Of a stretch of 64,000 nucleotides of DNA, positions 1-64,000 are shown piece by piece. The number at the start of each line of letters is the position of its first letter. Positions within the stretch are counted from its first letter, which is position 1. The stretch is taken from positions 6,719,101-6,783,100 of the forward strand of contig NC_134035.1 of the NCBI RefSeq assembly GCF_964204645.1. Direction: 5' to 3'. A model generated the notes under the pieces. The model made no database searches, was not told the DNA's origin, and worked only from the letters and a program-made list of their open reading frames with translations. The stretch comes from Tubulanus polymorphus. Lineage: Eukaryota > Animalia > Nemertea. Both the position numbers and the translations under genes were made by a program.

Positions 1-37
1 AGGATTAGAAACATTATCATTTTTGTATAATTTGTAG

Positions 38-3000
38 GAAGAAGGCGATGGTGGAGGCAGGAAATCAGGTAGTGATGGAGGCAGCCCTGCGACTAGACGC
101 AGTGCTGCTGCTGGTGATGGTAGTGATGCAGATAGCGATGCTGGACCGAGTCGTAGAAATCCCGTTATCAGCCACGATGATGAAGATGCCGGAAGTGATG
201 ATGAGGAATCTGGTCGTAAGAGGAAAAATAGTTTCATCGATGATGAAGGAGATGAGGTAATTTAGAGGTGATCATTGTAATAGATCACCACCTAATATAG
301 ATATAAAAACCGATATAGGTGTAGAGGTTACTTCTTTTAAATTGGTCTGCAATACAATGTGTAATACTGATGTTTTGGGATTGTCGATGACTTAAAAACA
401 CTATTGTTAAATTTGGATTTGAAATAGCTTAGAGACACAACTCAATCTCAGTGCCATGTATCTTATACCCACCATGTATCAACTTCAGAGGTGAGGCCTA
501 CACTCGTATATCTTCAACTATTTTCCTACACCGTATTAAAGCGTGTTTGGTTCAATGATAGGAATATCATAGTGTGTTTAAAACTCATTCGTCTTAACTC
601 TAACCCATTAGCATTCAAGCCGACCGTATCCGCACTGCCTATTACTCCTCAAGCCACCCAAATCCGTCCCGGCACCTTTTAGCCTACTTTGGACTTAAGT
701 CCCAGCGGGCTATTGCGTTCACTTTTCGTCCGTCATCCGTCTGTTCGCCCATCCGTCCGTCTGTAGATGGAATCGAGTAATTTTGGAAGTTTTGAAGACG
801 CTTCAAGGTAATGTCTTGATATTTTGGTTACACATGTAGCTACCCTAGACACATCTTCAGCCCAAAAACTGGCCCTGTCAGAAACAAGATGGCCGACTGG
901 CAGCCATTGTTGTCTGCAAAATCAGCATTTTTTACACGTTTTTGAACTCTTTGAGGGAAATTTTGAAGACGCTTTGATCAATTACCTTGGTCTTTCGTAT
1001 ATATTTGAATCCCCCAAGGGCCCATCAGCATAACAAAAATTGGGTCGATCGGACTCAAGATGGCCATCCTATGGCCTTTTTAGTGCCCAAAAATATCAAT
1101 TTTTGACCAAATTCTGAGTCCTGTAGCTTCCTACTGGTTTGCCATTTCTCATTGCAATTGCTGATGGGTATTCTTTGGAAAGGGATGTTTCATACCTGAG
1201 ACTGGTATTTTCGATCAGTTAATTATGACGCAATTGGCAGCCATCTTGGTGTCATCAGTACTCATTTGTAAGTGGGAAAAAGTTTTTCGACATTATATTG
1301 ATACCTAAGCATATTTGTTAGCACAATAAATTAGAAAGTTGTAGCTTATAACGTGTTCTATGATTGTGGTGAGTTTCAAGGTCATTGGTTTTTGTATATT
1401 GCCACCAGGGGGCGTTGAATAATACAATAACTTAGTATTTCTATATTATAATTGTACCAATGCGTATTTTGTTACCTCAATCAATTGCAATGTTGTAGCT
1501 CATGACATCGTCTATGATTGTGGTGAGTTTCAAGAACATAAGTTATTCTATATGGTCAACAGGGGCGTTCAATAGTAGAATAACTTAGTATTTCCTTATA
1601 AGATTGGTACCTAGGCATATTTTGTACCACAATCAATTAAATAATCGTAGCTGCTGATATGTTCTATTATTGTGGTGAGTTTCAAGGTTATTGGTTTTGT
1701 ATATGGTCACCAGGGGGCGTTGAATATTGAAATTGTGAGATTGTTGAGCATTTGAAACCACTTCCGAAGTGGGCATGATGTCCCTGGACCCCTAATTTCG
1801 TATGCTGCACGAAAATGGTTATAGTGGTATTCGAACCCTTTAGCTTATGAATGATAAACCAGATACCCAAGTCCTCGAAATAACGGACAGAAATCAACAT
1901 CCTCTTATTTCAATTTCTCGAGTATTTCGAGTTTGAACATGACACATATGAGCGCTCACTTCAAATCCAAGCGACTTTGGGTGAATTTCGAAGGCCAAAA
2001 GGACATGATTTTGGTGGCCCACTACATCAAATCTTACATCATATGAAAGCCTTTATTATTTATTGCAAAATAACACAAACTGGTAATGCATGGAAATCAA
2101 CAGCAAATGAACTACTTATTCGGTATCGTAATGAGCTTTCACTGGATTTTCCCTTGAATTTTTGAGGAGTAATTGACACTGCATAGTGAAATTCCTGGGT
2201 GCTAATGGGTTGATTAACAATGAGATATTTGGACTTACCGTATTTTCCGGCCAATAAGCCGATTTTCTAGCCTCAGATTTTTACCCAAAATATCGTGATC
2301 GGCTTATTGGGCGGATACGATCTGACATAAAAAATCACTTCCCGATCTATGCCACTCTAATGCTCTCAATGATCGTCAAAATCAAGAAAAGTGGTCGATA
2401 TTTATTTGAGGTCATTATTTACTATCAATTATAATCTATTTTGAACTATTTTATTTTTACTTTGATTGTTCCATCACCGCACAGCGGCAATGGTATACAT
2501 TTATATAACGCGCGAGTTCATCGTACTACCACGTGTCAGTTCATACATTAGTATATATGCAAATCAGCAGTGAGCCGCGTACTGCATGTATGGCTGTGTG
2601 TATAGTAATCAGCTGAGTGAGTCTATATATAGCACAGTCACTCGGCGATGATAGTATTCACAGCACTCTCACACATCGGCGGGCGCTACTGTCAGCCTCT
2701 TAAATCGTCAATTAAGACAAACTAATTGACAAATCAGTGAATTAAAATCTCTTAATCTCTTAAAATCTCTTAAAATCGCTTTATGAAATCCATGTATTTT
2801 AGGCTAAAAAACTGCCCTCGGCTTATTGGCCGAGTCGGCTTATTGGCCGGAAAATACGGTAACAATAGATGGCGAATTCATCGCACAACATCAGTTAGTT
2901 TAATGCCCTTTACTACTAAAATAAACTATCATCAGCCGTTCTATGCAGTGTGTTAGTGACCTCATCTATTGTAATGGGGGCTGAACACTCATGAATAGGC

Positions 3001-6000
3001 ATATTTTCTGCAAAATACCCCTTCTGCACTGATGGTTGCTGCAGATTTTATCACCCTAAGAAGATATGCCGCTTATTTTAGATTTGCCTGGCAGGCAAAG
3101 AGTTAAGCATGCAGTATCAATATATGTGATTATTCATATTATTCATATCGGGGTTGACTATTTCGTACAATGTCCCGTTACACAGATTTTGAATGATTAT
3201 TTTAGGAGTTCAGAGAGGAAGATGAAGATGATGAAGATGAACGAAGGCGATTGAAAAAACGAAAAAAACTCGCCGATTTCATTTTAGACGAAGCTGGTAA
3301 GTTAGAAATAACTACTGAGGTCAGGTTATATCGTCGACCGATTTCAATCAGTAGTGTTTATAGTCCGTAGTGTGTTCACTGTGCTCACTTTCTTCGTCCA
3401 GTCGTCTCCGAGATGTATTTTCAAAAGTTTATAGAGTTTAGCCCATGCTCCATAGTTCATGGAGATGCCCGCATCGATTGTACCTATCTCTTCTCTCCTT
3501 AGCAGATAAATATCTAATGGGGGGGGGGGGGGTCCTGAACCGGATTGTGCAGCTGTCACAGTATGTTGTCATAGGATACAATTTGCAGGATTTTTATGCC
3601 CCCGGCACAAGTCTAGTTGAGGGGGTATATAGAATTACCATAGTGTGAATACGCCGGTACAAGTGATCCTAACAGCCTAGAGGCTGCAATTGCCGACCGA
3701 TTTTTCATTCAAACTATTGTTGCGTTAACAAGTCACCATCAGGTTCAAATTCCGACAATGTAAAATTTAGAAAAACGGTTATCACTGCTTTACCGATATG
3801 TATTGTATTTGAATTTGTTTACAGAGGTTGATGATGAAGGTGAAGAGGAAGAAGATGATTGGGAAGAGGGAGCTGAAGAGATCATCGATCGGAAATCAAT
3901 CATTGATTCTGGACCAAGCGCTCGTGACATCGAAGGCAAACGGCGTCTCGAACAAATGTGGAGGTATGAAAATAAATCAGTTTGGGATTTCTAATAGACA
4001 ATAGGATACTGGCACCGCTACTTTGCAAGTGAGAATGCCATGTAATTTTGATACATGTCAAACCAAAAATCAAGAGTTATGAAATTGCATGCTGAGGTTT
4101 TTTAGAGGAATTTCATAATGAATCTGAATTATGTTGTAATGTTTTATAGCCAAAAAGAAGATGAAATAGAAGAATATTACCGACGTAAATATGCAGAAGT
4201 TTCAACCGCGGAGAGATTTGGTGATGGTGAAGAGATGTCTGATCAGATTACACAACAAGGTCTCCTGCCTGGTGTCAAAGATCCTAATTTGTGGGTGGTT
4301 AAATGTCGTATGGGAGAAGAGAAGGCCACAGTGCTTCAAATAATGAGAAAGTATATCGCGTATCAGTTCACCGATGAGGTAGGTATACGTGCTCCTTAAG
4401 ACCCACCCCACTTCCCTGATACTTTTAGGTTTACAGAGACCAATTGCTCTGCCTGAAGAAAACATGATAAAAGTAACTAATTGCATTTTAGCTAAAATTT
4501 CAAATCAGATCCTCGGGGAGTATTTAAGACAGTATCAAGACAGAAAAGTTGACTTTGTCTCACTCTGACAGCTCAACTCGGACAAATGCTTCTCCAGAAC
4601 AAATCCAGATATATTTTTCTACCTTTACTTGATTTGCGTGTCTTAAGTACATATTGGTTACAATTGATGCCTTCTTATTTTTTTAGCCGCTGCAAATCAA
4701 ATCAGTGGTAGCTAAAGAAGGATTAAAAGGGTACATTTACATTGAAGCTTACAAACAAACTCATGTCAAACAAGCCATCGAAGGAATCGGAAATCTACGT
4801 ATTGGAATATGGCAACAACAAGTGAGGAAAGAAACTTATTGGCTCTTAAAAATTTCAAGGGTTTGAAATACCGAGAATTTTTCAATGGTTATTTTGTAGA
4901 TGGTGCCGATCAAAGAAATGACTGATGTTTTGCGTGTTGTCAGAGAAAAGGCAGAGTTGAAACCGAAAGCATGGGTTCGATTAAAACGAGGTATTTTCCG
5001 CGATGACTTAGCTCAGGTCGACTACGTGGAACCGTCACAAAATATGGTTCATCTGAAACTGATTCCGCGAATAGATTATACAAGAATGCGAGGTGCTTTG
5101 AGGTCATCAGGGGTGAGTAGAGACTTTATATAGAACTATCTAGACATGATGAGAAGATTCGTAGAGTAGCCGTGTTAACCGGGTTTAGAATAAATAACGA
5201 GACAAGACCTTTTAAGTACTACTCGTCTCATTATTTATTGTAGAATTATCTGTCATTGGAACAACCCTGTTCAAAAATTATGATGATTCATTTTTTTTTT
5301 GTCATACATGGGATGCCAGATTGTGGGTTCATTCTAGGGGGACAGCTCTTGGGTTCACTGTGTGGGTTCACTCTGCGAGTGCCAGGTCATGGGTCGAGTC
5401 CATTATCATTGTTTTATCGCACTATGCGAGTTGATCAGATCTATCAGTGAGGTTGAAATATTTCAATGATGATTTCAGGATGCTGAAAGACGCAAAAAGA
5501 AACGTCGTCCTGGACAGAAACTGTTCGATGTTGATGCAATCAGGTTCGTTTCATATATTTTACTACTAGTATTCGATAGAAATGGCTAGAATTGTAGATA
5601 AATTGTAGTTTCACACCTTTTGGCAATAAACTATTCAAGTCACCTTTGTTTGACTGTAGGTAAGGTATCTCTTGGCCCTTAATACTACCTGCTCCGTCCA
5701 ACGTGTGCTGCAATTTTAAAATCCCCTTTCAATATTACTTAACCCATTAGCACTCAGGAATTGCACTATGTAGTGTCAATTACTCCTCAGAAAATTCAAC
5801 GTAAAATCATTACGTAAAGTTCATTACGATACCGAATAGTTCATTTGCTGTTTATTTCCATGCATTACAAGTTAGTGTTATTTTGTAGTAAATAGTCAAG
5901 GCTTTCGTGTGATGTAAGATTTGATGAGGTGGGCCACCAAAATCGTGTCCTATCGGCCCCCAAAATTCATCCAAACTTACTTGGATTTGAAATGAGCGCT

Positions 6001-9000
6001 CAGATGTGTTAAGTTCGAACTCGAAATACTCGAGAAATTGAAATAGGAGGATGTTGATTTCTATTCGGTATTTCGAGGACTTAGGTGTGTAATTTATCAA
6101 AAGCTATTGGGTTCGAATCCCACCATAACCATTTTCGTGCAGCATACGAAAAAAGTGCGGGGGCGGATTCGGGCGGCTTGAGGAGTAATAGGCAGGGCGG
6201 ATATGGGCAGCTTGAGTGCTAATGGGTTAATTGAATTCATATGCGAAATATGTACTACAAATTCACTTCTCGATTTGAATATTTAGAAACATTGGTGGAG
6301 AAGTTACAACAGACGGTGATTTCCTCATCTTTGAAGGAAACAGATTCGATCGTAAAGGTTTTCTCTATAAGAACTTTGTCATGTCTGCCATAGTAAGTTA
6401 CGCCGTTTTGTAATGCGAATATTGTGTTTGGATGTTTTATCTAATCTATTGAAACTCTGTTCAGATTGCGGAAGGAGTGAAACCAACACTTTCTGAATTG
6501 GAAAAATTTGAAGATCAGCCAGAAGGTATTGACGTTGAATGTATCCTTTCACATAAAACAACAATCTGGAATAACATAATACGATATAGCCTACAATTCT
6601 TAAAGGATTTTCGTCGAACTTGGTTTAAGTATTGGGGCCAGTAAGCTGTCAACCCCTATCGAAAATGGAGGTCATCCAGGCCGCAGGCATAAGTCTAGTT
6701 AGAATCTTGAGTGAAAAAGTTGCTATTGCCTTACCACTCTCAATTGGCTCAAAACGTTTCGAAACTTGTCCTTTGAGACATGAACAGAAATACAAAATGT
6801 GTCACTTAGGGTCTTACCATTGATTACTGATTTCTTTAAACATTTTCTTTCATCTTTCAATGAAAATCTGTGAAATCTTTTGTCAATCTACTTATAACAT
6901 GAAACGAAGAGATGTAAATTCCTTAACGCGCTATAATATCACAGTGGTACCAGAGTCAAAATCATCAACTGAAGTAACTCATACGTTTGCATCTGGTGAT
7001 ATGGTGGAAGTGTGCGAAGGTGAATTGATTCATCTGCAGGGTAAAGTCATCCGTATAGAAGGAAATCTTATCACTGTCATGCCTAAACATGAAGATTTAA
7101 AGGTAGGAAACTTATAATAGGATCTACTGAAAATATGAGTATCTGAATGAATTTAATATTTGACACATTTGATATTTTTCCATCAGTTTATGACCTAAAC
7201 ATCATTCAATGTTTTCCCTCATCCAATGCGCATATTGTATGTACAAATAAATTTATTTCTTTAACCACCGACCTTCAATCATTATAGGTACATAATAAAT
7301 GGATGTCTTGGATACATCGATTGTTTAAATTCATGTGTTTAATCAAAATATTATATTTAATTCATCAAAAAGGCATTTCAATTGAAGTCATTGCTTGATT
7401 GTTGTTCTAAAATGACACGGTTTATTGAAGATTTCTAATTCTAACATTGAGAGTTACATAATTAGTCAGTATAACGTCTCAGAGTTACATGATAGGTGTA
7501 TTTCACTGTTGTTTTACAGGATCCAATAGAGTTTCCGTCGTATGAACTGAAAAAGTACTTCAAAATGGGTGACCACGTTAAAGTTATCGGTGGTACATAT
7601 GAAGGAGATACCGGTTTGATAGTTCGTATGTTAGACAACATGGCTGTCGTCTATTCAGACCTTACTATGCACGAAGTACGTATTATCATCGCTTCAAATT
7701 AGAGATATAATAGATTTAAGATATTATTGTTTTTTCTAAGACTTTTATCCTCCTCTACAGATGAAAGTCTTACCGAGAGATTTACAATTGTGTTCAGAAA
7801 TGGCGACCGGTGTTGATACAATGGGGCAATTCCAGTTCGGAGATCTCGTACAGCTTGAGTGAGTACATGTATATGGTATTTCCTATAGCCGCAAGATTTA
7901 ACAAATCTCAATATGCAGCAGACGTGATGAATTGATATCTCTTTCTCATTACAGTCCACAGACAGTTGGTGTAATTGTTCGACTCGAACGTGAAAACTTT
8001 CAAGTGCTGGACATGCACGGCAAAGTGAGTAATTTTGTTCAATGTATTTACTCCACTTACTGGCCGACTGGTTTCAAGCCATAAGTATTTCTTCGCTGTG
8101 TTCATGGATTCTGGTCGAGAATTCTGGTGGCAGCAGTTTCTTGATCAAGGGTTTTCCTCTTCATTTTATCAGGAAATAACCTTGACTGACTAATGATTCC
8201 CTGGCCATTTAAAAAATAAATTTAAACTTAAATCAAGAAATGATATTTTTGTACCTGGTTAACATATTTGGGTTATTCATGCAGGTTCAAACAGTCAAAC
8301 ACAACGCAGTCTCAAAGAAGAGAGACACAAGGAATGCCGTAGCTTTAGATGCTGAAAATAATAACATACAAGTGAAAGATGTAGTTAAAGTTGAAGATGG
8401 GCCACACTGTGTAAGCTATTTGTAGTCTAGACCTGCAAGTTGTGTTGTAATGAGGGTCATTTGAAAGTCACCCATGCTTTGTTTTGAGTTTATTTAAGAT
8501 AATTGATTTATTCCGAGGATGAATTTTGTTATTGTTTGTTTTATAGGCCAGGCAAGGTGAGATTAAACATCTTTACAGGCATTTCGCTTTCTTACATTCC
8601 CGTATGATGACTGAAAATGGTGGAGTGTTTGTTTGTAAGACTCGACATGTTTCCCTGGCTGGTGGCTCAAAGGTATGTGTTGTGTATTTGAAGTACACGG
8701 AATGTCATTTCATATTACTTTTTACTTCTTTAACATGTTCGCTGCCACCTAGCGGTTAAGGTCCGGTCGACATTGCCGACGCTAATTTTTGACATTATAC
8801 AATTTATATGCTGCCAGCACTATTTGTATATCGATAAACCAATACACTGATTTATTTTAGTGAAAAAACCAATGACTAGATAACTCGTCACTGGCAATGG
8901 AGAAGAGATTTTCTATTTTTACGTGTCCCCATTGCCAGTGAAAAGTGTGAAAAATCAAATAGAAATCTAAAAGAATAAAAGTTTCATTGTAAAAATTATA

Positions 9001-12000
9001 TAGAATGATTTTAGTCGTTATATTCTCTATAAATATTGACCAGAAAAGAAGCTAAAATTCTTTGCTTTCTGAAGATTTTTATTTAAGAAATTTCAAGTGT
9101 GCACCAGACTTGAGTTACCCCTATATTTAGTCTCTCCATACTGCCAGACAATTCTTAGCTGGTTTCTTGCCTCTGCCAGGTGGTTCATAACGCTATGAAA
9201 TGATGATATAATCGATGAATCGATGACGATATAACTCGTCAGCAAACTACGAAGGTACAACCACCATGACAATTTATCTCGTCGGCGGCAGCGAACGTGT
9301 TAAAAACTCAAATATCAGTCTCTGAATGAAATACTCTGATATCGAATATATACCTGTACATGTATATCTTGTAGTGAATTTTAAATTTTTCAATTAAACC
9401 AAAACCCTAGTAATTAGATGTTCATACTAATGAGAAATTCAAGACAGATAGTGTCTGCAAATTCCAGGCATATATCCATGTTCTGTTTTCGTAGCTTTGT
9501 AAAACTAAACTGGCGTAGACGGTCTGTAATCAATCTGTGTGGTCCACTACTGTGATGGTCCCTTGTTATGCAATAATTAATTCTGTTTTACAATACCACA
9601 AATTCATGGGGACTAGTCTTTATGAATTTTTGAATATACATATATGTCGCATTGTGACTGCTGATAATGCATGATATATTGACGTACCGGTATATTTGTC
9701 AGTAAACTTTGTTGACTCTATCCGTTGAAAATGGTTTATTCATTTGTTGTGATATCTCTGGAGGTAGATTCTCATAAATGAAAATTGATTGGCATATGCC
9801 ACCACCACCACCGGTGTATACGTTATTGAGTTGTTCATTGCTCTCATCTAATTCTTGATTTACAGCAAGGTACACCAAGTGGTGGTAGTGGATTTACACC
9901 GATGTCACCGCGTATTTCGAGTCCAGCTCACCCGGGTGGTGGAGGTGGTGCTGGATTCGGGGCTGGTCGTGGAAGAGGTGGTCCGAATCGACGCGATTTA
10001 GAGATCATCAATCAAACTGTAAGAATTGTTCAAGGCCCATTCAAAGGTACGTTACAACCTTCCTTCATTATTTAAACAATGACTTGCTAGTGAACAGTTG
10101 TTCAGTTAAAGCTTTAATTCAACACTCATTGAAGCTAATTTTGGTTTTATAGCTCACCTTATCTTTTACCCCCAGTCATTTTTGGACATAAGTCACAACA
10201 GTGCAACACAGGGGACTAGAAAATGTTATCACTTACAACTCATCTTTAAATTCATCATGAAATTAAGCAAGAGGAGTTGTATATTTTATTGTCTATGAAA
10301 TGAATACGATGCCTAGTTTTATGAAGCATTGTATTGCAATGATCTGGGTTGCATTATTATATACCCCTCATTTTGACCGTATACATGATATCTGTGTTCA
10401 TTTGGAAGTCTGAATCAACTAAGTCTGTGATTCACTAGGCATAATCCATCACCGGCATTCATCACATTCAATATTTGAAATTCTATTCTTGTATTTGCTC
10501 TATATACAGGTTATATCGGTATTGTGAAAGATGCTACCGATTCTATGGCCCGAGTAGAATTACACACCAGTTGTAAAACGATCAACGTTGATAAAAATCG
10601 ATTAGCTGTTCTCACGTATGTACTTTTTTCTAGGGGCTGTTTATATATGTGTCCACACCTAGAGGGAGAGGGTTAAATTTTGGGCTGGTGTGCAGAAAAC
10701 TAGATGGGCTATAGCTACATAGAATATATTTCATCGAATACAAGTTCATGATTCGGGGAGGGGGATTTTAACCCTTTTAGTACATTCTATTTATCCAAAG
10801 CTTTGGTCATTTTCTTGATGGATTATTAGTTTTAATCAGAATATCAAATTTGCTTTGTAGTGGTTCAAAAGCTGGCCGTCCGTCATCTACGTGGGGTGGA
10901 CGTACACCTGTATATGGCGGTCAGACACCTGTGTATGGATCGCGTACACCGATGTATGGTTCAGCGACTCCCCTTCACGATGGAAGCCGAACTCCGCACT
11001 ACGGCAGTCAGACACCTTCACACGAACCCGGAAGTGGTAGTCGAACACCTGGACAGAGCGTTTGGGATCCAGCAAACCCGAATACACCTTCACGGTAAGC
11101 TACTATAGATTATTTAGAATGACATTTTTTAAGTGCTTAATCAAGGGGATCAGTTATTGGGAAAGAGCTGTTAAAAGCAGGGTTAAGGTTTAGGGTTTGG
11201 ATAAGGGTAAGGTAATTTCACACCTGACAATATTCCAGAATTCAGTTGTGCTCAATTTCTGGATTTAACTGAAGTTAATAATTTCACAGAAGCTACCAGT
11301 ATCTGATCTTCAGTAGGTTTTAACTGTTATTTTACTGTCTAATTGTAGAGTGGATGATTTCAATTACAACTATGATGAACCATCACCGTCACCCTCTCCG
11401 ATGGATTACGGTGGAGCTACACCAAATCCACACACACCAGGCTATCAGCCAGATACACCAAGTCCATCCGGTCGACCTTACTCACCACAGACACCTGGAA
11501 CGGCTTATTCACCCTATCAGCCATCCCCTTCTCCCGGAGGATATCAACGTAAGTAAAAAATTCAGAAAGATGCTTGGTGCAGAAAATCTTCATTAGTTCA
11601 TGTTCTAATTTTATATCTATATAATCTTCAGATACGCCAAGTCCAGGGAGTGGTTATGGTACACCTAGTCCAAGTGGATACCAGGCAACACCATCGCCAG
11701 GCGGTTACTCCTCCCCTTCACCAATGGGTTATAGTCCGATGACCCCGGGTGCTCCTTTCACTCCCCAAACTCCGGGCGCTGGTGAGTATCCTAAATCTGA
11801 CTAGAAACCGACAAGTCGTTGCTCAATCCTCAATCATTCGATTTGATTTGAATGAATTTTTAGTATGCATTTTAGACTGGTGTGGTAATTTGAATATTTG
11901 ATGATATAACCCCTCTAGGAATGAATTTTTCGTGGGTTCATGTTTGCCATTGAAGAAAGCATTAATATTTCTATCGCCTTAGAATATTTCCTTCAGGATA

Positions 12001-15000
12001 TATTACGTGGGGCACATCTTAGAAGTTACCTTAGGGAACTCTACCGCTAAACATTTTTTGGAATACCCGGTACCGTTACGGTGTCACTGTCACGAGCCAA
12101 GTGACTCAATTTCTTCCTTAGCACCACCATTTTTGGTGTGTTTTTTCTATTGGGAGCTGCCGCTTAGATATTATTTCGTGTTCGTGTTTGAGCTTGTTCA
12201 AGATCTGTTGGTGCAGGACTGAGCTAGCACCTACACTTCTTCAGTGAGTCCGTTCCAATTCCGGTTTTACCAAACAGACTTGCAATAAATTAGATCGTTA
12301 TCTTGCGGTCAGGGCAACTGTCTCCATCCACACGTGTTTCTTTTCCACGGTAGATTGATTTGTTCAGTGACTTCTCGCTTAGCGAGCAGTCTGGGTCCGC
12401 CGACAATCTGTTATCCTAAAATGATTAATTAAGGAATTAATTATTAGATTAATTGTTTCTGAGTTTGTTTAATTTTTCGCTCTTGTTTCAGCCATTGTAA
12501 TTGACTTGATTTATGCCAGACTCTAGTCCTAGAGATAAAAAAGCCCATTCACGGGTGCATGAAATGTCTGGCACCTCCTCCCCTACTGGGGCGGTATGAC
12601 CTCTGGTAGGGTGCAGCGTTCCCTTACAGGAGCCCTCGTTGGTAAGTTCTGTGCGGCACTACCGCAACAAGTCCTGAAAAAGGCCCCCATCACTCTTGTT
12701 GCGACAGTGGCCCAAGAGCCCATTAAACCTCAGCCCGAACCATTTCCAGATTGCGCTATGGTTCTGTCCGTAAGAAAGCCAGTCCCAACCCGGCTGGAAC
12801 CAACCACTGGGTCTCGGACGGGCCTAAACAAGGCGTCATCCGAGACAACCATGCGAGCTTTGCCCCGGCTACCCGTTCACATCCGGGCCCGGGGTCCGTT
12901 GCTGTACCGATGAAAAGCCTCGACCCATTCGGTATCAGGATTTTGATCAGACGCAAATCTGCTGGACCAGGGATTGGGTCAACTCACTCAGCCGGATCAG
13001 GACTTCCATCCGTCAAACGAAAGCCAGGGCCTCTTTTTACACCGCAAGTGAGCTCACCGGTGCGTCACTCATCTGGAGAGAGGCGCAAGAGACCGTCCCC
13101 TTCGCCCTTTGGGCATGACCTCATCCACCAGAAAAATGTATAACCATTACTGGCGAAGACAGGCACGTTCCCGGTCAAGCTCCTCATCTTCCAGTAGGAG
13201 CCGGGAGCGTCCTCAACGCTATTACCGGAGCCTTCAAAGGTGTTCTTTTATCTCCTGAGCCGGCTACCTCCTCATCTGATTTTGTTACCGTTGAGGATTT
13301 CAAGGCCTTTTAGGCGGAAATATGGAGTCGGTTGGAGTTGTTTAAGCGTCACCTCAGCCTGACCTGGAGCACCTTGGCCGCTTTCATCTGAGTCGGAGAA
13401 CTCTAGTCGCGAGTATGTTCCTTACGGTCCCTGACCCCAAGGATGTTGACGAGTATTCCTTGGAGGCAGCCCACAGCGCGCGTTCAGGCTCGAGGGAGTC
13501 ATCGCCTCGGGTCCCGTCCGGAGTGACCACTTCCCATCCTCCGGTTGCGTTTGACCGACCGCCCAGTCCTACGCGCTCAATCGCCACGACCTATGACAGT
13601 GTGGCGACGGCGGATAGGCCCTTTCGTTGTCTCATTCAAGAGGTTCTCCGCAAGCTTGGCGCCACTGTTCCTAAGCCTCATAAGTCTGCAGATCAGGCAG
13701 AGTGTATGGCCTCGTATGCTGCCTACGGAGGGGACTTTCATGCTCTTCGCGAGTCCTCCGCAGTGACGGCCAAGTGGGCATGGATCAATAGGCATTAGTG
13801 GGGTCAGGGTCGGTCGACTGGGTTTGCCTATCCCCTGCCGGAATCAGGTCTCAAGCAGGGAAAGTTTTACTTTCTTTCTGAGCCACCAGTCCCCGGTTTT
13901 AGAACATCCTGATATAATACTTCCAGGTCAACTGAACATTTGCGTGGCTCGGTTGACGCAGACGTTAAATCGATTTTCTCCTCACTATCAGTTGCGCCTG
14001 TCCTTAACATTCAACCTCCTTAGGCAGGGGTAGCCTTTGGTCAATCGTTAGACTAGCTAAAGGCCCTCAGGGTACAGCTAGCAGTTGGCCTCAAGGTTCT
14101 GTCTGTGTGAACAGCTTCAAAACACTTGTGTTGAATCATGGATGTGAAGCTTGTACCCCATGGCTACATGCTACATGGCCGATTTACTTCGGCTATGCTT
14201 GGAGTAATCATTTGTCAAATGATTATTCCAAGGCCTATGTAATGCGGTACATTAAACATGTACCGCATCAATACAGTTCCATTCACTTTTCAAGTTCAAT
14301 GTCAATACTGTAACCCATTATGGAAAGTTTCTTTCTTGTTTCCGGTTGGTGTGCCCCAGTGGCAGCAGAATTTTAAAAAATCAACGAGTCACAGGCTAAG
14401 TTTCACTGACCCTTTAAGATCCCAAGGGAGCAGCCTGGGCAGACTGCCAATTCAGTGGCGTCTCCAGCGGCCCCTCCGAGCCAGTATTCGTCGTTTTCTG
14501 GACGTATCAGCCCCACTCCACGCGGTGGCGCCACTCCGCGGGATTTACGCGAAGCAGCAGAACACAAACACGGCCACTCTCAATTTTCAATGATAGAAAT
14601 CGTGTGTGCATTTCAATTATTTCGGCTGTTAGGGTTTTAAGGCACAATATAAGTTGATGATGTGATATGGCGATGTTAATTAATGATAATTCCGCAGTGA
14701 GGCTAGTCACGAACGGTGCCGATTGAGTGTACAGCTGCCAAAAACACTATAATGGGCGTAGTTGCGTAACTATTTGCAGTGAATTGCAGACGAAACATGA
14801 AGCCCTAACGGCCGTTTAAAAAAAAATTATACCAATCGCAATTGTAAAATAAAAATGAGATAGAGCCTAAGTTAAAATTCTGGCCATTTCTAAAATGTTA
14901 TTAATTATTATTACTAATTTTTAGTCAGTGCGGAACGTTTAGTTTTCCAACAATAATGAGGGGTGGTAGGTAGTCATGCAATTCAAGTCATCATTTATTA

Positions 15001-18000
15001 CACGTTACTTCCGTGTTGTTGAAAATCTCGCGAGTCCTGGACTAAACCCCAATGAACAATGTGATCTGTGTGCTGGCCACAAATGCGCACAGATCACACT
15101 ACACTACCCATTACACACTCCAGTACCCACAGCTTTCATATATCCGTCCAAATATTTAGTGGCTTTCTTCCTGGATGCTCGTTTTGGGCAAGCAACGAAG
15201 GGAGAGGCAGATTGTTAAGGGGTAAGGTAGGGGTAAGTCCTCTGCCAAGCCCTTGTGAATCCCATAATTGATGTTCAAAATTGAAGGGCCGTTGTTTTCA
15301 AACTGCGGCCGATGTGTTTGCAGACAGATCGGCCACAAGGGTAATCTCGTTTTCGCCTCCAATTCGAAGCGAAGCCTCACCTGATGAGACCCAAGAGAGT
15401 TCAGAAGGCACAATCACCCCCTCAATCGAAGAGTTGTAACAGAAGGTCACACTCCTGCTGGTCCAAGACAAGTCCTCTCCCGGCTGAAACTCGATCAATG
15501 GCGGCGTGGATCGATTTGAAGGACGCATACTTTCAGGTGCCGATTCATCCCAAATCACGTCGCTACCTCCGGGTCAAGTTAAAGGGTTGCCAGTACCAGT
15601 TCTCGGCCCTTCCTTTTAGTCTAAGCTCGGCGTTAAGCTGGGTGTTCAACAAGCTGGTCAAACCAGTCCAACAATATCTTTAAACAAGGGGTGAAGATTT
15701 TTGTATATCTGGAAGACTGGTTAAGCATGGGCAACTCGGGATGAATGTCAGGTGTCCATAGACTTGGTGCTGGACCTGTTGGCAGTCCGCAAAGCCCTGG
15801 GGTTCTTTCACAGGAGTTTGATAGGCAGACATGGGTGGTTAGCCATCCACCGACAACCAGATGGTCAGGGCCTACCTTCAGAACCAAGGAGGCACCAGAT
15901 CGGTTAAGCTTATTGCACTCACGGTGGAGATTTTCATCTGGTGTCAGGCCCGAGGAATTCACCTTTCTGTTGACACCTGGCGGACAATAGGAATGTTGTT
16001 GCCGATGCCCTTTCCCATCAGGATGCGGCCATTTTAACCCACCCCCGATTCAAGTCTTGTCAGCAGTCCTCGGCCAGATAGAGCTGGCGTTCTCCTCTCT
16101 GATAGTTCTAATTGCGTGTTGCTGGCCAGCTCAGGCTTGGTTCCGTCTTCTCGACCTTCTGTGCGACAATCCCAGGTGCTTGCCGCAATTTCCATCCCTC
16201 CTGTCTCAGAGGGGTTTCCGGAGGCATCAGGCACTAAAAATGGTCAACTTTCACGCCTGGCCATTGTCGAGCGACGCCTGGTGAGTGCAGGGTTTTCAGT
16301 CGTAGCTTCCTCGTTTATCGGTACATCCAAGCGCCCTAGTACAGGCGGGATTTATGACTCCAAGTGGAAGCTCTAGGGTGATTGGTGTAGTCAACGAAGG
16401 ATTGATCCATGCTCTCCCCCTGTAGCCACTCTTGCTGATTTTTTCCTCTTTCTTTTTGAGGTTAAGAGGCAGCCGGTGGTAACCATTAAGGCTTACCAGT
16501 CCGCTATCGGCCATACTTTCAGGGCGACTGGTATCCAGGACTTGACTACTGGTTCCCGTATTTCCACGTTGAATGAGAGAGAAAATCCTCCATTTTGTGA
16601 AATTTCTTGAATTTTTACATTGTCACCATGCCTACGAAATGAAGTTATTTTTCTTGTGGGGTCTCAACAACTAAATCAGGGTGGCGTAGGCATGGTAACA
16701 ATGTTCAAATCCAAGAAATTTGACAAAATGGAGGATTTTCTCTCTCATTCAACTGGACTTAAGGAGTCTTTTTGCCAATCCATCTAATTGGTACAGAACT
16801 GGAAATATATCGGATATTCAGTTGTTGTCCGCGATTTTTGGCATTCTGTTAAGACATAAATGAGGTATGTACCCCAAAAAGTAAGCAAAATATCCAAGAA
16901 AAACAGGTCTCATCAATTAATAAATAGACATTAGTCCTACAGTTTTAATTAGATCAATTCCAAATTTAGTATGAATGTTCTATTGACCAACGCCTATAAA
17001 GTTATAGAGCCATTTTTTTTATTCGTCCCCCAGGGCCGCCCCTGGGGTGGAGTTTCTTTTTCTTCAAATTGCTACTCGTCCTACAGTTTTAGTCAGACCA
17101 ATTCCAAATTTGGTATGAATGTTCTATGGACCTAGGCCTATGAAGTTTCAGAGCCATTTTTTGGATTCATTCACCAGGGGGTGCCCCTTGAGATGGAGTT
17201 TCTATTTCTTCAAATTACTGTAAGTCTACAGTAATTTGAAGTACTACAAATAATTAAGTACTACAGTTTTAATCAGATCCAGTCCAAATTTGGTATGAAA
17301 GTTCTATGGACCAATACCTACAAAGTACCCATCCCTTTTGGGATTTTGCCACATGAGGGCACCCCTAGGTATGCAGCTTCTATTTCTTCAAATCACACAG
17401 CGATGCTATATAAGCCGATATGCTCCTTGTTTGAAGGATGTTTCGGGACACAGAACAGGGAAATTGGGAAAAACTTTCTTCAGTGATTTCTCTCAAAAAT
17501 CACCTTAATCAACCCATCTCCACTTAAATGTTGACTGTAGTATGACGATATATGTTCATTTCAATTTGGGAAAATTGAAAAATCACCCATGAAATATTTG
17601 AGAAAAACTTTGGGGAATTACTAGGTATAGGTCGAGGTCTGAATATTGTAGTGGTAAATTCCAGGATTTAAAATGATCTAATACTACGCCCCGGTGTTTT
17701 AGCTTCAGCGGCCATATATTGGAAGTGGTTTCGTTCCCAAAACTCAATGGCTCAACTCCAGATCAGGCAAAAGTAGATCTGTGGGTCCAACATTTTCACT
17801 GAGAAAAGTATTAATATGCGCAGATCGATAGAAGGAGGCACGTGAAGTAATTTTCAGAAGTCGACAATCGGCAATCAGAACCCTGATGGTCAACCATTTC
17901 TCGGGTCAACATTCGACAATCAGCAATCGCCAATCAGAAACCTGATAGTCGACCATTTCTAAATTCGACAATTGGCAATCAGAAACCTGATAGTCGACCA

Positions 18001-21000
18001 TTTCTATATTCGACAATTGGCAATAAGATTGACTTGAAAACAGGTCGACAATCGGCAATCAGGTTTCTGATTGCCGATTGTCGACGTGAAATCTGGTCGA
18101 CTATCAGGTTTTTGACGGCAATTTGAAACCGAACCACACACCCCATTTAAGGAAACCCTCCATGATGGAACTATATTGACCTATTCTGGAGTTGAACCAA
18201 CTCAATATTCAGCCACCCTCTGATATGTGACATCATATGAATTTTATTTGAATATTTTTTCATATTGTGAACAAATTTTTTTGAAAATATAAAATGGTTT
18301 CCCTGCCGCGCCTTCCTGTACCCTCTGAAGTTTTGGACGTAGACCAAACAAGTGTTTATCTTTGGTCTCATATGAGAAATATGAAATACAATATAAACTT
18401 CTAGAACTTTGAAGTCACAAATTAAAAAGATTTTTCAAGCAATGAATGCCCAAACAACCTCTAGCTTTCAAGGTATACTACACATTGCCCATGGGCAATT
18501 AATTCTTTTTGGAAACCGTTTTATTTGTAGTTTTAGCCTGCACACATTTTGTGGGAGCCTTACCTGCCGCCTGGTGCTTGGCTAATCCTTCTAAAATGTA
18601 AATGCCCCATGTAACATATCCTGAAGGAAATATAATTTTCTGGAGTAAAATTTGTATTTCTGACGGATACCTACGTGGGGCACAGGATATTCCCGCCCCC
18701 TTCCCCACTAGGCACTGAGTTTCGGAAGAAATTGAGTTGTGTGGCTCGTGGCATCGCCACCGTACGGTACCAGGTATTCCAAAAAATGTTAAGCGGTATA
18801 TTTCCAAAACTAAGGTAACTTCTTAAAATGTGCCCCATGTAAGTATCCCTCAGAACAAATTTTACAAAACATACAAATTTTACTCCGGAAAATTATGATT
18901 GCTTTCGTGTAATCGCAATCTACTTGCCACAGCGCTGATTGCTTCGGATTATTGTATTGCTCGTAAAAGAATACTGGCAACCATATGATGATGTCCCATC
19001 GTTTCTTAAGTTTGAAATTTATTTACAAGGGTCTGCGGCAAACAGAATCTACTATACATAGATGTCAGTTGTTATCTCTGAAATGCTTTCATCCATTTTT
19101 AAGGTATGGAACACAGCGGTGGTGAATGGCAGACAACTGATATTCTGGTGAAAATAAGAGAAACCCACGATGAACCGAAACTCATCTTCCAGCAGGGTGT
19201 CATCAGGAGCGTCAACGTAAGACCCCCCACCTTCCTCCGTAAATTTCCATTAATCCTGACATTGCTTGATGAATAAAATCTAGCATAGTAAAATCTAGCA
19301 CTATGATAATTTCAAACATTTTTAGCCCACTTGAACAAATTTTATTTTCCCCTCAAACATAATTCTCTTATAATGTACATTGACATCACTCAATGGCGAG
19401 CTGCCAACGTTACTGTGGCAATTGAGTAATCCACTTATGGCAAATGAGGATCCACAAGGTGTCGCTAGTAGTTACTCTGTCTTCCACATTCAATTTCTTC
19501 TACATTTCAGTTAAAGTTGAATGGACTTTTCTCTTGAACAATTTAATCATTAATGAAAATTATACCAATTGCAGGGTAAAAAATGCATTTAAAGCATATT
19601 TGCTGGTTCATGTGATAACATATGGATTTGGGAGTCTAAAAATACAGTATAAGTTGATTGAAAATGAACCAATTTTGACTACGTAAGACTGAGTGCTTGT
19701 CACGCCATCTGGCGGGATAACTGGTGTTGCTGCTCCCAATTGTAACTTCATATTTACTGTGGTATATTTATTTCACAGGGTGGCATGTGTTCATTATATC
19801 TAGCTGAGGAGTCACGGGTTGTCAATGTGGCTTCAGAGCATCTTGAACCTGTTCGACCGAGAGCTGGAGATAAGGTATGTTATACAGATACCAGGAGGCC
19901 TAGCAATGTGAAGCCTCCTCACCACCAGATGCTCTATCAACTTTGCATATATTGATCGTCCAAACTTCACTGTTAAAGCATCGGGAAAGCGCTCATGGAA
20001 AGACAAACCTACAGTTCATTGTGTCCAATGTTTGAACCATCCTTTCATCGATGGTTCTAATCGCCTCACATACTGAAGATGCCAAGTATAAAGAGTCTAC
20101 AGTCTAACTGTTAGTGATACTAACTACCTGCATACCTGACCATGTATTGTGGACATTTCAAAACGACACTTTCAAAAAGTAAATGTTCCACAACAATGGT
20201 GTCTGGTTCCAGGCTATGTTAGTACATTAACCCATATAAGCATACATAGATTGTGGACAATAACACATATTTCCTTCGAGTACTGTACCCTTTCCTAAGG
20301 TTTTTGCCAATATTTTCTAAATTAGGATTGATTGCCAATGGTTTTTCTATACGACCCGGCCCTTTTTTTCTTTTTTCAACTTTTTTCTCGGCGTTCATGC
20401 ATTCAGAACACGTTTTTGATTTTTCGCCAAAATTTACAAGGGATTAGGAAGTTTTGGGAGTTTTCACTTTCGTTCCGGTGAGTCCGTGAAAGGCTATCCC
20501 TTGTTTCCTTTTATCGAAATAAGCTAATTGAATTGAATTGAATTTAGTATTGATTGATTAATTGAATGAATAATGCCGCCCCTCCTTAAGGTTAGCATCG
20601 TGGCGGGGAGGGATGTGGTCATTTATACGTAGCCTGGGACAACCACATTTTGTGTGAGTCATGTAGGCGTAAATCGGGGCAAATTTGCTCCAGGGTTAAT
20701 CCTTGCAAGATTTGTGAGGGTTGGTACAAGAACCTTTGGATTTGGGTCGATAATTCTCGGAAACTCAAAGATTGTTGTCACGTTAATAGTAGAGATCCGT
20801 TGGTTTCGGCCAACGTGCCCACCGACATCTCTTATTCTATTTCAAATCGTTAAGCGCAGCGGACGCTGGCTATACTTGCACGGTTGGCTTCCCAACTCCG
20901 TTCACTGGGGAGGATCATTAGTTCTCCGGCACCGGTCGCGGGTCAATCACCAGTCACTAGCAGATCACCGGTTCGGCCGGTTCAGACACTTGGTTCTGGA

Positions 21001-24000
21001 CCGAGCGCACGCCATCGTAGTCAAGATACTGGCACAAGCCACCCGCCACCGGTCCAGTCGGTATCCCAGGTCCAGACGCCGTGATCGAAGTAAACGTGCA
21101 AGGTCTAGTAGATCATGGATAGATCGCGAGAGGGATTACGATTGTTATTGCAGAAAGTTTCGCCATCAGTTGCCTCATCGTTCATGGACATTGGTTAGCG
21201 AAGAAGGCAATACATTTAGCAGGTCTCGATCCCGTTCGAGGGACCGTCACCGAAGTCTTCGTGATCATCGGGATAGGGGAAAATTCCTGACTCTGAAGGA
21301 TTTCCAGAAAATTTTAAATTTGTTATCGTCTTCGCAACAAGTCGTTACTACAACTTCTACAACAGGTAAGCCTATTCCTGATTGTCCAGTTAGAAGTTCG
21401 CCAGCCCACTCAGTTATTCAGAATTCTGACTCTGAATTCCTGGATGCTGGGGTAGGATATGATTTTAATGAGGATCTGGTCCCAGAAGCGGCAATTCCTT
21501 CTGGTGTCGTTCCTGCCGCAAGCAATTTTGGGTTGCCCTATACAACAGGGTCTTCCCTGTCTCGCAACGTATGTCCGTCCCGTTCGGTTTTATCTGACTT
21601 GCCATTTAGAGCAATGATTAGTTAGTTTTTTGTCTAACACAGGGCAACTCGCGCTAAACCCACAGCAGCTCCTTTGTTCGGTGAGTCAATGGAAGCTTAT
21701 CGCCCGCCGGACTCTGATCTTAATGTTATACGCGAATAGTCAGCGGTTTCAAGAAAATGGGCTCGATTAGATATGCAATTATGGGGTGAATGTCGCTGCC
21801 TGGATGCTGATTATACTTTAATCAGCCCGGATACTGGTTCAGCACAGTCGGGTATTTGTTTGCCCAAGTCCGGTTTGGTGGCCATGACGTCAATCCTGGA
21901 CAATCTTACCGGGGTTGGTTCATTTCAGGATATTGCTCTTAAGGTGTTGACGGGTGAGCTTCGCAAAACTCTCGGGCTCCGCAGGAACATGCGGGCTCCG
22001 ACCCAGAGTCAGTTGCCCTAAAACTAAAAGGAATGGACCAGATTATCCAATCTTTGGCTTGATCTGTTTCACATGTCATTTCACAGCCTCGGTTCAGGGT
22101 CAGGCTAATCTTATGTTTGTCTCCCGTCAGTCAGTTATGGACTCCAGTTCCAAAGCTTGTCTACCAGATATGGTGTCCAATTCATTGCTGAGAGCTCCAT
22201 TGGGGACATCTTTGCGTCTCTTCTCCGGTTAGTGGGCTCCTGTTTCTGCTGAGCTGAGGAAGATTCAGGAGATCCAGACCAAGTCCACCGCCCGAACTCC
22301 ATGGAAAAAGTGTTCTGGTCCGGCGCCATCGGCGCATTGTTTGGCACTGGCTCAAACAGGACCAACTCTTACTTCGGCGCTTTCTCAGGCGTCTACAGAT
22401 GCCGGTTGGAGAACTAACGCACAGCTCCAACAATCGCTCAAGCCTCGTCCAGTCATAACAGTCCAATTCGTATCGGGGCAAGGGGAAGTCTCCGAAAAGG
22501 GGTTCTTCCTTTCAGAAAAACGCGAAATGAATTCCCGGGACCAGTGGGAGGTTGTCTGCAACAGCCACCCACTGGTCCGACCTTTTCGGAGACAGTTGGT
22601 CCTCCCGGGTCGTCTCACGTGCTACTGTCTCCGTTTCCGCGCCTGACGAGGTCACCTCCCGACATGCGACCAAAACCAGGTCAGGAGGCCTTAAGTTCTC
22701 CCGCTCTCAAGGAATTGGCCGAGAAGGGAGCGATAGAACCAGTTTGCAAAACATCTGGCTGGTTTCTCGAATATTCATGGTACCAAGGGCCACAGGGGGT
22801 CAACGGACGGTGATAGATCTGTCATCCCTCAATCGGCACGGGGGGTCAACGGACGGTGATAGATCTGTCATCCCTCAATCGGCACCGAGACATTCCAAGG
22901 TTCTGGATGACCAAACTCAGGGACGTGATTCAAGGGCTCAGTCAGGGTCAATGGGCAGCTTCATTGGATCTGAAAAATGCTTATTTTCATATAGTTGAAA
23001 GGTTGTCAGTTCCAGTTCAGGTCTCTTCCTTTTGGCCTCATTACGGCCCCATGGGTTTTCACCAAATTGGTCAATTCGGTTCAGAAGGTACTTCAGTCCA
23101 GGAGTCTTCGACTGTTCGTTTACCTCGACGACTGGTTAATAGTCGCGAACTCGGCTAAAGAATCAGTTGCCACTTCTCCGGATTTCTCCGGAATTCCGGA
23201 TTTAAAAAAAATCCAATTTCATTTCCGGATTATCGGGAGAAGTCAAATAATCACAAAAGAAAACATCGCGAAAAAAATAAAATCAATTCGGGATTCGACC
23301 CTAAACATCAAAACGTAGTGGCAACAACCCTGCAGTACACCATTAAACCAAGATGACGCGACGATCGAAATCAATTGACGCTTCGTTTGTTTTTTGGCTC
23401 TCTGGTTTATGTATGAGGTGTATTTGACGGAACCAATCGCTATTTGAAAAAAAGATCTATAGGCGTTAATGAAAGTGAGGCCTATAACGCGTATTGCGCC
23501 CGAACGCATCTCCTGGCGTTCTAATTTCAAAAAATATTTTAGGGGAGGGCCCCCAGACCCCCGACTTATTTTCCGGATTTTTAGCTTCACATAAGTGGCA
23601 ACTCTGAAGAATGTCGGAAGGCAATGTACTCAGTCTTTGACTTAGTCCATCAGCTAAGGTTCTGCGTAAACGGAAAAATCTCAGTTGACGCCGGCCCAAC
23701 AGTTCACTTATCTCGGCATCGACTTCAATCTTTGAATCAGCAAAGTCTTTCCGTGCATGGCTCAAGTAGCCAAACTTCAAGAAGCTGTAGCGGGAGTTTC
23801 CACAACGCCGAGAACAGCTCGTTACTGGTCTCAGCTTCTAGGCTCAATCAGCTCCATGGGTCTGGTGGTGCACTTTGGCCGCCTCAGAAGCAGGCGCTTG
23901 CAACAATATTGGGAGGTCCTCTGGTCTCAGTTGAAGGGCAACTGGAAGACCTTGATTCCCATACCTCGAACCAATCTAAGTCCAGATCTTCATTGGTGGG

Positions 24001-26693
24001 CGACAAAAACGAATCTTCGTCGCGGGGTGTCTCCAGTTCGTGTATTCACGCATGCCAGTCACCAAGGGTGGGGCGCATCTGAAGAAAGCCGGCAGGTGAT
24101 CTTGCTACAGCGCCACCAACCACATACATTTCCTAGTACTGCTGGCCTTGTGGAAGGCCCTGAAGTTCTTTTACAGTAGAGTGGAGGGCCACCCACATTT
24201 GGTTAGCCACGGACAATTCAACAGTGAGGGCTAACCTTCAGAATCAAGGGGGCACTCACTCAGAAACCCTCACAGATCTGTCAGCCAAAATTCTTCTTTG
24301 GTGCCAGGCATAGGGCGTTTCCCTGACTGTAGCACATTTAGCAGGGAAAAGGAACGTGATGGCCGATGCTCTTTCTCGTCGAGGTCAGGTTATTGCGACA
24401 GAATGTTCTCCACCAAGAAGTAGCCAATCGGGTTCAAGACATGTTCGGCAATCCGCTGCTGGCAGGATCTGCTTGCCACCCAGTTCAATCGGAGGTGTTC
24501 ACTGTTTGTTTCCCTGTTTCTGGACGTGGAAGCGTCGGGGTAGATGCCTTCTCTCTCGACTGGTTGGGGATGCATGCGTATGCGTTTCCGCCCCCACCAG
24601 TCCTCCCGCACTTGCTGGATCAACTAGATAGATCAGTCTATTGCAACATAGTTCTGGTATCACCATGTTGGCTGGCTCAGAAATGGTTCCTACCACTTCT
24701 CAACCTACTGTGTGACAACCCCAGGATTCTTCTGAATTTCCCATTGCTTCTGTCTCAGGGAAACTTTTGGCATCATCTGACCAGGCAGTGGTTAAATCTG
24801 CCAGCCTGGCCATTGTCCAGCAATCCTTGTCAGCTTCAGGCTTCTCAGAACAGGCTGCATCTTTATCGCATGATCTAAGCGGCCATCGACAAGTACCATT
24901 TACGATGCCAAATGGGGTCATTTTGCAGATTGGTGTGCTACAGGGGAAATTGATCCATGCTCACCCTCTGTAGCTTAATTGGCAGTTTTTTTACTCCATG
25001 TATTTGTCGTAAAAGGTCTGCAGGTTCCGCTCCACGATTTCCCATACATTGCGTTCTTCTGGTCGGCCAAACATAACAGCTGATCATCGGATATCCCAGC
25101 TTGTTGCAGGGTTTTCTGTTTCCCAGCCTCGGGTACCAAGAATAGTTTCACCATGGGATCTGTCAGTAGTTTTGTAGAAGTAAATGGAGGCTCCATTTGA
25201 ACCTCTTTCGGCAGGGTCATTTGCGAATTTGTCAAAAAGACTGTATTCTTGCTGTTCTTGACTTGCTCGGCCCATCATTCTGTAATTCATGCACTTTCAG
25301 TTCGACAAGGTCATATTGTTTTCGGGCCAATAGCAAAGGAATTTGTTTCGCTGTGGCCTGCTTTGGAGTTTTTAGCAAAGAACGAACGGCCAGGCTCAGT
25401 CAGTCGTCAATGGGGAATTGAAGCCCTAAAATATCGAGTTGAAGTGAATATTCCGGACAGGACATTATGTCCTGAACAGGCTTTGTGTTTCTATTTAGAT
25501 CACTCTGCTCCACGAAGGGGTTTGTAGGTGCGGTTATTTATTCCGCTGCTGGATCACCTGGAGGGTGATATTTCTCGGAACACTGAGGCCCGATGGGTCT
25601 CTTCACTGATCAAGGACATTTTATTGAAGAATCTTTCCTCGGAGGGAGTTGTTTCTCATCAAGTGAGGTCTATGGCTACTTCCTGTGCAGCCTTTTCAGG
25701 TGCTCCGTTGGAAGAAGTCTGTCAGGCCGCCTTTTGGAATTCTCCATCGACATTCATGTCCTTTTATTTACGGGATTTCTCAGGCCAGCTAGGCTCATTA
25801 GCATCGCTCGGTCCTGTTGCTATTGCGTAAGGTGTCCTTTATTTTGGATCGGACTCTTTGGCGTGGAATTTTAATGCTTGCATTATCAGGATCACGGGGG
25901 TGTATCCATGTACATAGTTTGAGCTCATGTTCGCAAGTATTCATTTTGCAAAATTCGGAGGGGGCCCTGAGCTGGACGGACTCACTGTGGCCAACCGGTC
26001 TTCCTTGTGCTACAGTGCTCCATTCCGTGCTTGGGTAAGTGCTCTCTTTTTTCCCTCTTACCTTGCTTTTGAGCCGTTGTTTTTCTATCTACCTTTCCCA
26101 CCATCCTTGTGCTAGGCTAGTCAAGCAAAAACCATTGGAAAGGGTACAGTACTCGACGGAAATGTTACAATTTTTGGAACAAAAATTTGTATTTCCGAGT
26201 AGTACTTGCCCTTTCCTATGATGGTAATCCAGCCCACATGCCCAGCATAGCTGCATTTTTGGGTCTGTTATGGCGCATAAAGATGGGGAATTTTGCCAGT
26301 GGCTAAATGCAATACCGCAGGGACGGTTCGTATAGAATAACCATTGGTGATCAATCCAAATTTAGAAAATATTGGCAAAAGCAATAGGAAAGGGTAAGTA
26401 CTACTCGGAAACACAAATGTTAGTTCCAAAAATTTTAATATTTTAGCACTTCTTATTTTGTAATTCATGATTCTAGATGATAAGTATATTCACAATATTT
26501 CACTCGATATGAATTCATCTTATTACAAACGTCTGGTTTTCTTTCGCAGGTGAAAGTTTTGTTCGGCGAAGAACGTGAATCTACTGGTAATCTGTTGAGC
26601 ATAGATGGAGCTGAGGGTGTCGTGAAAACCGATCAGGGCAATTTGAAATTGCTGAACTTGAAGAATCTTTGCAAAGTGCCGAACGAAAAGTGA
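38..26693 (+). CDS. SUPT5H: Transcription elongation factor SPT5 (DSIF subunit), 23 coding exons in window, 5' end upstream of window
   Basis: GT-AG exons join in frame: 38-256, 3206-3296, 3825-3963, 4150-4378, 4687-4821, 4900-5112, 5479-5543, 6287-6392, 6465-6540, 6945-7102, 7520-7675, 7761-7858, 7955-8024, 8285-8410, 8547-8672, 9866-10046, 10510-10615, 10861-11094, 11349-11548, 11632-11781, 19104-19216, 19779-19874, 26550-26693 (TGA). The product has an acidic N-terminus, NGN domain ([15 protein letters not shown]...[19 protein letters not shown]), KOW domains ([16 protein letters not shown]; [22 protein letters not shown]), CTR repeats ([27 protein letters not shown]) and C-terminal KOWs. 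Confidence 0.97.
604..2209. mobile_element. piggyBac-like MITE (copy 1), interrupted by a nested ~1.1 kb repeat
   Basis: Ends CCCATTAGCA...GTGCTAATGGG with degenerate TTAA flanks (CTAA/TTGA). The body matches 5743-6226 in the opposite orientation. Confidence 0.75.
676..1795. mobile_element. Helentron-associated (HINE/DINE-1-like) non-autonomous element with ~154 bp internal tandem repeats
   Basis: Begins TTTTAGCC in a T-run, then a GTCC-type microsatellite (gtccgtcatccgtctg...ccgtccgtctg), and three ~154 bp repeats at about 1300-1740. It sits inside the piggyBac-like MITE. Confidence 0.55.
2238..2859. mobile_element. Tc1/mariner/pogo-type MITE
   Basis: TIR CCGTATTTTCCGGCCAATAAGCCG / CGGCTTATTGGCCGGAAAATACGG flanked by TA on both sides. 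Confidence 0.85.
5743..6226. mobile_element. piggyBac-like MITE (copy 2)
   Basis: TTAA-CCCATTAGCACTCA...TGAGTGCTAATGGG-TTAA. Confidence 0.85.
6541..6944 (+). other. U12-type (minor spliceosome) GT-AG intron of SPT5
   Basis: 5' splice site GTATCCTTT at 6541, branch site TTCCTTAAC at 6919-6927, AG at 6943-6944 with no polypyrimidine tract. Removing it restores EGIDVE-L-VPESK in frame. Confidence 0.9.
8734..9299. mobile_element. TTAA-specific (piggyBac-like) MITE, second family
   Basis: TTAA-CATGTTCGCTGCC...GGCAGCGAACGTG-TTAA. Confidence 0.8.
14502..15170. mobile_element. ~670 bp dispersed repeat flanked by CTGG direct repeats (copy 1, inside DIRS A)
   Basis: Closely similar to 56728-57385; both copies are bounded by CTGG on each side. 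Confidence 0.8.
16568..16753. repeat. Fold-back (palindromic) MITE
   Basis: GTTGAATGAGAGAGAAAATCCTCCATTTTG...CCATGCCTACG and CGTAGGCATGG...CAAAATGGAGGATTTTCTCTCTCATTCAAC are inverted arms. Confidence 0.8.
16925..17400. repeat. Degenerate ~150-190 bp tandem repeat (HINE-like internal array)
   Basis: CTACAGTTTTA(A/G)TCAGA..AATTCCAAATTTGGTATGAATGTTCTATGGACC recurs three times. Confidence 0.7.
17749..18198. mobile_element. Merlin-like MITE (GG termini, 8 bp TSD), copy 1
   Basis: TIR GGCTCAACTCCAGA / TCTGGAGTTGAACC, perfect 8 bp duplication AACTCAAT on both sides, internal CGACAATCGGCAATCAGAAACCTG repeats. Confidence 0.75.
22700..24390 (+). pseudogene. DIRS B reverse transcriptase / RNase H, frameshifted and interrupted by a MITE
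   Basis: Fragments 22856-23158, 22995-23163, 23613-23750 and 23757-24179. VANSAKE|CRKAMYSV is restored when 23164-23612 is removed. Confidence 0.85.
23164..23606. mobile_element. MITE with 6 bp TSD inserted in DIRS B RT
   Basis: CAGTTGCCACTT...AAGTGGCAACTCTG flanked by AAGAAT on both sides. Confidence 0.8.
24366..24878 (+). pseudogene. DIRS B N6-adenine DNA methyltransferase-like domain
   Basis: [21 protein letters not shown]...[14 protein letters not shown], the usual DIRS pol C-terminal domain. Confidence 0.75.
24790..25830 (+). pseudogene. DIRS B tyrosine recombinase, broken
   Basis: Fragments 25249-25527 and 25528-25830 carry the HxxR and W...Y catalytic boxes. Confidence 0.85.
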
Positions 26694-27598
26694 TGGATAC
26701 AAATATGAAAACTTTCCTGCATTGATTGCCATGTCCGCTATTTACAATAGTTGATTTGTAAGTCACGCTTATTGCGGTTTAACTTTGTAAGAATTTTTAA
26801 ACGGCTCATTCACTACATCTGGCTTATTGTACAGTCAAACCCACTCATGTTGTCATACATTGGATATTGAACTAGGAAACCACAAATAGGGACTGAAAAA
26901 TGGTGACAACTTGAATAATGTGACGACTTATGCAATGTCAACTTAACATAGTTTGACTGTATAAAAAACCATTTTCAGAGGTGTCACCTGTTGCCAATTT
27001 CATATGTTTGGTATGAACATGAATGAAAGGTGTTACTAAGCCTAGGGTCATCCATTTGGTGAATGGTAGATGTGAATGAGATGTTACTGCGAAACATTTT
27101 GCCTTGCTACTGATAAAACCTGTGGAAAACAATAGACATCGTTAATGGTTTTGCTCTGCACATGTAGCCTCTAAGGTCCATTAATTGCTCTGTTGGCTCT
27201 GTCATTTTTAACCAAACCATTTTGGCTTCTTTGGCAAGGTATTTTTTGATATTTTGTAAAAATGGTAATATTTGTTTCCGTAATTATTGCATTTGTGTAT
27301 ATGTATAGTAGATAATAGATTATGATAACGAGTCGGTTCCATTTATCTGAGTGAGTTAAAAATTTCAAAAAAGTCATATTTCAACTGAAGAGCTTCAGAA
27401 AATCCGAAAGAATTTCCTCTGCATTATCTCAGTTCTTAGTACATGAGAAAAAGGCTTGTTAGAAATTCTCGAGTTGTCAGATTAAGAATTGGTAGCAATC
27501 GATCTTAAAGTCAGTGTGTATAACAGAACAGTGTCAATCATGTGTATTTGTATAGATAGTGAAGAGAAGCGCTACATCATAAATGATTCAATATTATT

Positions 27599-27604
27599 AA
27601 TAAA
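27599..27604 (+). terminator. Candidate polyadenylation signal of SPT5
   Basis: AATAAA about 0.9 kb downstream of the stop codon, just before repeat-derived sequence begins. Confidence 0.45.
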
Positions 27605-28077
27605 AAAACCTATAAAATAGTAAGTTCACGTTTCTACTGGATTTACCTTTATTTCTAAAGCAATGGGATAATGCCCATGGAAAGACCAACCTAAAGTTCA
27701 AGGGGTACAACGTTTGAACCATCCTTTCATTAATGATTCTAATCACCTCATGTACTGAAGATGCCAAGTACAGTCAACCTCGCTTAATTTGTATCTCTTG
27801 GGACCGAAGTCTTTTCAACGAATTAAGACATTATACAGATTATATGTAATACCAAAAATTCATAGTCTTTATGAATTTTTGGTAGTACGTATTTTCTATG
27901 AATTATGTATGATTTGTAGAATTAACGATTTATCTATCAATTCGCATAAACTACGAATAAAAAAACCTGCCAAGAATCGTTTCCCTGACAGAAAAACCTC
28001 GCGTACCACGGCCATTTATTGTTTTAGACTTAACTGGCAGAAAATGTCGTGGCCGCGGCATGCTCGGTGGCATCGAA

Positions 28078-28422
28078 AATAGGCGTTTTTACGAGCATCC
28101 GATTTTTGCGATCGATTTTGTGAACAATTTGCTCCGATCGTGCGATCGAATCGGTCGTTCGTAAAAATGACGATAGTTTTGGCTTTTCAAATGACATAAA
28201 TCTGGCGACGTTGAGAAAAATTGTGTATCTTTTGAACTACCCGTAGCCGCCATCTTGGAAATCAAATTGCTCGCCGAGCGAGTTGGTCGATCGCAAAAAT
28301 CGATCGGAAATCGTGTTCGTAAAAACGCCGATCGTGAAATCGGTCGCAAAAATCGGTGCTCGTAAATGCGTTTCTCCGATCGATCGCAAAAATCTGATGC
28401 TCGTATCGTAAAAACGCCTATT
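28078..28422. mobile_element. Palindromic MITE rich in CGATCG, nested in another repeat
   Basis: AATAGGCGTTTTTACGA...TCGTAAAAACGCCTATT. The downstream flank (28423-28562) matches ~60868-61005. Confidence 0.75.
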
Positions 28423-30375
28423 GCCGCGCGGTACGAAACCCTGCCACACTAGACCGAGTCCGTTACTACACGCGCAGCTTAGATGATATCATTATCAGTC
28501 AATCAGATATCCCGTTTTATTTTAGCCCGGGTTTTCCCATTTATAGTTCTTCCCTGAAATTCAGATCCGATTCCCTGCCGTGGGAGGATGGCTCGGTGCC
28601 AATGCCTGGCATGTAATTGATAAGCTTGCCAATCACTGCCAGCAGCCTGAAAATGGGATACGAACTACGCGTTGCATTTTCAATTGTTTTTATGAAAAGG
28701 GACCGTGGATACCGCTACGAAATATGAAGTACGAATTATCCGATGGAAATTAAAGGAAATGTTGTGGTACAGAGTTCTTCTAATAGTTGTGTGGCTCCTT
28801 TCACTAAATGATGTTGACCAGCTTGTCTATTTGTCCTCAGCTATCTTTCTTTCTTGAGAGTTGAAACAAGTCTTCTTTACGACCACACTACTTCTTAATT
28901 TTCTCCTTCTTAGTGTTACATTACTTAATCTCTTTATCTCCCCAACTCTCTTAACTTCAAAAACCTTAGACTTATATACTATTTGGTACATTCTTTACAT
29001 TCCTATACCCTTACCTCACCCTCTTCTTTCCTACCCTATTTGGTATTATCAATCCTGGCTACTTCCATTCTACTCCCTCCTGTACTACAGTAACCATCAC
29101 TTAAAAGTCCTTACATATTAAATGTAGTAACTAAATGCTGTTCTTTCCTTTCATCATACTACCTCCTTGTAACCCGAGCCATTTGCCAGTGTGCGCACCA
29201 GCACATCTAGTGTGCGCTATTGTGCTCGCTGCACACACACACTATCTTTTTCCATACACATAAAACCCCAAACTATTGCTTCTACAGTGCACAAATAATA
29301 TTTATTTCTGTGAGAAAAATTTCCAAAAATTCGGCAGAAGAAAAATGTTAGGCCCTATAATAAAATAAGTCGGTTGAAAGAATTTTCTTTTTTTAAAGAT
29401 TTTTTCTTATTTTTTATTATACCCAGGAGATCATGCTTTCCTTACAGAACCAAAGATTCTGTCTAAATTTGTTTTTTTTTTCTGGATATGGCACCGAAAT
29501 AAGCGGCGCACGTGGCTAGCAGTACCAGCTTCCCTTATTTTTTGAGAGGGGGCGGTGACCAATTTCTTAACTGACCGCGATGTTTCCACTTTTCTCTGCG
29601 AGAGTCCGGGTCCGCGCTGCTGCGAGTACGCGCGTATTTCTCCATGAGATTCGAACCGGCGCGCTTGAACCCGATGCCGCGGCGGCGGCGCGTTCGTTTT
29701 CCTAAATTCGATCTCGTTGCTTAGGCGATTTTAAAATCTTCTTCTTCTTCCGATATCTGTCAACATCAACTGGTTGATGAAACACAGTGTATAGGTGTGC
29801 GCAAATAAATATATACAGACATTACTTATAAATTTAGTATTAATATGATAATAATGATAATAATAATAATAATAACAAGAGTTTTTAAGCTAAGCGGTGT
29901 GGGAGAGAAGAGTCTTAAAGGCTTCGATACTCTCCGCTGACACAGTATCTGCAGGTAGAGCGTTCCAATCATTTGACCAACGCGGTTCATTGTAGAAATA
30001 TTCGACGACTCAATCAAGATAGAATCTAAAATCACCCGCCCCACACGCGGTAGTCAATTTTACCAAATGCTGTCGTTTTTCCCTTTTAAAAGTGACGTAA
30101 TACTTCTTCCGGAACATCCCCCCCACGAAGTCGCGAATTTATTTTTCACAAGAGACCCGCGCATACGCATTAATGAAACCCGCGGCTATTGGATGATCCC
30201 AATCTTCATCGTCGATAAAAATGGCGGCTTTTTAAATAGTTTTTAATAGAGCCCAGAGCGTAAGGTTATGTTTACAGAATAAAAAGGGTCATAGTTAGGT
30301 TAGGAATGGAGTAGGCTAGGTTTATGGTTAGGCTAGGTTTAAGGGAAAAAACAGTAGGTTGTAAAAATGTAAATA

Positions 30376-30576
30376 AGTAATTAGAATATGTGGCTTTCAG
30401 GCCAGAGGACGAGAGGACGAGACACCACTCATCACCACAAGTAATTTTTTTCCTAACACTCATCACCACAAGTAATTTTTTTTCCTAATAAATGGGGGAG
30501 AATGAACACCAACTAGAAAACAATAATGTCAATAAGAATCAATATTATTGTCAATATTGTAAAAAATACATCGATA
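30376..30576 (+). repeat. Left terminal inverted repeat of the Polinton-like element
   Basis: Reverse complement of ~46838-47037; homology resumes at ~30864-30956 against ~46748-46840. Confidence 0.95.
30426..30494 (+). promoter_or_regulatory. Tandem CACTCATCACCACAAGTAATTTTTTT boxes + TAAATG initiator upstream of ZnF-PolB
   Basis: The same box recurs on the - strand at 35773-35810, 45988-46024, 46504-46541 and twice at 46920-46987, always leading into a start codon. Confidence 0.85.
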
Positions 30577-30800
30577 CATCTAATAAAACACGACATGAAA
30601 AAACTGCAAATCATATAAAAAATGTAATAGATTTTGAAACTCCAGAAAATTCCAATGAAAGAAAAGAACGATTAGAAAATATGAATGTGAATGAAATAAA
30701 ATGTGAAGTTTGTAATGAATTTATAGTAAAAAGGAAAAATAATAGACATCTCGAATCACAAAAACATTATAAAAATTTAAATAAAAATGTTTTGGATTAG
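30492..30800 (+). CDS. Two-C2H2 zinc-finger polypeptide, probably the frameshift-separated N-terminus of PolB
   Basis: CQYCKKYIDTSNKTRHEKTANH and CEVCNEFIVKRKNNRHLESQKH. Starts at TAAATG. The PolB frame is open from 30785. Confidence 0.75.
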   Translation: MGENEHQLENNNVNKNQYYCQYCKKYIDTSNKTRHEKTANHIKNVIDFETPENSNERKERLENMNVNEIKCEVCNEFIVKRKNNRHLESQKHYKNLNKNVLD

Positions 30801-30874
30801 AATATTTTGATAATAAACCTCAACAAGTAAAAGAATCAACTTCAAAAACTAAATCCATTTCAAATAAACCTTAC

Positions 30875-33800
30875 ATGGAAAATGTTAGAAATTATATTGA
30901 TTCACTAGAAATAAAAGATACAATTGAAATCTTAGAAACATTACATAGTAAAATTGGCCCTGCAGCTATTATATTTAGATTCTTTAAAGGTACAACAATA
31001 GAAGATTATAGTAAATTTAATGAAATAATAGAAAAAATACTAGATTTTATAACAGATGTTGAATATCCAAAAATTAGTATCTCTGGGAAAGTAAGTTTTA
31101 TAAAGTCAGAAGAAAAAATGGATTATAATATTCAAACACACTCTGAAGAAATAATTTCAAAAACACAAATAAAAGAGAAGTTAGAAAAAATATTAAATGA
31201 ATTTAAACGTCATATTGAAGAAAGATATTTTGAGGGTTCTGGCTTAACATTGAATGAAATTATATATTTAGATTTAAATGTTTATAATACAAAAAGAAAT
31301 AAAACATCAAAAAGTAATAAAATGTTTAAAAATGATTCAAACTTTATAACAGAAAAAGATATGAAAGCATCAAGTTATATCAAATTACCATTTATAACAA
31401 AAGCAGTAATAAATATTCAAAATGAAGATAATAAATGTTTTCTATGGTCAATTATTAGTTGCTTACATCCAACAGAAGAACATGTTTATAGAATAACAGA
31501 TTACCGGAAATATGAAACATTATATACAATTGATCAATATCCAGTAACTATAAAAATGATACCCAAAATAGAAAAAATTAATAATTTAAAAATAAATGTA
31601 TTCGAATTAATGCAATTACCAAAGACAAAAGGTGAAAATATTAAAGATTATACATTGGAAGCTTTATATTTAACAGAATATTATGATGATGAAAATGCTA
31701 TAGATTTGTTATATTACAAAAAAGATGAAAATGAACATTATATGTGGTTAAAACAAATTGATTTATTCTTTAGAACAGAAAGTGATCATCATCGTAAAAT
31801 TTATCTATGTAGAAAATGTTTATCTAAATTTATGACTGAGAATACATTATTAAAACATAAAGAATTATGTGATAATAAAGATTTTTGTAAATTAATAATG
31901 CCAACAGAAAAAGATTATAAATTGAAATTTACTAATCATAAATTTAAAAATATTGTTCCATTTGTAATTTATGGGGATTTTGAATCGTTGAATAAAGAAT
32001 TAACTGATCAAGATAGAAAAGAAATATATAACAAAAAGCAATTATTAAAATCAATGGATAAAGGAAATGATTTAAATGAAGACATAATACAAGACCCACC
32101 AATTATAAATACAATTAAAAAAGTTCATCAAAGAGCTGCTGCTTATGGAATTTATATAAAATCAAATTATCCCGAATTATATGAAAGTCAATATATTTCT
32201 TTTAGAGGTGAAAATGTAGTTAATGATTTTTGTGATAAAATTATTGAATTAGAAAGTGATTTTGCAAAATTATTAAACAAAAATAAAAGAATAGTTATGA
32301 CAAAAGAAGATGAAATTGATTTTAATTATGCAACTCATTGTTGTTATTGTGAAAAACGTTTTTATTCATTTGATAAAAGAGTTAGAGATCATGATCATTT
32401 AAATTCAAAATATCGTGGAGCTGCTCATGAAGATTGTAATTTACAAGCTAAAAAAGTAAATTTCGTACCAATATTATTTCATAATTTATCAGGCTATGAT
32501 ACCCATCTATTTATAAAACAATTATCGGGAAAGTTGGGCGCAATTAATCAAGAAATAGAAGAATATAATGCTATGAATGAAGAAAATGTAAGAAAATATG
32601 ATTTTAAACTATTAGCTAAAACATCTGAAAATTATATTTCATTTCAATTTGGTTGCATTAGATTTTTAGATTCTTATAGATTTCTAGCAAGTTCATTAGA
32701 TAATTTATCAAAATCATTAGTTGATAATGATTTTATTATAACTCGATATTATTATCCAAATGACCAAGATTTTAAATTATTGAGATATAAAGGCGCAATT
32801 CCTTATTCATTTTATAAAACACATGATGATTTTAATGTAACAGAATTATTAAAAGATCAATTTTATGATAAATTAAAAGAGGAGTATGTGAAAGACAAAG
32901 TTTTTGATAGAACATTAAATATTTGGAACCATTTTAAGATGAAAAATCATGGCGAATTAGTTGATTTATATTTAAAATCAGATGTTATGATATTGGCTGA
33001 CATATTTGAAAAGTTTAGAGAAGTTAATTTGAATCATTTTAATGTTGATCCTTGTTATTGCTACTCTAGTCCTGGTTTAACCTGGCAATGTGGTTTAAAA
33101 TATACAAATGTAGAATTAGATTTATTAAAAGAACCAGATATGGTTTTATTATTTGAAAAATCAATTAGAGGTGGAATTAGTGGTGTTATGGGAGATAGGT
33201 ATTTTAAAGCAAATGATGAATATAAATTATTATATATTGACGCCAATAATTTATATGGTTGGGCAATGATGCAACCTCAACCATATAAAAATTTTATATT
33301 AACAGAAGTTGAAAATGATGATAAAACTGATTGGGAAAGCGCAATTGCGAGTTTAAAAGATGAAGCACCAATTGGTTATTTCTTTGTAGTTGATTTAGAA
33401 TATCCTGAAAATATAATGTTTAAAACAAGAAACTTACCTTATTGCCCAGAACATTTAACTGTAGATGATAGTTATTTAAGTGAATACCAGAAGAAAATAA
33501 AACCGAAAGATCATGTTTTTACAGAAAAATTAATACTTACTCAAAATAATAAATATAATTATATTGTTCATTATAGAATGTTAAAATTTTATCTAAAACA
33601 AGGAATGAAATTAAAGAAAGTACATAGATATATTGAATTTAATCAATCGAAGTGGTTAGAAAAATATATAGATTTCAATACTCAACAGAGAACAATATCA
33701 AAAACTGATTTCGAAAAAGATTTTTTTAAATTGATGAACAATAGTTTTTATGGAAAAACTTGTGAAAACATAAGAAATAGAAATGATATTGAGTTAGTAA

Positions 33801-34489
33801 ATGATTATAAAAGATTAAGGCATTTACAATCAAGTCCTAGACATCTAGGAAATAAAAGATTTGAGGATTATTTGACCGCGGTAAAATTAAAAAGAACGTC
33901 AATGAAATTTAATAAACCCATTTTCATTGGTTCGACTGTTTTAGAAGTATCAAAGCTATTGATGTATGAATTCTATTACAATGTATTACAACCTCATTTT
34001 GGAGAAAAACACATAGAAATCTTATATTTTGATACTGACGCGTACATATTAAAGATAAAAACTGATAACATAACAAAAGACTTAAAAACATTGAAACATT
34101 ATTTCGACTTTAGCAATTACCCTAAAGATCATGAATTGTTTAGTAATGATAATAAAAAGATTCCTGGTAAGTTTAAAGATGAATTAGGGGGTGATGAAAT
34201 GATTGAATTTGTTGGGATAAGAAGTAAAATGTATAGTTACAGAACAAAAGATCATGAAGCTAAAAAGTTAAAAGGAATAACAAAACATGTGGTTGATAAA
34301 CATATAGAATTTCAAGATTATATAAAGTGTTTATATAAATCAATTGTAATGAAACACAAAATGAATTGTTTAAGATCAGAAGATCATGAGATGTACATTA
34401 ATGAAGTTGAAAAAACTAGTTTAAATCCATTTGATGATAAAAGGCATATTTTAGATGATGGTATAAAAACATTACCTTATGGCCATTAA
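30875..34489 (+). CDS. Protein-primed family B DNA polymerase (pPolB)
   Basis: ExoI YGDFES, ExoII FHNLSGYD, ExoIII YLKSDV, pol motifs YIDANNLYGWAM, KLMNNSFYGK, YFDTDA, KMY and KGI. Inserted EndoVII-like Zn finger (CCYC...VRDHDH...YRGAAHEDCN) and N-terminal NEDNKCFLWS...HY segment typical of Polinton PolB. Confidence 0.97.
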   Translation: MENVRNYIDSLEIKDTIEILETLHSKIGPAAIIFRFFKGTTIEDYSKFNEIIEKILDFITDVEYPKISISGKVSFIKSEEKMDYNIQTHSEEIISKTQIKEKLEKILNEFKRHIEERYFEGSGLTLNEIIYLDLNVYNTKRNKTSKSNKMFKNDSNFITEKDMKASSYIKLPFITKAVINIQNEDNKCFLWSIISCLHPTEEHVYRITDYRKYETLYTIDQYPVTIKMIPKIEKINNLKINVFELMQLPKTKGENIKDYTLEALYLTEYYDDENAIDLLYYKKDENEHYMWLKQIDLFFRTESDHHRKIYLCRKCLSKFMTENTLLKHKELCDNKDFCKLIMPTEKDYKLKFTNHKFKNIVPFVIYGDFESLNKELTDQDRKEIYNKKQLLKSMDKGNDLNEDIIQDPPIINTIKKVHQRAAAYGIYIKSNYPELYESQYISFRGENVVNDFCDKIIELESDFAKLLNKNKRIVMTKEDEIDFNYATHCCYCEKRFYSFDKRVRDHDHLNSKYRGAAHEDCNLQAKKVNFVPILFHNLSGYDTHLFIKQLSGKLGAINQEIEEYNAMNEENVRKYDFKLLAKTSENYISFQFGCIRFLDSYRFLASSLDNLSKSLVDNDFIITRYYYPNDQDFKLLRYKGAIPYSFYKTHDDFNVTELLKDQFYDKLKEEYVKDKVFDRTLNIWNHFKMKNHGELVDLYLKSDVMILADIFEKFREVNLNHFNVDPCYCYSSPGLTWQCGLKYTNVELDLLKEPDMVLLFEKSIRGGISGVMGDRYFKANDEYKLLYIDANNLYGWAMMQPQPYKNFILTEVENDDKTDWESAIASLKDEAPIGYFFVVDLEYPENIMFKTRNLPYCPEHLTVDDSYLSEYQKKIKPKDHVFTEKLILTQNNKYNYIVHYRMLKFYLKQGMKLKKVHRYIEFNQSKWLEKYIDFNTQQRTISKTDFEKDFFKLMNNSFYGKTCENIRNRNDIELVNDYKRLRHLQSSPRHLGNKRFEDYLTAVKLKRTSMKFNKPIFIGSTVLEVSKLLMYEFYYNVLQPHFGEKHIEILYFDTDAYILKIKTDNITKDLKTLKHYFDFSNYPKDHELFSNDNKKIPGKFKDELGGDEMIEFVGIRSKMYSYRTKDHEAKKLKGITKHVVDKHIEFQDYIKCLYKSIVMKHKMNCLRSEDHEMYINEVEKTSLNPFDDKRHILDDGIKTLPYGH

Positions 34490-35775
34490 AACATAAAATC
34501 AATATCATCAAACTCGAAATCGTTATTAGCTTCTTCATTTTCAGGTTCTTCTTCCATTCCATTTTTCTCATTTAAATAAAGTTCTATCTTGTTCCACATT
34601 TCATCTCGCTCTCTTTGTTTCTTTTTGTTTGTTAATTCATCAAATGGAATTATAATATCTAGGTTTAAATAATTTACAATCTTATTTAAAAAAAATTCAT
34701 AATTTATTGAATCTGTTATTCTATTTTCTAAATGATACATTAATATTTGTTTAAATATTTTTTTTATATTTTCCATATCTTCTTCTGTTAATTTAGGTTT
34801 TTCATAATAATCGTTAAATAATAAATATAAATACATTTTCTTTTGTTTTGTGTTAAATGTTGGTGGAATAATTGTTTTTATAATATCTTTTTGAGTTATT
34901 TCACCATTTTTATTTTCTATTATTTTCATTTTTTCAAGCCATTGCATATATTCTGGTGTATGATCTTCTATAGAAAATATTTTAAAAATTTCATCAAGAT
35001 AATTTAATTTTGGATCTATAAGAAAATTTCTAGTTTTTTCTTCATCCCATAAATTCTTTTGCCATCCACAATCAACACAAAATAACACAGTACCTTCTTG
35101 TCTTAAGGTCGCATAACTACATTGTGGACATTTTTGTTTATAATTTATTGGTAATAGATCTTCATTAAGCTCTTGGTATTTTCTTACGTTTTCTTTGTGT
35201 TTTATTGTTCTATTATGTAGATTTGAATTACTTGTTGTAATAATCAATTTACAATATTTACAATAATATGTTTTTCTTGTTAATTCATTATATTGTTTTT
35301 CTAACTTTTCAACTGTTTCTTCATTATCTGGTAACGTTTTCTCATATTTTATTTTTTCTAATAAATTATTTTTTCTTTCATTGAATTCAGTTTCAAATTT
35401 ATTAGAAATTTTATCTATGTGTGCTTTACTAAATTGATGATTCTCCCAATCTTCTATATTGTCAGGGCTATATTTTACTTGACAAGGCTCACAGAAATTA
35501 TTCTTTACATTATTCTTGTTATAAAATAAGAAAGGTCTTTTCCAAATAACTTCAGGTTCAACTTCAGCAGAATTATTATCAACATTAGCTGTTGCCCCAT
35601 TAATTCTACACTTCTCTGAATGTTTTTTAACATAATTTCTTGAGAATAATTGATTACATTTTGGACAGTTTATTTTAGGGGGTTTATAATTTTCATCATG
35701 TTTTTTCATATGTCGAGCCTTATTACTTTTTCTTAGAAGTTCACCACAAATTTCACATGCTATCTTCTCATCCAT
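34486..35775 (-). CDS. Multi-zinc-finger protein with a C-terminal poxvirus A2L/VLTF3-like late transcription factor domain
   Basis: Several N-terminal CxxC...H fingers, then CPQC-x13-CVDC, KTRNFLIDPKLNYL, EKPKLTEEDMENIKKIFKQI, SINYEFFLNKI and DEMWNKI, colinear with the VLTF3 pattern as I recall it. Confidence 0.72.
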   Translation of the reverse strand: MDEKIACEICGELLRKSNKARHMKKHDENYKPPKINCPKCNQLFSRNYVKKHSEKCRINGATANVDNNSAEVEPEVIWKRPFLFYNKNNVKNNFCEPCQVKYSPDNIEDWENHQFSKAHIDKISNKFETEFNERKNNLLEKIKYEKTLPDNEETVEKLEKQYNELTRKTYYCKYCKLIITTSNSNLHNRTIKHKENVRKYQELNEDLLPINYKQKCPQCSYATLRQEGTVLFCVDCGWQKNLWDEEKTRNFLIDPKLNYLDEIFKIFSIEDHTPEYMQWLEKMKIIENKNGEITQKDIIKTIIPPTFNTKQKKMYLYLLFNDYYEKPKLTEEDMENIKKIFKQILMYHLENRITDSINYEFFLNKIVNYLNLDIIIPFDELTNKKKQRERDEMWNKIELYLNEKNGMEEEPENEEANNDFEFDDIDFMF

Positions 35776-35835
35776 TTATTAGGGAAAAAAATTACTTGTG
35801 GTGATGAGTGTAATTTTTTTATGTTATAAATAATG
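35773..35835. promoter_or_regulatory. Compact divergent promoter between the VLTF3-like gene and the structural gene block
   Basis: A - strand box-type promoter sits back to back with + strand TAATTTTTTTATGTTATAAATAATG. Confidence 0.75.
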
Positions 35836-36629
35836 GTAGAATTAAAAGAATACAGAATATTTGTTGATTCAAGAAGACTTACAAATTATAAATCTCATAA
35901 TTTATTAGTTAAATTAGATAGAGAATTTAAGAATTGTGTAGATTTAAAATTAGTAAATATAAGTTTATGTAATTCTTTTTATAATATATCAGATAAAACT
36001 GATGAACATAGAAGCCTTCTTATTTTTGATAAACTTGAAAAAAATGGATTCAACTTATGCTTACACCAGGATTATATGATTTAGAAACATTAGCGCAAGA
36101 AATTAATAGAAAAGCTCGGATTAGATTAGGTAATGGTAATTCCAAATTTAATATTAAATTCATAAAAAGTGAGAGCTTTAATAAAATTAAAATAAAGCTT
36201 GATGATGAACTTATTAAACTTGATAAATCTGATCCATTGATGACAAGAAGACATACTTACACGGTAAAAAAACCTATAGCTAAACTATTAGGAATTACTC
36301 CAAATCAATTTGGTGGAAACAAACACGGTAACTCAAATATAATACCTTTTACACACTTTTATATTTATTGCAATTTAATCGATCCTACAAAAACATTCGA
36401 AGCAACTAAAGATACAACATGTAATTCTAGTATATTAAACATTTTACCGCTAAAAAATGTTAAACAATTTGGAACGCAAATAAATTATAATTTAACTGAA
36501 TGTGATTTCAAACCTTGTATTCCTAAATTTAATAATTTTAAATTAGAAATAAGAAATCATAATGGATACTTAATTGATTTGAACAACTTTCCTGTAATTT
36601 ATGAATTAGTTATAAGATGTAAAGAGTAA
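35833..36629 (+). pseudogene. Minor capsid protein (penton, single jelly-roll), split by a -1 frameshift at the A7 run 36038-36044
   Basis: N-terminal IFVDSRR...LVNISLCNSFYNI, central PGLYDLETLAQEIN, FYIYCNLI, and C-terminal FKLEIRNHNGYLIDLNNFPVIYELVI follow the Polinton/PLV penton pattern. One extra A joins ORFs 35833-36084 and 36057-36629. Confidence 0.75.
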
Positions 36630-36645
36630 TTTTTTCACTATATAA

Positions 36646-37002
36646 ATGAATATAACTGTTGGACCGAGTATATGTTTTGGGTTTGATTTTAAACGTGAGA
36701 AAGAAATGAAATTTAACATTAATGATGTAATAACACATATCAAAAATGTTGTATTTTCTAATGAAACAACATTTGAGTATGAAACAACAATTGATAAAGA
36801 AACTTTAAATGTAGAAAAGATTACTAATTTAATTAGAGAATCTTTAAGATTTTATGAATTAGATGAAGATTTTATAATCGATGATATTAAAAAAATAATA
36901 ATTGAAATATATACAAATGAAACTAGTAATAAAATAAATGTTGAAATAATCATAAATAAGTTAACTAAATATTTTGAAGATAGTAATTTTTTTGATAAAT
37001 AA
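36646..37002 (+). CDS. Hypothetical viral protein (118 aa)
   Basis: TAAATG start, tightly packed in the gene array; no motif recognised. Confidence 0.7.
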   Translation: MNITVGPSICFGFDFKREKEMKFNINDVITHIKNVVFSNETTFEYETTIDKETLNVEKITNLIRESLRFYELDEDFIIDDIKKIIIEIYTNETSNKINVEIIINKLTKYFEDSNFFDK

Positions 37003-37224
37003 ATGAGTGATAATAAGTGGATAATAACTGGATTATATAATGGTGCATTACTATCAGTTGGAACGGTTGGTTATTCAATGGTATTAAAAAAAGTATTCAA
37101 AATGGGAAGTGTTAATGTTGATAGATTTGATATAAATGATATTTTAAAGTTAACGTTAGCAGTTACTTTATCTAATTTAACTATTGATTATTTGGAAAAA
37201 CAAAAATATATTCCTCCCATATAA
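37003..37224 (+). CDS. Small hydrophobic viral protein (73 aa)
   Basis: TAAATG start abutting the previous stop; two hydrophobic stretches. Confidence 0.7.
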   Translation: MSDNKWIITGLYNGALLSVGTVGYSMVLKKVFKMGSVNVDRFDINDILKLTLAVTLSNLTIDYLEKQKYIPPI

Positions 37225-37248
37225 ATGCATAATTTTTTTGTTAAATAA

Positions 37249-37671
37249 ATGGCTTCTGCAATTATAACTATTATAGGATCGGCAATCGTTAACGCTTTAG
37301 CATTTACAGGTGGTGGTTATTTATTTAAACATATTGATAAAAATAGTTCATTAGGAGAACAAAGAAGACATAATTTAGCGTTAGAGAAATACAATAAAGC
37401 AGCAGAAGAATATAGAGAAAAAAGACAAAACTATATGGATTACATCAATAAAGAATTATATGATCAGAAGATTTCACATAGAGATTTTCAATCAGTTGAT
37501 GATGCAATGAGTTTATATAACGCAGTAACAAATAAAGAAAAATTACATCTATACAAACCCAAATTATCAGATTATTATACCCCAAGTAAAGAACAACAGA
37601 AATATGAAATAATATGGATTTTAGGTGGAACTGTTATTGTTATATTTGTTGCTTATAAGTTTACTAATTAG
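37249..37671 (+). CDS. Membrane-associated viral protein (140 aa)
   Basis: Hydrophobic N-terminus (MASAIITIIGSAIVNALAFTGGG), coiled coil, C-terminal TM (IIWILGGTVIVIFVAY). Confidence 0.78.
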   Translation: MASAIITIIGSAIVNALAFTGGGYLFKHIDKNSSLGEQRRHNLALEKYNKAAEEYREKRQNYMDYINKELYDQKISHRDFQSVDDAMSLYNAVTNKEKLHLYKPKLSDYYTPSKEQQKYEIIWILGGTVIVIFVAYKFTN

Positions 37672-37690
37672 TAATTTTTATTCTAAATAA

Positions 37691-38119
37691 ATGGAAGATA
37701 AAGTTGATAGTATTGATATTATTCCTCATGATATAAATAAAACTAAATTAAAAACATATTTAGAAAAACAAATATTAGAATTTGAAAGTGACTTAAAGAT
37801 AAAAAAGAAAAAATATTTAAAAAGTAAAATTATATATTATATAAGTGGTTCGGTTACAATTAGTTCTGTAATAACATTTCTAGCAATATTCAGTCCATTA
37901 ACACCTTTAGCTATATCAATTGGTGTATTAGGATTAAGTTCAAGTGTTTTAACTGGTATAAGTTCAAAATTAAATATAAAAAGTAATAAAGAAAAAATCA
38001 AAACTAATATAAAAGAAATTAATAAATTAAAGAATACACTAGATTATATAATAAGTTTAAATGGTCATATAACAGTTGAAGAACAAGATAAATTATTAAA
38101 AGAATTAATAAATTATTAA
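37691..38119 (+). CDS. Two-TM coiled-coil viral protein (142 aa)
   Basis: Hydrophobic hairpin IIYYISGSVTISSVITFLAIF-SPLTP-LAISIGVLGLSSSVLTGI flanked by charged helices. Confidence 0.78.
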   Translation: MEDKVDSIDIIPHDINKTKLKTYLEKQILEFESDLKIKKKKYLKSKIIYYISGSVTISSVITFLAIFSPLTPLAISIGVLGLSSSVLTGISSKLNIKSNKEKIKTNIKEINKLKNTLDYIISLNGHITVEEQDKLLKELINY

Positions 38120-38135
38120 TTTTTTAATTATATAA

Positions 38136-39551
38136 ATGGCAGATAGTTTTCCAAAAGCTTTCCAATATAATAAATCAATTAAATATAATATTCCAGCAAT
38201 AGATTTTAATAAAGATATTACATATAGAAATGAAGTTTTAGATTCATTAACTAATTTAGAAATTTATGTTACTGAAACTAATAATTTTAATGCAAAGATG
38301 GAAAATATATTTCATGTATATTTAATTAATTTTAAAAAATTGAAAGATGAAAAACAATGGTTATTAAAATCTAATATGAAGTATTGGCAGAACCAATTAA
38401 ATTTTGCTGTTTATTGTGCAACAACAGGATGTGGAATTAGTTGGAATGATCATTTGAATAATTCTAAATATAAATTAATTCAAAGTTTATTTAGATTTCA
38501 TACATACTTTCAAATCAGAATAATATTAAATGAATTAGAGTGTGCTTTACCAGGATCTAGGTATTTCAAAGAATTAGATAATAATATCAATTTATCAAAG
38601 TTTTATAAAATTTGTAATGAATTTAATATAGATATAAATAATTCTGATTTTAGAACAAAAATTGGAACAATAAGATCACTTCCTTGCCCTAAAAAGATTG
38701 CAGAATATTGTGCACTTCCCATACCATCTAATAGTTTTTATAATATCTGTAATAAAAAATTAGGTTATGGTAAAATAGAAACAAAGGATTTAGAAACATT
38801 AAATTTCAATAAATTACCAAAATTTTATGATAATTTAAAACAAGAAAACAATAATGGTTGGGTTTATTTTATTTTAGAAAATAGTGAAGGTTTTACTAAA
38901 TCAGGTATAGAAAGAATAAATCAATCTATTAGAACTTATTTGATTTGTATTCTAGGATCACAAGTTGAAACAAGATCACCGATAATTGGAAATTTGAATA
39001 CATCATTCGATACACAAAAACAGTTTAAAGTTTTATTTGAAGATTCCATACATAATGATAAAAATAGATCGATTCCAGAAAACATTATAAGATATCAAAA
39101 TTATTTAGATAAATCTCATGTAAGACTTAATTATTGTATAGGCCCTAATCTATTAATTATTTCTAATGATTTAGTATTAAAGATGGGAAACATAATTGGT
39201 TATAATAATCTAATTAAAACTGCAACAATAAATAATTCATTTGGGTTAAATGATATAAATAAAAAGATTATTACTGCTCCAAAATTAATGGAAGGTGAAA
39301 AAAATAAAAAACACATTCAATCAACTGAAACTAAAACTAAGAATATTAAATTAAATAATGATTCTAAAATAAAAGATTATAATACATCAGAAAATAATAG
39401 AACTGATAATGGTGTCATATGGCACCCACACGGTGATATTCAACATGATATAATTAAACTAAATGATGATAATAAATCCCATGAAAATACTAAATTAGCT
39501 ATAACTTGTATAGGAATTGTAATCGGAGGAATATTATATTTTAAATTTTAA
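38136..39551 (+). CDS. Large viral protein with C-terminal membrane anchor (471 aa), function unknown
   Basis: Intact ORF with TAAATG start, Cys-containing core (QLNFAVYCATTGCGIS) and C-terminal TM (LAITCIGIVIGGILYF). Confidence 0.82.
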   Translation: MADSFPKAFQYNKSIKYNIPAIDFNKDITYRNEVLDSLTNLEIYVTETNNFNAKMENIFHVYLINFKKLKDEKQWLLKSNMKYWQNQLNFAVYCATTGCGISWNDHLNNSKYKLIQSLFRFHTYFQIRIILNELECALPGSRYFKELDNNINLSKFYKICNEFNIDINNSDFRTKIGTIRSLPCPKKIAEYCALPIPSNSFYNICNKKLGYGKIETKDLETLNFNKLPKFYDNLKQENNNGWVYFILENSEGFTKSGIERINQSIRTYLICILGSQVETRSPIIGNLNTSFDTQKQFKVLFEDSIHNDKNRSIPENIIRYQNYLDKSHVRLNYCIGPNLLIISNDLVLKMGNIIGYNNLIKTATINNSFGLNDINKKIITAPKLMEGEKNKKHIQSTETKTKNIKLNNDSKIKDYNTSENNRTDNGVIWHPHGDIQHDIIKLNDDNKSHENTKLAITCIGIVIGGILYFKF

Positions 39552-39568
39552 TTTTTTTTATTATATAA

Positions 39569-40999
39569 ATGGATGTAGAAGGTGTAGAAGATATTGGAAT
39601 GGATCCTTTGGATGAACCTGGTATAACTGATGAACAACCACCTGATTTAGATGAAACAAGTTTTAATGATGGTAATGAACCAGAATATAACAATAATTTA
39701 AATATGCCTGATTATATTAAAAATGCTTAATCACAATTAAATCCTGAAAATTTAGACCCAGATTTAGTAAAACAAGATTTAGATAATTTAAACAAAATAC
39801 CTAAATTAGAAGATTTAATTGAAAAATCTAATTTTAACATAAATGATGAAGACGTTGGACTTTTAGCAGATCAATTAAAATTTTTAGATAATGGTAAATG
39901 TTATTATCGTTTGAAAGGTGATTATTATATTGATATCACTTATAAAAATAATAAAAATAAAATATTATCAGAATCAACTTTAGAAAAATTAAAACCAGAT
40001 AGAATTAAAATAATAAGTAATAGTAATGAAATAACTGATGTTACACAAAAAGAAATAGATGATAATATAGATGTATTTAAACAAAGAATTAATGAATTAT
40101 TTGAAATAATCAAAAAGAAATCAGAAACAGAAACAACTTCTGAACAGAATATAACTTCCAAAACTAGTAAACTTAGATCAAATAAAGTTCCAATTGAAAA
40201 ACTTTTACCGAATGGATTACTTGATGCAACAGATCAAGAATTAGAAGATTTAGATATATTTTCTGATAAAGCAATTAGAGAAATTATTAGTATAAGACTT
40301 GCATCTGATAAAATTGCGCATGATAAAAGTATAAGAGATTTTAAAATTAGAACTTTAGAAAAAGAATTAACTGATAAAAATAAAGAAATAGAACAATTAA
40401 AGTCTGATTTAGATCATCAAGTAATTGATGAAATAGAATATAGGCAAAAAGAATTACGTTTAGAAAAAGAAAAAGATGATTTAGAATATAACATAGAATT
40501 ACAAAAAGAAGAAATTAAATTATTATTAAAATCATATGATTATAATATTAATAGATTAAAAGTTATTTTTAAAGATTTGTTGATTAAACCAAATTCTGAA
40601 ATATCATTAAAAGATAGAATAAGATTATTATTTAAATTAGAAGGAATAACAATTCTTTCAATTCTAACAGCTGTAACTATGTTATTTACAACAATTGGTT
40701 TAGCTATATCAAATGCTTTGAAATCTACTCCTCCTCCAAATAAACCGGATAAACCTCCAGGTAATAATTCTATACAAGATAAAGTTAAAGATGGTTTAAA
40801 GAAATTAGCAAAATATTTATGGGAACTATCAAAGAAATCTGCTGCAGCATTACCAGGAGTTATTGCATCAATTGTTGGTTTTATATTGAAATCTGCAGGA
40901 AACATTATTAACTTTGCTGCTGAACATATTATTTTATTTTTAATCACAGTTGTAAGTGCTATTATTTTTGGGTTAGTGAATATGATAAAAAATAAATAA
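39569..40999 (+). pseudogene. Coiled-coil protein with hydrophobic/amphipathic C-terminal helices (~476 codons), one premature stop at 39728-39730
   Basis: The TAAATG start at 39569 is in frame with ORF 39911-40999; a single TAA interrupts it. C-terminal GITILSILTAVTMLFTTIGLAI...ALPGVIASIVGFIL...IILFLITVVSAIIFGLV. Confidence 0.8.
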
Positions 41000-41019
41000 T
41001 TAATTTTTTTGTTAAATAA

Positions 41020-42267
41020 ATGAGTGGGAGTTATATAAGTCCTTCGAAGAATCATAGAATATCTAATGCTATTAAAGCAGAAAGATTACATCATATAATT
41101 ACTCATAACCCTTCAAATATTAATCCCGATGAAACTTTATATGTTAGAATTCCTAGATTAACACAAAATACTTTTTATGTTCCAAACAGTATTTATTTAT
41201 CAGCTGATATAAAAGTAATCGGTAATAATAATAATTATGTTGTTGATAATGTTGGAAGATATTTGATTAAAAAGTTAACAATAAAGATTGGTCCAGAAAC
41301 AGTTTTCTCATTAGATGATTATAATTTATTTATGCATTATAAAGATTTATGGTTAACTAAAGAAAACAGAAATAATATGATATTTCAGGGTATTCAATCA
41401 GAAAACCAAAATAAATTAAGATCAGAAGCTAATAGCGCAATATTAACAAATGATGTAGATAAATTGATAAAAAGTATATATGGAAGCAAATATAAAATTC
41501 CATTAGACTTTGAATTGATAAATAATAATGCACCTTTATATAAATACGCAATTCAAGAAGATATTATATTTGAGATAACATTTGCTCCTGTAAATGAAAT
41601 TGTATTATCTAGCGTTAATAAAGATATGAGTTATAAATTATCGAATATATGTTTAGAATATAATACAGTAACTGATGAAAATATTGCTAGAACAATTCAA
41701 ACTCAATACAATCAAGGATTTTCATTATTATATGATTATATTGATAAATTTAAAACTGTAACTATTAATGCAAATGATGAAATAATTAATGAGAATATTA
41801 ACTTTCCTAGAAGATCTAATAAAGGTATATTAATATTTTTTACTATTGGAACGTATACTAATGGCGCAATAAATGTTGATAATTATTATAATCCTGAAAT
41901 AACAAAAGTAGAAATAACTATCGAAGGTATAGCAAATAAAATATTTTGTCAAGGAATGAGAATGATAGATCAATGGGTAGAAATTAAAAAACATTTTATG
42001 AATGAAAAAATAAAATCATTTGAAAATTGTAACATTAATCAAATTGATTATTATACCGGTAATAAATATGCATTATGGTTAGATTTTAGAACAACAGAGG
42101 ATAATTCATTACATGGTTCTGGAAAAAAACTACAAAACACAAAAGATGGAATACAATTATTCATGAAAAAGAATAAAGGAATCAAAAATTTTAAAATGCA
42201 CATTTATATTATATCTGACGCGCAATTAAATATTGTAAATTCACAATTAGATAGTATTCAATATTAG
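41020..42267 (+). CDS. Probable major capsid protein (double jelly-roll)
   Basis: 415 aa, beta-strand-rich, no TM. Segments such as LYVRIPRL, NVGRYLIKKLTIKIG, YKIPLDF, YKLSNICLEY and YALWLDFR resemble Polinton-like MCPs, and it is the only candidate of this size in the element. Confidence 0.72.
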   Translation: MSGSYISPSKNHRISNAIKAERLHHIITHNPSNINPDETLYVRIPRLTQNTFYVPNSIYLSADIKVIGNNNNYVVDNVGRYLIKKLTIKIGPETVFSLDDYNLFMHYKDLWLTKENRNNMIFQGIQSENQNKLRSEANSAILTNDVDKLIKSIYGSKYKIPLDFELINNNAPLYKYAIQEDIIFEITFAPVNEIVLSSVNKDMSYKLSNICLEYNTVTDENIARTIQTQYNQGFSLLYDYIDKFKTVTINANDEIINENINFPRRSNKGILIFFTIGTYTNGAINVDNYYNPEITKVEITIEGIANKIFCQGMRMIDQWVEIKKHFMNEKIKSFENCNINQIDYYTGNKYALWLDFRTTEDNSLHGSGKKLQNTKDGIQLFMKKNKGIKNFKMHIYIISDAQLNIVNSQLDSIQY

Positions 42268-42297
42268 AAATATAAAGTTAAAATTAAGCGTATATAA

Positions 42298-43425
42298 ATG
42301 GGTGGTAAAAAATCTCCTAATACTAAAGAACAATATTTAAGAAATTTATATTACAACCCTGAGAGTTCGGTTGCTTATTCTTCTACCAAACATATATGGC
42401 GTCAAGTAAAACAAGATAAATTAGATAAGATAATCCCACAAAATTTAGTTAAATATAAAGATATAAATGAATTTATGTTAGAACAACCAACATATACAAC
42501 ACATAAAAAAATTGTTAGAAAATATAAAACTCGTAAAACTATGGTAAGTTATGTAGATCAACAGTGGCAAGGAGATTTAATTGATATAAAAAATGTTAAG
42601 AAAGATAATGATGATTATTGGTGGTTATTGAATATAATTGATATTTTTAGTCGTTATGTATGGAGCTTCCCACTTTATAGAAAAGATGCTGTACAAACAT
42701 CAAATGTTTTAAGAAAATTTCTTTCGGATGATAAACTAAAACCAGAAAAAATACAATTTGATGATGGAAAAGAATTTGATAATTCACTTGTTCATGGACT
42801 TTTAGATTTTCATAATATTAAATATTTTTCAACAAAATCGGATAAAAAAGCAGCAGTTGTTGAACGATTTAATAGAACATTAAGAACAAGAATGTGGAAA
42901 TATTTTACAGCAAATAATACTTTTAAATGGATTGATGTTTTACCAAAATTGATAGAAGGATATAATACTTCTTATCATTCTTCTATTGGAATGAAACCTA
43001 TTGATGCTAGAAAACCTGAAAATGCTGAAATTGTTTGGAATAATTTATATGGAGCATTTCTTGTAGATGATTTTGGTGAACCTAAATTTAAAGTTGGTCA
43101 AAATGTTAGAATTTCTAAGTATAAAAAGATATTTGACAAAGGATACGATCGAAATTTTACTAGAGAAATATATAAAATAAAAAAGGTAATAACAACAAAA
43201 CCATATGTCTATAAATTAGAAGATTTAGATGGTGAAGAAGTTGATGGTTACTTTTACGAAGAAGAATTAAGTTTAACTACTGAAAATCTAGAACAAGAAT
43301 ATAAAATTGAAAAAGTACTAAAAACAAAAACTGTTAAAATAAAAAAATATTCTTTAGTAAAATGGGTTGGATGGCCAGATAAATTCAATGAATGGATATT
43401 ATCAAGTAAAATTAAAAATATATAA
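42298..43425 (+). CDS. Retroviral-like (RVE) DDE integrase with C-terminal chromodomain
   Basis: WQGDLID, IIDIFSRY, QFDDGKEF, KAAVVERFNRTL, YNTSYHSSIGMKP, FKVGQNVRIS, and chromodomain YKIEKVL...LVKWVGWPDKFNEWI. Confidence 0.96.
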   Translation: MGGKKSPNTKEQYLRNLYYNPESSVAYSSTKHIWRQVKQDKLDKIIPQNLVKYKDINEFMLEQPTYTTHKKIVRKYKTRKTMVSYVDQQWQGDLIDIKNVKKDNDDYWWLLNIIDIFSRYVWSFPLYRKDAVQTSNVLRKFLSDDKLKPEKIQFDDGKEFDNSLVHGLLDFHNIKYFSTKSDKKAAVVERFNRTLRTRMWKYFTANNTFKWIDVLPKLIEGYNTSYHSSIGMKPIDARKPENAEIVWNNLYGAFLVDDFGEPKFKVGQNVRISKYKKIFDKGYDRNFTREIYKIKKVITTKPYVYKLEDLDGEEVDGYFYEEELSLTTENLEQEYKIEKVLKTKTVKIKKYSLVKWVGWPDKFNEWILSSKIKNI

Positions 43426-44034
43426 ATGAATAAGGAATTATTTATATTTGAGCCTCATAATATGTTAATTTCTGGTGTAACAAATTGTGGAAAAACTTAT
43501 TTTATATTAAATTTATTAGAAACTATTTACAAAAACTATTTTGATAATATAGTATTATTTTGTCCAACATATGAATTTAATCAAACTTATGATAGAAATA
43601 TTACTAGAAATAATAAATTTATTATATTAGATCCTAAAACAGTAAAAGAAAATTTAGATAATTGTATAAAAATAGCAATTGATATTTATAAAGGATCAAA
43701 TACATTATTTATCATAGATGATTGTGCTAATCTACATGATTCAAAAGTTAGAGAAAGTGAGTTATGTTATTTAGCTTTTTCTGGTAGACATTTTGGGATA
43801 ACAACTTGGGTTTTAAATCAAAAATATAATTCAATTGTTAAAAACTTTAGAGAAAACATTAGATTTCTAGTTTTATTCTACAATAAAGATAGAAAATCGA
43901 TGAAAAATGCACTTGAGGAAAATGATATTATTCCACATGATTTACATAATGAATATATGGATAAGTTGAAAAATATTAAAAGATCAAAATTACTATTTAG
44001 ATTACAACACCCATTTAAATATGAATTTATTTAA
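43426..44034 (+). CDS. A32-like FtsK/HerA DNA packaging ATPase
   Basis: Walker A GVTNCGKT, Walker B LFIIDD, arginine finger GRH, conserved Q (VLNQ). Confidence 0.93.
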   Translation: MNKELFIFEPHNMLISGVTNCGKTYFILNLLETIYKNYFDNIVLFCPTYEFNQTYDRNITRNNKFIILDPKTVKENLDNCIKIAIDIYKGSNTLFIIDDCANLHDSKVRESELCYLAFSGRHFGITTWVLNQKYNSIVKNFRENIRFLVLFYNKDRKSMKNALEENDIIPHDLHNEYMDKLKNIKRSKLLFRLQHPFKYEFI

Positions 44035-44312
44035 ATTCAACTAGCTTGTTAATCTAATTGAATTCTAGTTACATTCTAGTTGAATTCTAGTTGTTAGTAG
44101 TTGAAACAAAAATCAACTAGATTTAACAATATTTCAACTAGCTTGTTAATCTAGTTTAATTCTAGTTGAATTCTAGTTGAATTCTAGTTGTTAGTAGTTG
44201 AAACAAAAATCAACTAGAATGTAACTAGAAATAAACAAAAACAACAATATTTCAACTAGCTTGTTAATCTAGTTGAATTCTAGTTACATTCTAGTTAAAT
44301 TCTAGTTGCAAC
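44035..44312. repeat. Intergenic array of 11 bp (T)TCTAGTTGAA(T) iterons in both orientations, three higher-order units
   Basis: TTCAACTAGCTTGTTAATCTA(G/A)TT starts at ~44036, ~44132 and ~44250, each followed by tandem TTCTAGTT(GA/AC/AA)A copies. Confidence 0.9.
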
Positions 44313-44339
44313 AACACAACTAATTTGTTTGTTATATAA

Positions 44340-44945
44340 ATGGGAGGTGAAAAGAAAATAAAATCTAAAAATGGTGATGTTCCAATTGAAAAAACTTTAG
44401 ATGATTTAGGAATAACAGAAACAAAATTAACTCCAGATGATGGTGCTTTAAATAATGTTACAACAAATAATAGTTATGAATATTATCTTTATTGTAAACA
44501 TCAATTAGAAATATTAATAGCATCTGGAAAATGTAAAAATTTTGTCGGTAAAAATTTAACTTATAATGAATTAGATACAATGAAATCAGATGAAATTATT
44601 AGATTATTTAAGATTTATGAATCCGCGAGAACAGCTAGAATTAATGACGCGATATCAGAAAATGTAGTAAAAGGTTATAGTAAATTATGTAATTATATAC
44701 TACCAATTGAAGATGAAAATAGATTATATTCCGATTTAAAAAATGATTATTTAGTTATGACTGAATTAAATAAATGGATTGGATATTTATCATTTCAATT
44801 AGGTGGATTTATGACATTATTATCAACTGGAGTTATAACATTTTCAAATATTGAAAGTAAAAATATTTCTATAATAAATGAGCGAGGTGAAAGAAGTGAA
44901 GGAATTACCTGTGAAGAAAAAACCGAGAACTCAGAAACAAATTGA
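44340..44945 (+). CDS. Hypothetical viral protein (201 aa)
   Basis: TAAATG start, intact ORF, late hydrophobic segment WIGYLSFQLGGFMTLLSTGVITF. Confidence 0.78.
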   Translation: MGGEKKIKSKNGDVPIEKTLDDLGITETKLTPDDGALNNVTTNNSYEYYLYCKHQLEILIASGKCKNFVGKNLTYNELDTMKSDEIIRLFKIYESARTARINDAISENVVKGYSKLCNYILPIEDENRLYSDLKNDYLVMTELNKWIGYLSFQLGGFMTLLSTGVITFSNIESKNISIINERGERSEGITCEEKTENSETN

Positions 44946-45246
44946 ATGGTCTCGACAATTAGGAATTAAATCACAAGAATATAAAAAAGCTGTAAAAGAA
45001 AAAATAAGTAATAAAAATGTTAATAAAAATGGTGAAAATATTGTTATTTCTACTCCTTCTGATAGTAGAATATTTGATAAATATTTATATTTTACAGTTG
45101 GATTTGTAATTGTATTCATTTTGATTGGGTGTAATTGGTATAAGAAATCAAATAAAATTCATGATATTAGTAATTCTGAAACAACTGCTATCAAAAATGA
45201 AAGTACTTCTGAAATTCCAAAATTTATAATAAAAAAAATGGATTAA
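44878..45246 (+). CDS. Basic N-terminus + single-TM viral protein (122 aa)
   Basis: TAAATG start overlapping the previous gene; KKKPRTQKQ; TM YLYFTVGFVIVFILIGC. Confidence 0.75.
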   Translation: MSEVKEVKELPVKKKPRTQKQIEWSRQLGIKSQEYKKAVKEKISNKNVNKNGENIVISTPSDSRIFDKYLYFTVGFVIVFILIGCNWYKKSNKIHDISNSETTAIKNESTSEIPKFIIKKMD

Positions 45247-45315
45247 TATTTTAGAAAAAAAAACAAAAAAATAATTAAATATCTCACTGTGGGGCAATTA
45301 AATTATCCAGATAAG

Positions 45316-45990
45316 TCATTTCGGATCCTTGATATCAAATTCCTCAACGTATCGTTCATTATTTGGATTATTGTTCCATAATTCAATAAATTTTTTTGTT
45401 TTTTCCAGTTGATCTAAATATAATTTCATATCTAGTTTGTTAGATTTAATTATATTTTCTTTCTTTTCTAAAGGTCTTAAATTTCTCCAGTTCCAGATTA
45501 GCTTCTTATCATATTCATCATTCATATCAAATTTAGAAATCGGCAACACATGATCAATATGAAAGTATTCACCATAATTATCTATATTCATTTTATCATC
45601 GAATTGAAATATAATCCATGATTTGAGAAATTCATCTGAACAACCCAACAAATTAGTTAATGTTTCTGAATGCGTTTCTTTGTTGAATAATTGTGTTGAT
45701 CTAGACCTTAAACATTGTTTTAATCTAAAATTAAGATCTGTTTTATATTTTTCTCTCATATATTTTGTCATATAATCATTATAAGATTCTCTATTATCTT
45801 CTCGATATTGTTTGGTATATAGTTTAAAACAAGTTTTACAGCAATTTTTAAAACCATCTTTGCTAATCTTACGCTTACTAAATTCTGTAAATGATTTATC
45901 TAATTCACATTTAGAACACTTCTTGTAGTATATGTTTATAACACCAGTGTTATTTGTAATATTGATAGTTTGTGGTTGTTCTGGTTCCAT
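45316..45990 (-). CDS. Zn-finger + HNH endonuclease (giant-virus homing-nuclease type)
   Basis: KKCSKC...EF...KDG...CKTC, then FHIDHVLPIS...NWRNLRPLEKKENIIKSNK. Confidence 0.85.
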   Translation of the reverse strand: MEPEQPQTINITNNTGVINIYYKKCSKCELDKSFTEFSKRKISKDGFKNCCKTCFKLYTKQYREDNRESYNDYMTKYMREKYKTDLNFRLKQCLRSRSTQLFNKETHSETLTNLLGCSDEFLKSWIIFQFDDKMNIDNYGEYFHIDHVLPISKFDMNDEYDKKLIWNWRNLRPLEKKENIIKSNKLDMKLYLDQLEKTKKFIELWNNNPNNERYVEEFDIKDPK

Positions 45991-46179
45991 TTATTAGGAA
46001 AAAAAATTACTTGTGGTGATGAGTATGAAAAAAAAAAAAATTGAATATCTCACTACTTTTGTCTATCACTGTGTGGGTGCTGTTTATGGCACCATCTATG
46101 TGGAGCAATTAAATTGTCCAGATAAGTCATTTCGGATTCTAGATATTCATTATTTTTATTAATTTATTTTTTAAAAAAT

Positions 46180-46506
46180 TTAATCAACAATTTCTAAATC
46201 ATGATGACCGTCTTCATTTTTCCCATGATATATTATTTTAAATCCTACTAAATCTTTCAATTCCTCCATACTCAATGAAACCCATTTATCGGGTAAAAAC
46301 ACTTTAAATTCTCGCGATGTACTAACATTACAGTAGCTTAAATTAGCTGATACTTTCTCTCCATATTTAGTTTTTATCTTTTCTAATTTCAATATTTTAT
46401 GTTCAATTTCTTTTGTAACATCAACTAACTTTTTTATTTCAAATTGTTTTTTTGCTGGTTTTATTCTGTTATTTATTGTTGCTAAGAATGCTTTTCTATC
46501 TCCCAT
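46180..46506 (-). CDS. Small basic protein (108 aa), possibly OB-fold nucleic-acid binding
   Basis: Same promoter box as the PolB unit; TKYG...KVFLP beta-strand pattern. The fold is inference only. Confidence 0.65.
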   Translation of the reverse strand: MGDRKAFLATINNRIKPAKKQFEIKKLVDVTKEIEHKILKLEKIKTKYGEKVSANLSYCNVSTSREFKVFLPDKWVSLSMEELKDLVGFKIIYHGKNEDGHHDLEIVD

Positions 46507-46747
46507 TTATAAGGAAAACAAATTACTTGTGGTGATGAGTGGGGATTACTTCCCCCTATATAACAAGCACGCTATTAACCGTTCTCACCCAAGCCTCACA
46601 GCATCTATTTATCCGGGTACAGTTGACACGCAATCACTGTACTACAGTAATAGCACACACATTAATAACCGTTCTCAGTAGAGACTCACTGTATCGATCT
46701 ATCCACACGCAGCTGTTGTTACGCGCACTCACTGTTTATGTGTGTCA

Positions 46748-47037
46748 CAATTTTACTACGTAATATTTCTAAAATTTCAATTGTATCTTTTATTTCTAAT
46801 GAATCAATATAATTTCTAACATTTTCCATGTAAGGTTTATCGATGTATTTTTTACAATATTGACAATAATATTGATTTTTATTGACATTATTGTTTTCTA
46901 GTTGGAACTCACTCTCTCCCATTTATTAGGGAAAAAAATTACTTGTGGTGATGAGTAGGAAAAAAAAATTACTTGTGGTGATGAGTGGTGTCTCGTCCTC
47001 TCGTCCTCTGGCCTGAAAGCCACATATTCTAATTACT
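46748..47037 (-). repeat. Right terminal inverted repeat of the Polinton-like element
   Basis: Matches the left end except for a 290 bp internal gap. Encodes a short ZnF-PolB N-terminal fusion ORF (46719-46922). Confidence 0.93.
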
Positions 47038-47330
47038 TAAATATAGTAGAAAATTGCATAGCCGGCACTTCAGCTGTGTGGACATGTTCAAATCCCCTTT
47101 TTTTGAAATCAACATCAATTTTTCTAAGACGACTAAATTAAACATACCCGGTTCTGAAAAACTGATTAAGATGATTATTTGAGATTTCCTGTAAACATAT
47201 TAATTGATGATATCTCAACTGCTGAAAAGTGTCTGCAATACTGGTTCTGTTGATGGATACAGCAGTAATTAGTAGAACTGCTGTACCGGTGGCTCAAGTC
47301 CATTATAGCATTGAATATTTCCAGCAGAGA

Positions 47331-47522
47331 TGTGATGGAATATGTCCATCAGTCGTTTTCTATGTTGTAACTAGAGGGTGCTGCCCTCTCTCTCGAAAAT
47401 ACAGAACAATAGGTGATTGTGTTAATATCTTTTGTCCGCCTTTTTACTGGTTTTTGGGCTCTCAGAGTCGATATTTGGAGGAAACTTCTACTGTGGAACA
47501 GGCAGAATAGGACCTCGTTACA
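47331..47522 (+). repeat. 5' LTR (192 bp)
   Basis: TGTGATGGAA...CCTCGTTACA. I see one substitution and one 2 bp CT-repeat indel relative to the 3' LTR. Confidence 0.96.
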
Positions 47523-47524
47523 TC

Positions 47525-47544
47525 TGGTGGCAGCGTAGTGGGAT
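47525..47544 (+). other. Primer binding site, tRNA-Leu type
   Basis: TGGTGGCAGCGTAGTGGGAT is close to the complement of a tRNA-Leu 3' end (ATCCCACCGCTGCCACCA). Confidence 0.75.
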
Positions 47545-47750
47545 TTGATTGTAAAAAACCAGTTGAAATTGAGTTGAAGCGGTGAACACGTTTTTCTCCG
47601 TTTAGTCTGTGTAAATTACGGTTACTTTGCGTACTTTTTACCTACTTCGTTAATTCCTAGTTCATATTTAGTATTGTTTTAGTGCCTGTTTCCCTAATTT
47701 TATTTGCGGTTCTGTATTTTCTGTGTCATTTCTACAATAGAATATCAATT

Positions 47751-48830
47751 ATGTCGGATGTTGAGAATGATGTGTGTGAGCCCTTGGCCTTATCTAGGCC
47801 TATGTCACCAACGGCCGGAGCTGCACATCATGACCTCCTGGTTAGTGGGGAGGGTAACCCCTCGTCAAAACTAAAACGTGGCCGTCCAACGAAGATGAAA
47901 GCTGAAAATTTAAAAACATCTGAGGATTCCATCCTTCAGCGCCTGACTGAAGTGATGGAGAGGGTCGTGACGAGAGATGCATCCACCCCGAAAATGCACA
48001 ATATTCCGGCGCCCAAGCCCTATACCATGGGACACAATTTCCGCGTTTGACTCGAAAGGTTTGACGCGTTCGCTGACCTGGCTCAGATTAGTTCTCGCAT
48101 CAACGGGCGCGAACAGCGTAAATCACACCTGATTATGCGACTTGACCATGAGGCATACCAGGCCGTCTCGAACCTACGTCTCGACTCGAGCCTGTCGGCG
48201 GCTATCATCCCGTTTCCAACAAACAAAGACCGTGGATGACTTTAAGATGTTGTTGAAAGGGAGGGACCAAAAGACCACAGAATCTGTGGAACGCTATGCT
48301 GATGAGTTAGTAGAACTGGCAAGGAACGCGTACCCTGGCATTGCCTTCGAGCTACAGGATGAATTGGCCAAAGACCAATTTCTTAAAGGTAATAGCCTAC
48401 CCGTCTTAGCGAAGCAGTCAATGTATGCGGCCCAGCCAAGTTCGTTGGCTGCAGCAGTCGCTCAAGCACGGACTCTGGAAACAGCGAGACGGTTGACTGA
48501 GGGCACGACTCATAAACAAAAAGTATCCGTTAACCAGACCCAGCTCGACTCGAATAGCTCAGCCATAGCCTAACAACTCGACGAATTGAAATCGATGATG
48601 GGAACGCTGATGGCTCGAGTAGGCCATTTGGAAGCAGTTGTTTCTGGTAGGCCTAATGGTAATCGTCGACCGCTTGCTGATGACAAATGTTAGCGTTGCA
48701 GGGATGCAGACCACCCCAAAAACTTATGCCCACAAGTTAAATGCTATAATTGCGGGGGGAGTGGTCATTATTCAAGTAACTGCCACCTACCTAAGGGAAA
48801 CCAGGGAAACGAGAAGCGGGGTTTTTAGGG
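47751..48830 (+). pseudogene. Gypsy gag, several stops/frameshift
   Basis: QKTTESVERYADELVELARNAYP...KDQFLKG capsid-like segment, and CCHC knuckles (C*RCRDADHPKNLC, CYNCGGSGHYSSNC) at ~48690-48785. Confidence 0.85.
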
Positions 48831-48909
48831 GGGCAATGGAAACCCCATCAGGAAATAGTCCCCCTGTACCGCTGTATATACCCCCCCCGCAAGACGTAGG
48901 AAAAATCGG

Positions 48910-51900
48910 ATGAATATGGCAAATGGCCTAACGTGTGATGCAAGTAGAGATGCACCTATTGATGGTTCCCATCATACTAGCTCCACCACCGTGAGACCAT
49001 CAAACCATATTCAAATGATACCGAGACCATCAAACCATATGCAAACGACGCCTCAAGATGGATATGTGGTTGCTGGCCCGGCATGTGATTCTAGTGGAGA
49101 TACACCTACTGATGGTCCGCATCCTACTAGAACCATCACTGTTAGACCACCACCACATACCCAAAGTATAGAAGAAAATCGACGTGACCCTTCGGAGAAC
49201 AGTGAGGCTCCCAGTCCGGCTACCGAAAACACGTGTCACAAGTTGCGCGACACCAAAGTTCAACCAACAGGAACAGAACCAGCCCAGACAAGCTTAGTTA
49301 CAAACATCGGAACAGTGAGGCTCCACGCCTCGGACCTTTTCTGTGATGCCGTAGTAAATGACCATTCGAAAGCGGTGGTACTCCTGGACACTGGTGCCTC
49401 CTGCACAATCATTAGAGGTTCGGTATGGGACTCTAGTAGCCCGACTGGTGAAGAAGCCGCTGCACTGAGGCCAATCGAAGGAATTGTGACAACGGCTACC
49501 GGTCAGCCAATGGAGTTACGTGGGTTAGCTGAGGTATGTCTGAGAGTTGGAACTGAAGAATTTCATGTCCCCATGATCGTCGGCGAGGATCTGGCACAAG
49601 ACTGCTTACTCGGAAGTGATTTCTTCGAGAAATATGGCTGCAACATAGATTACCGTAACAAAGTGCTCCGCTTCGGAAGCCTCAGCGAGGTGCCTGTCCG
49701 CCAGAGCCCCAAACGTGCGAGTGCTTGCAGGGTGTTCATCAGTAAGAGCCAAATCATTCCAGCTGGATCCGAGGTGGTGGTAAATGGATACATGAAACGG
49801 AGTTATGCTCATAATAATTCGACCTCAGGGATGATCAGCAGCTGTGGACGGAATAATTTCTGCACTGGGAAAACACTGGTGGTACCGGAGGCAAACCAGA
49901 TACCGGTTCGGCTAGCTAACTTCTCGGATGAGTCGACAGGGGCGAGACTATTGGTCTATTCTGCCCCCTACAGTCAGTTGACATCATGACTGTCGACGAC
50001 CATGCTCAAAACCCGTCAACTCCAAAAATCCAGCTGCAGGGTGGTGACAATACTGAATTCATGGACCTCTTGAGAGAATTGAAAATCGACCAGCTTGAAA
50101 TCCCCACTGACATGAAAACACAGCTTGTTGACATCATACGGGAGCAAAAGTCAGTATTCTCGATGGGAGACTTTGACATCGGTCGAACAGATTCGCTTGA
50201 ATTCGAGATTGACACCGGTGACTACCCACCGATAAAACAACATCCCCGTCGGCTACCCCTGGTAGGAGAGCTTTTGTTGAGGGCACGACCAAGGAGCTTT
50301 TAGAACACGACTTGATGCGGCCATCCACCAGCGCGTGGTCAAGCCCAATAGTTTTAGCGAAAAAGGCCGATGGTTCCCTGCGTCTATGCTGCGATTACCG
50401 CCGACTCAATGACGCAACAGTCAAAGACGCTCACCCGTTAGGTAGAATAGACAGTACCCTAGAGGCTTTATCGGGCGCAACCTGGTTCTCGTCCCTCAAT
50501 TTGACCAGCGGATACTGGCAGGAACCGATAAAGGAATCAGACAAACATAAGACCGCATTCACGACTGAAAACCATCTATCTGAGTGGAATGTCATGCCGT
50601 TTGGAGTCTGTAATGCCCCGGCGTCATTCAGCAGACTGATGGCGATGGTACTGGATGATGTTGCATGGAAAACATGCCTTATCTACCTGGATGATGTAGT
50701 GGTGTTTAGTCATGATCTACCAACCCATCTGACGCGATTACAAGAGGTATTTCGTTGCTTTCAGAAAGCCGGTCTCAAGCTTAAACCGAGAAAATGCTCG
50801 CTTTTCCAGCGGCGCCTCAAGTTTTTGGGGCATGTAGTAAGCGAGGCCGGTGTCGAAACCGACGGCGCCAATTGCGATTGAGTCAGAGATTGGCCGACCC
50901 CAACGTCAGTTACCGAACTGCGTAGTTTCCTTGGCCTTGTGACATATTACTCGCAATTCATCAAGGATTTCGCCGACTTGACAGCCCCGCTACACCGCCT
51001 TACGAGGAAAAAATGAACCTTTCGTCTGGACATCCAAGCAACAACTAGCGTTTGACGGACTGACAGAAAAGCTGACCAGCTCCCCTATCCTGGCATTCCC
51101 AGATTTCTCGGAAGGCGCTGGAGAGTTCATTTTGGACTGTGACGCCTCTAACTGGGCTATCGGAGGGGTGCTGTCACAGCTACAACGCGATGGTTTTCAG
51201 AGAGTGATCGAGTACAGTAGCCGCACGCTGAAAGGTGGAGAGGAGAACTACTGTGCCACCAGGCGCGAAATGTTGGCCTTGGTTGACATGATTGATCACT
51301 TCCGCCACCATTTACTAGGCAGGAAATTCAAAGTTCGCACAGACCATGCAGCACTCAAGTGGCTACAAACCTTCAAAAACCCTGAGGGTCAAGTGGCTCG
51401 GTGGCTTGAACGCCTGTCGGAATATGATTTCGTGATCGAACATCGAGCTGGAAGCAAACATTTGAACGCAGACGCCCTGTATCGCATCCCTAAGAGACAG
51501 AGGAAACATGGGGACTGCCCAACTTGTGGTGACACTGGTCCATCTATACACCAGGTGACTGCAAAACATCGGGGCGATTTGACAGCGCACTCCACTGGCT
51601 TGTCCAGGGACAAAATAATCGAGGCGCAAGTAAATGACCCCGAAATATCAGAAATTAGGGAGTTCTTGGCCGGAGATGGGGTCAAGGACAAGAAACGCCT
51701 ACAACGGTGTGGTAGAACAGCGAGGAGCCTCTATAGTCTGGTTGAGCGTCTAGAGCTTTTAGATGGCATTCTTGCGCTTTAAACCACTTCCGGGGGCTAC
51801 CTCAACGAGACACCGAGTGGTACTACCCATTTCACTGACTGATGGAACCATAGGAGTCATACATCAGGGATTTGCGGGGAAACATCTCGGTACCAAAAAG

Positions 51901-52944
51901 ACAGAGTGCAAAATTAGGGAAAGATTCTGGGTATTAGGCCTCTCAGCTAGGGTCAGGGATTTTGTCCGGGGCTGCAAAACTTGCCAAGAGTGCAAGTCCC
52001 CGTCCAAACTTCCAAAAGCCCCAATGATGTCTACACCAGTAGGGCGACGCTTCCAGCGTGTACATGTAGACATTGTGGGCCCACTACCGAGATCCCGCCG
52101 TGGCAACGTCTACATTCTAGTCGCTCAAGATGCATTCACTAAGTGGCCCGAAGCATGGCCAATTCGCACGGAAAAGGCCTCCGTGGTGGCACGTGCCCTT
52201 GTGAACGAGTTGGTCACCCGTTATGGCTGCCCTGAATCCATCCACTCGGACAAAGGCGCGAACTTCGAGTCGAAAGTTTTCATGGAGATGTGTAGGATCT
52301 TGGCTATTGAAAAGACCAGAACCACTGCCTACCATCCTATGGGCAATGAGCAGGTGGAAAATTTCAATAAGTCCCTGAAAGCCATGCTGACTACAGCCGT
52401 CAATGAGTGTGGAACAAACTGGGACGAACAACTACCTGCGTGTTTGATGGCATTTTGTTCAAGCTTCCAGCACTCCACTCTTGAAACGCCGTTCTACTTG
52501 ATGTACGCCGAGGAAATGTCACTCCCACCAATCGACATCAGTGTAGGCTTGCCCGAGGACCACCAACCAAGAACTAAGTATGGCATGGACCTCTCTGACC
52601 GCCTCACTAAGTCACACAACACTGTTCGTGATCGACTAGTGATGGCACAAAGGCGTCAGAAAATCGACTATGACCGTTTCGCAAAACGCGGGGGTTACAT
52701 GGTCGGGGATCGCGTGTGGCTGGTGAGCCATTTCTTGAAAAAGGACGAGGCATCTAAGTTCCACCGGAAATGGAAAGGGCCTTACGTCGTGACCGAGAGA
52801 CTATCGGAGGTGAATTACAGGGTTGTCCTGGAACAAGGCGCCGATCCGAGGGCAGTGAAGAGAGAGCGGGTTGTGCACTTCAATGATATGAAACCTTGCT
52901 TCCTGTCTAGTGAGACCGTGACCATAGGTCATAAAAAAACCTAG
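48910..52944 (+). pseudogene. Gypsy pol (protease, RT, RNase H, integrase), fragmented by frameshifts and stops
   Basis: LLDTGAS (protease); WSSPIVL...RLCCDYRRLN, MPFG and YLDD (RT); DCDASNWAIGGVL...TDHAAL (RNase H); H..H..CKTC, VDIVGP, HSDKG, VENFN and GPY (integrase). Confidence 0.93.
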
Positions 52945-53700
52945 ACAGGAACCAGTTAAAACGACCGATCCTGAGGAGCAACCAACCCTCAATGACGTCG
53001 AGGGGGGAGGGAGATGAAGACTGTGTCTGGACACGGTCACACCCCGAGACAACGGCGGTTATTCAAGAACCTCTTGTAACAAACCCTACCCAAAACCATC
53101 GCGAGCCTCCTACTCAAAACCGCTCCAAGCCTGGGCATTTGAACATTACAGACACTGAGGGGCACAGAACACTCAGGCCCAGAGTAGGGATCAGGCGCCC
53201 TAGTCGGTTCGTAAACTCATGTACAGTCAACAACGATGATTCGCTAGCCAACCAAAATAGGGCCTCAGACCCTTTGGTGGATACAAACACAGCTATAGGA
53301 CCTCCAGTCGCCTTGGACAAGATTGAGCAGAACAGCATTTTTGATATAGAACTGATCCAAAATTGCCAGAAATGTCGTGAAGTTCGGTCCCGGATTAACA
53401 TGAGGAAAGGCTACTGGTTAGAAATGGGCCGGTACCTTAAATCAAAGGGTTAAATCCTATATATATAGATACCCTTGTATATAAAACCCTATATATATAT
53501 ATTTACTTAGTTTTAGTAGACAGTTTATTATCATTTGTAACTGGTGGTAACTAGGATTTCAGACCCCTTGTACCTCCTGATGGTATGCTTGGGACCACCC
53601 ACCTTACATTATACGGGTGGTATCTGAATGAATAAAATCTCCGCCATTTAGTCTTGTCGTTACAGCCAACTCATGTTTTGAACTATTTATCGTTTCTAGC

Positions 53701-55594
53701 ATGGACTGTATCGAGTTAGACCAGTTATCTAGCCTCCACGAGGCGACACAGACCCTTAAACGACAGGTCTCGAAAGAAGTCTGTTCCACCCTTCACAGAC
53801 AGGACAAGACCCTCAGTAAATTGAGAGCCAAGATGGGCAGACTTTATAACTCTGCCGTAGAACAGTCGTTTGTGGAGGATCCTGGTCGCATAGTAACCGA
53901 TGCGGTAGTAACCGGTCTCAAGACGACAAAGACCCGACGTTATCGGCCAAAGATGAGCAGAGCTGCATTTGAGTACATCAGCCAGGAACTAGTGAATGCC
54001 TTGGCCGAATGTGGTGGCGACTCGTCACACATCTGGCCGAAATTTGAAGACTTGAAACAGAGGGCCGTTGAGGACTTACCAATCGTGTTGCTGGGATACT
54101 CAATGTTTACGGGGCTAAAGGCCAGCGGCGGTTTGATTCCGATTTGCCACCCTGGTGAACGACTCGGTGATTTGTTGGAGTACCTCCCACATGTATCCTT
54201 TAGGGCAAGAGCGATTGTGGTCACGCATGGTATTGTTCCGCGGTCCCTTTCTCTATTGTCTTTTTCCTCTATTACAAACTCCGGTCCCTGGCGAGAAAGT
54301 CGACCACGAACACAGAAACCCGAAAACCAAGGAATAAGAGGAACTCCGGATTTAAATATGATAATACTCAACTTTTATTCTAACAATTTAATCTTTACTT
54401 TAGTCTCAACAATTTATAAAATTCCCTACCATTTAATTTTGAATTTTGTTATAAATCCCACACACAAGAAGATACAATTCAACCGGATAGCCGAAAGTTA
54501 TCTGTTCTATAGTCTTCTAATGCTTCCCCTGAAAATGCTCTCTAAAATAGTCCGCTCTCTCTCGAGGTGCGGCCCCTTTTATACGGCTGCGTCCACACCC
54601 AAGAAAAATCCAGAACCCTGCTTGCGGCCAGCCGTAAAAGGGAACGAGCAACCAACGCAGCACCACGACGCAGAGCTGGAGTCCTGATTCTAAGAGTTTT
54701 CATTTGCTGCTAACTTTAACCCGACCCTCGACATCATGATACCTGCCGGTCTGCTCTCCTCAACCGCACCGAAGAGATTACATACTATTTTTCCAACCCT
54801 CGAACTCATTTATTTTAACTTATCTAATGGACACAATTCCCATAATGAACGGTATTTAATTTTGTCTAAATAGTAATATACAATGTAAGCCGAAATATCA
54901 TCTTTCTTATTTATATTCTTTATCATCATTAGTACATTCAAAATTAAACACACAAACTCTTATTAATTAAAATAATTAATATAATAATAATTTAATTTTA
55001 CTCTTTATTATCGATTTATCGGACTAAGGGTCAGCGAGTGTTTCATAAGTTTATTTCATAATTGCTCATTTCCACGAATTCTTCTCATGACTACAGCGCC
55101 GTGATTACCTTCAAATGATTTAGAATGCTCGTCTGATACAAGTATAAATGTTTCAGACAAACAACCATTAAGGCGGATAATGTATTATCGTACATAACGA
55201 AACAATGCGTGTGTTCTCCCAGGACATGCCAAGAAACCTACGAATATAAATCGTTTGATCTTTTTGAAAGTACAATTCAGCTGCGGATCAGTATGAACCA
55301 TGTCGGCGATTATGGCAGGACGACACAGGAGTTTGCGGAAGTTTTGGCCTACTCAAGGGCAAGCACCCTTCTGTTCCCCTTTTCCACCTACAGACCCCTG
55401 TCCCTCCTTGCTGGCGTGGTGACCACAATCGGGTAAACAACATCAACCGGGTTAACGTCTTCGCCCTCCGTGCCGGGTTCCAACAGGCCGATCATCCAGA
55501 TATCCCGGATTCTGATTTTGTGGGGATCCACTACAAAAAGTCGGCCATGCACTATGTCTGTCGGGAAATAATCCGTATGGTAGATCGCGTCTGA
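53701..55594 (+). pseudogene. Extra Gypsy ORF: coiled coil + SGNH/GDSL esterase-like domain, split by a ~1.04 kb insertion (~54235-55273)
   Basis: IVLLGYSMF (GDS-like block I), CHPG (block II), IVVTHGI|NS (block III, restored across the insertion), and DFVGIHY near the C-terminus. The downstream part 55274-55594 is open to TGA. Confidence 0.55.
54234..55274 (-). mobile_element. ~1.04 kb insertion, possibly a solo LTR
   Basis: TGT...ACA ends, - strand TATAAAAGGGG at ~54573-54583, AT-rich. No clear TSD found. Confidence 0.4.
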
Positions 55595-56114
55595 ATGTGT
55601 TTCCTTCGGTACCTAACGATTGTTCACCTGGAGTCGCTTATTCTTTGTAATGTTAGTGACAAAAAGCCATTCAGTCCAAATACTACCACACGTGACCCCC
55701 CAGATGTAGCACACCCTATTGCGAACAGTTTCTTTCCGTTTTCTTTTGATTGTATTTTTCAGCTTCCCAGGACGAGGAACAGTGGCAGAGGGGCAAGCCA
55801 AGTGCAGTGTCCATTGGCCGTATCTACCTTTTGATGGTATAGATATTTTTGGTTAGACACTACACTTAGGTGTGCCCCGAAAACAAACCACAAACCATTA
55901 GTGGAGATCAAAAGCTGCATGTATCATGATCACTGAGATGCAGCCCGGATGCGAAACAACGACTACGCCGTGTTAGATGTCTGCTGTTATCCAGAGCCGA
56001 GAAGTTTGGAGCTTAATATTGTAAAATAAAGACTATAATTGTTTAAATTTGCGTAGATATTTTGACTATATATTCCTGTTAAAATAGGAGTTTGAACAAG
56101 TTGAAGGGGGGTGG

Positions 56115-56308
56115 TGTGATGGAATATGTCCATCAGTCGTTTTCTATGTTGTAACTGGAGGGTGCTGCCCTCTCTCTCTCGAAAATACAGAACAATAGGT
56201 GATTGTGTTAATATCTTTTGTCCGCCTTTTTACTGGTTTTTGGGCTCTCAGAGTCGATATTTGGAGGAAACTTCTACTGTGGAACAGGCAGAATAGGACC
56301 TCGTTACA
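56115..56308 (+). repeat. 3' LTR (194 bp)
   Basis: Follows the PPT and is followed by the TSD GAGA. Confidence 0.96.
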
Positions 56309-56389
56309 GAGACTTATCACATTGGACTGGTATTTGGAATTAATGCGCCAATATTGGACTGATTGAATCTTACGACATTACGCCATAGG

Positions 56390-57678
56390 GACGTGCGAAC
56401 TTACCGACAAACCGACGAACCGACAAATCCGTGCACTTATATAAAGCGGCTGGAAGCGAGGGGCTGCGTGCTTGCGTGGATTACCCGTATATAAAGTGGC
56501 TGGGATCGAGGAGCTGGGTATGTACCTGGATTATCCTTGTATAAATTGGCTGGGATCGAGGGGCTGTGTGGTGCATGGATTACCCTTATATAAAATGGCT
56601 GGGATCGAGGGGCTGGGTATATGCGTGGATTACCCGCCGATTACCCTCATATAAAGTGGCTAGGATCGAGGGGCTGCGTGGTTGCGTGGATTACCCTTAT
56701 ATGATGTGGCTGGGATTGAGGGGCTGGACGTATCGGCCCCACTCCGCGCGGTTGCGCCACCGTGCGGTATTTACGCGAAGCAGCAGAACACAAACACGGC
56801 CACTCTCAATTTTCAATGATAGAAATCGTGTGTGCATTTCAATTATTTCGGCTGTTAGGGTTTTAAGGCACAATATAAGTTGATGATGTGATATAGCGAT
56901 GTTAATTAATGATAATTCCGCAGTGAAGCTAGTCACGAACGGTGCCGATTGAGTGTACAGCTGCCAAAAACACTGAAATGTGCGTAGTCGCGTAACTATT
57001 TGCAGTGAATTGCAGACGAAACATGAAGCCATAACGGCCGTTTAAAAAAAATTATACCAAGCGCAATTGTAAAATAAAAATGAAATAGAACCTAAGTTAA
57101 AATTCTGGCCATTTCTAAAATGTTATCATTAATTTCTAGTCAGTGCGGAACGTTTAGTTTTCCAACAATAATGAGGGGTGGTAGGTAGTCATACAATTCA
57201 AGTCATCATTTATTACACGTTACTTCCGTGTTGTTGAAAATTTCGCGAGTCCTGGACCAAACCCCAATGAACAATGTGATCTGTCTGCTGGCCACAAATG
57301 CACACAGATCACACTACTCTACCCATTACACACTCCAGTACCCACAGCTTTCATATATCCATCCAAATATTTAGTGTCTTTCTTCCTGGGTGTTTGCGTG
57401 GATTACCCTCATATAAAGTGGCTAGGATCGAGGGGCTGTGTGTTTGCGTGGATTACCCTTATACAAAGTGGCTGGGATTGAGGGTCTGGGTGTTTGCGTG
57501 GATTACCCTCATATAAAGTGGCTAGGATCGAGGGACAGGGTTTTTTCGTGGATTACCCGCGGCTGGATCGAGGGACTGCGAATAATGTCGGTTTGTCGGT
57601 ATGTCGGTTTGTCGGTATGTCGGTATGTCGGTTCGTCGGTATGTCGGTTCGTCGGATTGTCTTGAAAAGTACGCAGCC
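56390..57678. repeat. MITE-like element with a ~43 bp minisatellite core and inverted ACCGACAA / TTGTCGGT subterminal repeats
   Basis: Unit GTGGATTACCCTTATATAAAGTGGCTGGGATCGAGGGGCTG recurs about ten times and is interrupted by 56728-57385. Confidence 0.75.
56728..57385. mobile_element. ~660 bp dispersed repeat flanked by CTGG direct repeats (copy 2)
   Basis: Homologous to 14502-15170. Removing it with one CTGG restores a minisatellite unit. Confidence 0.8.
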
Positions 57679-57874
57679 GAATTACTCTATCTTTGAGCGG
57701 GGAACTATTCCACGCTATACTGGACTTGAACCGTACCGGTACGTTTTTGGTGGATATCCATATATAGGCCTAAGTACATTACCTATTGCTGTCACAGGAA
57801 CTAAAAAAGAAAACGTGAACGTGATAAGTTTTTGAAATTATCATTTTTGGTTGACGTATTAATAGCCCTCTTCC

Positions 57875-58961
57875 GGTTCAACTCCAGAATAGGTCAAAAT
57901 AGTTCCATCGTGCAGGGTTTTCTCAAATGAGGGGATAGGTTCGGTTTCAAATTGCCGCCAGAAACCTGATTGTCGACCATTTCTCGGGTCGGCAATCGGC
58001 AATCAGAAACCAATCACCCACAGCATCTATTTCACCTTCACAATCGCAGCATCTATATCGCCATCACAATCACAGCATCTATATCACCCTCACAATCACA
58101 ACATCTATATCGCCCTCACAATCACAGCATCTATATCGCCCTCACAATCACAGCATCTATATCGCCCTCACAATCACAGCATCTATATCGCCCTCACAAT
58201 CACAACATCTATATCGCCCTCACAATCACAACATATATATCACCCTCACAATCACAATTGCATCTATTTCACCCTCACAATCGCAGCATCTATATCGCCA
58301 TCACAATCGCAGCATCTATATCACCCTCACAATCACAGCATCTATATCGCCCTCGCAATCACCATTCTGAAAGCTTACAGGATTTGCTAGGCCCTAACAC
58401 AACCGGATTCACAACTTGATGAGCAACGCAATAACTCGGTTTCAACACCAATTTAAACTCCTTATTATATCTCAGTTGAATGGGTTGTTCAATTGATAGT
58501 TTTCTGAATTATTTTCTGATATATTTTCTGAACATAGAATATATAACTCTGCAAAAGTTTTACTTTTTTCTGAAATGTTGACGAGAATGACCAGAATATA
58601 TCACCGACTATCCACTATCAGGTTTCTGATTGCCGATTGCCGACCCGAGAAATGGTCGACAATCGGGTTTCTGATTGCCGATTGTCGATTGCCGACCCGA
58701 GAAATGGTCGACAATCGGGTTTCTGATTGCCGATTGTCGATTGCCGACCCGAGAAATGGTCGACAATCGGGTTTCTGATTGCCGATTGTCGATTGCTGAC
58801 CCGAGAAATGGTCGACTATCAGGTTTCTGATTGCCGATTGTCGACTTCTGAAAATTACTTCACATGCCTCTTTCTATCGATCTGCGCGTGTTAATACTTT
58901 TCTCAGTGAAAATGTTGGAACCAACCCGCAGATCTACTTTTACCTGTTCTGGAGTTGAGCC
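57875..58961. mobile_element. Merlin-like MITE copy 2 (inverted, longer) containing two minisatellites
   Basis: Same TIRs as 17749-18198. 26 bp unit CACAATCACAGCATCTATATCGCCCT at ~58015-58360 and ~51 bp unit at ~58615-58847. Confidence 0.75.
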
Positions 58962-59838
58962 GGCCTTCCTAACTTGGGTTGGCTCAACTCCAGAACAGAC
59001 GATAAAGGCATATAACAAAACTTGTAGACGTCGATCCAACGTCATGTTTCAGCAGAAACCATGGTATTCAGCAGCAATTAACTTTTTTCTTGAACGCTGA
59101 GAAAAGGGGAGCAGTGTCCAACATCACATTGGTCAGATCAGATCAGGCATAGGTTTTTTACTAGGACGTTTCGAAAAAATGAAGCCCTGGGTCCGGTTTC
59201 ATGAAAAAGTTTAAGCTTAAATTAGTTAAGTTTGAATTATTGTCCTCATTGAAAACACGAAGTAACCAATGGCGATTACACTAAAAAATTGAGTTAAACT
59301 TTTTCGTGAAACTGGATCCAGGAGGTACATATGCATTTTCATGGAGATTTCAAACTTCTTGACTTCAAAATCCTCTATTTCGCTGGTGGTTCATTTTGAC
59401 CTTCAGACGAACATAAATAAGTGTCAGTGTAGGTGACAAATGGATTTACATTATGACCGGTGCCGGGATACGAAACAAACCAAGACCACGCACTTATTGT
59501 GTTCTTTCTTCCCTGCTTTCGAGTTTGAATTCTATTCGTAATTGCATAAATACATGCTAGATAGAAAACAAATCTTTTTCATAAACGACAAAATTATCAG
59601 ACATCCGTGTAGTTTTTCATTGACATGACCACGATTCAAAAGCTAACTAACTTTTGCAAATGCAAACTTTTTAATGATCTTTTTATTCGCACAAATATAT
59701 CAGTTTTAAAACATACAAATAAAATGATAAAAGATTCAAATCATCTTGGCACAATCAATCGGAGGCAGGGATTCGAACCAAGTAGTTACAATGAGAACAT
59801 TATCCTTTTATTTATATGCAGCTGATAAAGTTGATCTC

Positions 59839-60747
59839 TTACATGAAGTTTTCGGAGTAGCCTTTTATACCATCTGTGCAGGCGTTCGCGGGACCTGTTC
59901 CTGTTCCGCAAGTGTCTTTTACCCACCCAGTAAATTCGGTATCATTTCGTACCCTTAGATACTGACCGACCATTTGAGAGGCCTGAAAGAGATAAAAAAC
60001 ATATTGCGAATAAAATCATTTCGAAAATGTAGATGATTTAATCCGAATAAACATTCAAAATGGTTAGTTCTAATCTTATTTTCTTGGATTAGGCAACCTT
60101 TAAAACTAGGAATCCAACGACACCACGTCTACTTGGGAAGTGATTTGAAATGCCCCACATATAGAAAATTTCATTTGTCAGAATAGAATACATGTAGACT
60201 AGAATAGACTAGACTAGACTAGACTAGACTAGAATAGAATAGGAAAGAATACATGCAGAATAGACTAGAATAGAATAGACTAGAATAGAATAGACTAGAA
60301 TAGAATAGAATATAGAATGGTTCATTTCGCTCTAACCAAACATTGGTACATAGAGGTTATTAGAATTTGTACAATAAAATTTATAATTTACAAAACTTAA
60401 AAACAAGAAAACAGAAAATGGAGGAAAACTATTACACATGTACATTGTATATACAAATATTTACAAAACAACACTGAAGTGATTAAAATTCAGAGAATGG
60501 AAAGATTGTCTGGTAGCGACACCTAGTAGATCCTCACTACGACAGTCGAACGTATAGAGTTTTTTTTTTTATAGGAATAACAGCTAATTCAAATTTTGAA
60601 AACGCTTATACAGATACGTACATATTCTATCTCTTGATTTCTTAATCGCTCACCAGCAACTGGCCCGATACCCGGCACTGCTGTAACAGGCTTGTTTCCC
60701 ATTGGTTCCTTTAGGAAATCTTTATATTTGGCAGTGGTATTACTCAT
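59839..60747 (-). CDS. Barrier-to-autointegration factor (BAF/BANF1)-like protein, 89 aa, two coding exons (60747-60622 and 59982-59839)
   Basis: MSNTTAKYKDFLKEPMGNKPVTAVPGIGPVAGERLRNQEIEY|ASQMVGQYLRVRNDTEFTGWVKDTCGTGTGPANACTDGIKGYSENFM*. BAF hallmarks EPMG.KPV, GIG, GQ(Y/F)L and W.KDTCG. Phase-0 GTACGT...TTTCAG intron; an acceptor TTTCAG immediately before the ATG implies an upstream non-coding exon. Confidence 0.92.
60180..60318. repeat. (TAGAA/TAGAC)n pentanucleotide microsatellite in the BAF-like intron
   Basis: Directly visible. Confidence 0.95.
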
Positions 60748-60808
60748 CTGAAATTTTTACATAGACATTTATTGCACATGAATCAGAAGTCGGGCTACTA
60801 ATGATGGT

Positions 60809-61177
60809 GTGTCGTAGAACGCATCCTCCCCCGGCAGGGATTCGAACCAACCTGATGGCATCGAGATAGCCACGGCACGAAACCCTGCGTTAATCGACCG
60901 TGCGCGCAGATACATGCGCAGTTCAGATGATGTGATTTTGAGCCAATCAGAAATCCCGTTTTATTTTAGACCGGGTTTTCCCATTTATAGTTCTTCCTTG
61001 AAATTTGCCTCAACGATTATACAACGAGCAATCTGATTGGTGCCGCCAGTTTTCTTTCGGAAAGCTGCGCATGTACCTGCGCACCCGGTCTACTGATGCA
61101 GAGGTTCGTGCCGTGGCTGAGTGTAGCGATGCCATCAGGTTCGAGTCCCTGCAGAGGGAGGATGCGTAGAACGACAC
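60809..61177. repeat. Fold-back element whose arms contain tRNA-like A/B boxes
   Basis: Arms ~60809-60921 and ~61064-61177 are inverted. The right arm has TGGCTGAGTGT...GGTTCGAGTCCC; the left arm has GGGATTCGAACC. Confidence 0.65.
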
Positions 61178-61819
61178 TACAAGCACTGTCAGAGTAAACC
61201 CTCAAGTTCATGTTTTTTAACTGCGCATACACAAATTTCACAGCCATTGTAACACTTTTCGAAAATAAATATTTGAAGCCATATAGTTCAACATGAAACG
61301 AAGTTCTTAATGTGGACTTTCCTTAATTTACATGGGTGTATGTTTAATCCAGCATCAACATTAAACATTGGTACTCTAGAGATTAAGCAGAACAAGTGAA
61401 CCAGAGTGAAACTCTATTGGATTGAATTCAAATGATGGGAGAAAACTGGCTTAGTACAGGATAATTAGGTCGAATTTTTTTAAAACTATGAATGGAAACG
61501 CATAACTATCTTCGGCATGAAGTTTTTGGCAGAATTCCAGAGAATCCGCGCTCGAAGTAATCAAAAGCCTAAGATGTCCCTTTTGATTGCAAGAAGTTTT
61601 TATCAAAATCTGTACATTGACACGATCTCTGAAGAGCATTAGTGGCCACATGCGAACAATTTTTAAAATATTTTTAAACTCGAAATTGCGACTTTTTAAC
61701 ACATGTCGTCGTAAAATTCACACTAAGGCACAACGAAATCAGTTTCGCCGATCTCTCTTCAAGCTAATGCCGAAATACGATACTGCCTTATCGAGCACGA
61801 TAACGTCGTTTAGGCAGTC

Positions 61820-62095
61820 GACCTAAATCATCATTTTTTAATCCATTTGAAACTGTATTGAAGGATATCCAAAAAGTCTTCATTGAAAGGGGTTAAATGA
61901 AGAGAAGTGACTCCATGATTTGAAATTTTAACAATATGTCTCCATGCCTACCAAACTTCAGTTGGTAGGCATGGAGACGTTAAAATTTCAAATCATGGAG
62001 TCTCTTTTCTCCTAGCTAGGAACCCCTCTCAATGCAGAGTTTTTGGATATCCTTCAATGCAGTTTAAATTGGATTAAAAAACGATATTTTAGGTC
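61820..62095. repeat. Long palindromic MITE
   Basis: About 135 bp arms around CTCCATGCCTACCAA-loop-TTGGTAGGCATGGAG; the core resembles that of 16568-16753. Confidence 0.8.
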
Positions 62096-64000
62096 CACTG
62101 ACCTAGGTTGAAATAGACATTAGTCTCCAACTTAACTGCTCGATTAAACGTTTACATGTATATTATTTTTGCTAAAACATCGATGCTTTATTTAAGCTTA
62201 TTCATAATATCGAACTGTGCAGTCATAATACATTCTTGTACATGTAGATAGGCATGTAAGGCATAATAAGTCGAAATATGGAATAAAAATTTTCATGTGG
62301 CCGCAATTCTCTTTCGTAGTAGATCTCCATCACACAACTGCATGATGATTCATCATGAATACATGGTATTGGTGGTGGGTTTTCCCCACTGACTCAATAG
62401 GCACGTGTGCGAGTTCACTTATTTCATACACTGTAGTGTACAAAGTTTGTTAAACAATTTATTTTCGTAGATTGAACAATTTCTAAGTATCACTTCCCCT
62501 TTCCCAATTTCAGTGCCCGACTATAAAATTCACTGCTTTTCACAGCGCCCGCGACAAACCGTGGCAGTCAGTAGTTGAATGGCTATTTTAACTACTACGC
62601 GCGCTTTTCATACATGCGCAGATCAATAAATACCACGTAGCAGCGGAGTACCGAGTAGAGCCAAACAAACAAACAAAACAACAAACAAACAAACAAACAC
62701 AAAGTGAGATTATACCGACCGTAAAGTCTCCGTTTAACGGTTGCGCATTAAGTGCTGGGAATCCGTAGACTGGTTCCCAGTCTCTACGTGGCAAAAGGTA
62801 GAAAGTTTCTTTTGTCCAATGTCGTATAGCGCCGCCGCGGTCGAAAATCGAACTAATCTGTCAAGTCGATAATTTTTTAAGTGAGAAGACGCCGCGTTCA
62901 GTTCGCGGTACACTGTACGTACAGTTTTTCGATACACTGCTGTTCAACAAATTTGTTTTGTAGTTGAAGTTCACAGCGCGCTATTCAGTTTTCAGAAGTA
63001 GAGGGCTAAAATAACATCATTCGTAAGATCTCAGATTGAATATTTTCATCAGATTCAGAGCTCAGTTCATTGTATAAAATGTGTCATTTCATGTATAAGA
63101 CAGTTACTTCTATTACTCTGACAGAAGTTTTTATGTCATAATTTTTTTACCTCATGTGTAACTCAATTATAGCAGAGTTATCAATTATTCATTTATAAAT
63201 AAATTAGTATTATTAATTTAATTATTTGATTGATTATTATTAAGAGATATGACATTATAAACATATATATAATGCACAGATATGGATGTTATATATAATG
63301 CAAAGATATGGATGTTATAATGATAATGTATTTCTACTCGCATAGAAATGAGACTAAAGTTTTCCTGTTTGGATATTCTAAAAGCCTATAAGTCCTTTGC
63401 CAAGGATATGAATGGTTTGTGATGATATTATGTTAACTAAATTCATTTGTTGGTTGAACGATTTCAATTAATATCGCAATATTTAGCATTCGTGATATAA
63501 TTAATATGATAGAGATATGGCCATTTGTCTATTGTTTATGTTAGCAAAAGTTTGCATTTGATATAGAAGGCTTTAATGTTTTGATGTATGGTTGAGATTT
63601 TCAAAATAAATGTTATGCTTACATGAGATAATTGGAACTAGATGTTTTATTTCATTTTTATCAAGTATCGATGGATGAGAAGTCTTTCGACGATGTGCAG
63701 TTAGCCCATTAGAGTTTGCCTTAAAATACTTTACTCTCAGTCTAAGCTGAATTTAATTCATACCGCCGTTACAGTACCATAAAATTCACACAAAATCTTT
63801 AGCGTAATTGGAATAGGACGTCCCCTGTTTCACATCCGGCAGGTGTGTTGACGGTGGGTAAGTTTATTAAGGTACACCAAATCTATTAAAACGATCGCTA
63901 TTTTAAAATCAAATCATCCCGAAGAAATTGGGGATTCGTACCTATCGGATATATACTGGTACTCGGCGTCTTTCCACTTAACAAAACATCGTCAATAACA

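Follow-up and report, generated by a model that had tools for sequence, protein, structure and literature searches.

An integrated Polinton-like virus of the nemertean Tubulanus polymorphus with poxvirus-type late promoter motifs: a candidate virophage-like parasite of a pox-like virus

Mavirus and the EMALEs of Cafeteria have no RNA polymerase of their own. According to the accessible part of the source, elements of this type bear the late motif of their helper and are silent without it (PMC8547959). They share with the locus described here an rve integrase, terminal inverted repeats (TIRs), a short target-site duplication (TSD), dozens of copies and a helper late motif, but their host is a protist, their helper belongs to the Mimiviridae, their motif is TCTA, and their reactivation and protective effect have been shown by experiment (PMC8547959). 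Polinton-like viruses (PLVs) linked to entomopoxviruses (AHEV_PLV1/2, CBEV_PLV1 and Ca_PLV1) have been proposed as poxvirus hyperparasites that exchange genes with poxviruses (Barth et al. 2024, PMC11296320, accessible sections). Like the present element, they have a PLV-type capsid, an A32 ATPase and terminal repeats. However, the three co-sequenced ones measure ~12 kb against 16.7 kb here, all four carry an adenovirus-type protease, none of which was found here, and they encode a tyrosine recombinase or none where our element has rve and a DNA polymerase B with protein priming (pPolB). Their association with poxviruses was drawn from co-purification with occlusion bodies, whereas ours is drawn, from sequence alone, from promoters and the late transcription factor VLTF3. 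The present element also has a high copy number. In a term search, the main text of that paper contained nothing on promoters, TAAAT, VLTF or transcription, and its supplement nothing on VLTF.

In the accessible parts of their descriptions, Maverick-Polintons of groups 1 and 2, or adintoviruses (PMC8502044, 10.64898/2026.06.19.733378), resemble the element in having pPolB, rve, A32, a double-jelly-roll (DJR) capsid, TIRs and a 6-bp TSD, and in residing in animal genomes. Group-2-like Mavericks used as controls lack TAAATG at gene starts and have A at -3, whereas in the element no match to the capsid family PF21738, no protease and no phospholipase was found. A subgroup of polintoviruses, including coral ones, bears VLTF3, as the element does; the accessible part of that report describes it as an NCLDV gene, without assignment to poxviruses, and a term search of it found no promoter analysis (PMC11131425). 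The same source places ATPases of animal PLVs outside the Maverick groups, from Octocorallia, Hydrozoa and Bivalvia, near Aquintoviricetes, and names Polinton-N1A_NV and 3_NV. PLVs with a poxvirus association (PMC11296320) and polintoviruses with VLTF3 (PMC11131425) have been described before. Poxvirus promoters in a Polinton were not reported among the titles and abstract openings searched, a view that takes in neither subscription papers nor bioRxiv supplements. The locus bears on three possible modes of life of animal Polintons, namely autonomy, transcription by the host and dependence on a helper.

The window, a stretch of 64,000 nucleotides of T. polymorphus DNA (contig NC_134035.1, positions 6,719,101 to 6,783,100), contains a virus-like element of 16.7 kb with ends AGTA...TACT at 30376 and 47037 (Table 1). 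An earlier note on this DNA had claimed TIRs and a 6-bp TSD, and both were recovered: TAAATA flanks the two ends, and the TIR arms are alike at 94% over ~200 bp and at 96% over a separate 93-bp block. It had also called the element complete, which is right for the overall outline, but three genes are broken in the copy at 30376..47037. The claimed lack of introns is read from the colinearity of the genes with their homologues; the gaps between most adjacent genes are 0-30 nt. Read depth suggests about 50-340 diverged copies, the reads being mostly 90-99% alike, and the CpG observed/expected ratio is 0.56 in the element against 0.82 and 0.93 in its flanks. The element is an integrated, multi-copy Polinton-like virus. 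Rfam and ARAGORN gave no matches on the window.

Table 1. Features of the element and its borders (coordinates in the window).
Feature	Position	Strand	Remarks
Left target-site duplication	30370..30375	.	TAAATA
Left TIR region	30376..30956	+	AGTA end; spans zinc-finger start and first PolB codons
Seven copies of CTCATCACCACAAG	30428, 30459, 35795, 46010, 46526, 46942, 46972 (span 30428..46985)	.	
U1-type zinc-finger ORF, 102 aa	30492..30800	+	TAAATG start
pPolB with endonuclease VII-like insert, 1204 aa	30875..34489	+	PF03175 E 1e-18; PF02945 E 0.017
N-terminal zinc fingers and C-terminal poxvirus-type VLTF3/A2L domain, 429 aa	34486..35775	-	Domain at 34531-35163
Candidate minor capsid (penton) gene	35833..36629	+	Broken into frames of 83 and 190 aa
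Four small ORFs (118, 73, 140, 142 aa)	36646..38119	+	Every start TAAATG
Conserved family gene, 471 aa	38136..39551	+	TAAATG start; Atlas: no match
Conserved coiled-coil protein, hydrophobic C-terminus	39569..40999	+	TAAATG start; internal stop codon
DJR major capsid protein, 415 aa	41020..42267	+	
rve integrase, chromodomain-like C-terminus, 375 aa	42298..43425	+	TAAATG start; PF00665 E 2.5e-9; weak chromo match
A32-like packaging ATPase, 202 aa	43426..44034	+	TAAATG start; Pox_A32 PF04665 E 6e-14
Three copies of 86-97-bp non-coding repeat	44036..44336	.	Internal palindromes
Two overlapping ORFs (201 and 122 aa)	44340..45246	+	Each with TAAATG start
HNH-like protein, 224 aa	45316..45990	-	Homologues in giant-virus-like contig L084, 31% identity
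ORF, 108 aa	46180..46506	-	TAAATG start; homologue in L003
ORF inside right TIR region, 67 aa	46922-46719	-	TAAATG start
Right TIR	46748..47037	-	Without internal block of left arm
Right target-site duplication	47038..47043	.	TAAATA

The pPolB, integrase, packaging ATPase and capsid-like genes of the earlier note were all confirmed, by Pfam and, for the capsid, by fold. Its statement that RNA polymerase is absent also held, by Pfam on 20 ORFs and by tblastn with 337 poxvirus core-region ORFs, although these queries came from 20-kb core regions and small subunits encoded outside them could be missed. The only match of the tblastn search was the VLTF3 gene, and no helper sequence was found in the window. 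Pfam detected no protease family in 20 window ORFs and 40 ORFs of relatives, a search that divergent proteases may escape. The zinc-finger ORF is likely the detached N-terminus of pPolB, since the pPolB of another Polinton (L256) opens with a zinc-finger-like stretch at TAAATG; here a stop and a change of frame separate the zinc-finger start (30492) from the body (30875). The split penton-like gene is conserved and has a 254-aa homologue in L003; its C-terminal pattern suggests a penton, and a PDB profile search with it returned nothing significant. The 140-aa ORF is conserved throughout the capsid family, and Atlas and PDB searches gave no name to the 471-, 201-, 118- and 108-aa proteins.

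A double jelly roll is the modelled fold of the 415-aa ORF (pLDDT 86). Foldseek matched the model to PBCV-1 and iridovirus capsids (E about 1e-16), with NCLDV capsids above mavirus, which came at rank 48. No match to the Maverick-type family PF21738 was obtained at E<=0.1, whereas the controls L246, L247 and L251 match it at E<1e-40; the Sputnik MCP Pfam found nothing in the element and matched the control L260. The element thus has the pPolB, rve integrase, TIRs, 5-6-bp TSD, DJR capsid and A32 ATPase of a Polinton in the broad definition. By Pfam and fold comparison, it shows neither the PF21738 capsid (a family that group-2-like controls match) and adenovirus-type maturation protease of Maverick-Polinton groups 1/2 (Polintoviricetes) nor the capsid and protease of the virophage taxon (Mavirus, Sputnik). 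Two marks of a virophage-like lifestyle are present, a helper-type promoter motif of poxvirus late design and the lack of an own RNA polymerase. A named capsid homologue comes from the bivalve Mactra antiquata (39%). Scanning viral contigs with the capsid gave no relatives; among genome contigs, it gave three short ones that had been binned with bacteria or archaea, are likely contaminants and show TAAATG at 0/13 starts.

The earlier note had placed TAAATG at essentially every start, and this was borne out. The motif occurs at 16 of the 18 listed starts, the misses being the internal PolB ATG at 30875 and the start at 35833, which reads TAAATAATG. With the PolB ATG excluded, the count is 16/17, where 20,000 shuffles gave 1.2 on average and 7 at most, and TAA precedes 50 of the 641 ATGs in the element. 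AT-richness alone as the source of the motif was rejected by the shuffles and by the GC-split comparison given below. Stop-start coupling was rejected because TAA is the stop of the upstream ORF in only 2/71 cases, and a trans-splice acceptor because AG lies within 12 nt of a single start (1/17). A TATA box at -40 to -19 was likewise found at 1/17 starts.

The distribution of the motif was compared between capsid lineages. TAAATG stands at 55/63 starts in a 14-member capsid clade versus 2/335 in 63 other (sister) loci; the clade has an SH-aLRT of 99 in a quick tree of 51/81 loci (capsid >= 380 aa), and L014, L022, L066 and L079 (0/2, 3/5, 1/2 and 2/2 TAAATG) were excluded from both groups. Clade loci with GC>=29% retain it at 20/23 starts, versus 0/44 in other loci with GC<=40%. 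Judged from these sequences, TAAATG is restricted to particular lineages, independently of GC content. The motif persists at 87% of starts over capsids as far apart as ~50% identity and over 20-44% GC, and it provides a sequence criterion sorting lineages (87% versus under 1%). Among control loci, TAAATG was found at 82/203 starts in 11 chordopox-type loci, at 9/20 in the entomopoxvirus-type L086 and at 1/21 in the giant-virus-like L084. The earlier note had named the same motif in Polintons known to be helper-independent as a ground for refutation: three group-2 Maverick-like loci, possibly helper-independent, are without the motif (1/16, 0/15 and 0/14) and do not refute it. In 24 of 25 other pPolB elements the count is 15/258, while L256, an unrelated second Polinton lineage with 38% GC, shows TAAATG at all of its starts (7/7), a finding better accounted for by transcription machinery supplied from outside and shared than by drift in one clade. 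However, L256 has no upstream T-run, VLTF3 was not found in it, and the sister L027 bears VLTF3 yet shows TAAATG at 0/12 starts, all of which counts against a poxvirus-type helper. AATAAA follows 18/61 clade stops versus 6/38 in AT-rich sisters and overlaps the next promoter; the poxvirus early terminator TTTTTNT showed no pattern (7/61 downstream of clade stops).

The sequence around the start points to a promoter of poxvirus late type. Of the clade genes, 56/63 have T at -3 and 45/63 have G at +4, whereas in sister loci position -3 is a purine in 238/335. For a Kozak context, no base at -3 is poorer than T. The clade breaks the Kozak rule that its sisters keep, which contradicts an explanation by translation context. 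Upstream, T reaches its maximum (0.87) nine bases before TAAAT. In chordopox controls the maximum lies at -10 to -8, and T profiles of clade and chordopoxviruses correlate best at a shift of 0 or -1 (r 0.56, 0.48). In late promoters of vaccinia, a T ten bases upstream is conserved (PMC11980589). By its sequence pattern, the T-run with TAAATG has two parts, placed as in the late promoter of vaccinia. In divergent gene pairs, the motifs stand back to back.

The earlier note had made its reading depend on the likeness of the 429-aa ORF to VLTF3/A2L, and this homology proved real, with profile, Foldseek and tree in agreement. The protein scores 61 bits with poxviruses, 32 with chordopoxviruses alone and 3 with non-pox sets, the latter being narrow and chosen by two motifs (15 and 4 rows after dereplication, taxonomy assumed), while shuffles reach at most 2.5. 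Pfam missed VLTF3 in the full-length protein and matched it with the domain alone; the window domain gives 24 bits, under the cut-off of 25. Among 1.84 billion representatives, four matches were obtained, the sole one with Pfam VLTF3 being entomopox-type, and a word-indexed search with the VLTF3 region gave none. The protein comprises a Cys4 zinc ribbon and a helical C-terminal domain, with invariant residues C12, C15, C29, C32, N117, Y155 and W190, and is nearer to poxviruses than to the other NCLDV sampled. In Foldseek, its model matched cowpox A2L best, the alignment behind the model having included entomopox rows. The grouping with poxviruses had an SH-aLRT of 71 with all rows and of 100 after two long rows were dropped, in a second tree that omitted P0163, L027 and 7/15 Megaviricetes-type rows; the trees contain neither asfarvirus nor egovirus sequences, and long branches meet in them. 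As far as these sequences go, the element's VLTF3 is specifically poxvirus-type and forms a deep branch of its own alongside those of the entomo- and chordopoxviruses.

With moderate confidence, we favour the explanation that the element is a Mavirus-like satellite that relies for its transcription on a co-infecting poxvirus-type helper with a cytoplasmic RNA polymerase, and not on the host. The provirus would stay silent until the helper infects the cell. The post-replicative polymerase of the helper would then initiate in TAAAT and slip on the A-run, and the resulting poly(A) leader would replace the T at -3. VLTF3, likely captured from the helper lineage, may boost late transcription or bias it towards the element; since its own gene starts at TAAATG, its role would be limited to amplification or competition after the onset of post-replicative transcription by the helper. 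The pPolB would copy the genome from the TIRs, the ATPase would package it, and the integrase would insert new copies, some of them in the germ line. The motif design, its lineage restriction and the VLTF3 type uphold this part of the earlier note; the helper itself and a redirection of its polymerase by VLTF3 are predictions, and an antiviral benefit to the host is a putative one, by analogy with Mavirus. Several observations count against a poxvirus-type helper. Polymerases are early genes in poxviruses; here polymerase and integrase also start at TAAATG and no early class was found. Vaccinia late transcription involves three factors, A1L, A2L and G8R (PMC5294985), of which the element carries one. 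Moreover, ~50-340 copies fit spread in germ cells more easily than repeated helper infections.

The helper could instead be another large DNA virus with TAAAT-type starts, such as an unsampled member of the Pokkesviricetes or an iridovirus, or a linear element encoding an RNA polymerase; yeast pGKL1 relies on pGKL2. Yeast virus-like elements (linear plasmids) have a TAAAN initiator with slippage (PMC6211774) and ranaviruses have TAAAT upstream of a polymerase gene (PMC5294985), the element's VLTF3 belongs with neither entomo- nor chordopoxviruses but to a third deep branch, and the capsid fold resembles those of NCLDV. We nevertheless regard a non-pox helper as unlikely, because the late design of poxviruses is this very combination, TAAAT joined to the start codon and a T-run ten bases upstream, and because of the VLTF3 scores with pox and non-pox profiles. 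The wiring might also be a relic of an ancestor that was a poxvirus satellite, the present copies having spread or decayed without a helper and kept leftover promoters. The broken genes, the many similar copies and the lowered CpG would accord with such a history. It seems quite improbable, however, as motif retention across diverged capsids implies long selection on the motif, and the integrase, 30 nt from the upstream stop, has no obvious alternative promoter.

If the host drove expression, TAAATG would be either a Pol II initiator of an unusual kind or a signal for translation (an in-frame stop guard, or re-initiation on polycistronic or trans-spliced RNA), with VLTF3 as unrelated cargo. 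In corals, about half of the polintovirus copies show expression of hallmark genes, and the accessible part of the report mentions no helper (PMC11131425). The sister clades are equally compact, and the frequent AATAAA after stops is compatible with Pol II polyadenylation. Against this stand the avoidance of T at -3 by the sisters, the rarity of TAA as an upstream stop, the back-to-back motifs of divergent pairs and the near absence of AG and TATA signals; a poxvirus-type VLTF3 would be left as a coincidence. Host-driven expression is thus, in our view, distinctly doubtful.

Returning to a poxvirus-type helper, its existence would predict a poxvirus-type virus in hosts with no such record in the literature searched, and the element's VLTF3 would be a probe for finding it. 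A wider picture can be offered tentatively, and we hold it rather unlikely in its entirety. Several animal Polinton-like satellite lineages would record, in their promoters and captured late factor, the large DNA virus that they parasitised; the clade would be tuned to a third deep poxvirus lineage, neither chordo- nor entomopox; and germ-line copies would be heritable, infection-triggered anti-poxvirus elements, an animal counterpart of Mavirus defence. In the sister L027, TATA starts go together with a VLTF3 outside the pox type, which suggests that this lineage changed its helper. Should the copies be inducible, animals would join protists in having a heritable defence of virophage style.

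Finally, the copies of CTCATCACCACAAG are confined to the TIRs and to positions upstream of non-structural genes. This repeat is a candidate for a second promoter class or a binding site.

The element differed from its flanks in base composition (20-26% GC versus approximately 40%). Its termini read AGTA...TACT, TAAATA adjoined both sides, and the TIR arms matched at 94% over about 200 bp and at 96% over another 93 bp, in agreement with the TIRs and 6-bp TSD described in the earlier note. The gene families listed there were also recovered: pPolB, an rve integrase and an A32 packaging ATPase are encoded, and the 415-aa ORF is predicted to fold as a double jelly roll, nearest to PBCV-1, iridovirus and other NCLDV capsids. 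This capsid, of which a bivalve homologue exists, did not match the Maverick family PF21738, though three control elements matched strongly. The bivalve homologue and the decayed LTR retrotransposon in the right flank point to an animal host. No protease was found among the ORFs of the element and its relatives. The description of the element as complete holds for both ends, with TIR and TSD, but not for the genes, three of which are damaged in the window copy (the PolB start, a candidate penton and the gene at 39569).

TAAATG was present at 16 of the 17 gene starts, the exception reading TAAATAATG, and at 16/18 when an internal PolB ATG was counted. When the upstream 40 bases were shuffled, 1.2 starts carried it on average and never more than 7. 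The motif does sit at essentially every start. As a composition test, 80 metagenome loci that encode this capsid family were collected. A quick tree (51 of 81 loci) placed the element in a 14-member capsid clade (SH-aLRT 99). Conserved starts carried TAAATG in 55/63 cases in the clade versus 2/335 in 63 other loci, counts that are not independent events since the loci are related; four loci with partial capsids were excluded from both groups. Within set GC ranges, the motif was found at 20/23 starts in clade loci (29-44% GC) versus 0/44 in other loci (26-40% GC). Genes of the AT-rich sisters L017, L019, L055, L081 and L082 often begin with T, three to six A and ATG; these TAAAATG-like starts could be due to Kozak context, or to an initiator related to TAAATG. 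NCBI lists a 54%-identical capsid (P0046 cluster) under several Bartonella assemblies. The contigs concerned are short and likely host DNA, and may indicate that the clade has a different carrier, possibly an arthropod.

The sequence context of TAAATG suggests a promoter rather than a translation signal. A purine occupied position -3 in 238/335 sister starts; clade starts had T there in 56/63, with G at +4 nonetheless in 45/63. Such a combination is expected if the T is absent from the mRNA, as in vaccinia, whose polymerase is described as slipping on the initiator to give a poly(A) leader (PMC6211774). The TAA triplet was the stop codon of an upstream ORF in just 2 of 71 cases, and divergent gene pairs had adjoining motifs in opposite orientation, no more than about 30 bases apart. 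An A-then-T block was found upstream, T reaching a frequency of 0.87 nine bases before TAAAT in the clade. In the control, 11 dereplicated chordopox-type loci, TAAATG occurred at 82/203 starts and T was most frequent at -10 to -8; vaccinia late promoters are described as conserving a T at ten bases upstream (PMC11980589). TAAATG marked 9/20 starts in an entomopoxvirus-type locus and 1/21 in a giant-virus-like one. Clade and chordopox T profiles correlated best at a shift of 0 or -1, with modest coefficients (r 0.56 and 0.48, 17 positions).

The likeness of the 429-aa ORF to the poxvirus late factor VLTF3/A2L, proposed at first reading, was borne out. Its C-terminal 211 residues matched Atlas VLTF3 clusters at 0.96 and reached 24 bits against Pfam PF04947, just below the cut-off of 25. 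Profiles built without the element's sequences gave this domain 61 bits when made from poxviruses, 32 when limited to chordopox and 3 when made from non-pox sets (shuffles ≤2.5); the order was reversed for the VLTF3 of L027, a sister of the same capsid family outside the clade (5 pox, 20 non-pox). In the Foldseek ranking of the predicted fold, cowpox A2L came top and entomopox proteins held places three and five, before Megaviricetes VLTF3s, a lead of only 2-3 orders of E-value obtained with a model whose alignment contained entomopox rows. In trees, the element's three VLTF3 sequences grouped on a separate deep branch next to entomo- and chordopoxviruses, the pox grouping being supported at 71 with all rows and at 100 minus two long rows; long branches meet in these trees, and asfarviruses and egoviruses are absent from the rows. 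When 1.84 billion proteins were searched without an index, four matches were returned: two zinc-finger fusions like that of the window, one with a start nearly identical to an ORF of clade member L003, a 281-aa protein, and an A2L with 63% identity to a gene in a presumed Amsacta moorei entomopoxvirus record. Promoter and pox-type VLTF3 are two independent lines of sequence evidence, with clean controls, for the proposed pox wiring.

Protist virophages are already known to share promoters with their helpers. PLVs co-purifying with entomopoxvirus occlusion bodies have been published (PMC11296320), as has VLTF3 in polintoviruses (PMC11131425, PMC8502044). In its available text, the former report describes PLVs with a protease and without rve, unlike the window element, and contains no promoter or VLTF analysis. 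No report of poxvirus promoters in a Polinton was found among titles and abstract openings (subscription journals and bioRxiv supplements lying outside this scope).

The motif was also counted in other Polintons. Among 25 pPolB-bearing viral contigs without a match to the element's capsid, 24 had TAAATG at 15 of 258 pooled starts; three group-2 Maverick-like elements among these 24 lacked such wiring (1/16, 0/15 and 0/14). The remaining one, the unrelated Polinton L256 (38% GC), carried it at 7/7 starts; together with the clade, this places TAAATG wiring in at least two lineages. L256 has a different ATPase, a zinc-finger-led pPolB and no upstream T-run, and VLTF3 was not found in its 9 kb; a putative protease-like domain is fused to its rve integrase.

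In one DNA run labelled with the same species, read depth was 136-940 over the element and 2.8 in the single low-depth flank bin, giving ratios of 49-341 (median 116) with that one bin as denominator. Most mapped reads showed 90-99% likeness, and the element is a large, diverged family. The structural genes were covered about 2-3 times as deeply as polymerase, VLTF3 and integrase, as expected if the structural module is common to more copies; consequently, window-type VLTF3 need not be in every copy.

We consider the element to be probably a Mavirus-like satellite of a pox-type helper. The precedent is that of Mavirus and the EMALEs, described as carrying their helper's late motif and as silent without the helper (PMC8547959). 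The provirus would stay silent up to the point at which post-replicative machinery of the helper transcribes from the TAAATG promoters. Late transcription would not be started by the element's VLTF3, whose own gene has a TAAATG start, but would be raised or biased by it. Particles would next be made with pPolB, ATPase and capsid, and further copies would be inserted by the integrase. An antiviral role may be suggested, by analogy alone. However, no helper sequence was found when poxvirus core-region ORFs were compared with the window, the element has just one of the three late factors, it occurs in many copies, and a nuclear provirus would need some way of reaching the cytoplasmic factory; all of this counts against a satellite.

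Dependence on a non-pox helper seems unlikely. The sister L027 encodes a non-pox-type VLTF3 of 165 aa and has TATA 7-20 bases upstream of 9/12 starts (a raw count); the pattern is similar to the TATATA late motif of asfarvirus type and may reflect a different helper. Relic wiring is improbable in our view, and expression driven by the host equally so.

Features of the window and of related loci
Feature	Position	Remark
Element	30376-47037	
Structural genes	36555-39739, 40377-42287	
Integrase	42298-43425	
Three 86-97-bp repeats with internal palindromes	44036-44336	only long internal intergenic region
48-bp direct repeat (92%)	45288-45335, 46099-46146	3' ends of two minus-strand genes near right end
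CTCATCACCACAAG, seven copies	30428-46985	only in TIRs and upstream of non-structural genes
Decayed Gypsy-like LTR retrotransposon	47751-52944	right flank, from ~700 bases beyond element
GC-rich blocks	12000-17000, 20600-25500	
L256	1-9034	
L027	1-9360	
L027 VLTF3	5082-5579	
Deoxynucleoside kinase, L003	10340-10981	PF01712
Deoxynucleoside kinase, L007	2898-3380	PF01712

The GC-rich blocks look like further decayed retroelements and gave no Pfam match. The CTCATCACCACAAG motif is absent from clade relatives. The integrase shared about 40% with its counterparts in other Polinton lineages (L246, L247, L255 and L256), against about 26% with those of capsid sisters outside the clade, which points to module exchange. 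A deoxynucleoside kinase is encoded by two clade members. Finally, the 48-bp direct repeat is a possible termination or recombination site.

Follow-up and report, generated by a model that had tools for sequence, protein, structure and literature searches.

The window (the whole stretch of 64,000 nucleotides that was analysed) contains a Polinton, an element of the Maverick/polintovirus type (Table 1). Its identity is confirmed by a protein-primed family B DNA polymerase (pPolB), a retroviral-type (RVE) integrase and a packaging ATPase, encoded between terminal inverted repeats and flanked by a 6-bp target-site duplication (TAAATA at 30370-30375 and 47038-47043). The left terminal repeat takes in the promoter and the start of the polymerase gene, which is split in this copy into a zinc-finger piece (30492-30800, 102 codons) and a main ORF (30875-34489). 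With respect to the structural genes, the minor-capsid candidate was assigned through the Sputnik minor capsid cluster of the ESM Atlas (0.93, flagged weak), and the 415-aa ORF that is likely the major capsid protein gave no match in Pfam, PDB sequences or PHROGs. No cysteine protease was recognised among the 17 ORFs scanned with Pfam, no RNA polymerase or capping enzyme was recognised in the element, and no VLTF-2 homolog was found in its six frames (best E = 0.075). Three genes are broken here by decay or assembly error, namely the polymerase at its N-terminus (near 30800), the minor-capsid candidate (~36060-36084) and the gene at 39569-40999 (stop at 39728); the frames of the VLTF3 fusion, the integrase, the ATPase and the capsid candidate are uninterrupted.

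Table 1. Features of the Polinton and of its VLTF3 fusion gene, in window coordinates
Feature	Position	Strand	Basis or remark
Polinton (Maverick/polintovirus), 16,662 bp, ~24% GC, termini AGT...ACT	30376..47037		terminal repeats, target duplication
Left terminal inverted repeat	30376..30581	+	76 bp perfect, then ~90%
Protein-primed family B DNA polymerase	30492..34489	+	PF03175, 67.6 bits
Zinc-finger/VLTF3 fusion gene, 429 aa, intact	34486..35775	-	tail-to-tail with polymerase gene
Acidic C-terminal tail of fusion protein	34489..34560	-	sequence
VLTF3/A2 domain, residues 210-405: C4 ribbon and helical body with INYEFFLNKI block, terminal Trp	34561..35148	-	profile, language-model and fold searches
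N-terminal half of fusion protein, four Cys/His clusters	35149..35775	-	read from sequence
Fusion gene promoter: ACTCATCACCACAAG box, T-run, TAAATG	35773..35809	-	sequence repeats
Probable minor capsid gene, overlapping pieces 35833-36084 and 36057-36629	35833..36629	+	ESM Atlas lead
Small/membrane-type gene block (36646, 37003, 37249, 37691, 38136, 39569)	36627..41022	+	each with T-run and TAAATG
415-aa ORF, likely major capsid protein	41020..42267	+	inferred from size and position
Retroviral-type (RVE) integrase, C-terminal chromodomain	42298..43425	+	PF00665, 37.7 bits; start TAAATG
A32-like packaging ATPase	43426..44034	+	PF04665, 52.5 bits; start TAAATG
HNH/endonuclease VII-like gene	45316..45990	-	boxed promoter at start
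Right terminal inverted repeat	46833..47037	-	67-codon copy of polymerase gene start, 46719-46922

To the left of the element we observe SPT5 exons on the plus strand (10841-11098, ~11400-11800, ~19800 and 26520-26690), indicating an intron-rich animal host; the exon with the CTR repeat matches human SPT5 (E = 3.5e-24). The Polinton lies ~3.7 kb downstream of the apparent last exon of SPT5 and is not intronic. Broken retroelement-like frames with reverse-transcriptase/RNase H-like content, which we take to be DIRS-like, are found at 22900-25300 and 15300-16400. Just to the right of the Polinton (47400-56300) are the remains of a Gypsy-like LTR retrotransposon (gag, protease, reverse transcriptase, RNase H, integrase), with a direct repeat of 137 bp present in identical copies at 47386 and 56172.

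The C-terminal half of the 429-aa fusion protein is a VLTF3/A2-family domain. The sequence-only reading had proposed this from its motifs; all motifs that it quoted are present, including the CxxC-x13-CxxC zinc ribbon (C216-x2-C219-x13-C233-x2-C236; 35068-35130), whose four cysteines align across all 21 alignment rows with the exception of one position. Pfam, ESM Atlas and fold searches bear the identification out. Residues 210-405 alone match PF04947 (Pox_VLTF3) with 27.7 bits (E = 2.6e-6; gathering cut-off 25 bits), with PF08792 not among the Pfam matches for these residues. In a Pfam scan of the whole 429-aa protein the Pox_VLTF3 match is absent and a U1 zinc finger is the sole match, indicating that such fusion genes are probably under-counted. 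Pox_VLTF3 clusters make up 27 of the 30 ESM Atlas matches (best score 0.95), and our own profiles score the domain at 30.0 (chordopoxvirus), 29.2 (entomopoxvirus) and 20.1 bits (mimivirus-type), against maxima of 8.3, 6.1 and 10.2, respectively, over ~200 shuffles.

Searching 1.84 billion representatives with phmmer returned four matches, two of which (P0002, 48%; P0003, 40%) are zinc-finger fusions of the same build as the 429-aa ORF. A third (P0005) is an entomopoxvirus-type VLTF3 (27% over residues 6-190, E = 3.6e-5) whose relatives carry the name VLTF-3 in three betaentomopoxviruses. The fourth, P0004, has the Polinton fusions as its nearest phmmer relatives (E = 3.5e-6) and formed a very long branch in the first tree; P0004/P0008 are stand-alone, very divergent VLTF3-like proteins of 281 aa that have a single ribbon and are found on contigs of 6-13 kb. 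A word-index protein search with the VLTF3 domain gave 1,086 candidates and no significant match, and PDB sequence searches with the domain or the entomopoxvirus alignment as query gave no meaningful match. A broad profile search placed only Megavirales-type proteins among the best 120 of 1,525 matches, and in a scan of IMG/VR for the word INYxFFLxKI the VLTF3 genes among the 120 of ~190 loci listed are all from chordopoxviruses.

The N-terminal half of the fusion protein carries four Cys/His clusters (C7/C10/H22/H26, C37/C40/H52/C56, C95/C98/H113/H119 and C172/C175/H187/H193). The fourth is a U1-type finger (Pfam zf-U1, 28.9-30.3 bits, cut-off 22) and resembles the N-terminal fingers of the element's polymerase, as measured on the polymerase N-terminus of a related element, L240 (41% over 39 aa, E = 1e-6), which suggests that the fusion probably arose by assembly within the element. 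At the other end of the protein, the acidic tail is lacking in P0003.

Across the three elements in which it was found, the fusion ORF is open and fused in every case, and all three Polinton-type proteins, at 38-49% identity, retain the INY block, the terminal Trp and the four cysteines of the ribbon. L240 shows the same tail-to-tail arrangement of polymerase and VLTF3 genes; its polymerase (~78-79% identity to the window copy) is one 1,336-aa ORF starting with U1-type fingers. L241 contributes the fusion gene only. Next to the terminus of L240 lies a splice acceptor followed by a GRAF-type RhoGAP exon (6330-6508, E = 1.2e-6), indicating that this element, too, is integrated in an animal genome even though its record is a metagenomic one. 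A doubled repeat of the GAGAGGxCGA type is common to its end and to that of the window element. No relative of the fusion, the capsid candidate or the polymerase was confirmed in IMG/VR scans, and prokaryote genomes contained no relative of the fusion. A Polinton-type polymerase fragment in a contig titled as a Sedimenticola MAG (L482), with no VLTF3 ORF evident after the fragment, is probably host-animal DNA in the bin.

Between the window element and L240, the VLTF3 domain is 49% and the polymerase 79% identical, corresponding to ~3 times faster divergence of the domain. The codon model gives an omega of 0.24 for the domain (2dL = 12.9 versus omega 1), and the Nei-Gojobori ratio is 0.98; the codon-model fit for the polymerase was saturated and was set aside. 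These comparisons indicate that selection on the VLTF3 domain is present and is looser than on the polymerase.

With respect to the position of the domain within the VLTF3 family, we assembled by motif scans a comparison set of 37 chordopoxvirus, 5 entomopoxvirus, ~200 Megavirales-type and 120 Pimascovirales-type loci or proteins, the latter two labels being ones that we take from motifs rather than from record titles. The careful tree is based on 33 representatives (from 53 rows) and 219 columns, with P0004 excluded after the first tree and with poxvirus, Polinton, Megavirales-type and Pimascovirales-type rows but none from asfarviruses, egovirus, mriyavirus, Polinton-like viruses (PLVs) or fish poxviruses. 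The three Polinton proteins form one clade (96/85), sister to the pair of chordopoxviruses and entomopoxviruses (95/89), and poxviruses plus Polintons are split from the rest with 100/100; long branches meet in this tree, and its bootstrap is to be read as unsettled. Removal of either poxvirus subfamily leaves the join of Polintons and poxviruses at 99. Approximately unbiased (AU) tests reject a grouping of the Polinton proteins with the Pimascovirales-type (P = 0.014) or the Megavirales-type (P = 0.011) forms and do not reject their grouping with entomopoxviruses (P = 0.39) or chordopoxviruses (P = 0.25). Furthermore, the distance from the ribbon to the motif is 120-126 aa in the Polinton-type proteins and 118-123 aa in poxviruses, versus 128-156 aa in the other groups. 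Plain similarity barely separates poxvirus from Megavirales-type VLTF3s, with mean identities of 22.5% (entomopoxvirus), 20.6% (chordopoxvirus), 19.8% (Megavirales-type) and 12.9% (Pimascovirales-type) and hhalign profile-profile scores of 72 (entomopoxvirus), 82 (chordopoxvirus) and 80 (mimivirus-type).

Taken on these sequence comparisons, a placement of the fusion's VLTF3 domain towards the poxviruses within the family is supported, which says less than that the gene was taken from a poxvirus; in the best tree the domain is sister to the Poxviridae, with groupings inside them not rejected by the AU tests. The earlier impression that the INYxFFLxKI block looks closer to poxviruses than to mimivirus/phycodnavirus forms agrees with the tree, the AU tests and the ribbon spacing, and draws little from plain similarity; the Polinton proteins do join the Poxviridae in the phylogeny, but in the best tree from outside.

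The AlphaFold model of the domain was built from the 21-row alignment, poxvirus rows included (pLDDT 88.5); a single-sequence fold (pLDDT 54) was set aside. The best match of the alignment-based model in BFVD is cowpox VLTF3 (E = 6e-7, TM 0.67), followed by entomopoxvirus and other VLTF3s, and VLTF3s make up most of the named rows among the best 33, with the caveat that the rank of poxviruses is not independent of the poxvirus rows in the model's alignment. In the PDB structure search, TFIIB, cyclin and Brf-type chains come out on top (best Z = 6.7, rmsd 3.5, 91 aligned), below the level of 8 that the tool considers meaningful. Of the two folds that the sequence-only reading had named for comparison with a model, that of viral VLTF3s is matched and the TFIIB/cyclin match is weak; the predicted structure is suggestive of a TFIIB/cyclin-like body after the zinc ribbon.

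The gene starts of the element share a pattern of their own. Of the 17 gene 5' ends, 16 read TAAATG, and the remaining one, at the minor-capsid candidate gene, reads TAAATAATG behind a T-run. A T-run precedes the start at 13 of the 17, with TAATTT(T/G)TT 5-9 bases upstream, a count (13 versus 0.135 in the control) that is post hoc, since the pattern was derived from the same sequences. When starts are defined mechanically as the first ATGs of ORFs of at least 65 aa, TAA precedes ATG at 15 of 20 starts versus 35 of 621 other ATGs of the element (P = 3e-14), and at 43 of 1,708 ATGs in the host flanks; of the five starts that deviate, three belong to inner pieces of split genes, one is an antisense shadow and one reads TAAATAATG. 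TAA-ATG was also found at 3/3 starts in the relatives L240 and L241 and at 16/39 starts in AT-rich chordopoxvirus loci, with 5/76, 19/145, 28/104 and 18/120 starts (7-27%) in AT-rich viral control loci. The TAA is the stop codon of an upstream ORF in only 2 of 16 cases (37003 and 43426), and TAAATG also heads divergent and terminal genes that have nothing upstream.

In vaccinia virus, the late promoter is described as a T-rich core, a 5-7 bp spacer and TAAAT(G/A) overlapping the start (PMC5294985), late genes of salmon gill poxvirus are described as marked by TAAATG (PMC4542343), and slippage at the TAAAT initiator is reported to give 5' poly(A) leaders (PMC6211774). Judged by their sequence, the gene starts of the element match this published poxvirus late promoter, a helper-type late motif. 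As to the two roles that the sequence-only reading had raised for the fusion, retargeting to element promoters or a decoy, this pattern, which that reading had not noticed, favours a part in the element's own transcription. TAAATG may alternatively be a group-wide Polinton trait unrelated to poxviruses.

Two repeat families directly precede ORF starts. The 15-bp box ACTCATCACCACAAG is present in 7 copies, two per terminal repeat and one before each of three inner minus-strand genes (30427-30492, 35773-35809, 45988-46024, 46504-46540 and 46920-46986), so that five genes carry it, the fusion gene and those starting at 30492, 45990, 46506 and 46922. It could be bound by the zinc fingers of the element, or be a promoter cassette that has been copied. 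The box is absent from L240, and a two-step cascade built on this boxed promoter class is therefore unsupported across relatives. In addition, a TATA-box word, TATATAAATG, occurs at six starts. RNA polymerase II starts 25-30 bp downstream of a TATA box (PMC5294985), for which a TATA-like word abutting the ATG would leave no room. AATAAA words show no depletion in the coding strands (69 in 14.8 kb versus 67.2 +/- 4.5 in synonymous shuffles), which fits cytoplasmic expression and is weak evidence for it.

A zinc-finger-fused relative of VLTF3, together with poxvirus-type starts at nearly all genes, points to a helper-transcribed parasite. Our preferred reading, to which we would give slightly less than an even chance, is that the element is an endogenous parasite of poxvirus factories, transcribed by a co-infecting poxvirus-like helper to which it would bring its own TFIIB-like factor, a relation resembling that of mavirus to CroV. 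The helper's cytoplasmic RNA polymerase would read the element's promoters in the viral factory, and its post-replicative machinery would start transcripts inside TAAAT, where slippage would add a 5' poly(A) leader. The element's VLTF3 domain would join the helper's late complex, replacing or standing beside the helper's A2, while the zinc fingers would tether the fusion to element DNA and so draw the helper's polymerase onto the Polinton's capsid and replication genes. There are precedents in virophages, which carry the late promoters of their helpers (as described in PMC10945749), and in PLVs reported from entomopoxvirus occlusion bodies (PMC11296320). Against this reading, integration of the element requires a nuclear stage, and plain similarity to Megavirales-type VLTF3 is about equal to that to the poxvirus forms. 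The wider claim that animal genomes harbour integrated poxvirus virophages, that is, late-promoter Polintons with a finger-guided VLTF3 that would seize the helper's polymerase, is one we hold a little more loosely still. If it is true, these elements would serve animals as inducible agents against poxviruses and would mark the presence, in their hosts, of poxvirus-like viruses as yet undescribed.

Polintons are integrating elements usually regarded as nuclear, and a helper-free life in the nucleus is the first alternative to be weighed. Host RNA polymerase II would then transcribe the element and the fusion would be a self-encoded activator, with fingers that bind DNA and a TFIIB-like body and acidic tail that recruit the polymerase; TAAATG would be an AT-rich TATA/initiator-like or inherited motif. 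The six starts with TATATAAATG, the acidic tail and the cyclin/TFIIB-like predicted fold would all suit such a scheme. However, with a TATA box directly adjoining the ATG, transcription would start inside the ORF, the coding strands (14.8 kb) show no depletion of AATAAA, with 69 occurrences, and the acidic tail is missing from P0003. A T at -3 is also a poor context for eukaryotic translation starts, unless a poly(A) leader replaces it. Some PLVs are reported to replicate alone (PMC10945749), as this alternative would have it; on balance we consider it unlikely.

The same promoter and tree evidence would also be expected of a helper-dependent element whose fusion acts as a decoy, binding the helper's late factors or polymerase and lowering its late transcription without activating element genes, with the proposed effect that the host is protected or resources are freed. 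The helper already has A2, so an extra copy would be needless for activation, and the VLTF3 domain changes more rapidly than the polymerase, a pattern seen in conflicts. The domain does not look truncated or dead, though, with ribbon, INY block and Trp kept in 3/3 proteins, and the fingers are also kept, which suggests targeting over sequestration; we regard a decoy as improbable. That the VLTF3 piece was captured long ago and is now a mere scaffold for the zinc fingers, with TAAATG reflecting tight gene packing, a stop adjoining the start codon, in an AT-rich genome, would fit the Nei-Gojobori ratio of 0.98 and the 7-27% of TAA-ATG starts in AT-rich viral loci anyway, but is very unlikely given the omega of 0.24 under the codon model, an ORF open and fused in 3/3 elements and TAAATG starts whose TAA is rarely an upstream stop and which also head divergent and terminal genes.

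We compared the element with known systems. Poxvirus VLTF-3 (vaccinia A2L and its entomopoxvirus counterparts; PF04947/PF08792) is the nearest sampled clade, at an identity of only 18-24%, and has in common with the fusion the CxxC-x13-CxxC ribbon, the compact spacing, an INYxFFLxKI-type block, the terminal Trp and the predicted fold. Unlike it, the fusion has four zinc fingers and an acidic tail, branches outside the pair of chordopoxviruses and entomopoxviruses and resides in a 17-kb integrating element in which no RNA polymerase or VLTF-2 is recognised. Mavirus and the EMALEs of Cafeteria, as portrayed in PMC10945749, are likewise host-integrated elements with pPolB, RVE integrase and a helper-type late promoter; they differ in their protist host, mimivirus-family helper, TCTA motif and experimentally shown reactivation, and the portions of that article consulted mention no late factor of their own. 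The entomopoxvirus-associated PLVs are also small Polinton-like viruses and proposed poxvirus parasites, but are described as ~12 kb in size, with a cysteine protease and without an RVE integrase (PMC11296320); the terms VLTF, promoter and TAAAT each occur 0 times in the main text of that report. The cytoplasmic virus-like elements pGKL1/2 of yeast are linear and AT-rich with a TAAAN initiator that resembles the TAAAT of poxviruses, and differ in having their own RNA polymerase and capping enzyme and no capsid or integrase, according to the account in PMC6211774.

The presence of VLTF3 in Polintons is already known. The sequence-only reading rightly placed the gene outside the canonical Polinton set, but VLTF3 homologs had been reported in stony-coral polintoviruses (PMC11131425, citing Krupovic and Koonin 2016), as 'mimivirus VLTF3-like' genes in MELD viruses (PMC8502044) and in PLV groups (10.64898/2026.06.19.733378), and VLTF3 is elsewhere described as a Nucleocytoviricota hallmark that is not detectable outside the phylum (PMC11253617). 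The coral and MELD elements share with ours a VLTF3 homolog, a Polinton-type genome and an origin in animals or animal datasets; those reports point to giant-virus donors, and the sections of their text that were searched contain no analysis of lineage, fusion or promoter. Compared by description, their VLTF3s may or may not be of the same family. Term searches in the accessible text of 10.1101/2024.03.23.586382, PMC12917281, PMC11071296 and 10.64898/2026.10.13.758929 returned nothing on this element type. Neither poxvirus late promoters nor a poxvirus-side, finger-fused VLTF3 in animal Polintons was found in the literature searched, with supplements and subscription papers mostly outside the search. 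A VLTF3 lineage near the poxviruses, a finger fusion conserved among relatives and poxvirus-type late promoters across the element were not found in print and appear to be new.

There is hardly any experimental means of deciding whether animal Polintons live autonomously as nuclear viruses or depend as satellites on large DNA viruses, and a late promoter at nearly every gene, combined with the element's own late factor, would name the kind of helper. The fusion also adds a deep branch to VLTF3. Finally, in the gap that separates the ATPase gene from the ORF after it (44036-44336) we observe three copies of an 86-bp palindrome-rich repeat with CTAG/AATT words, possibly an origin or hairpin array.
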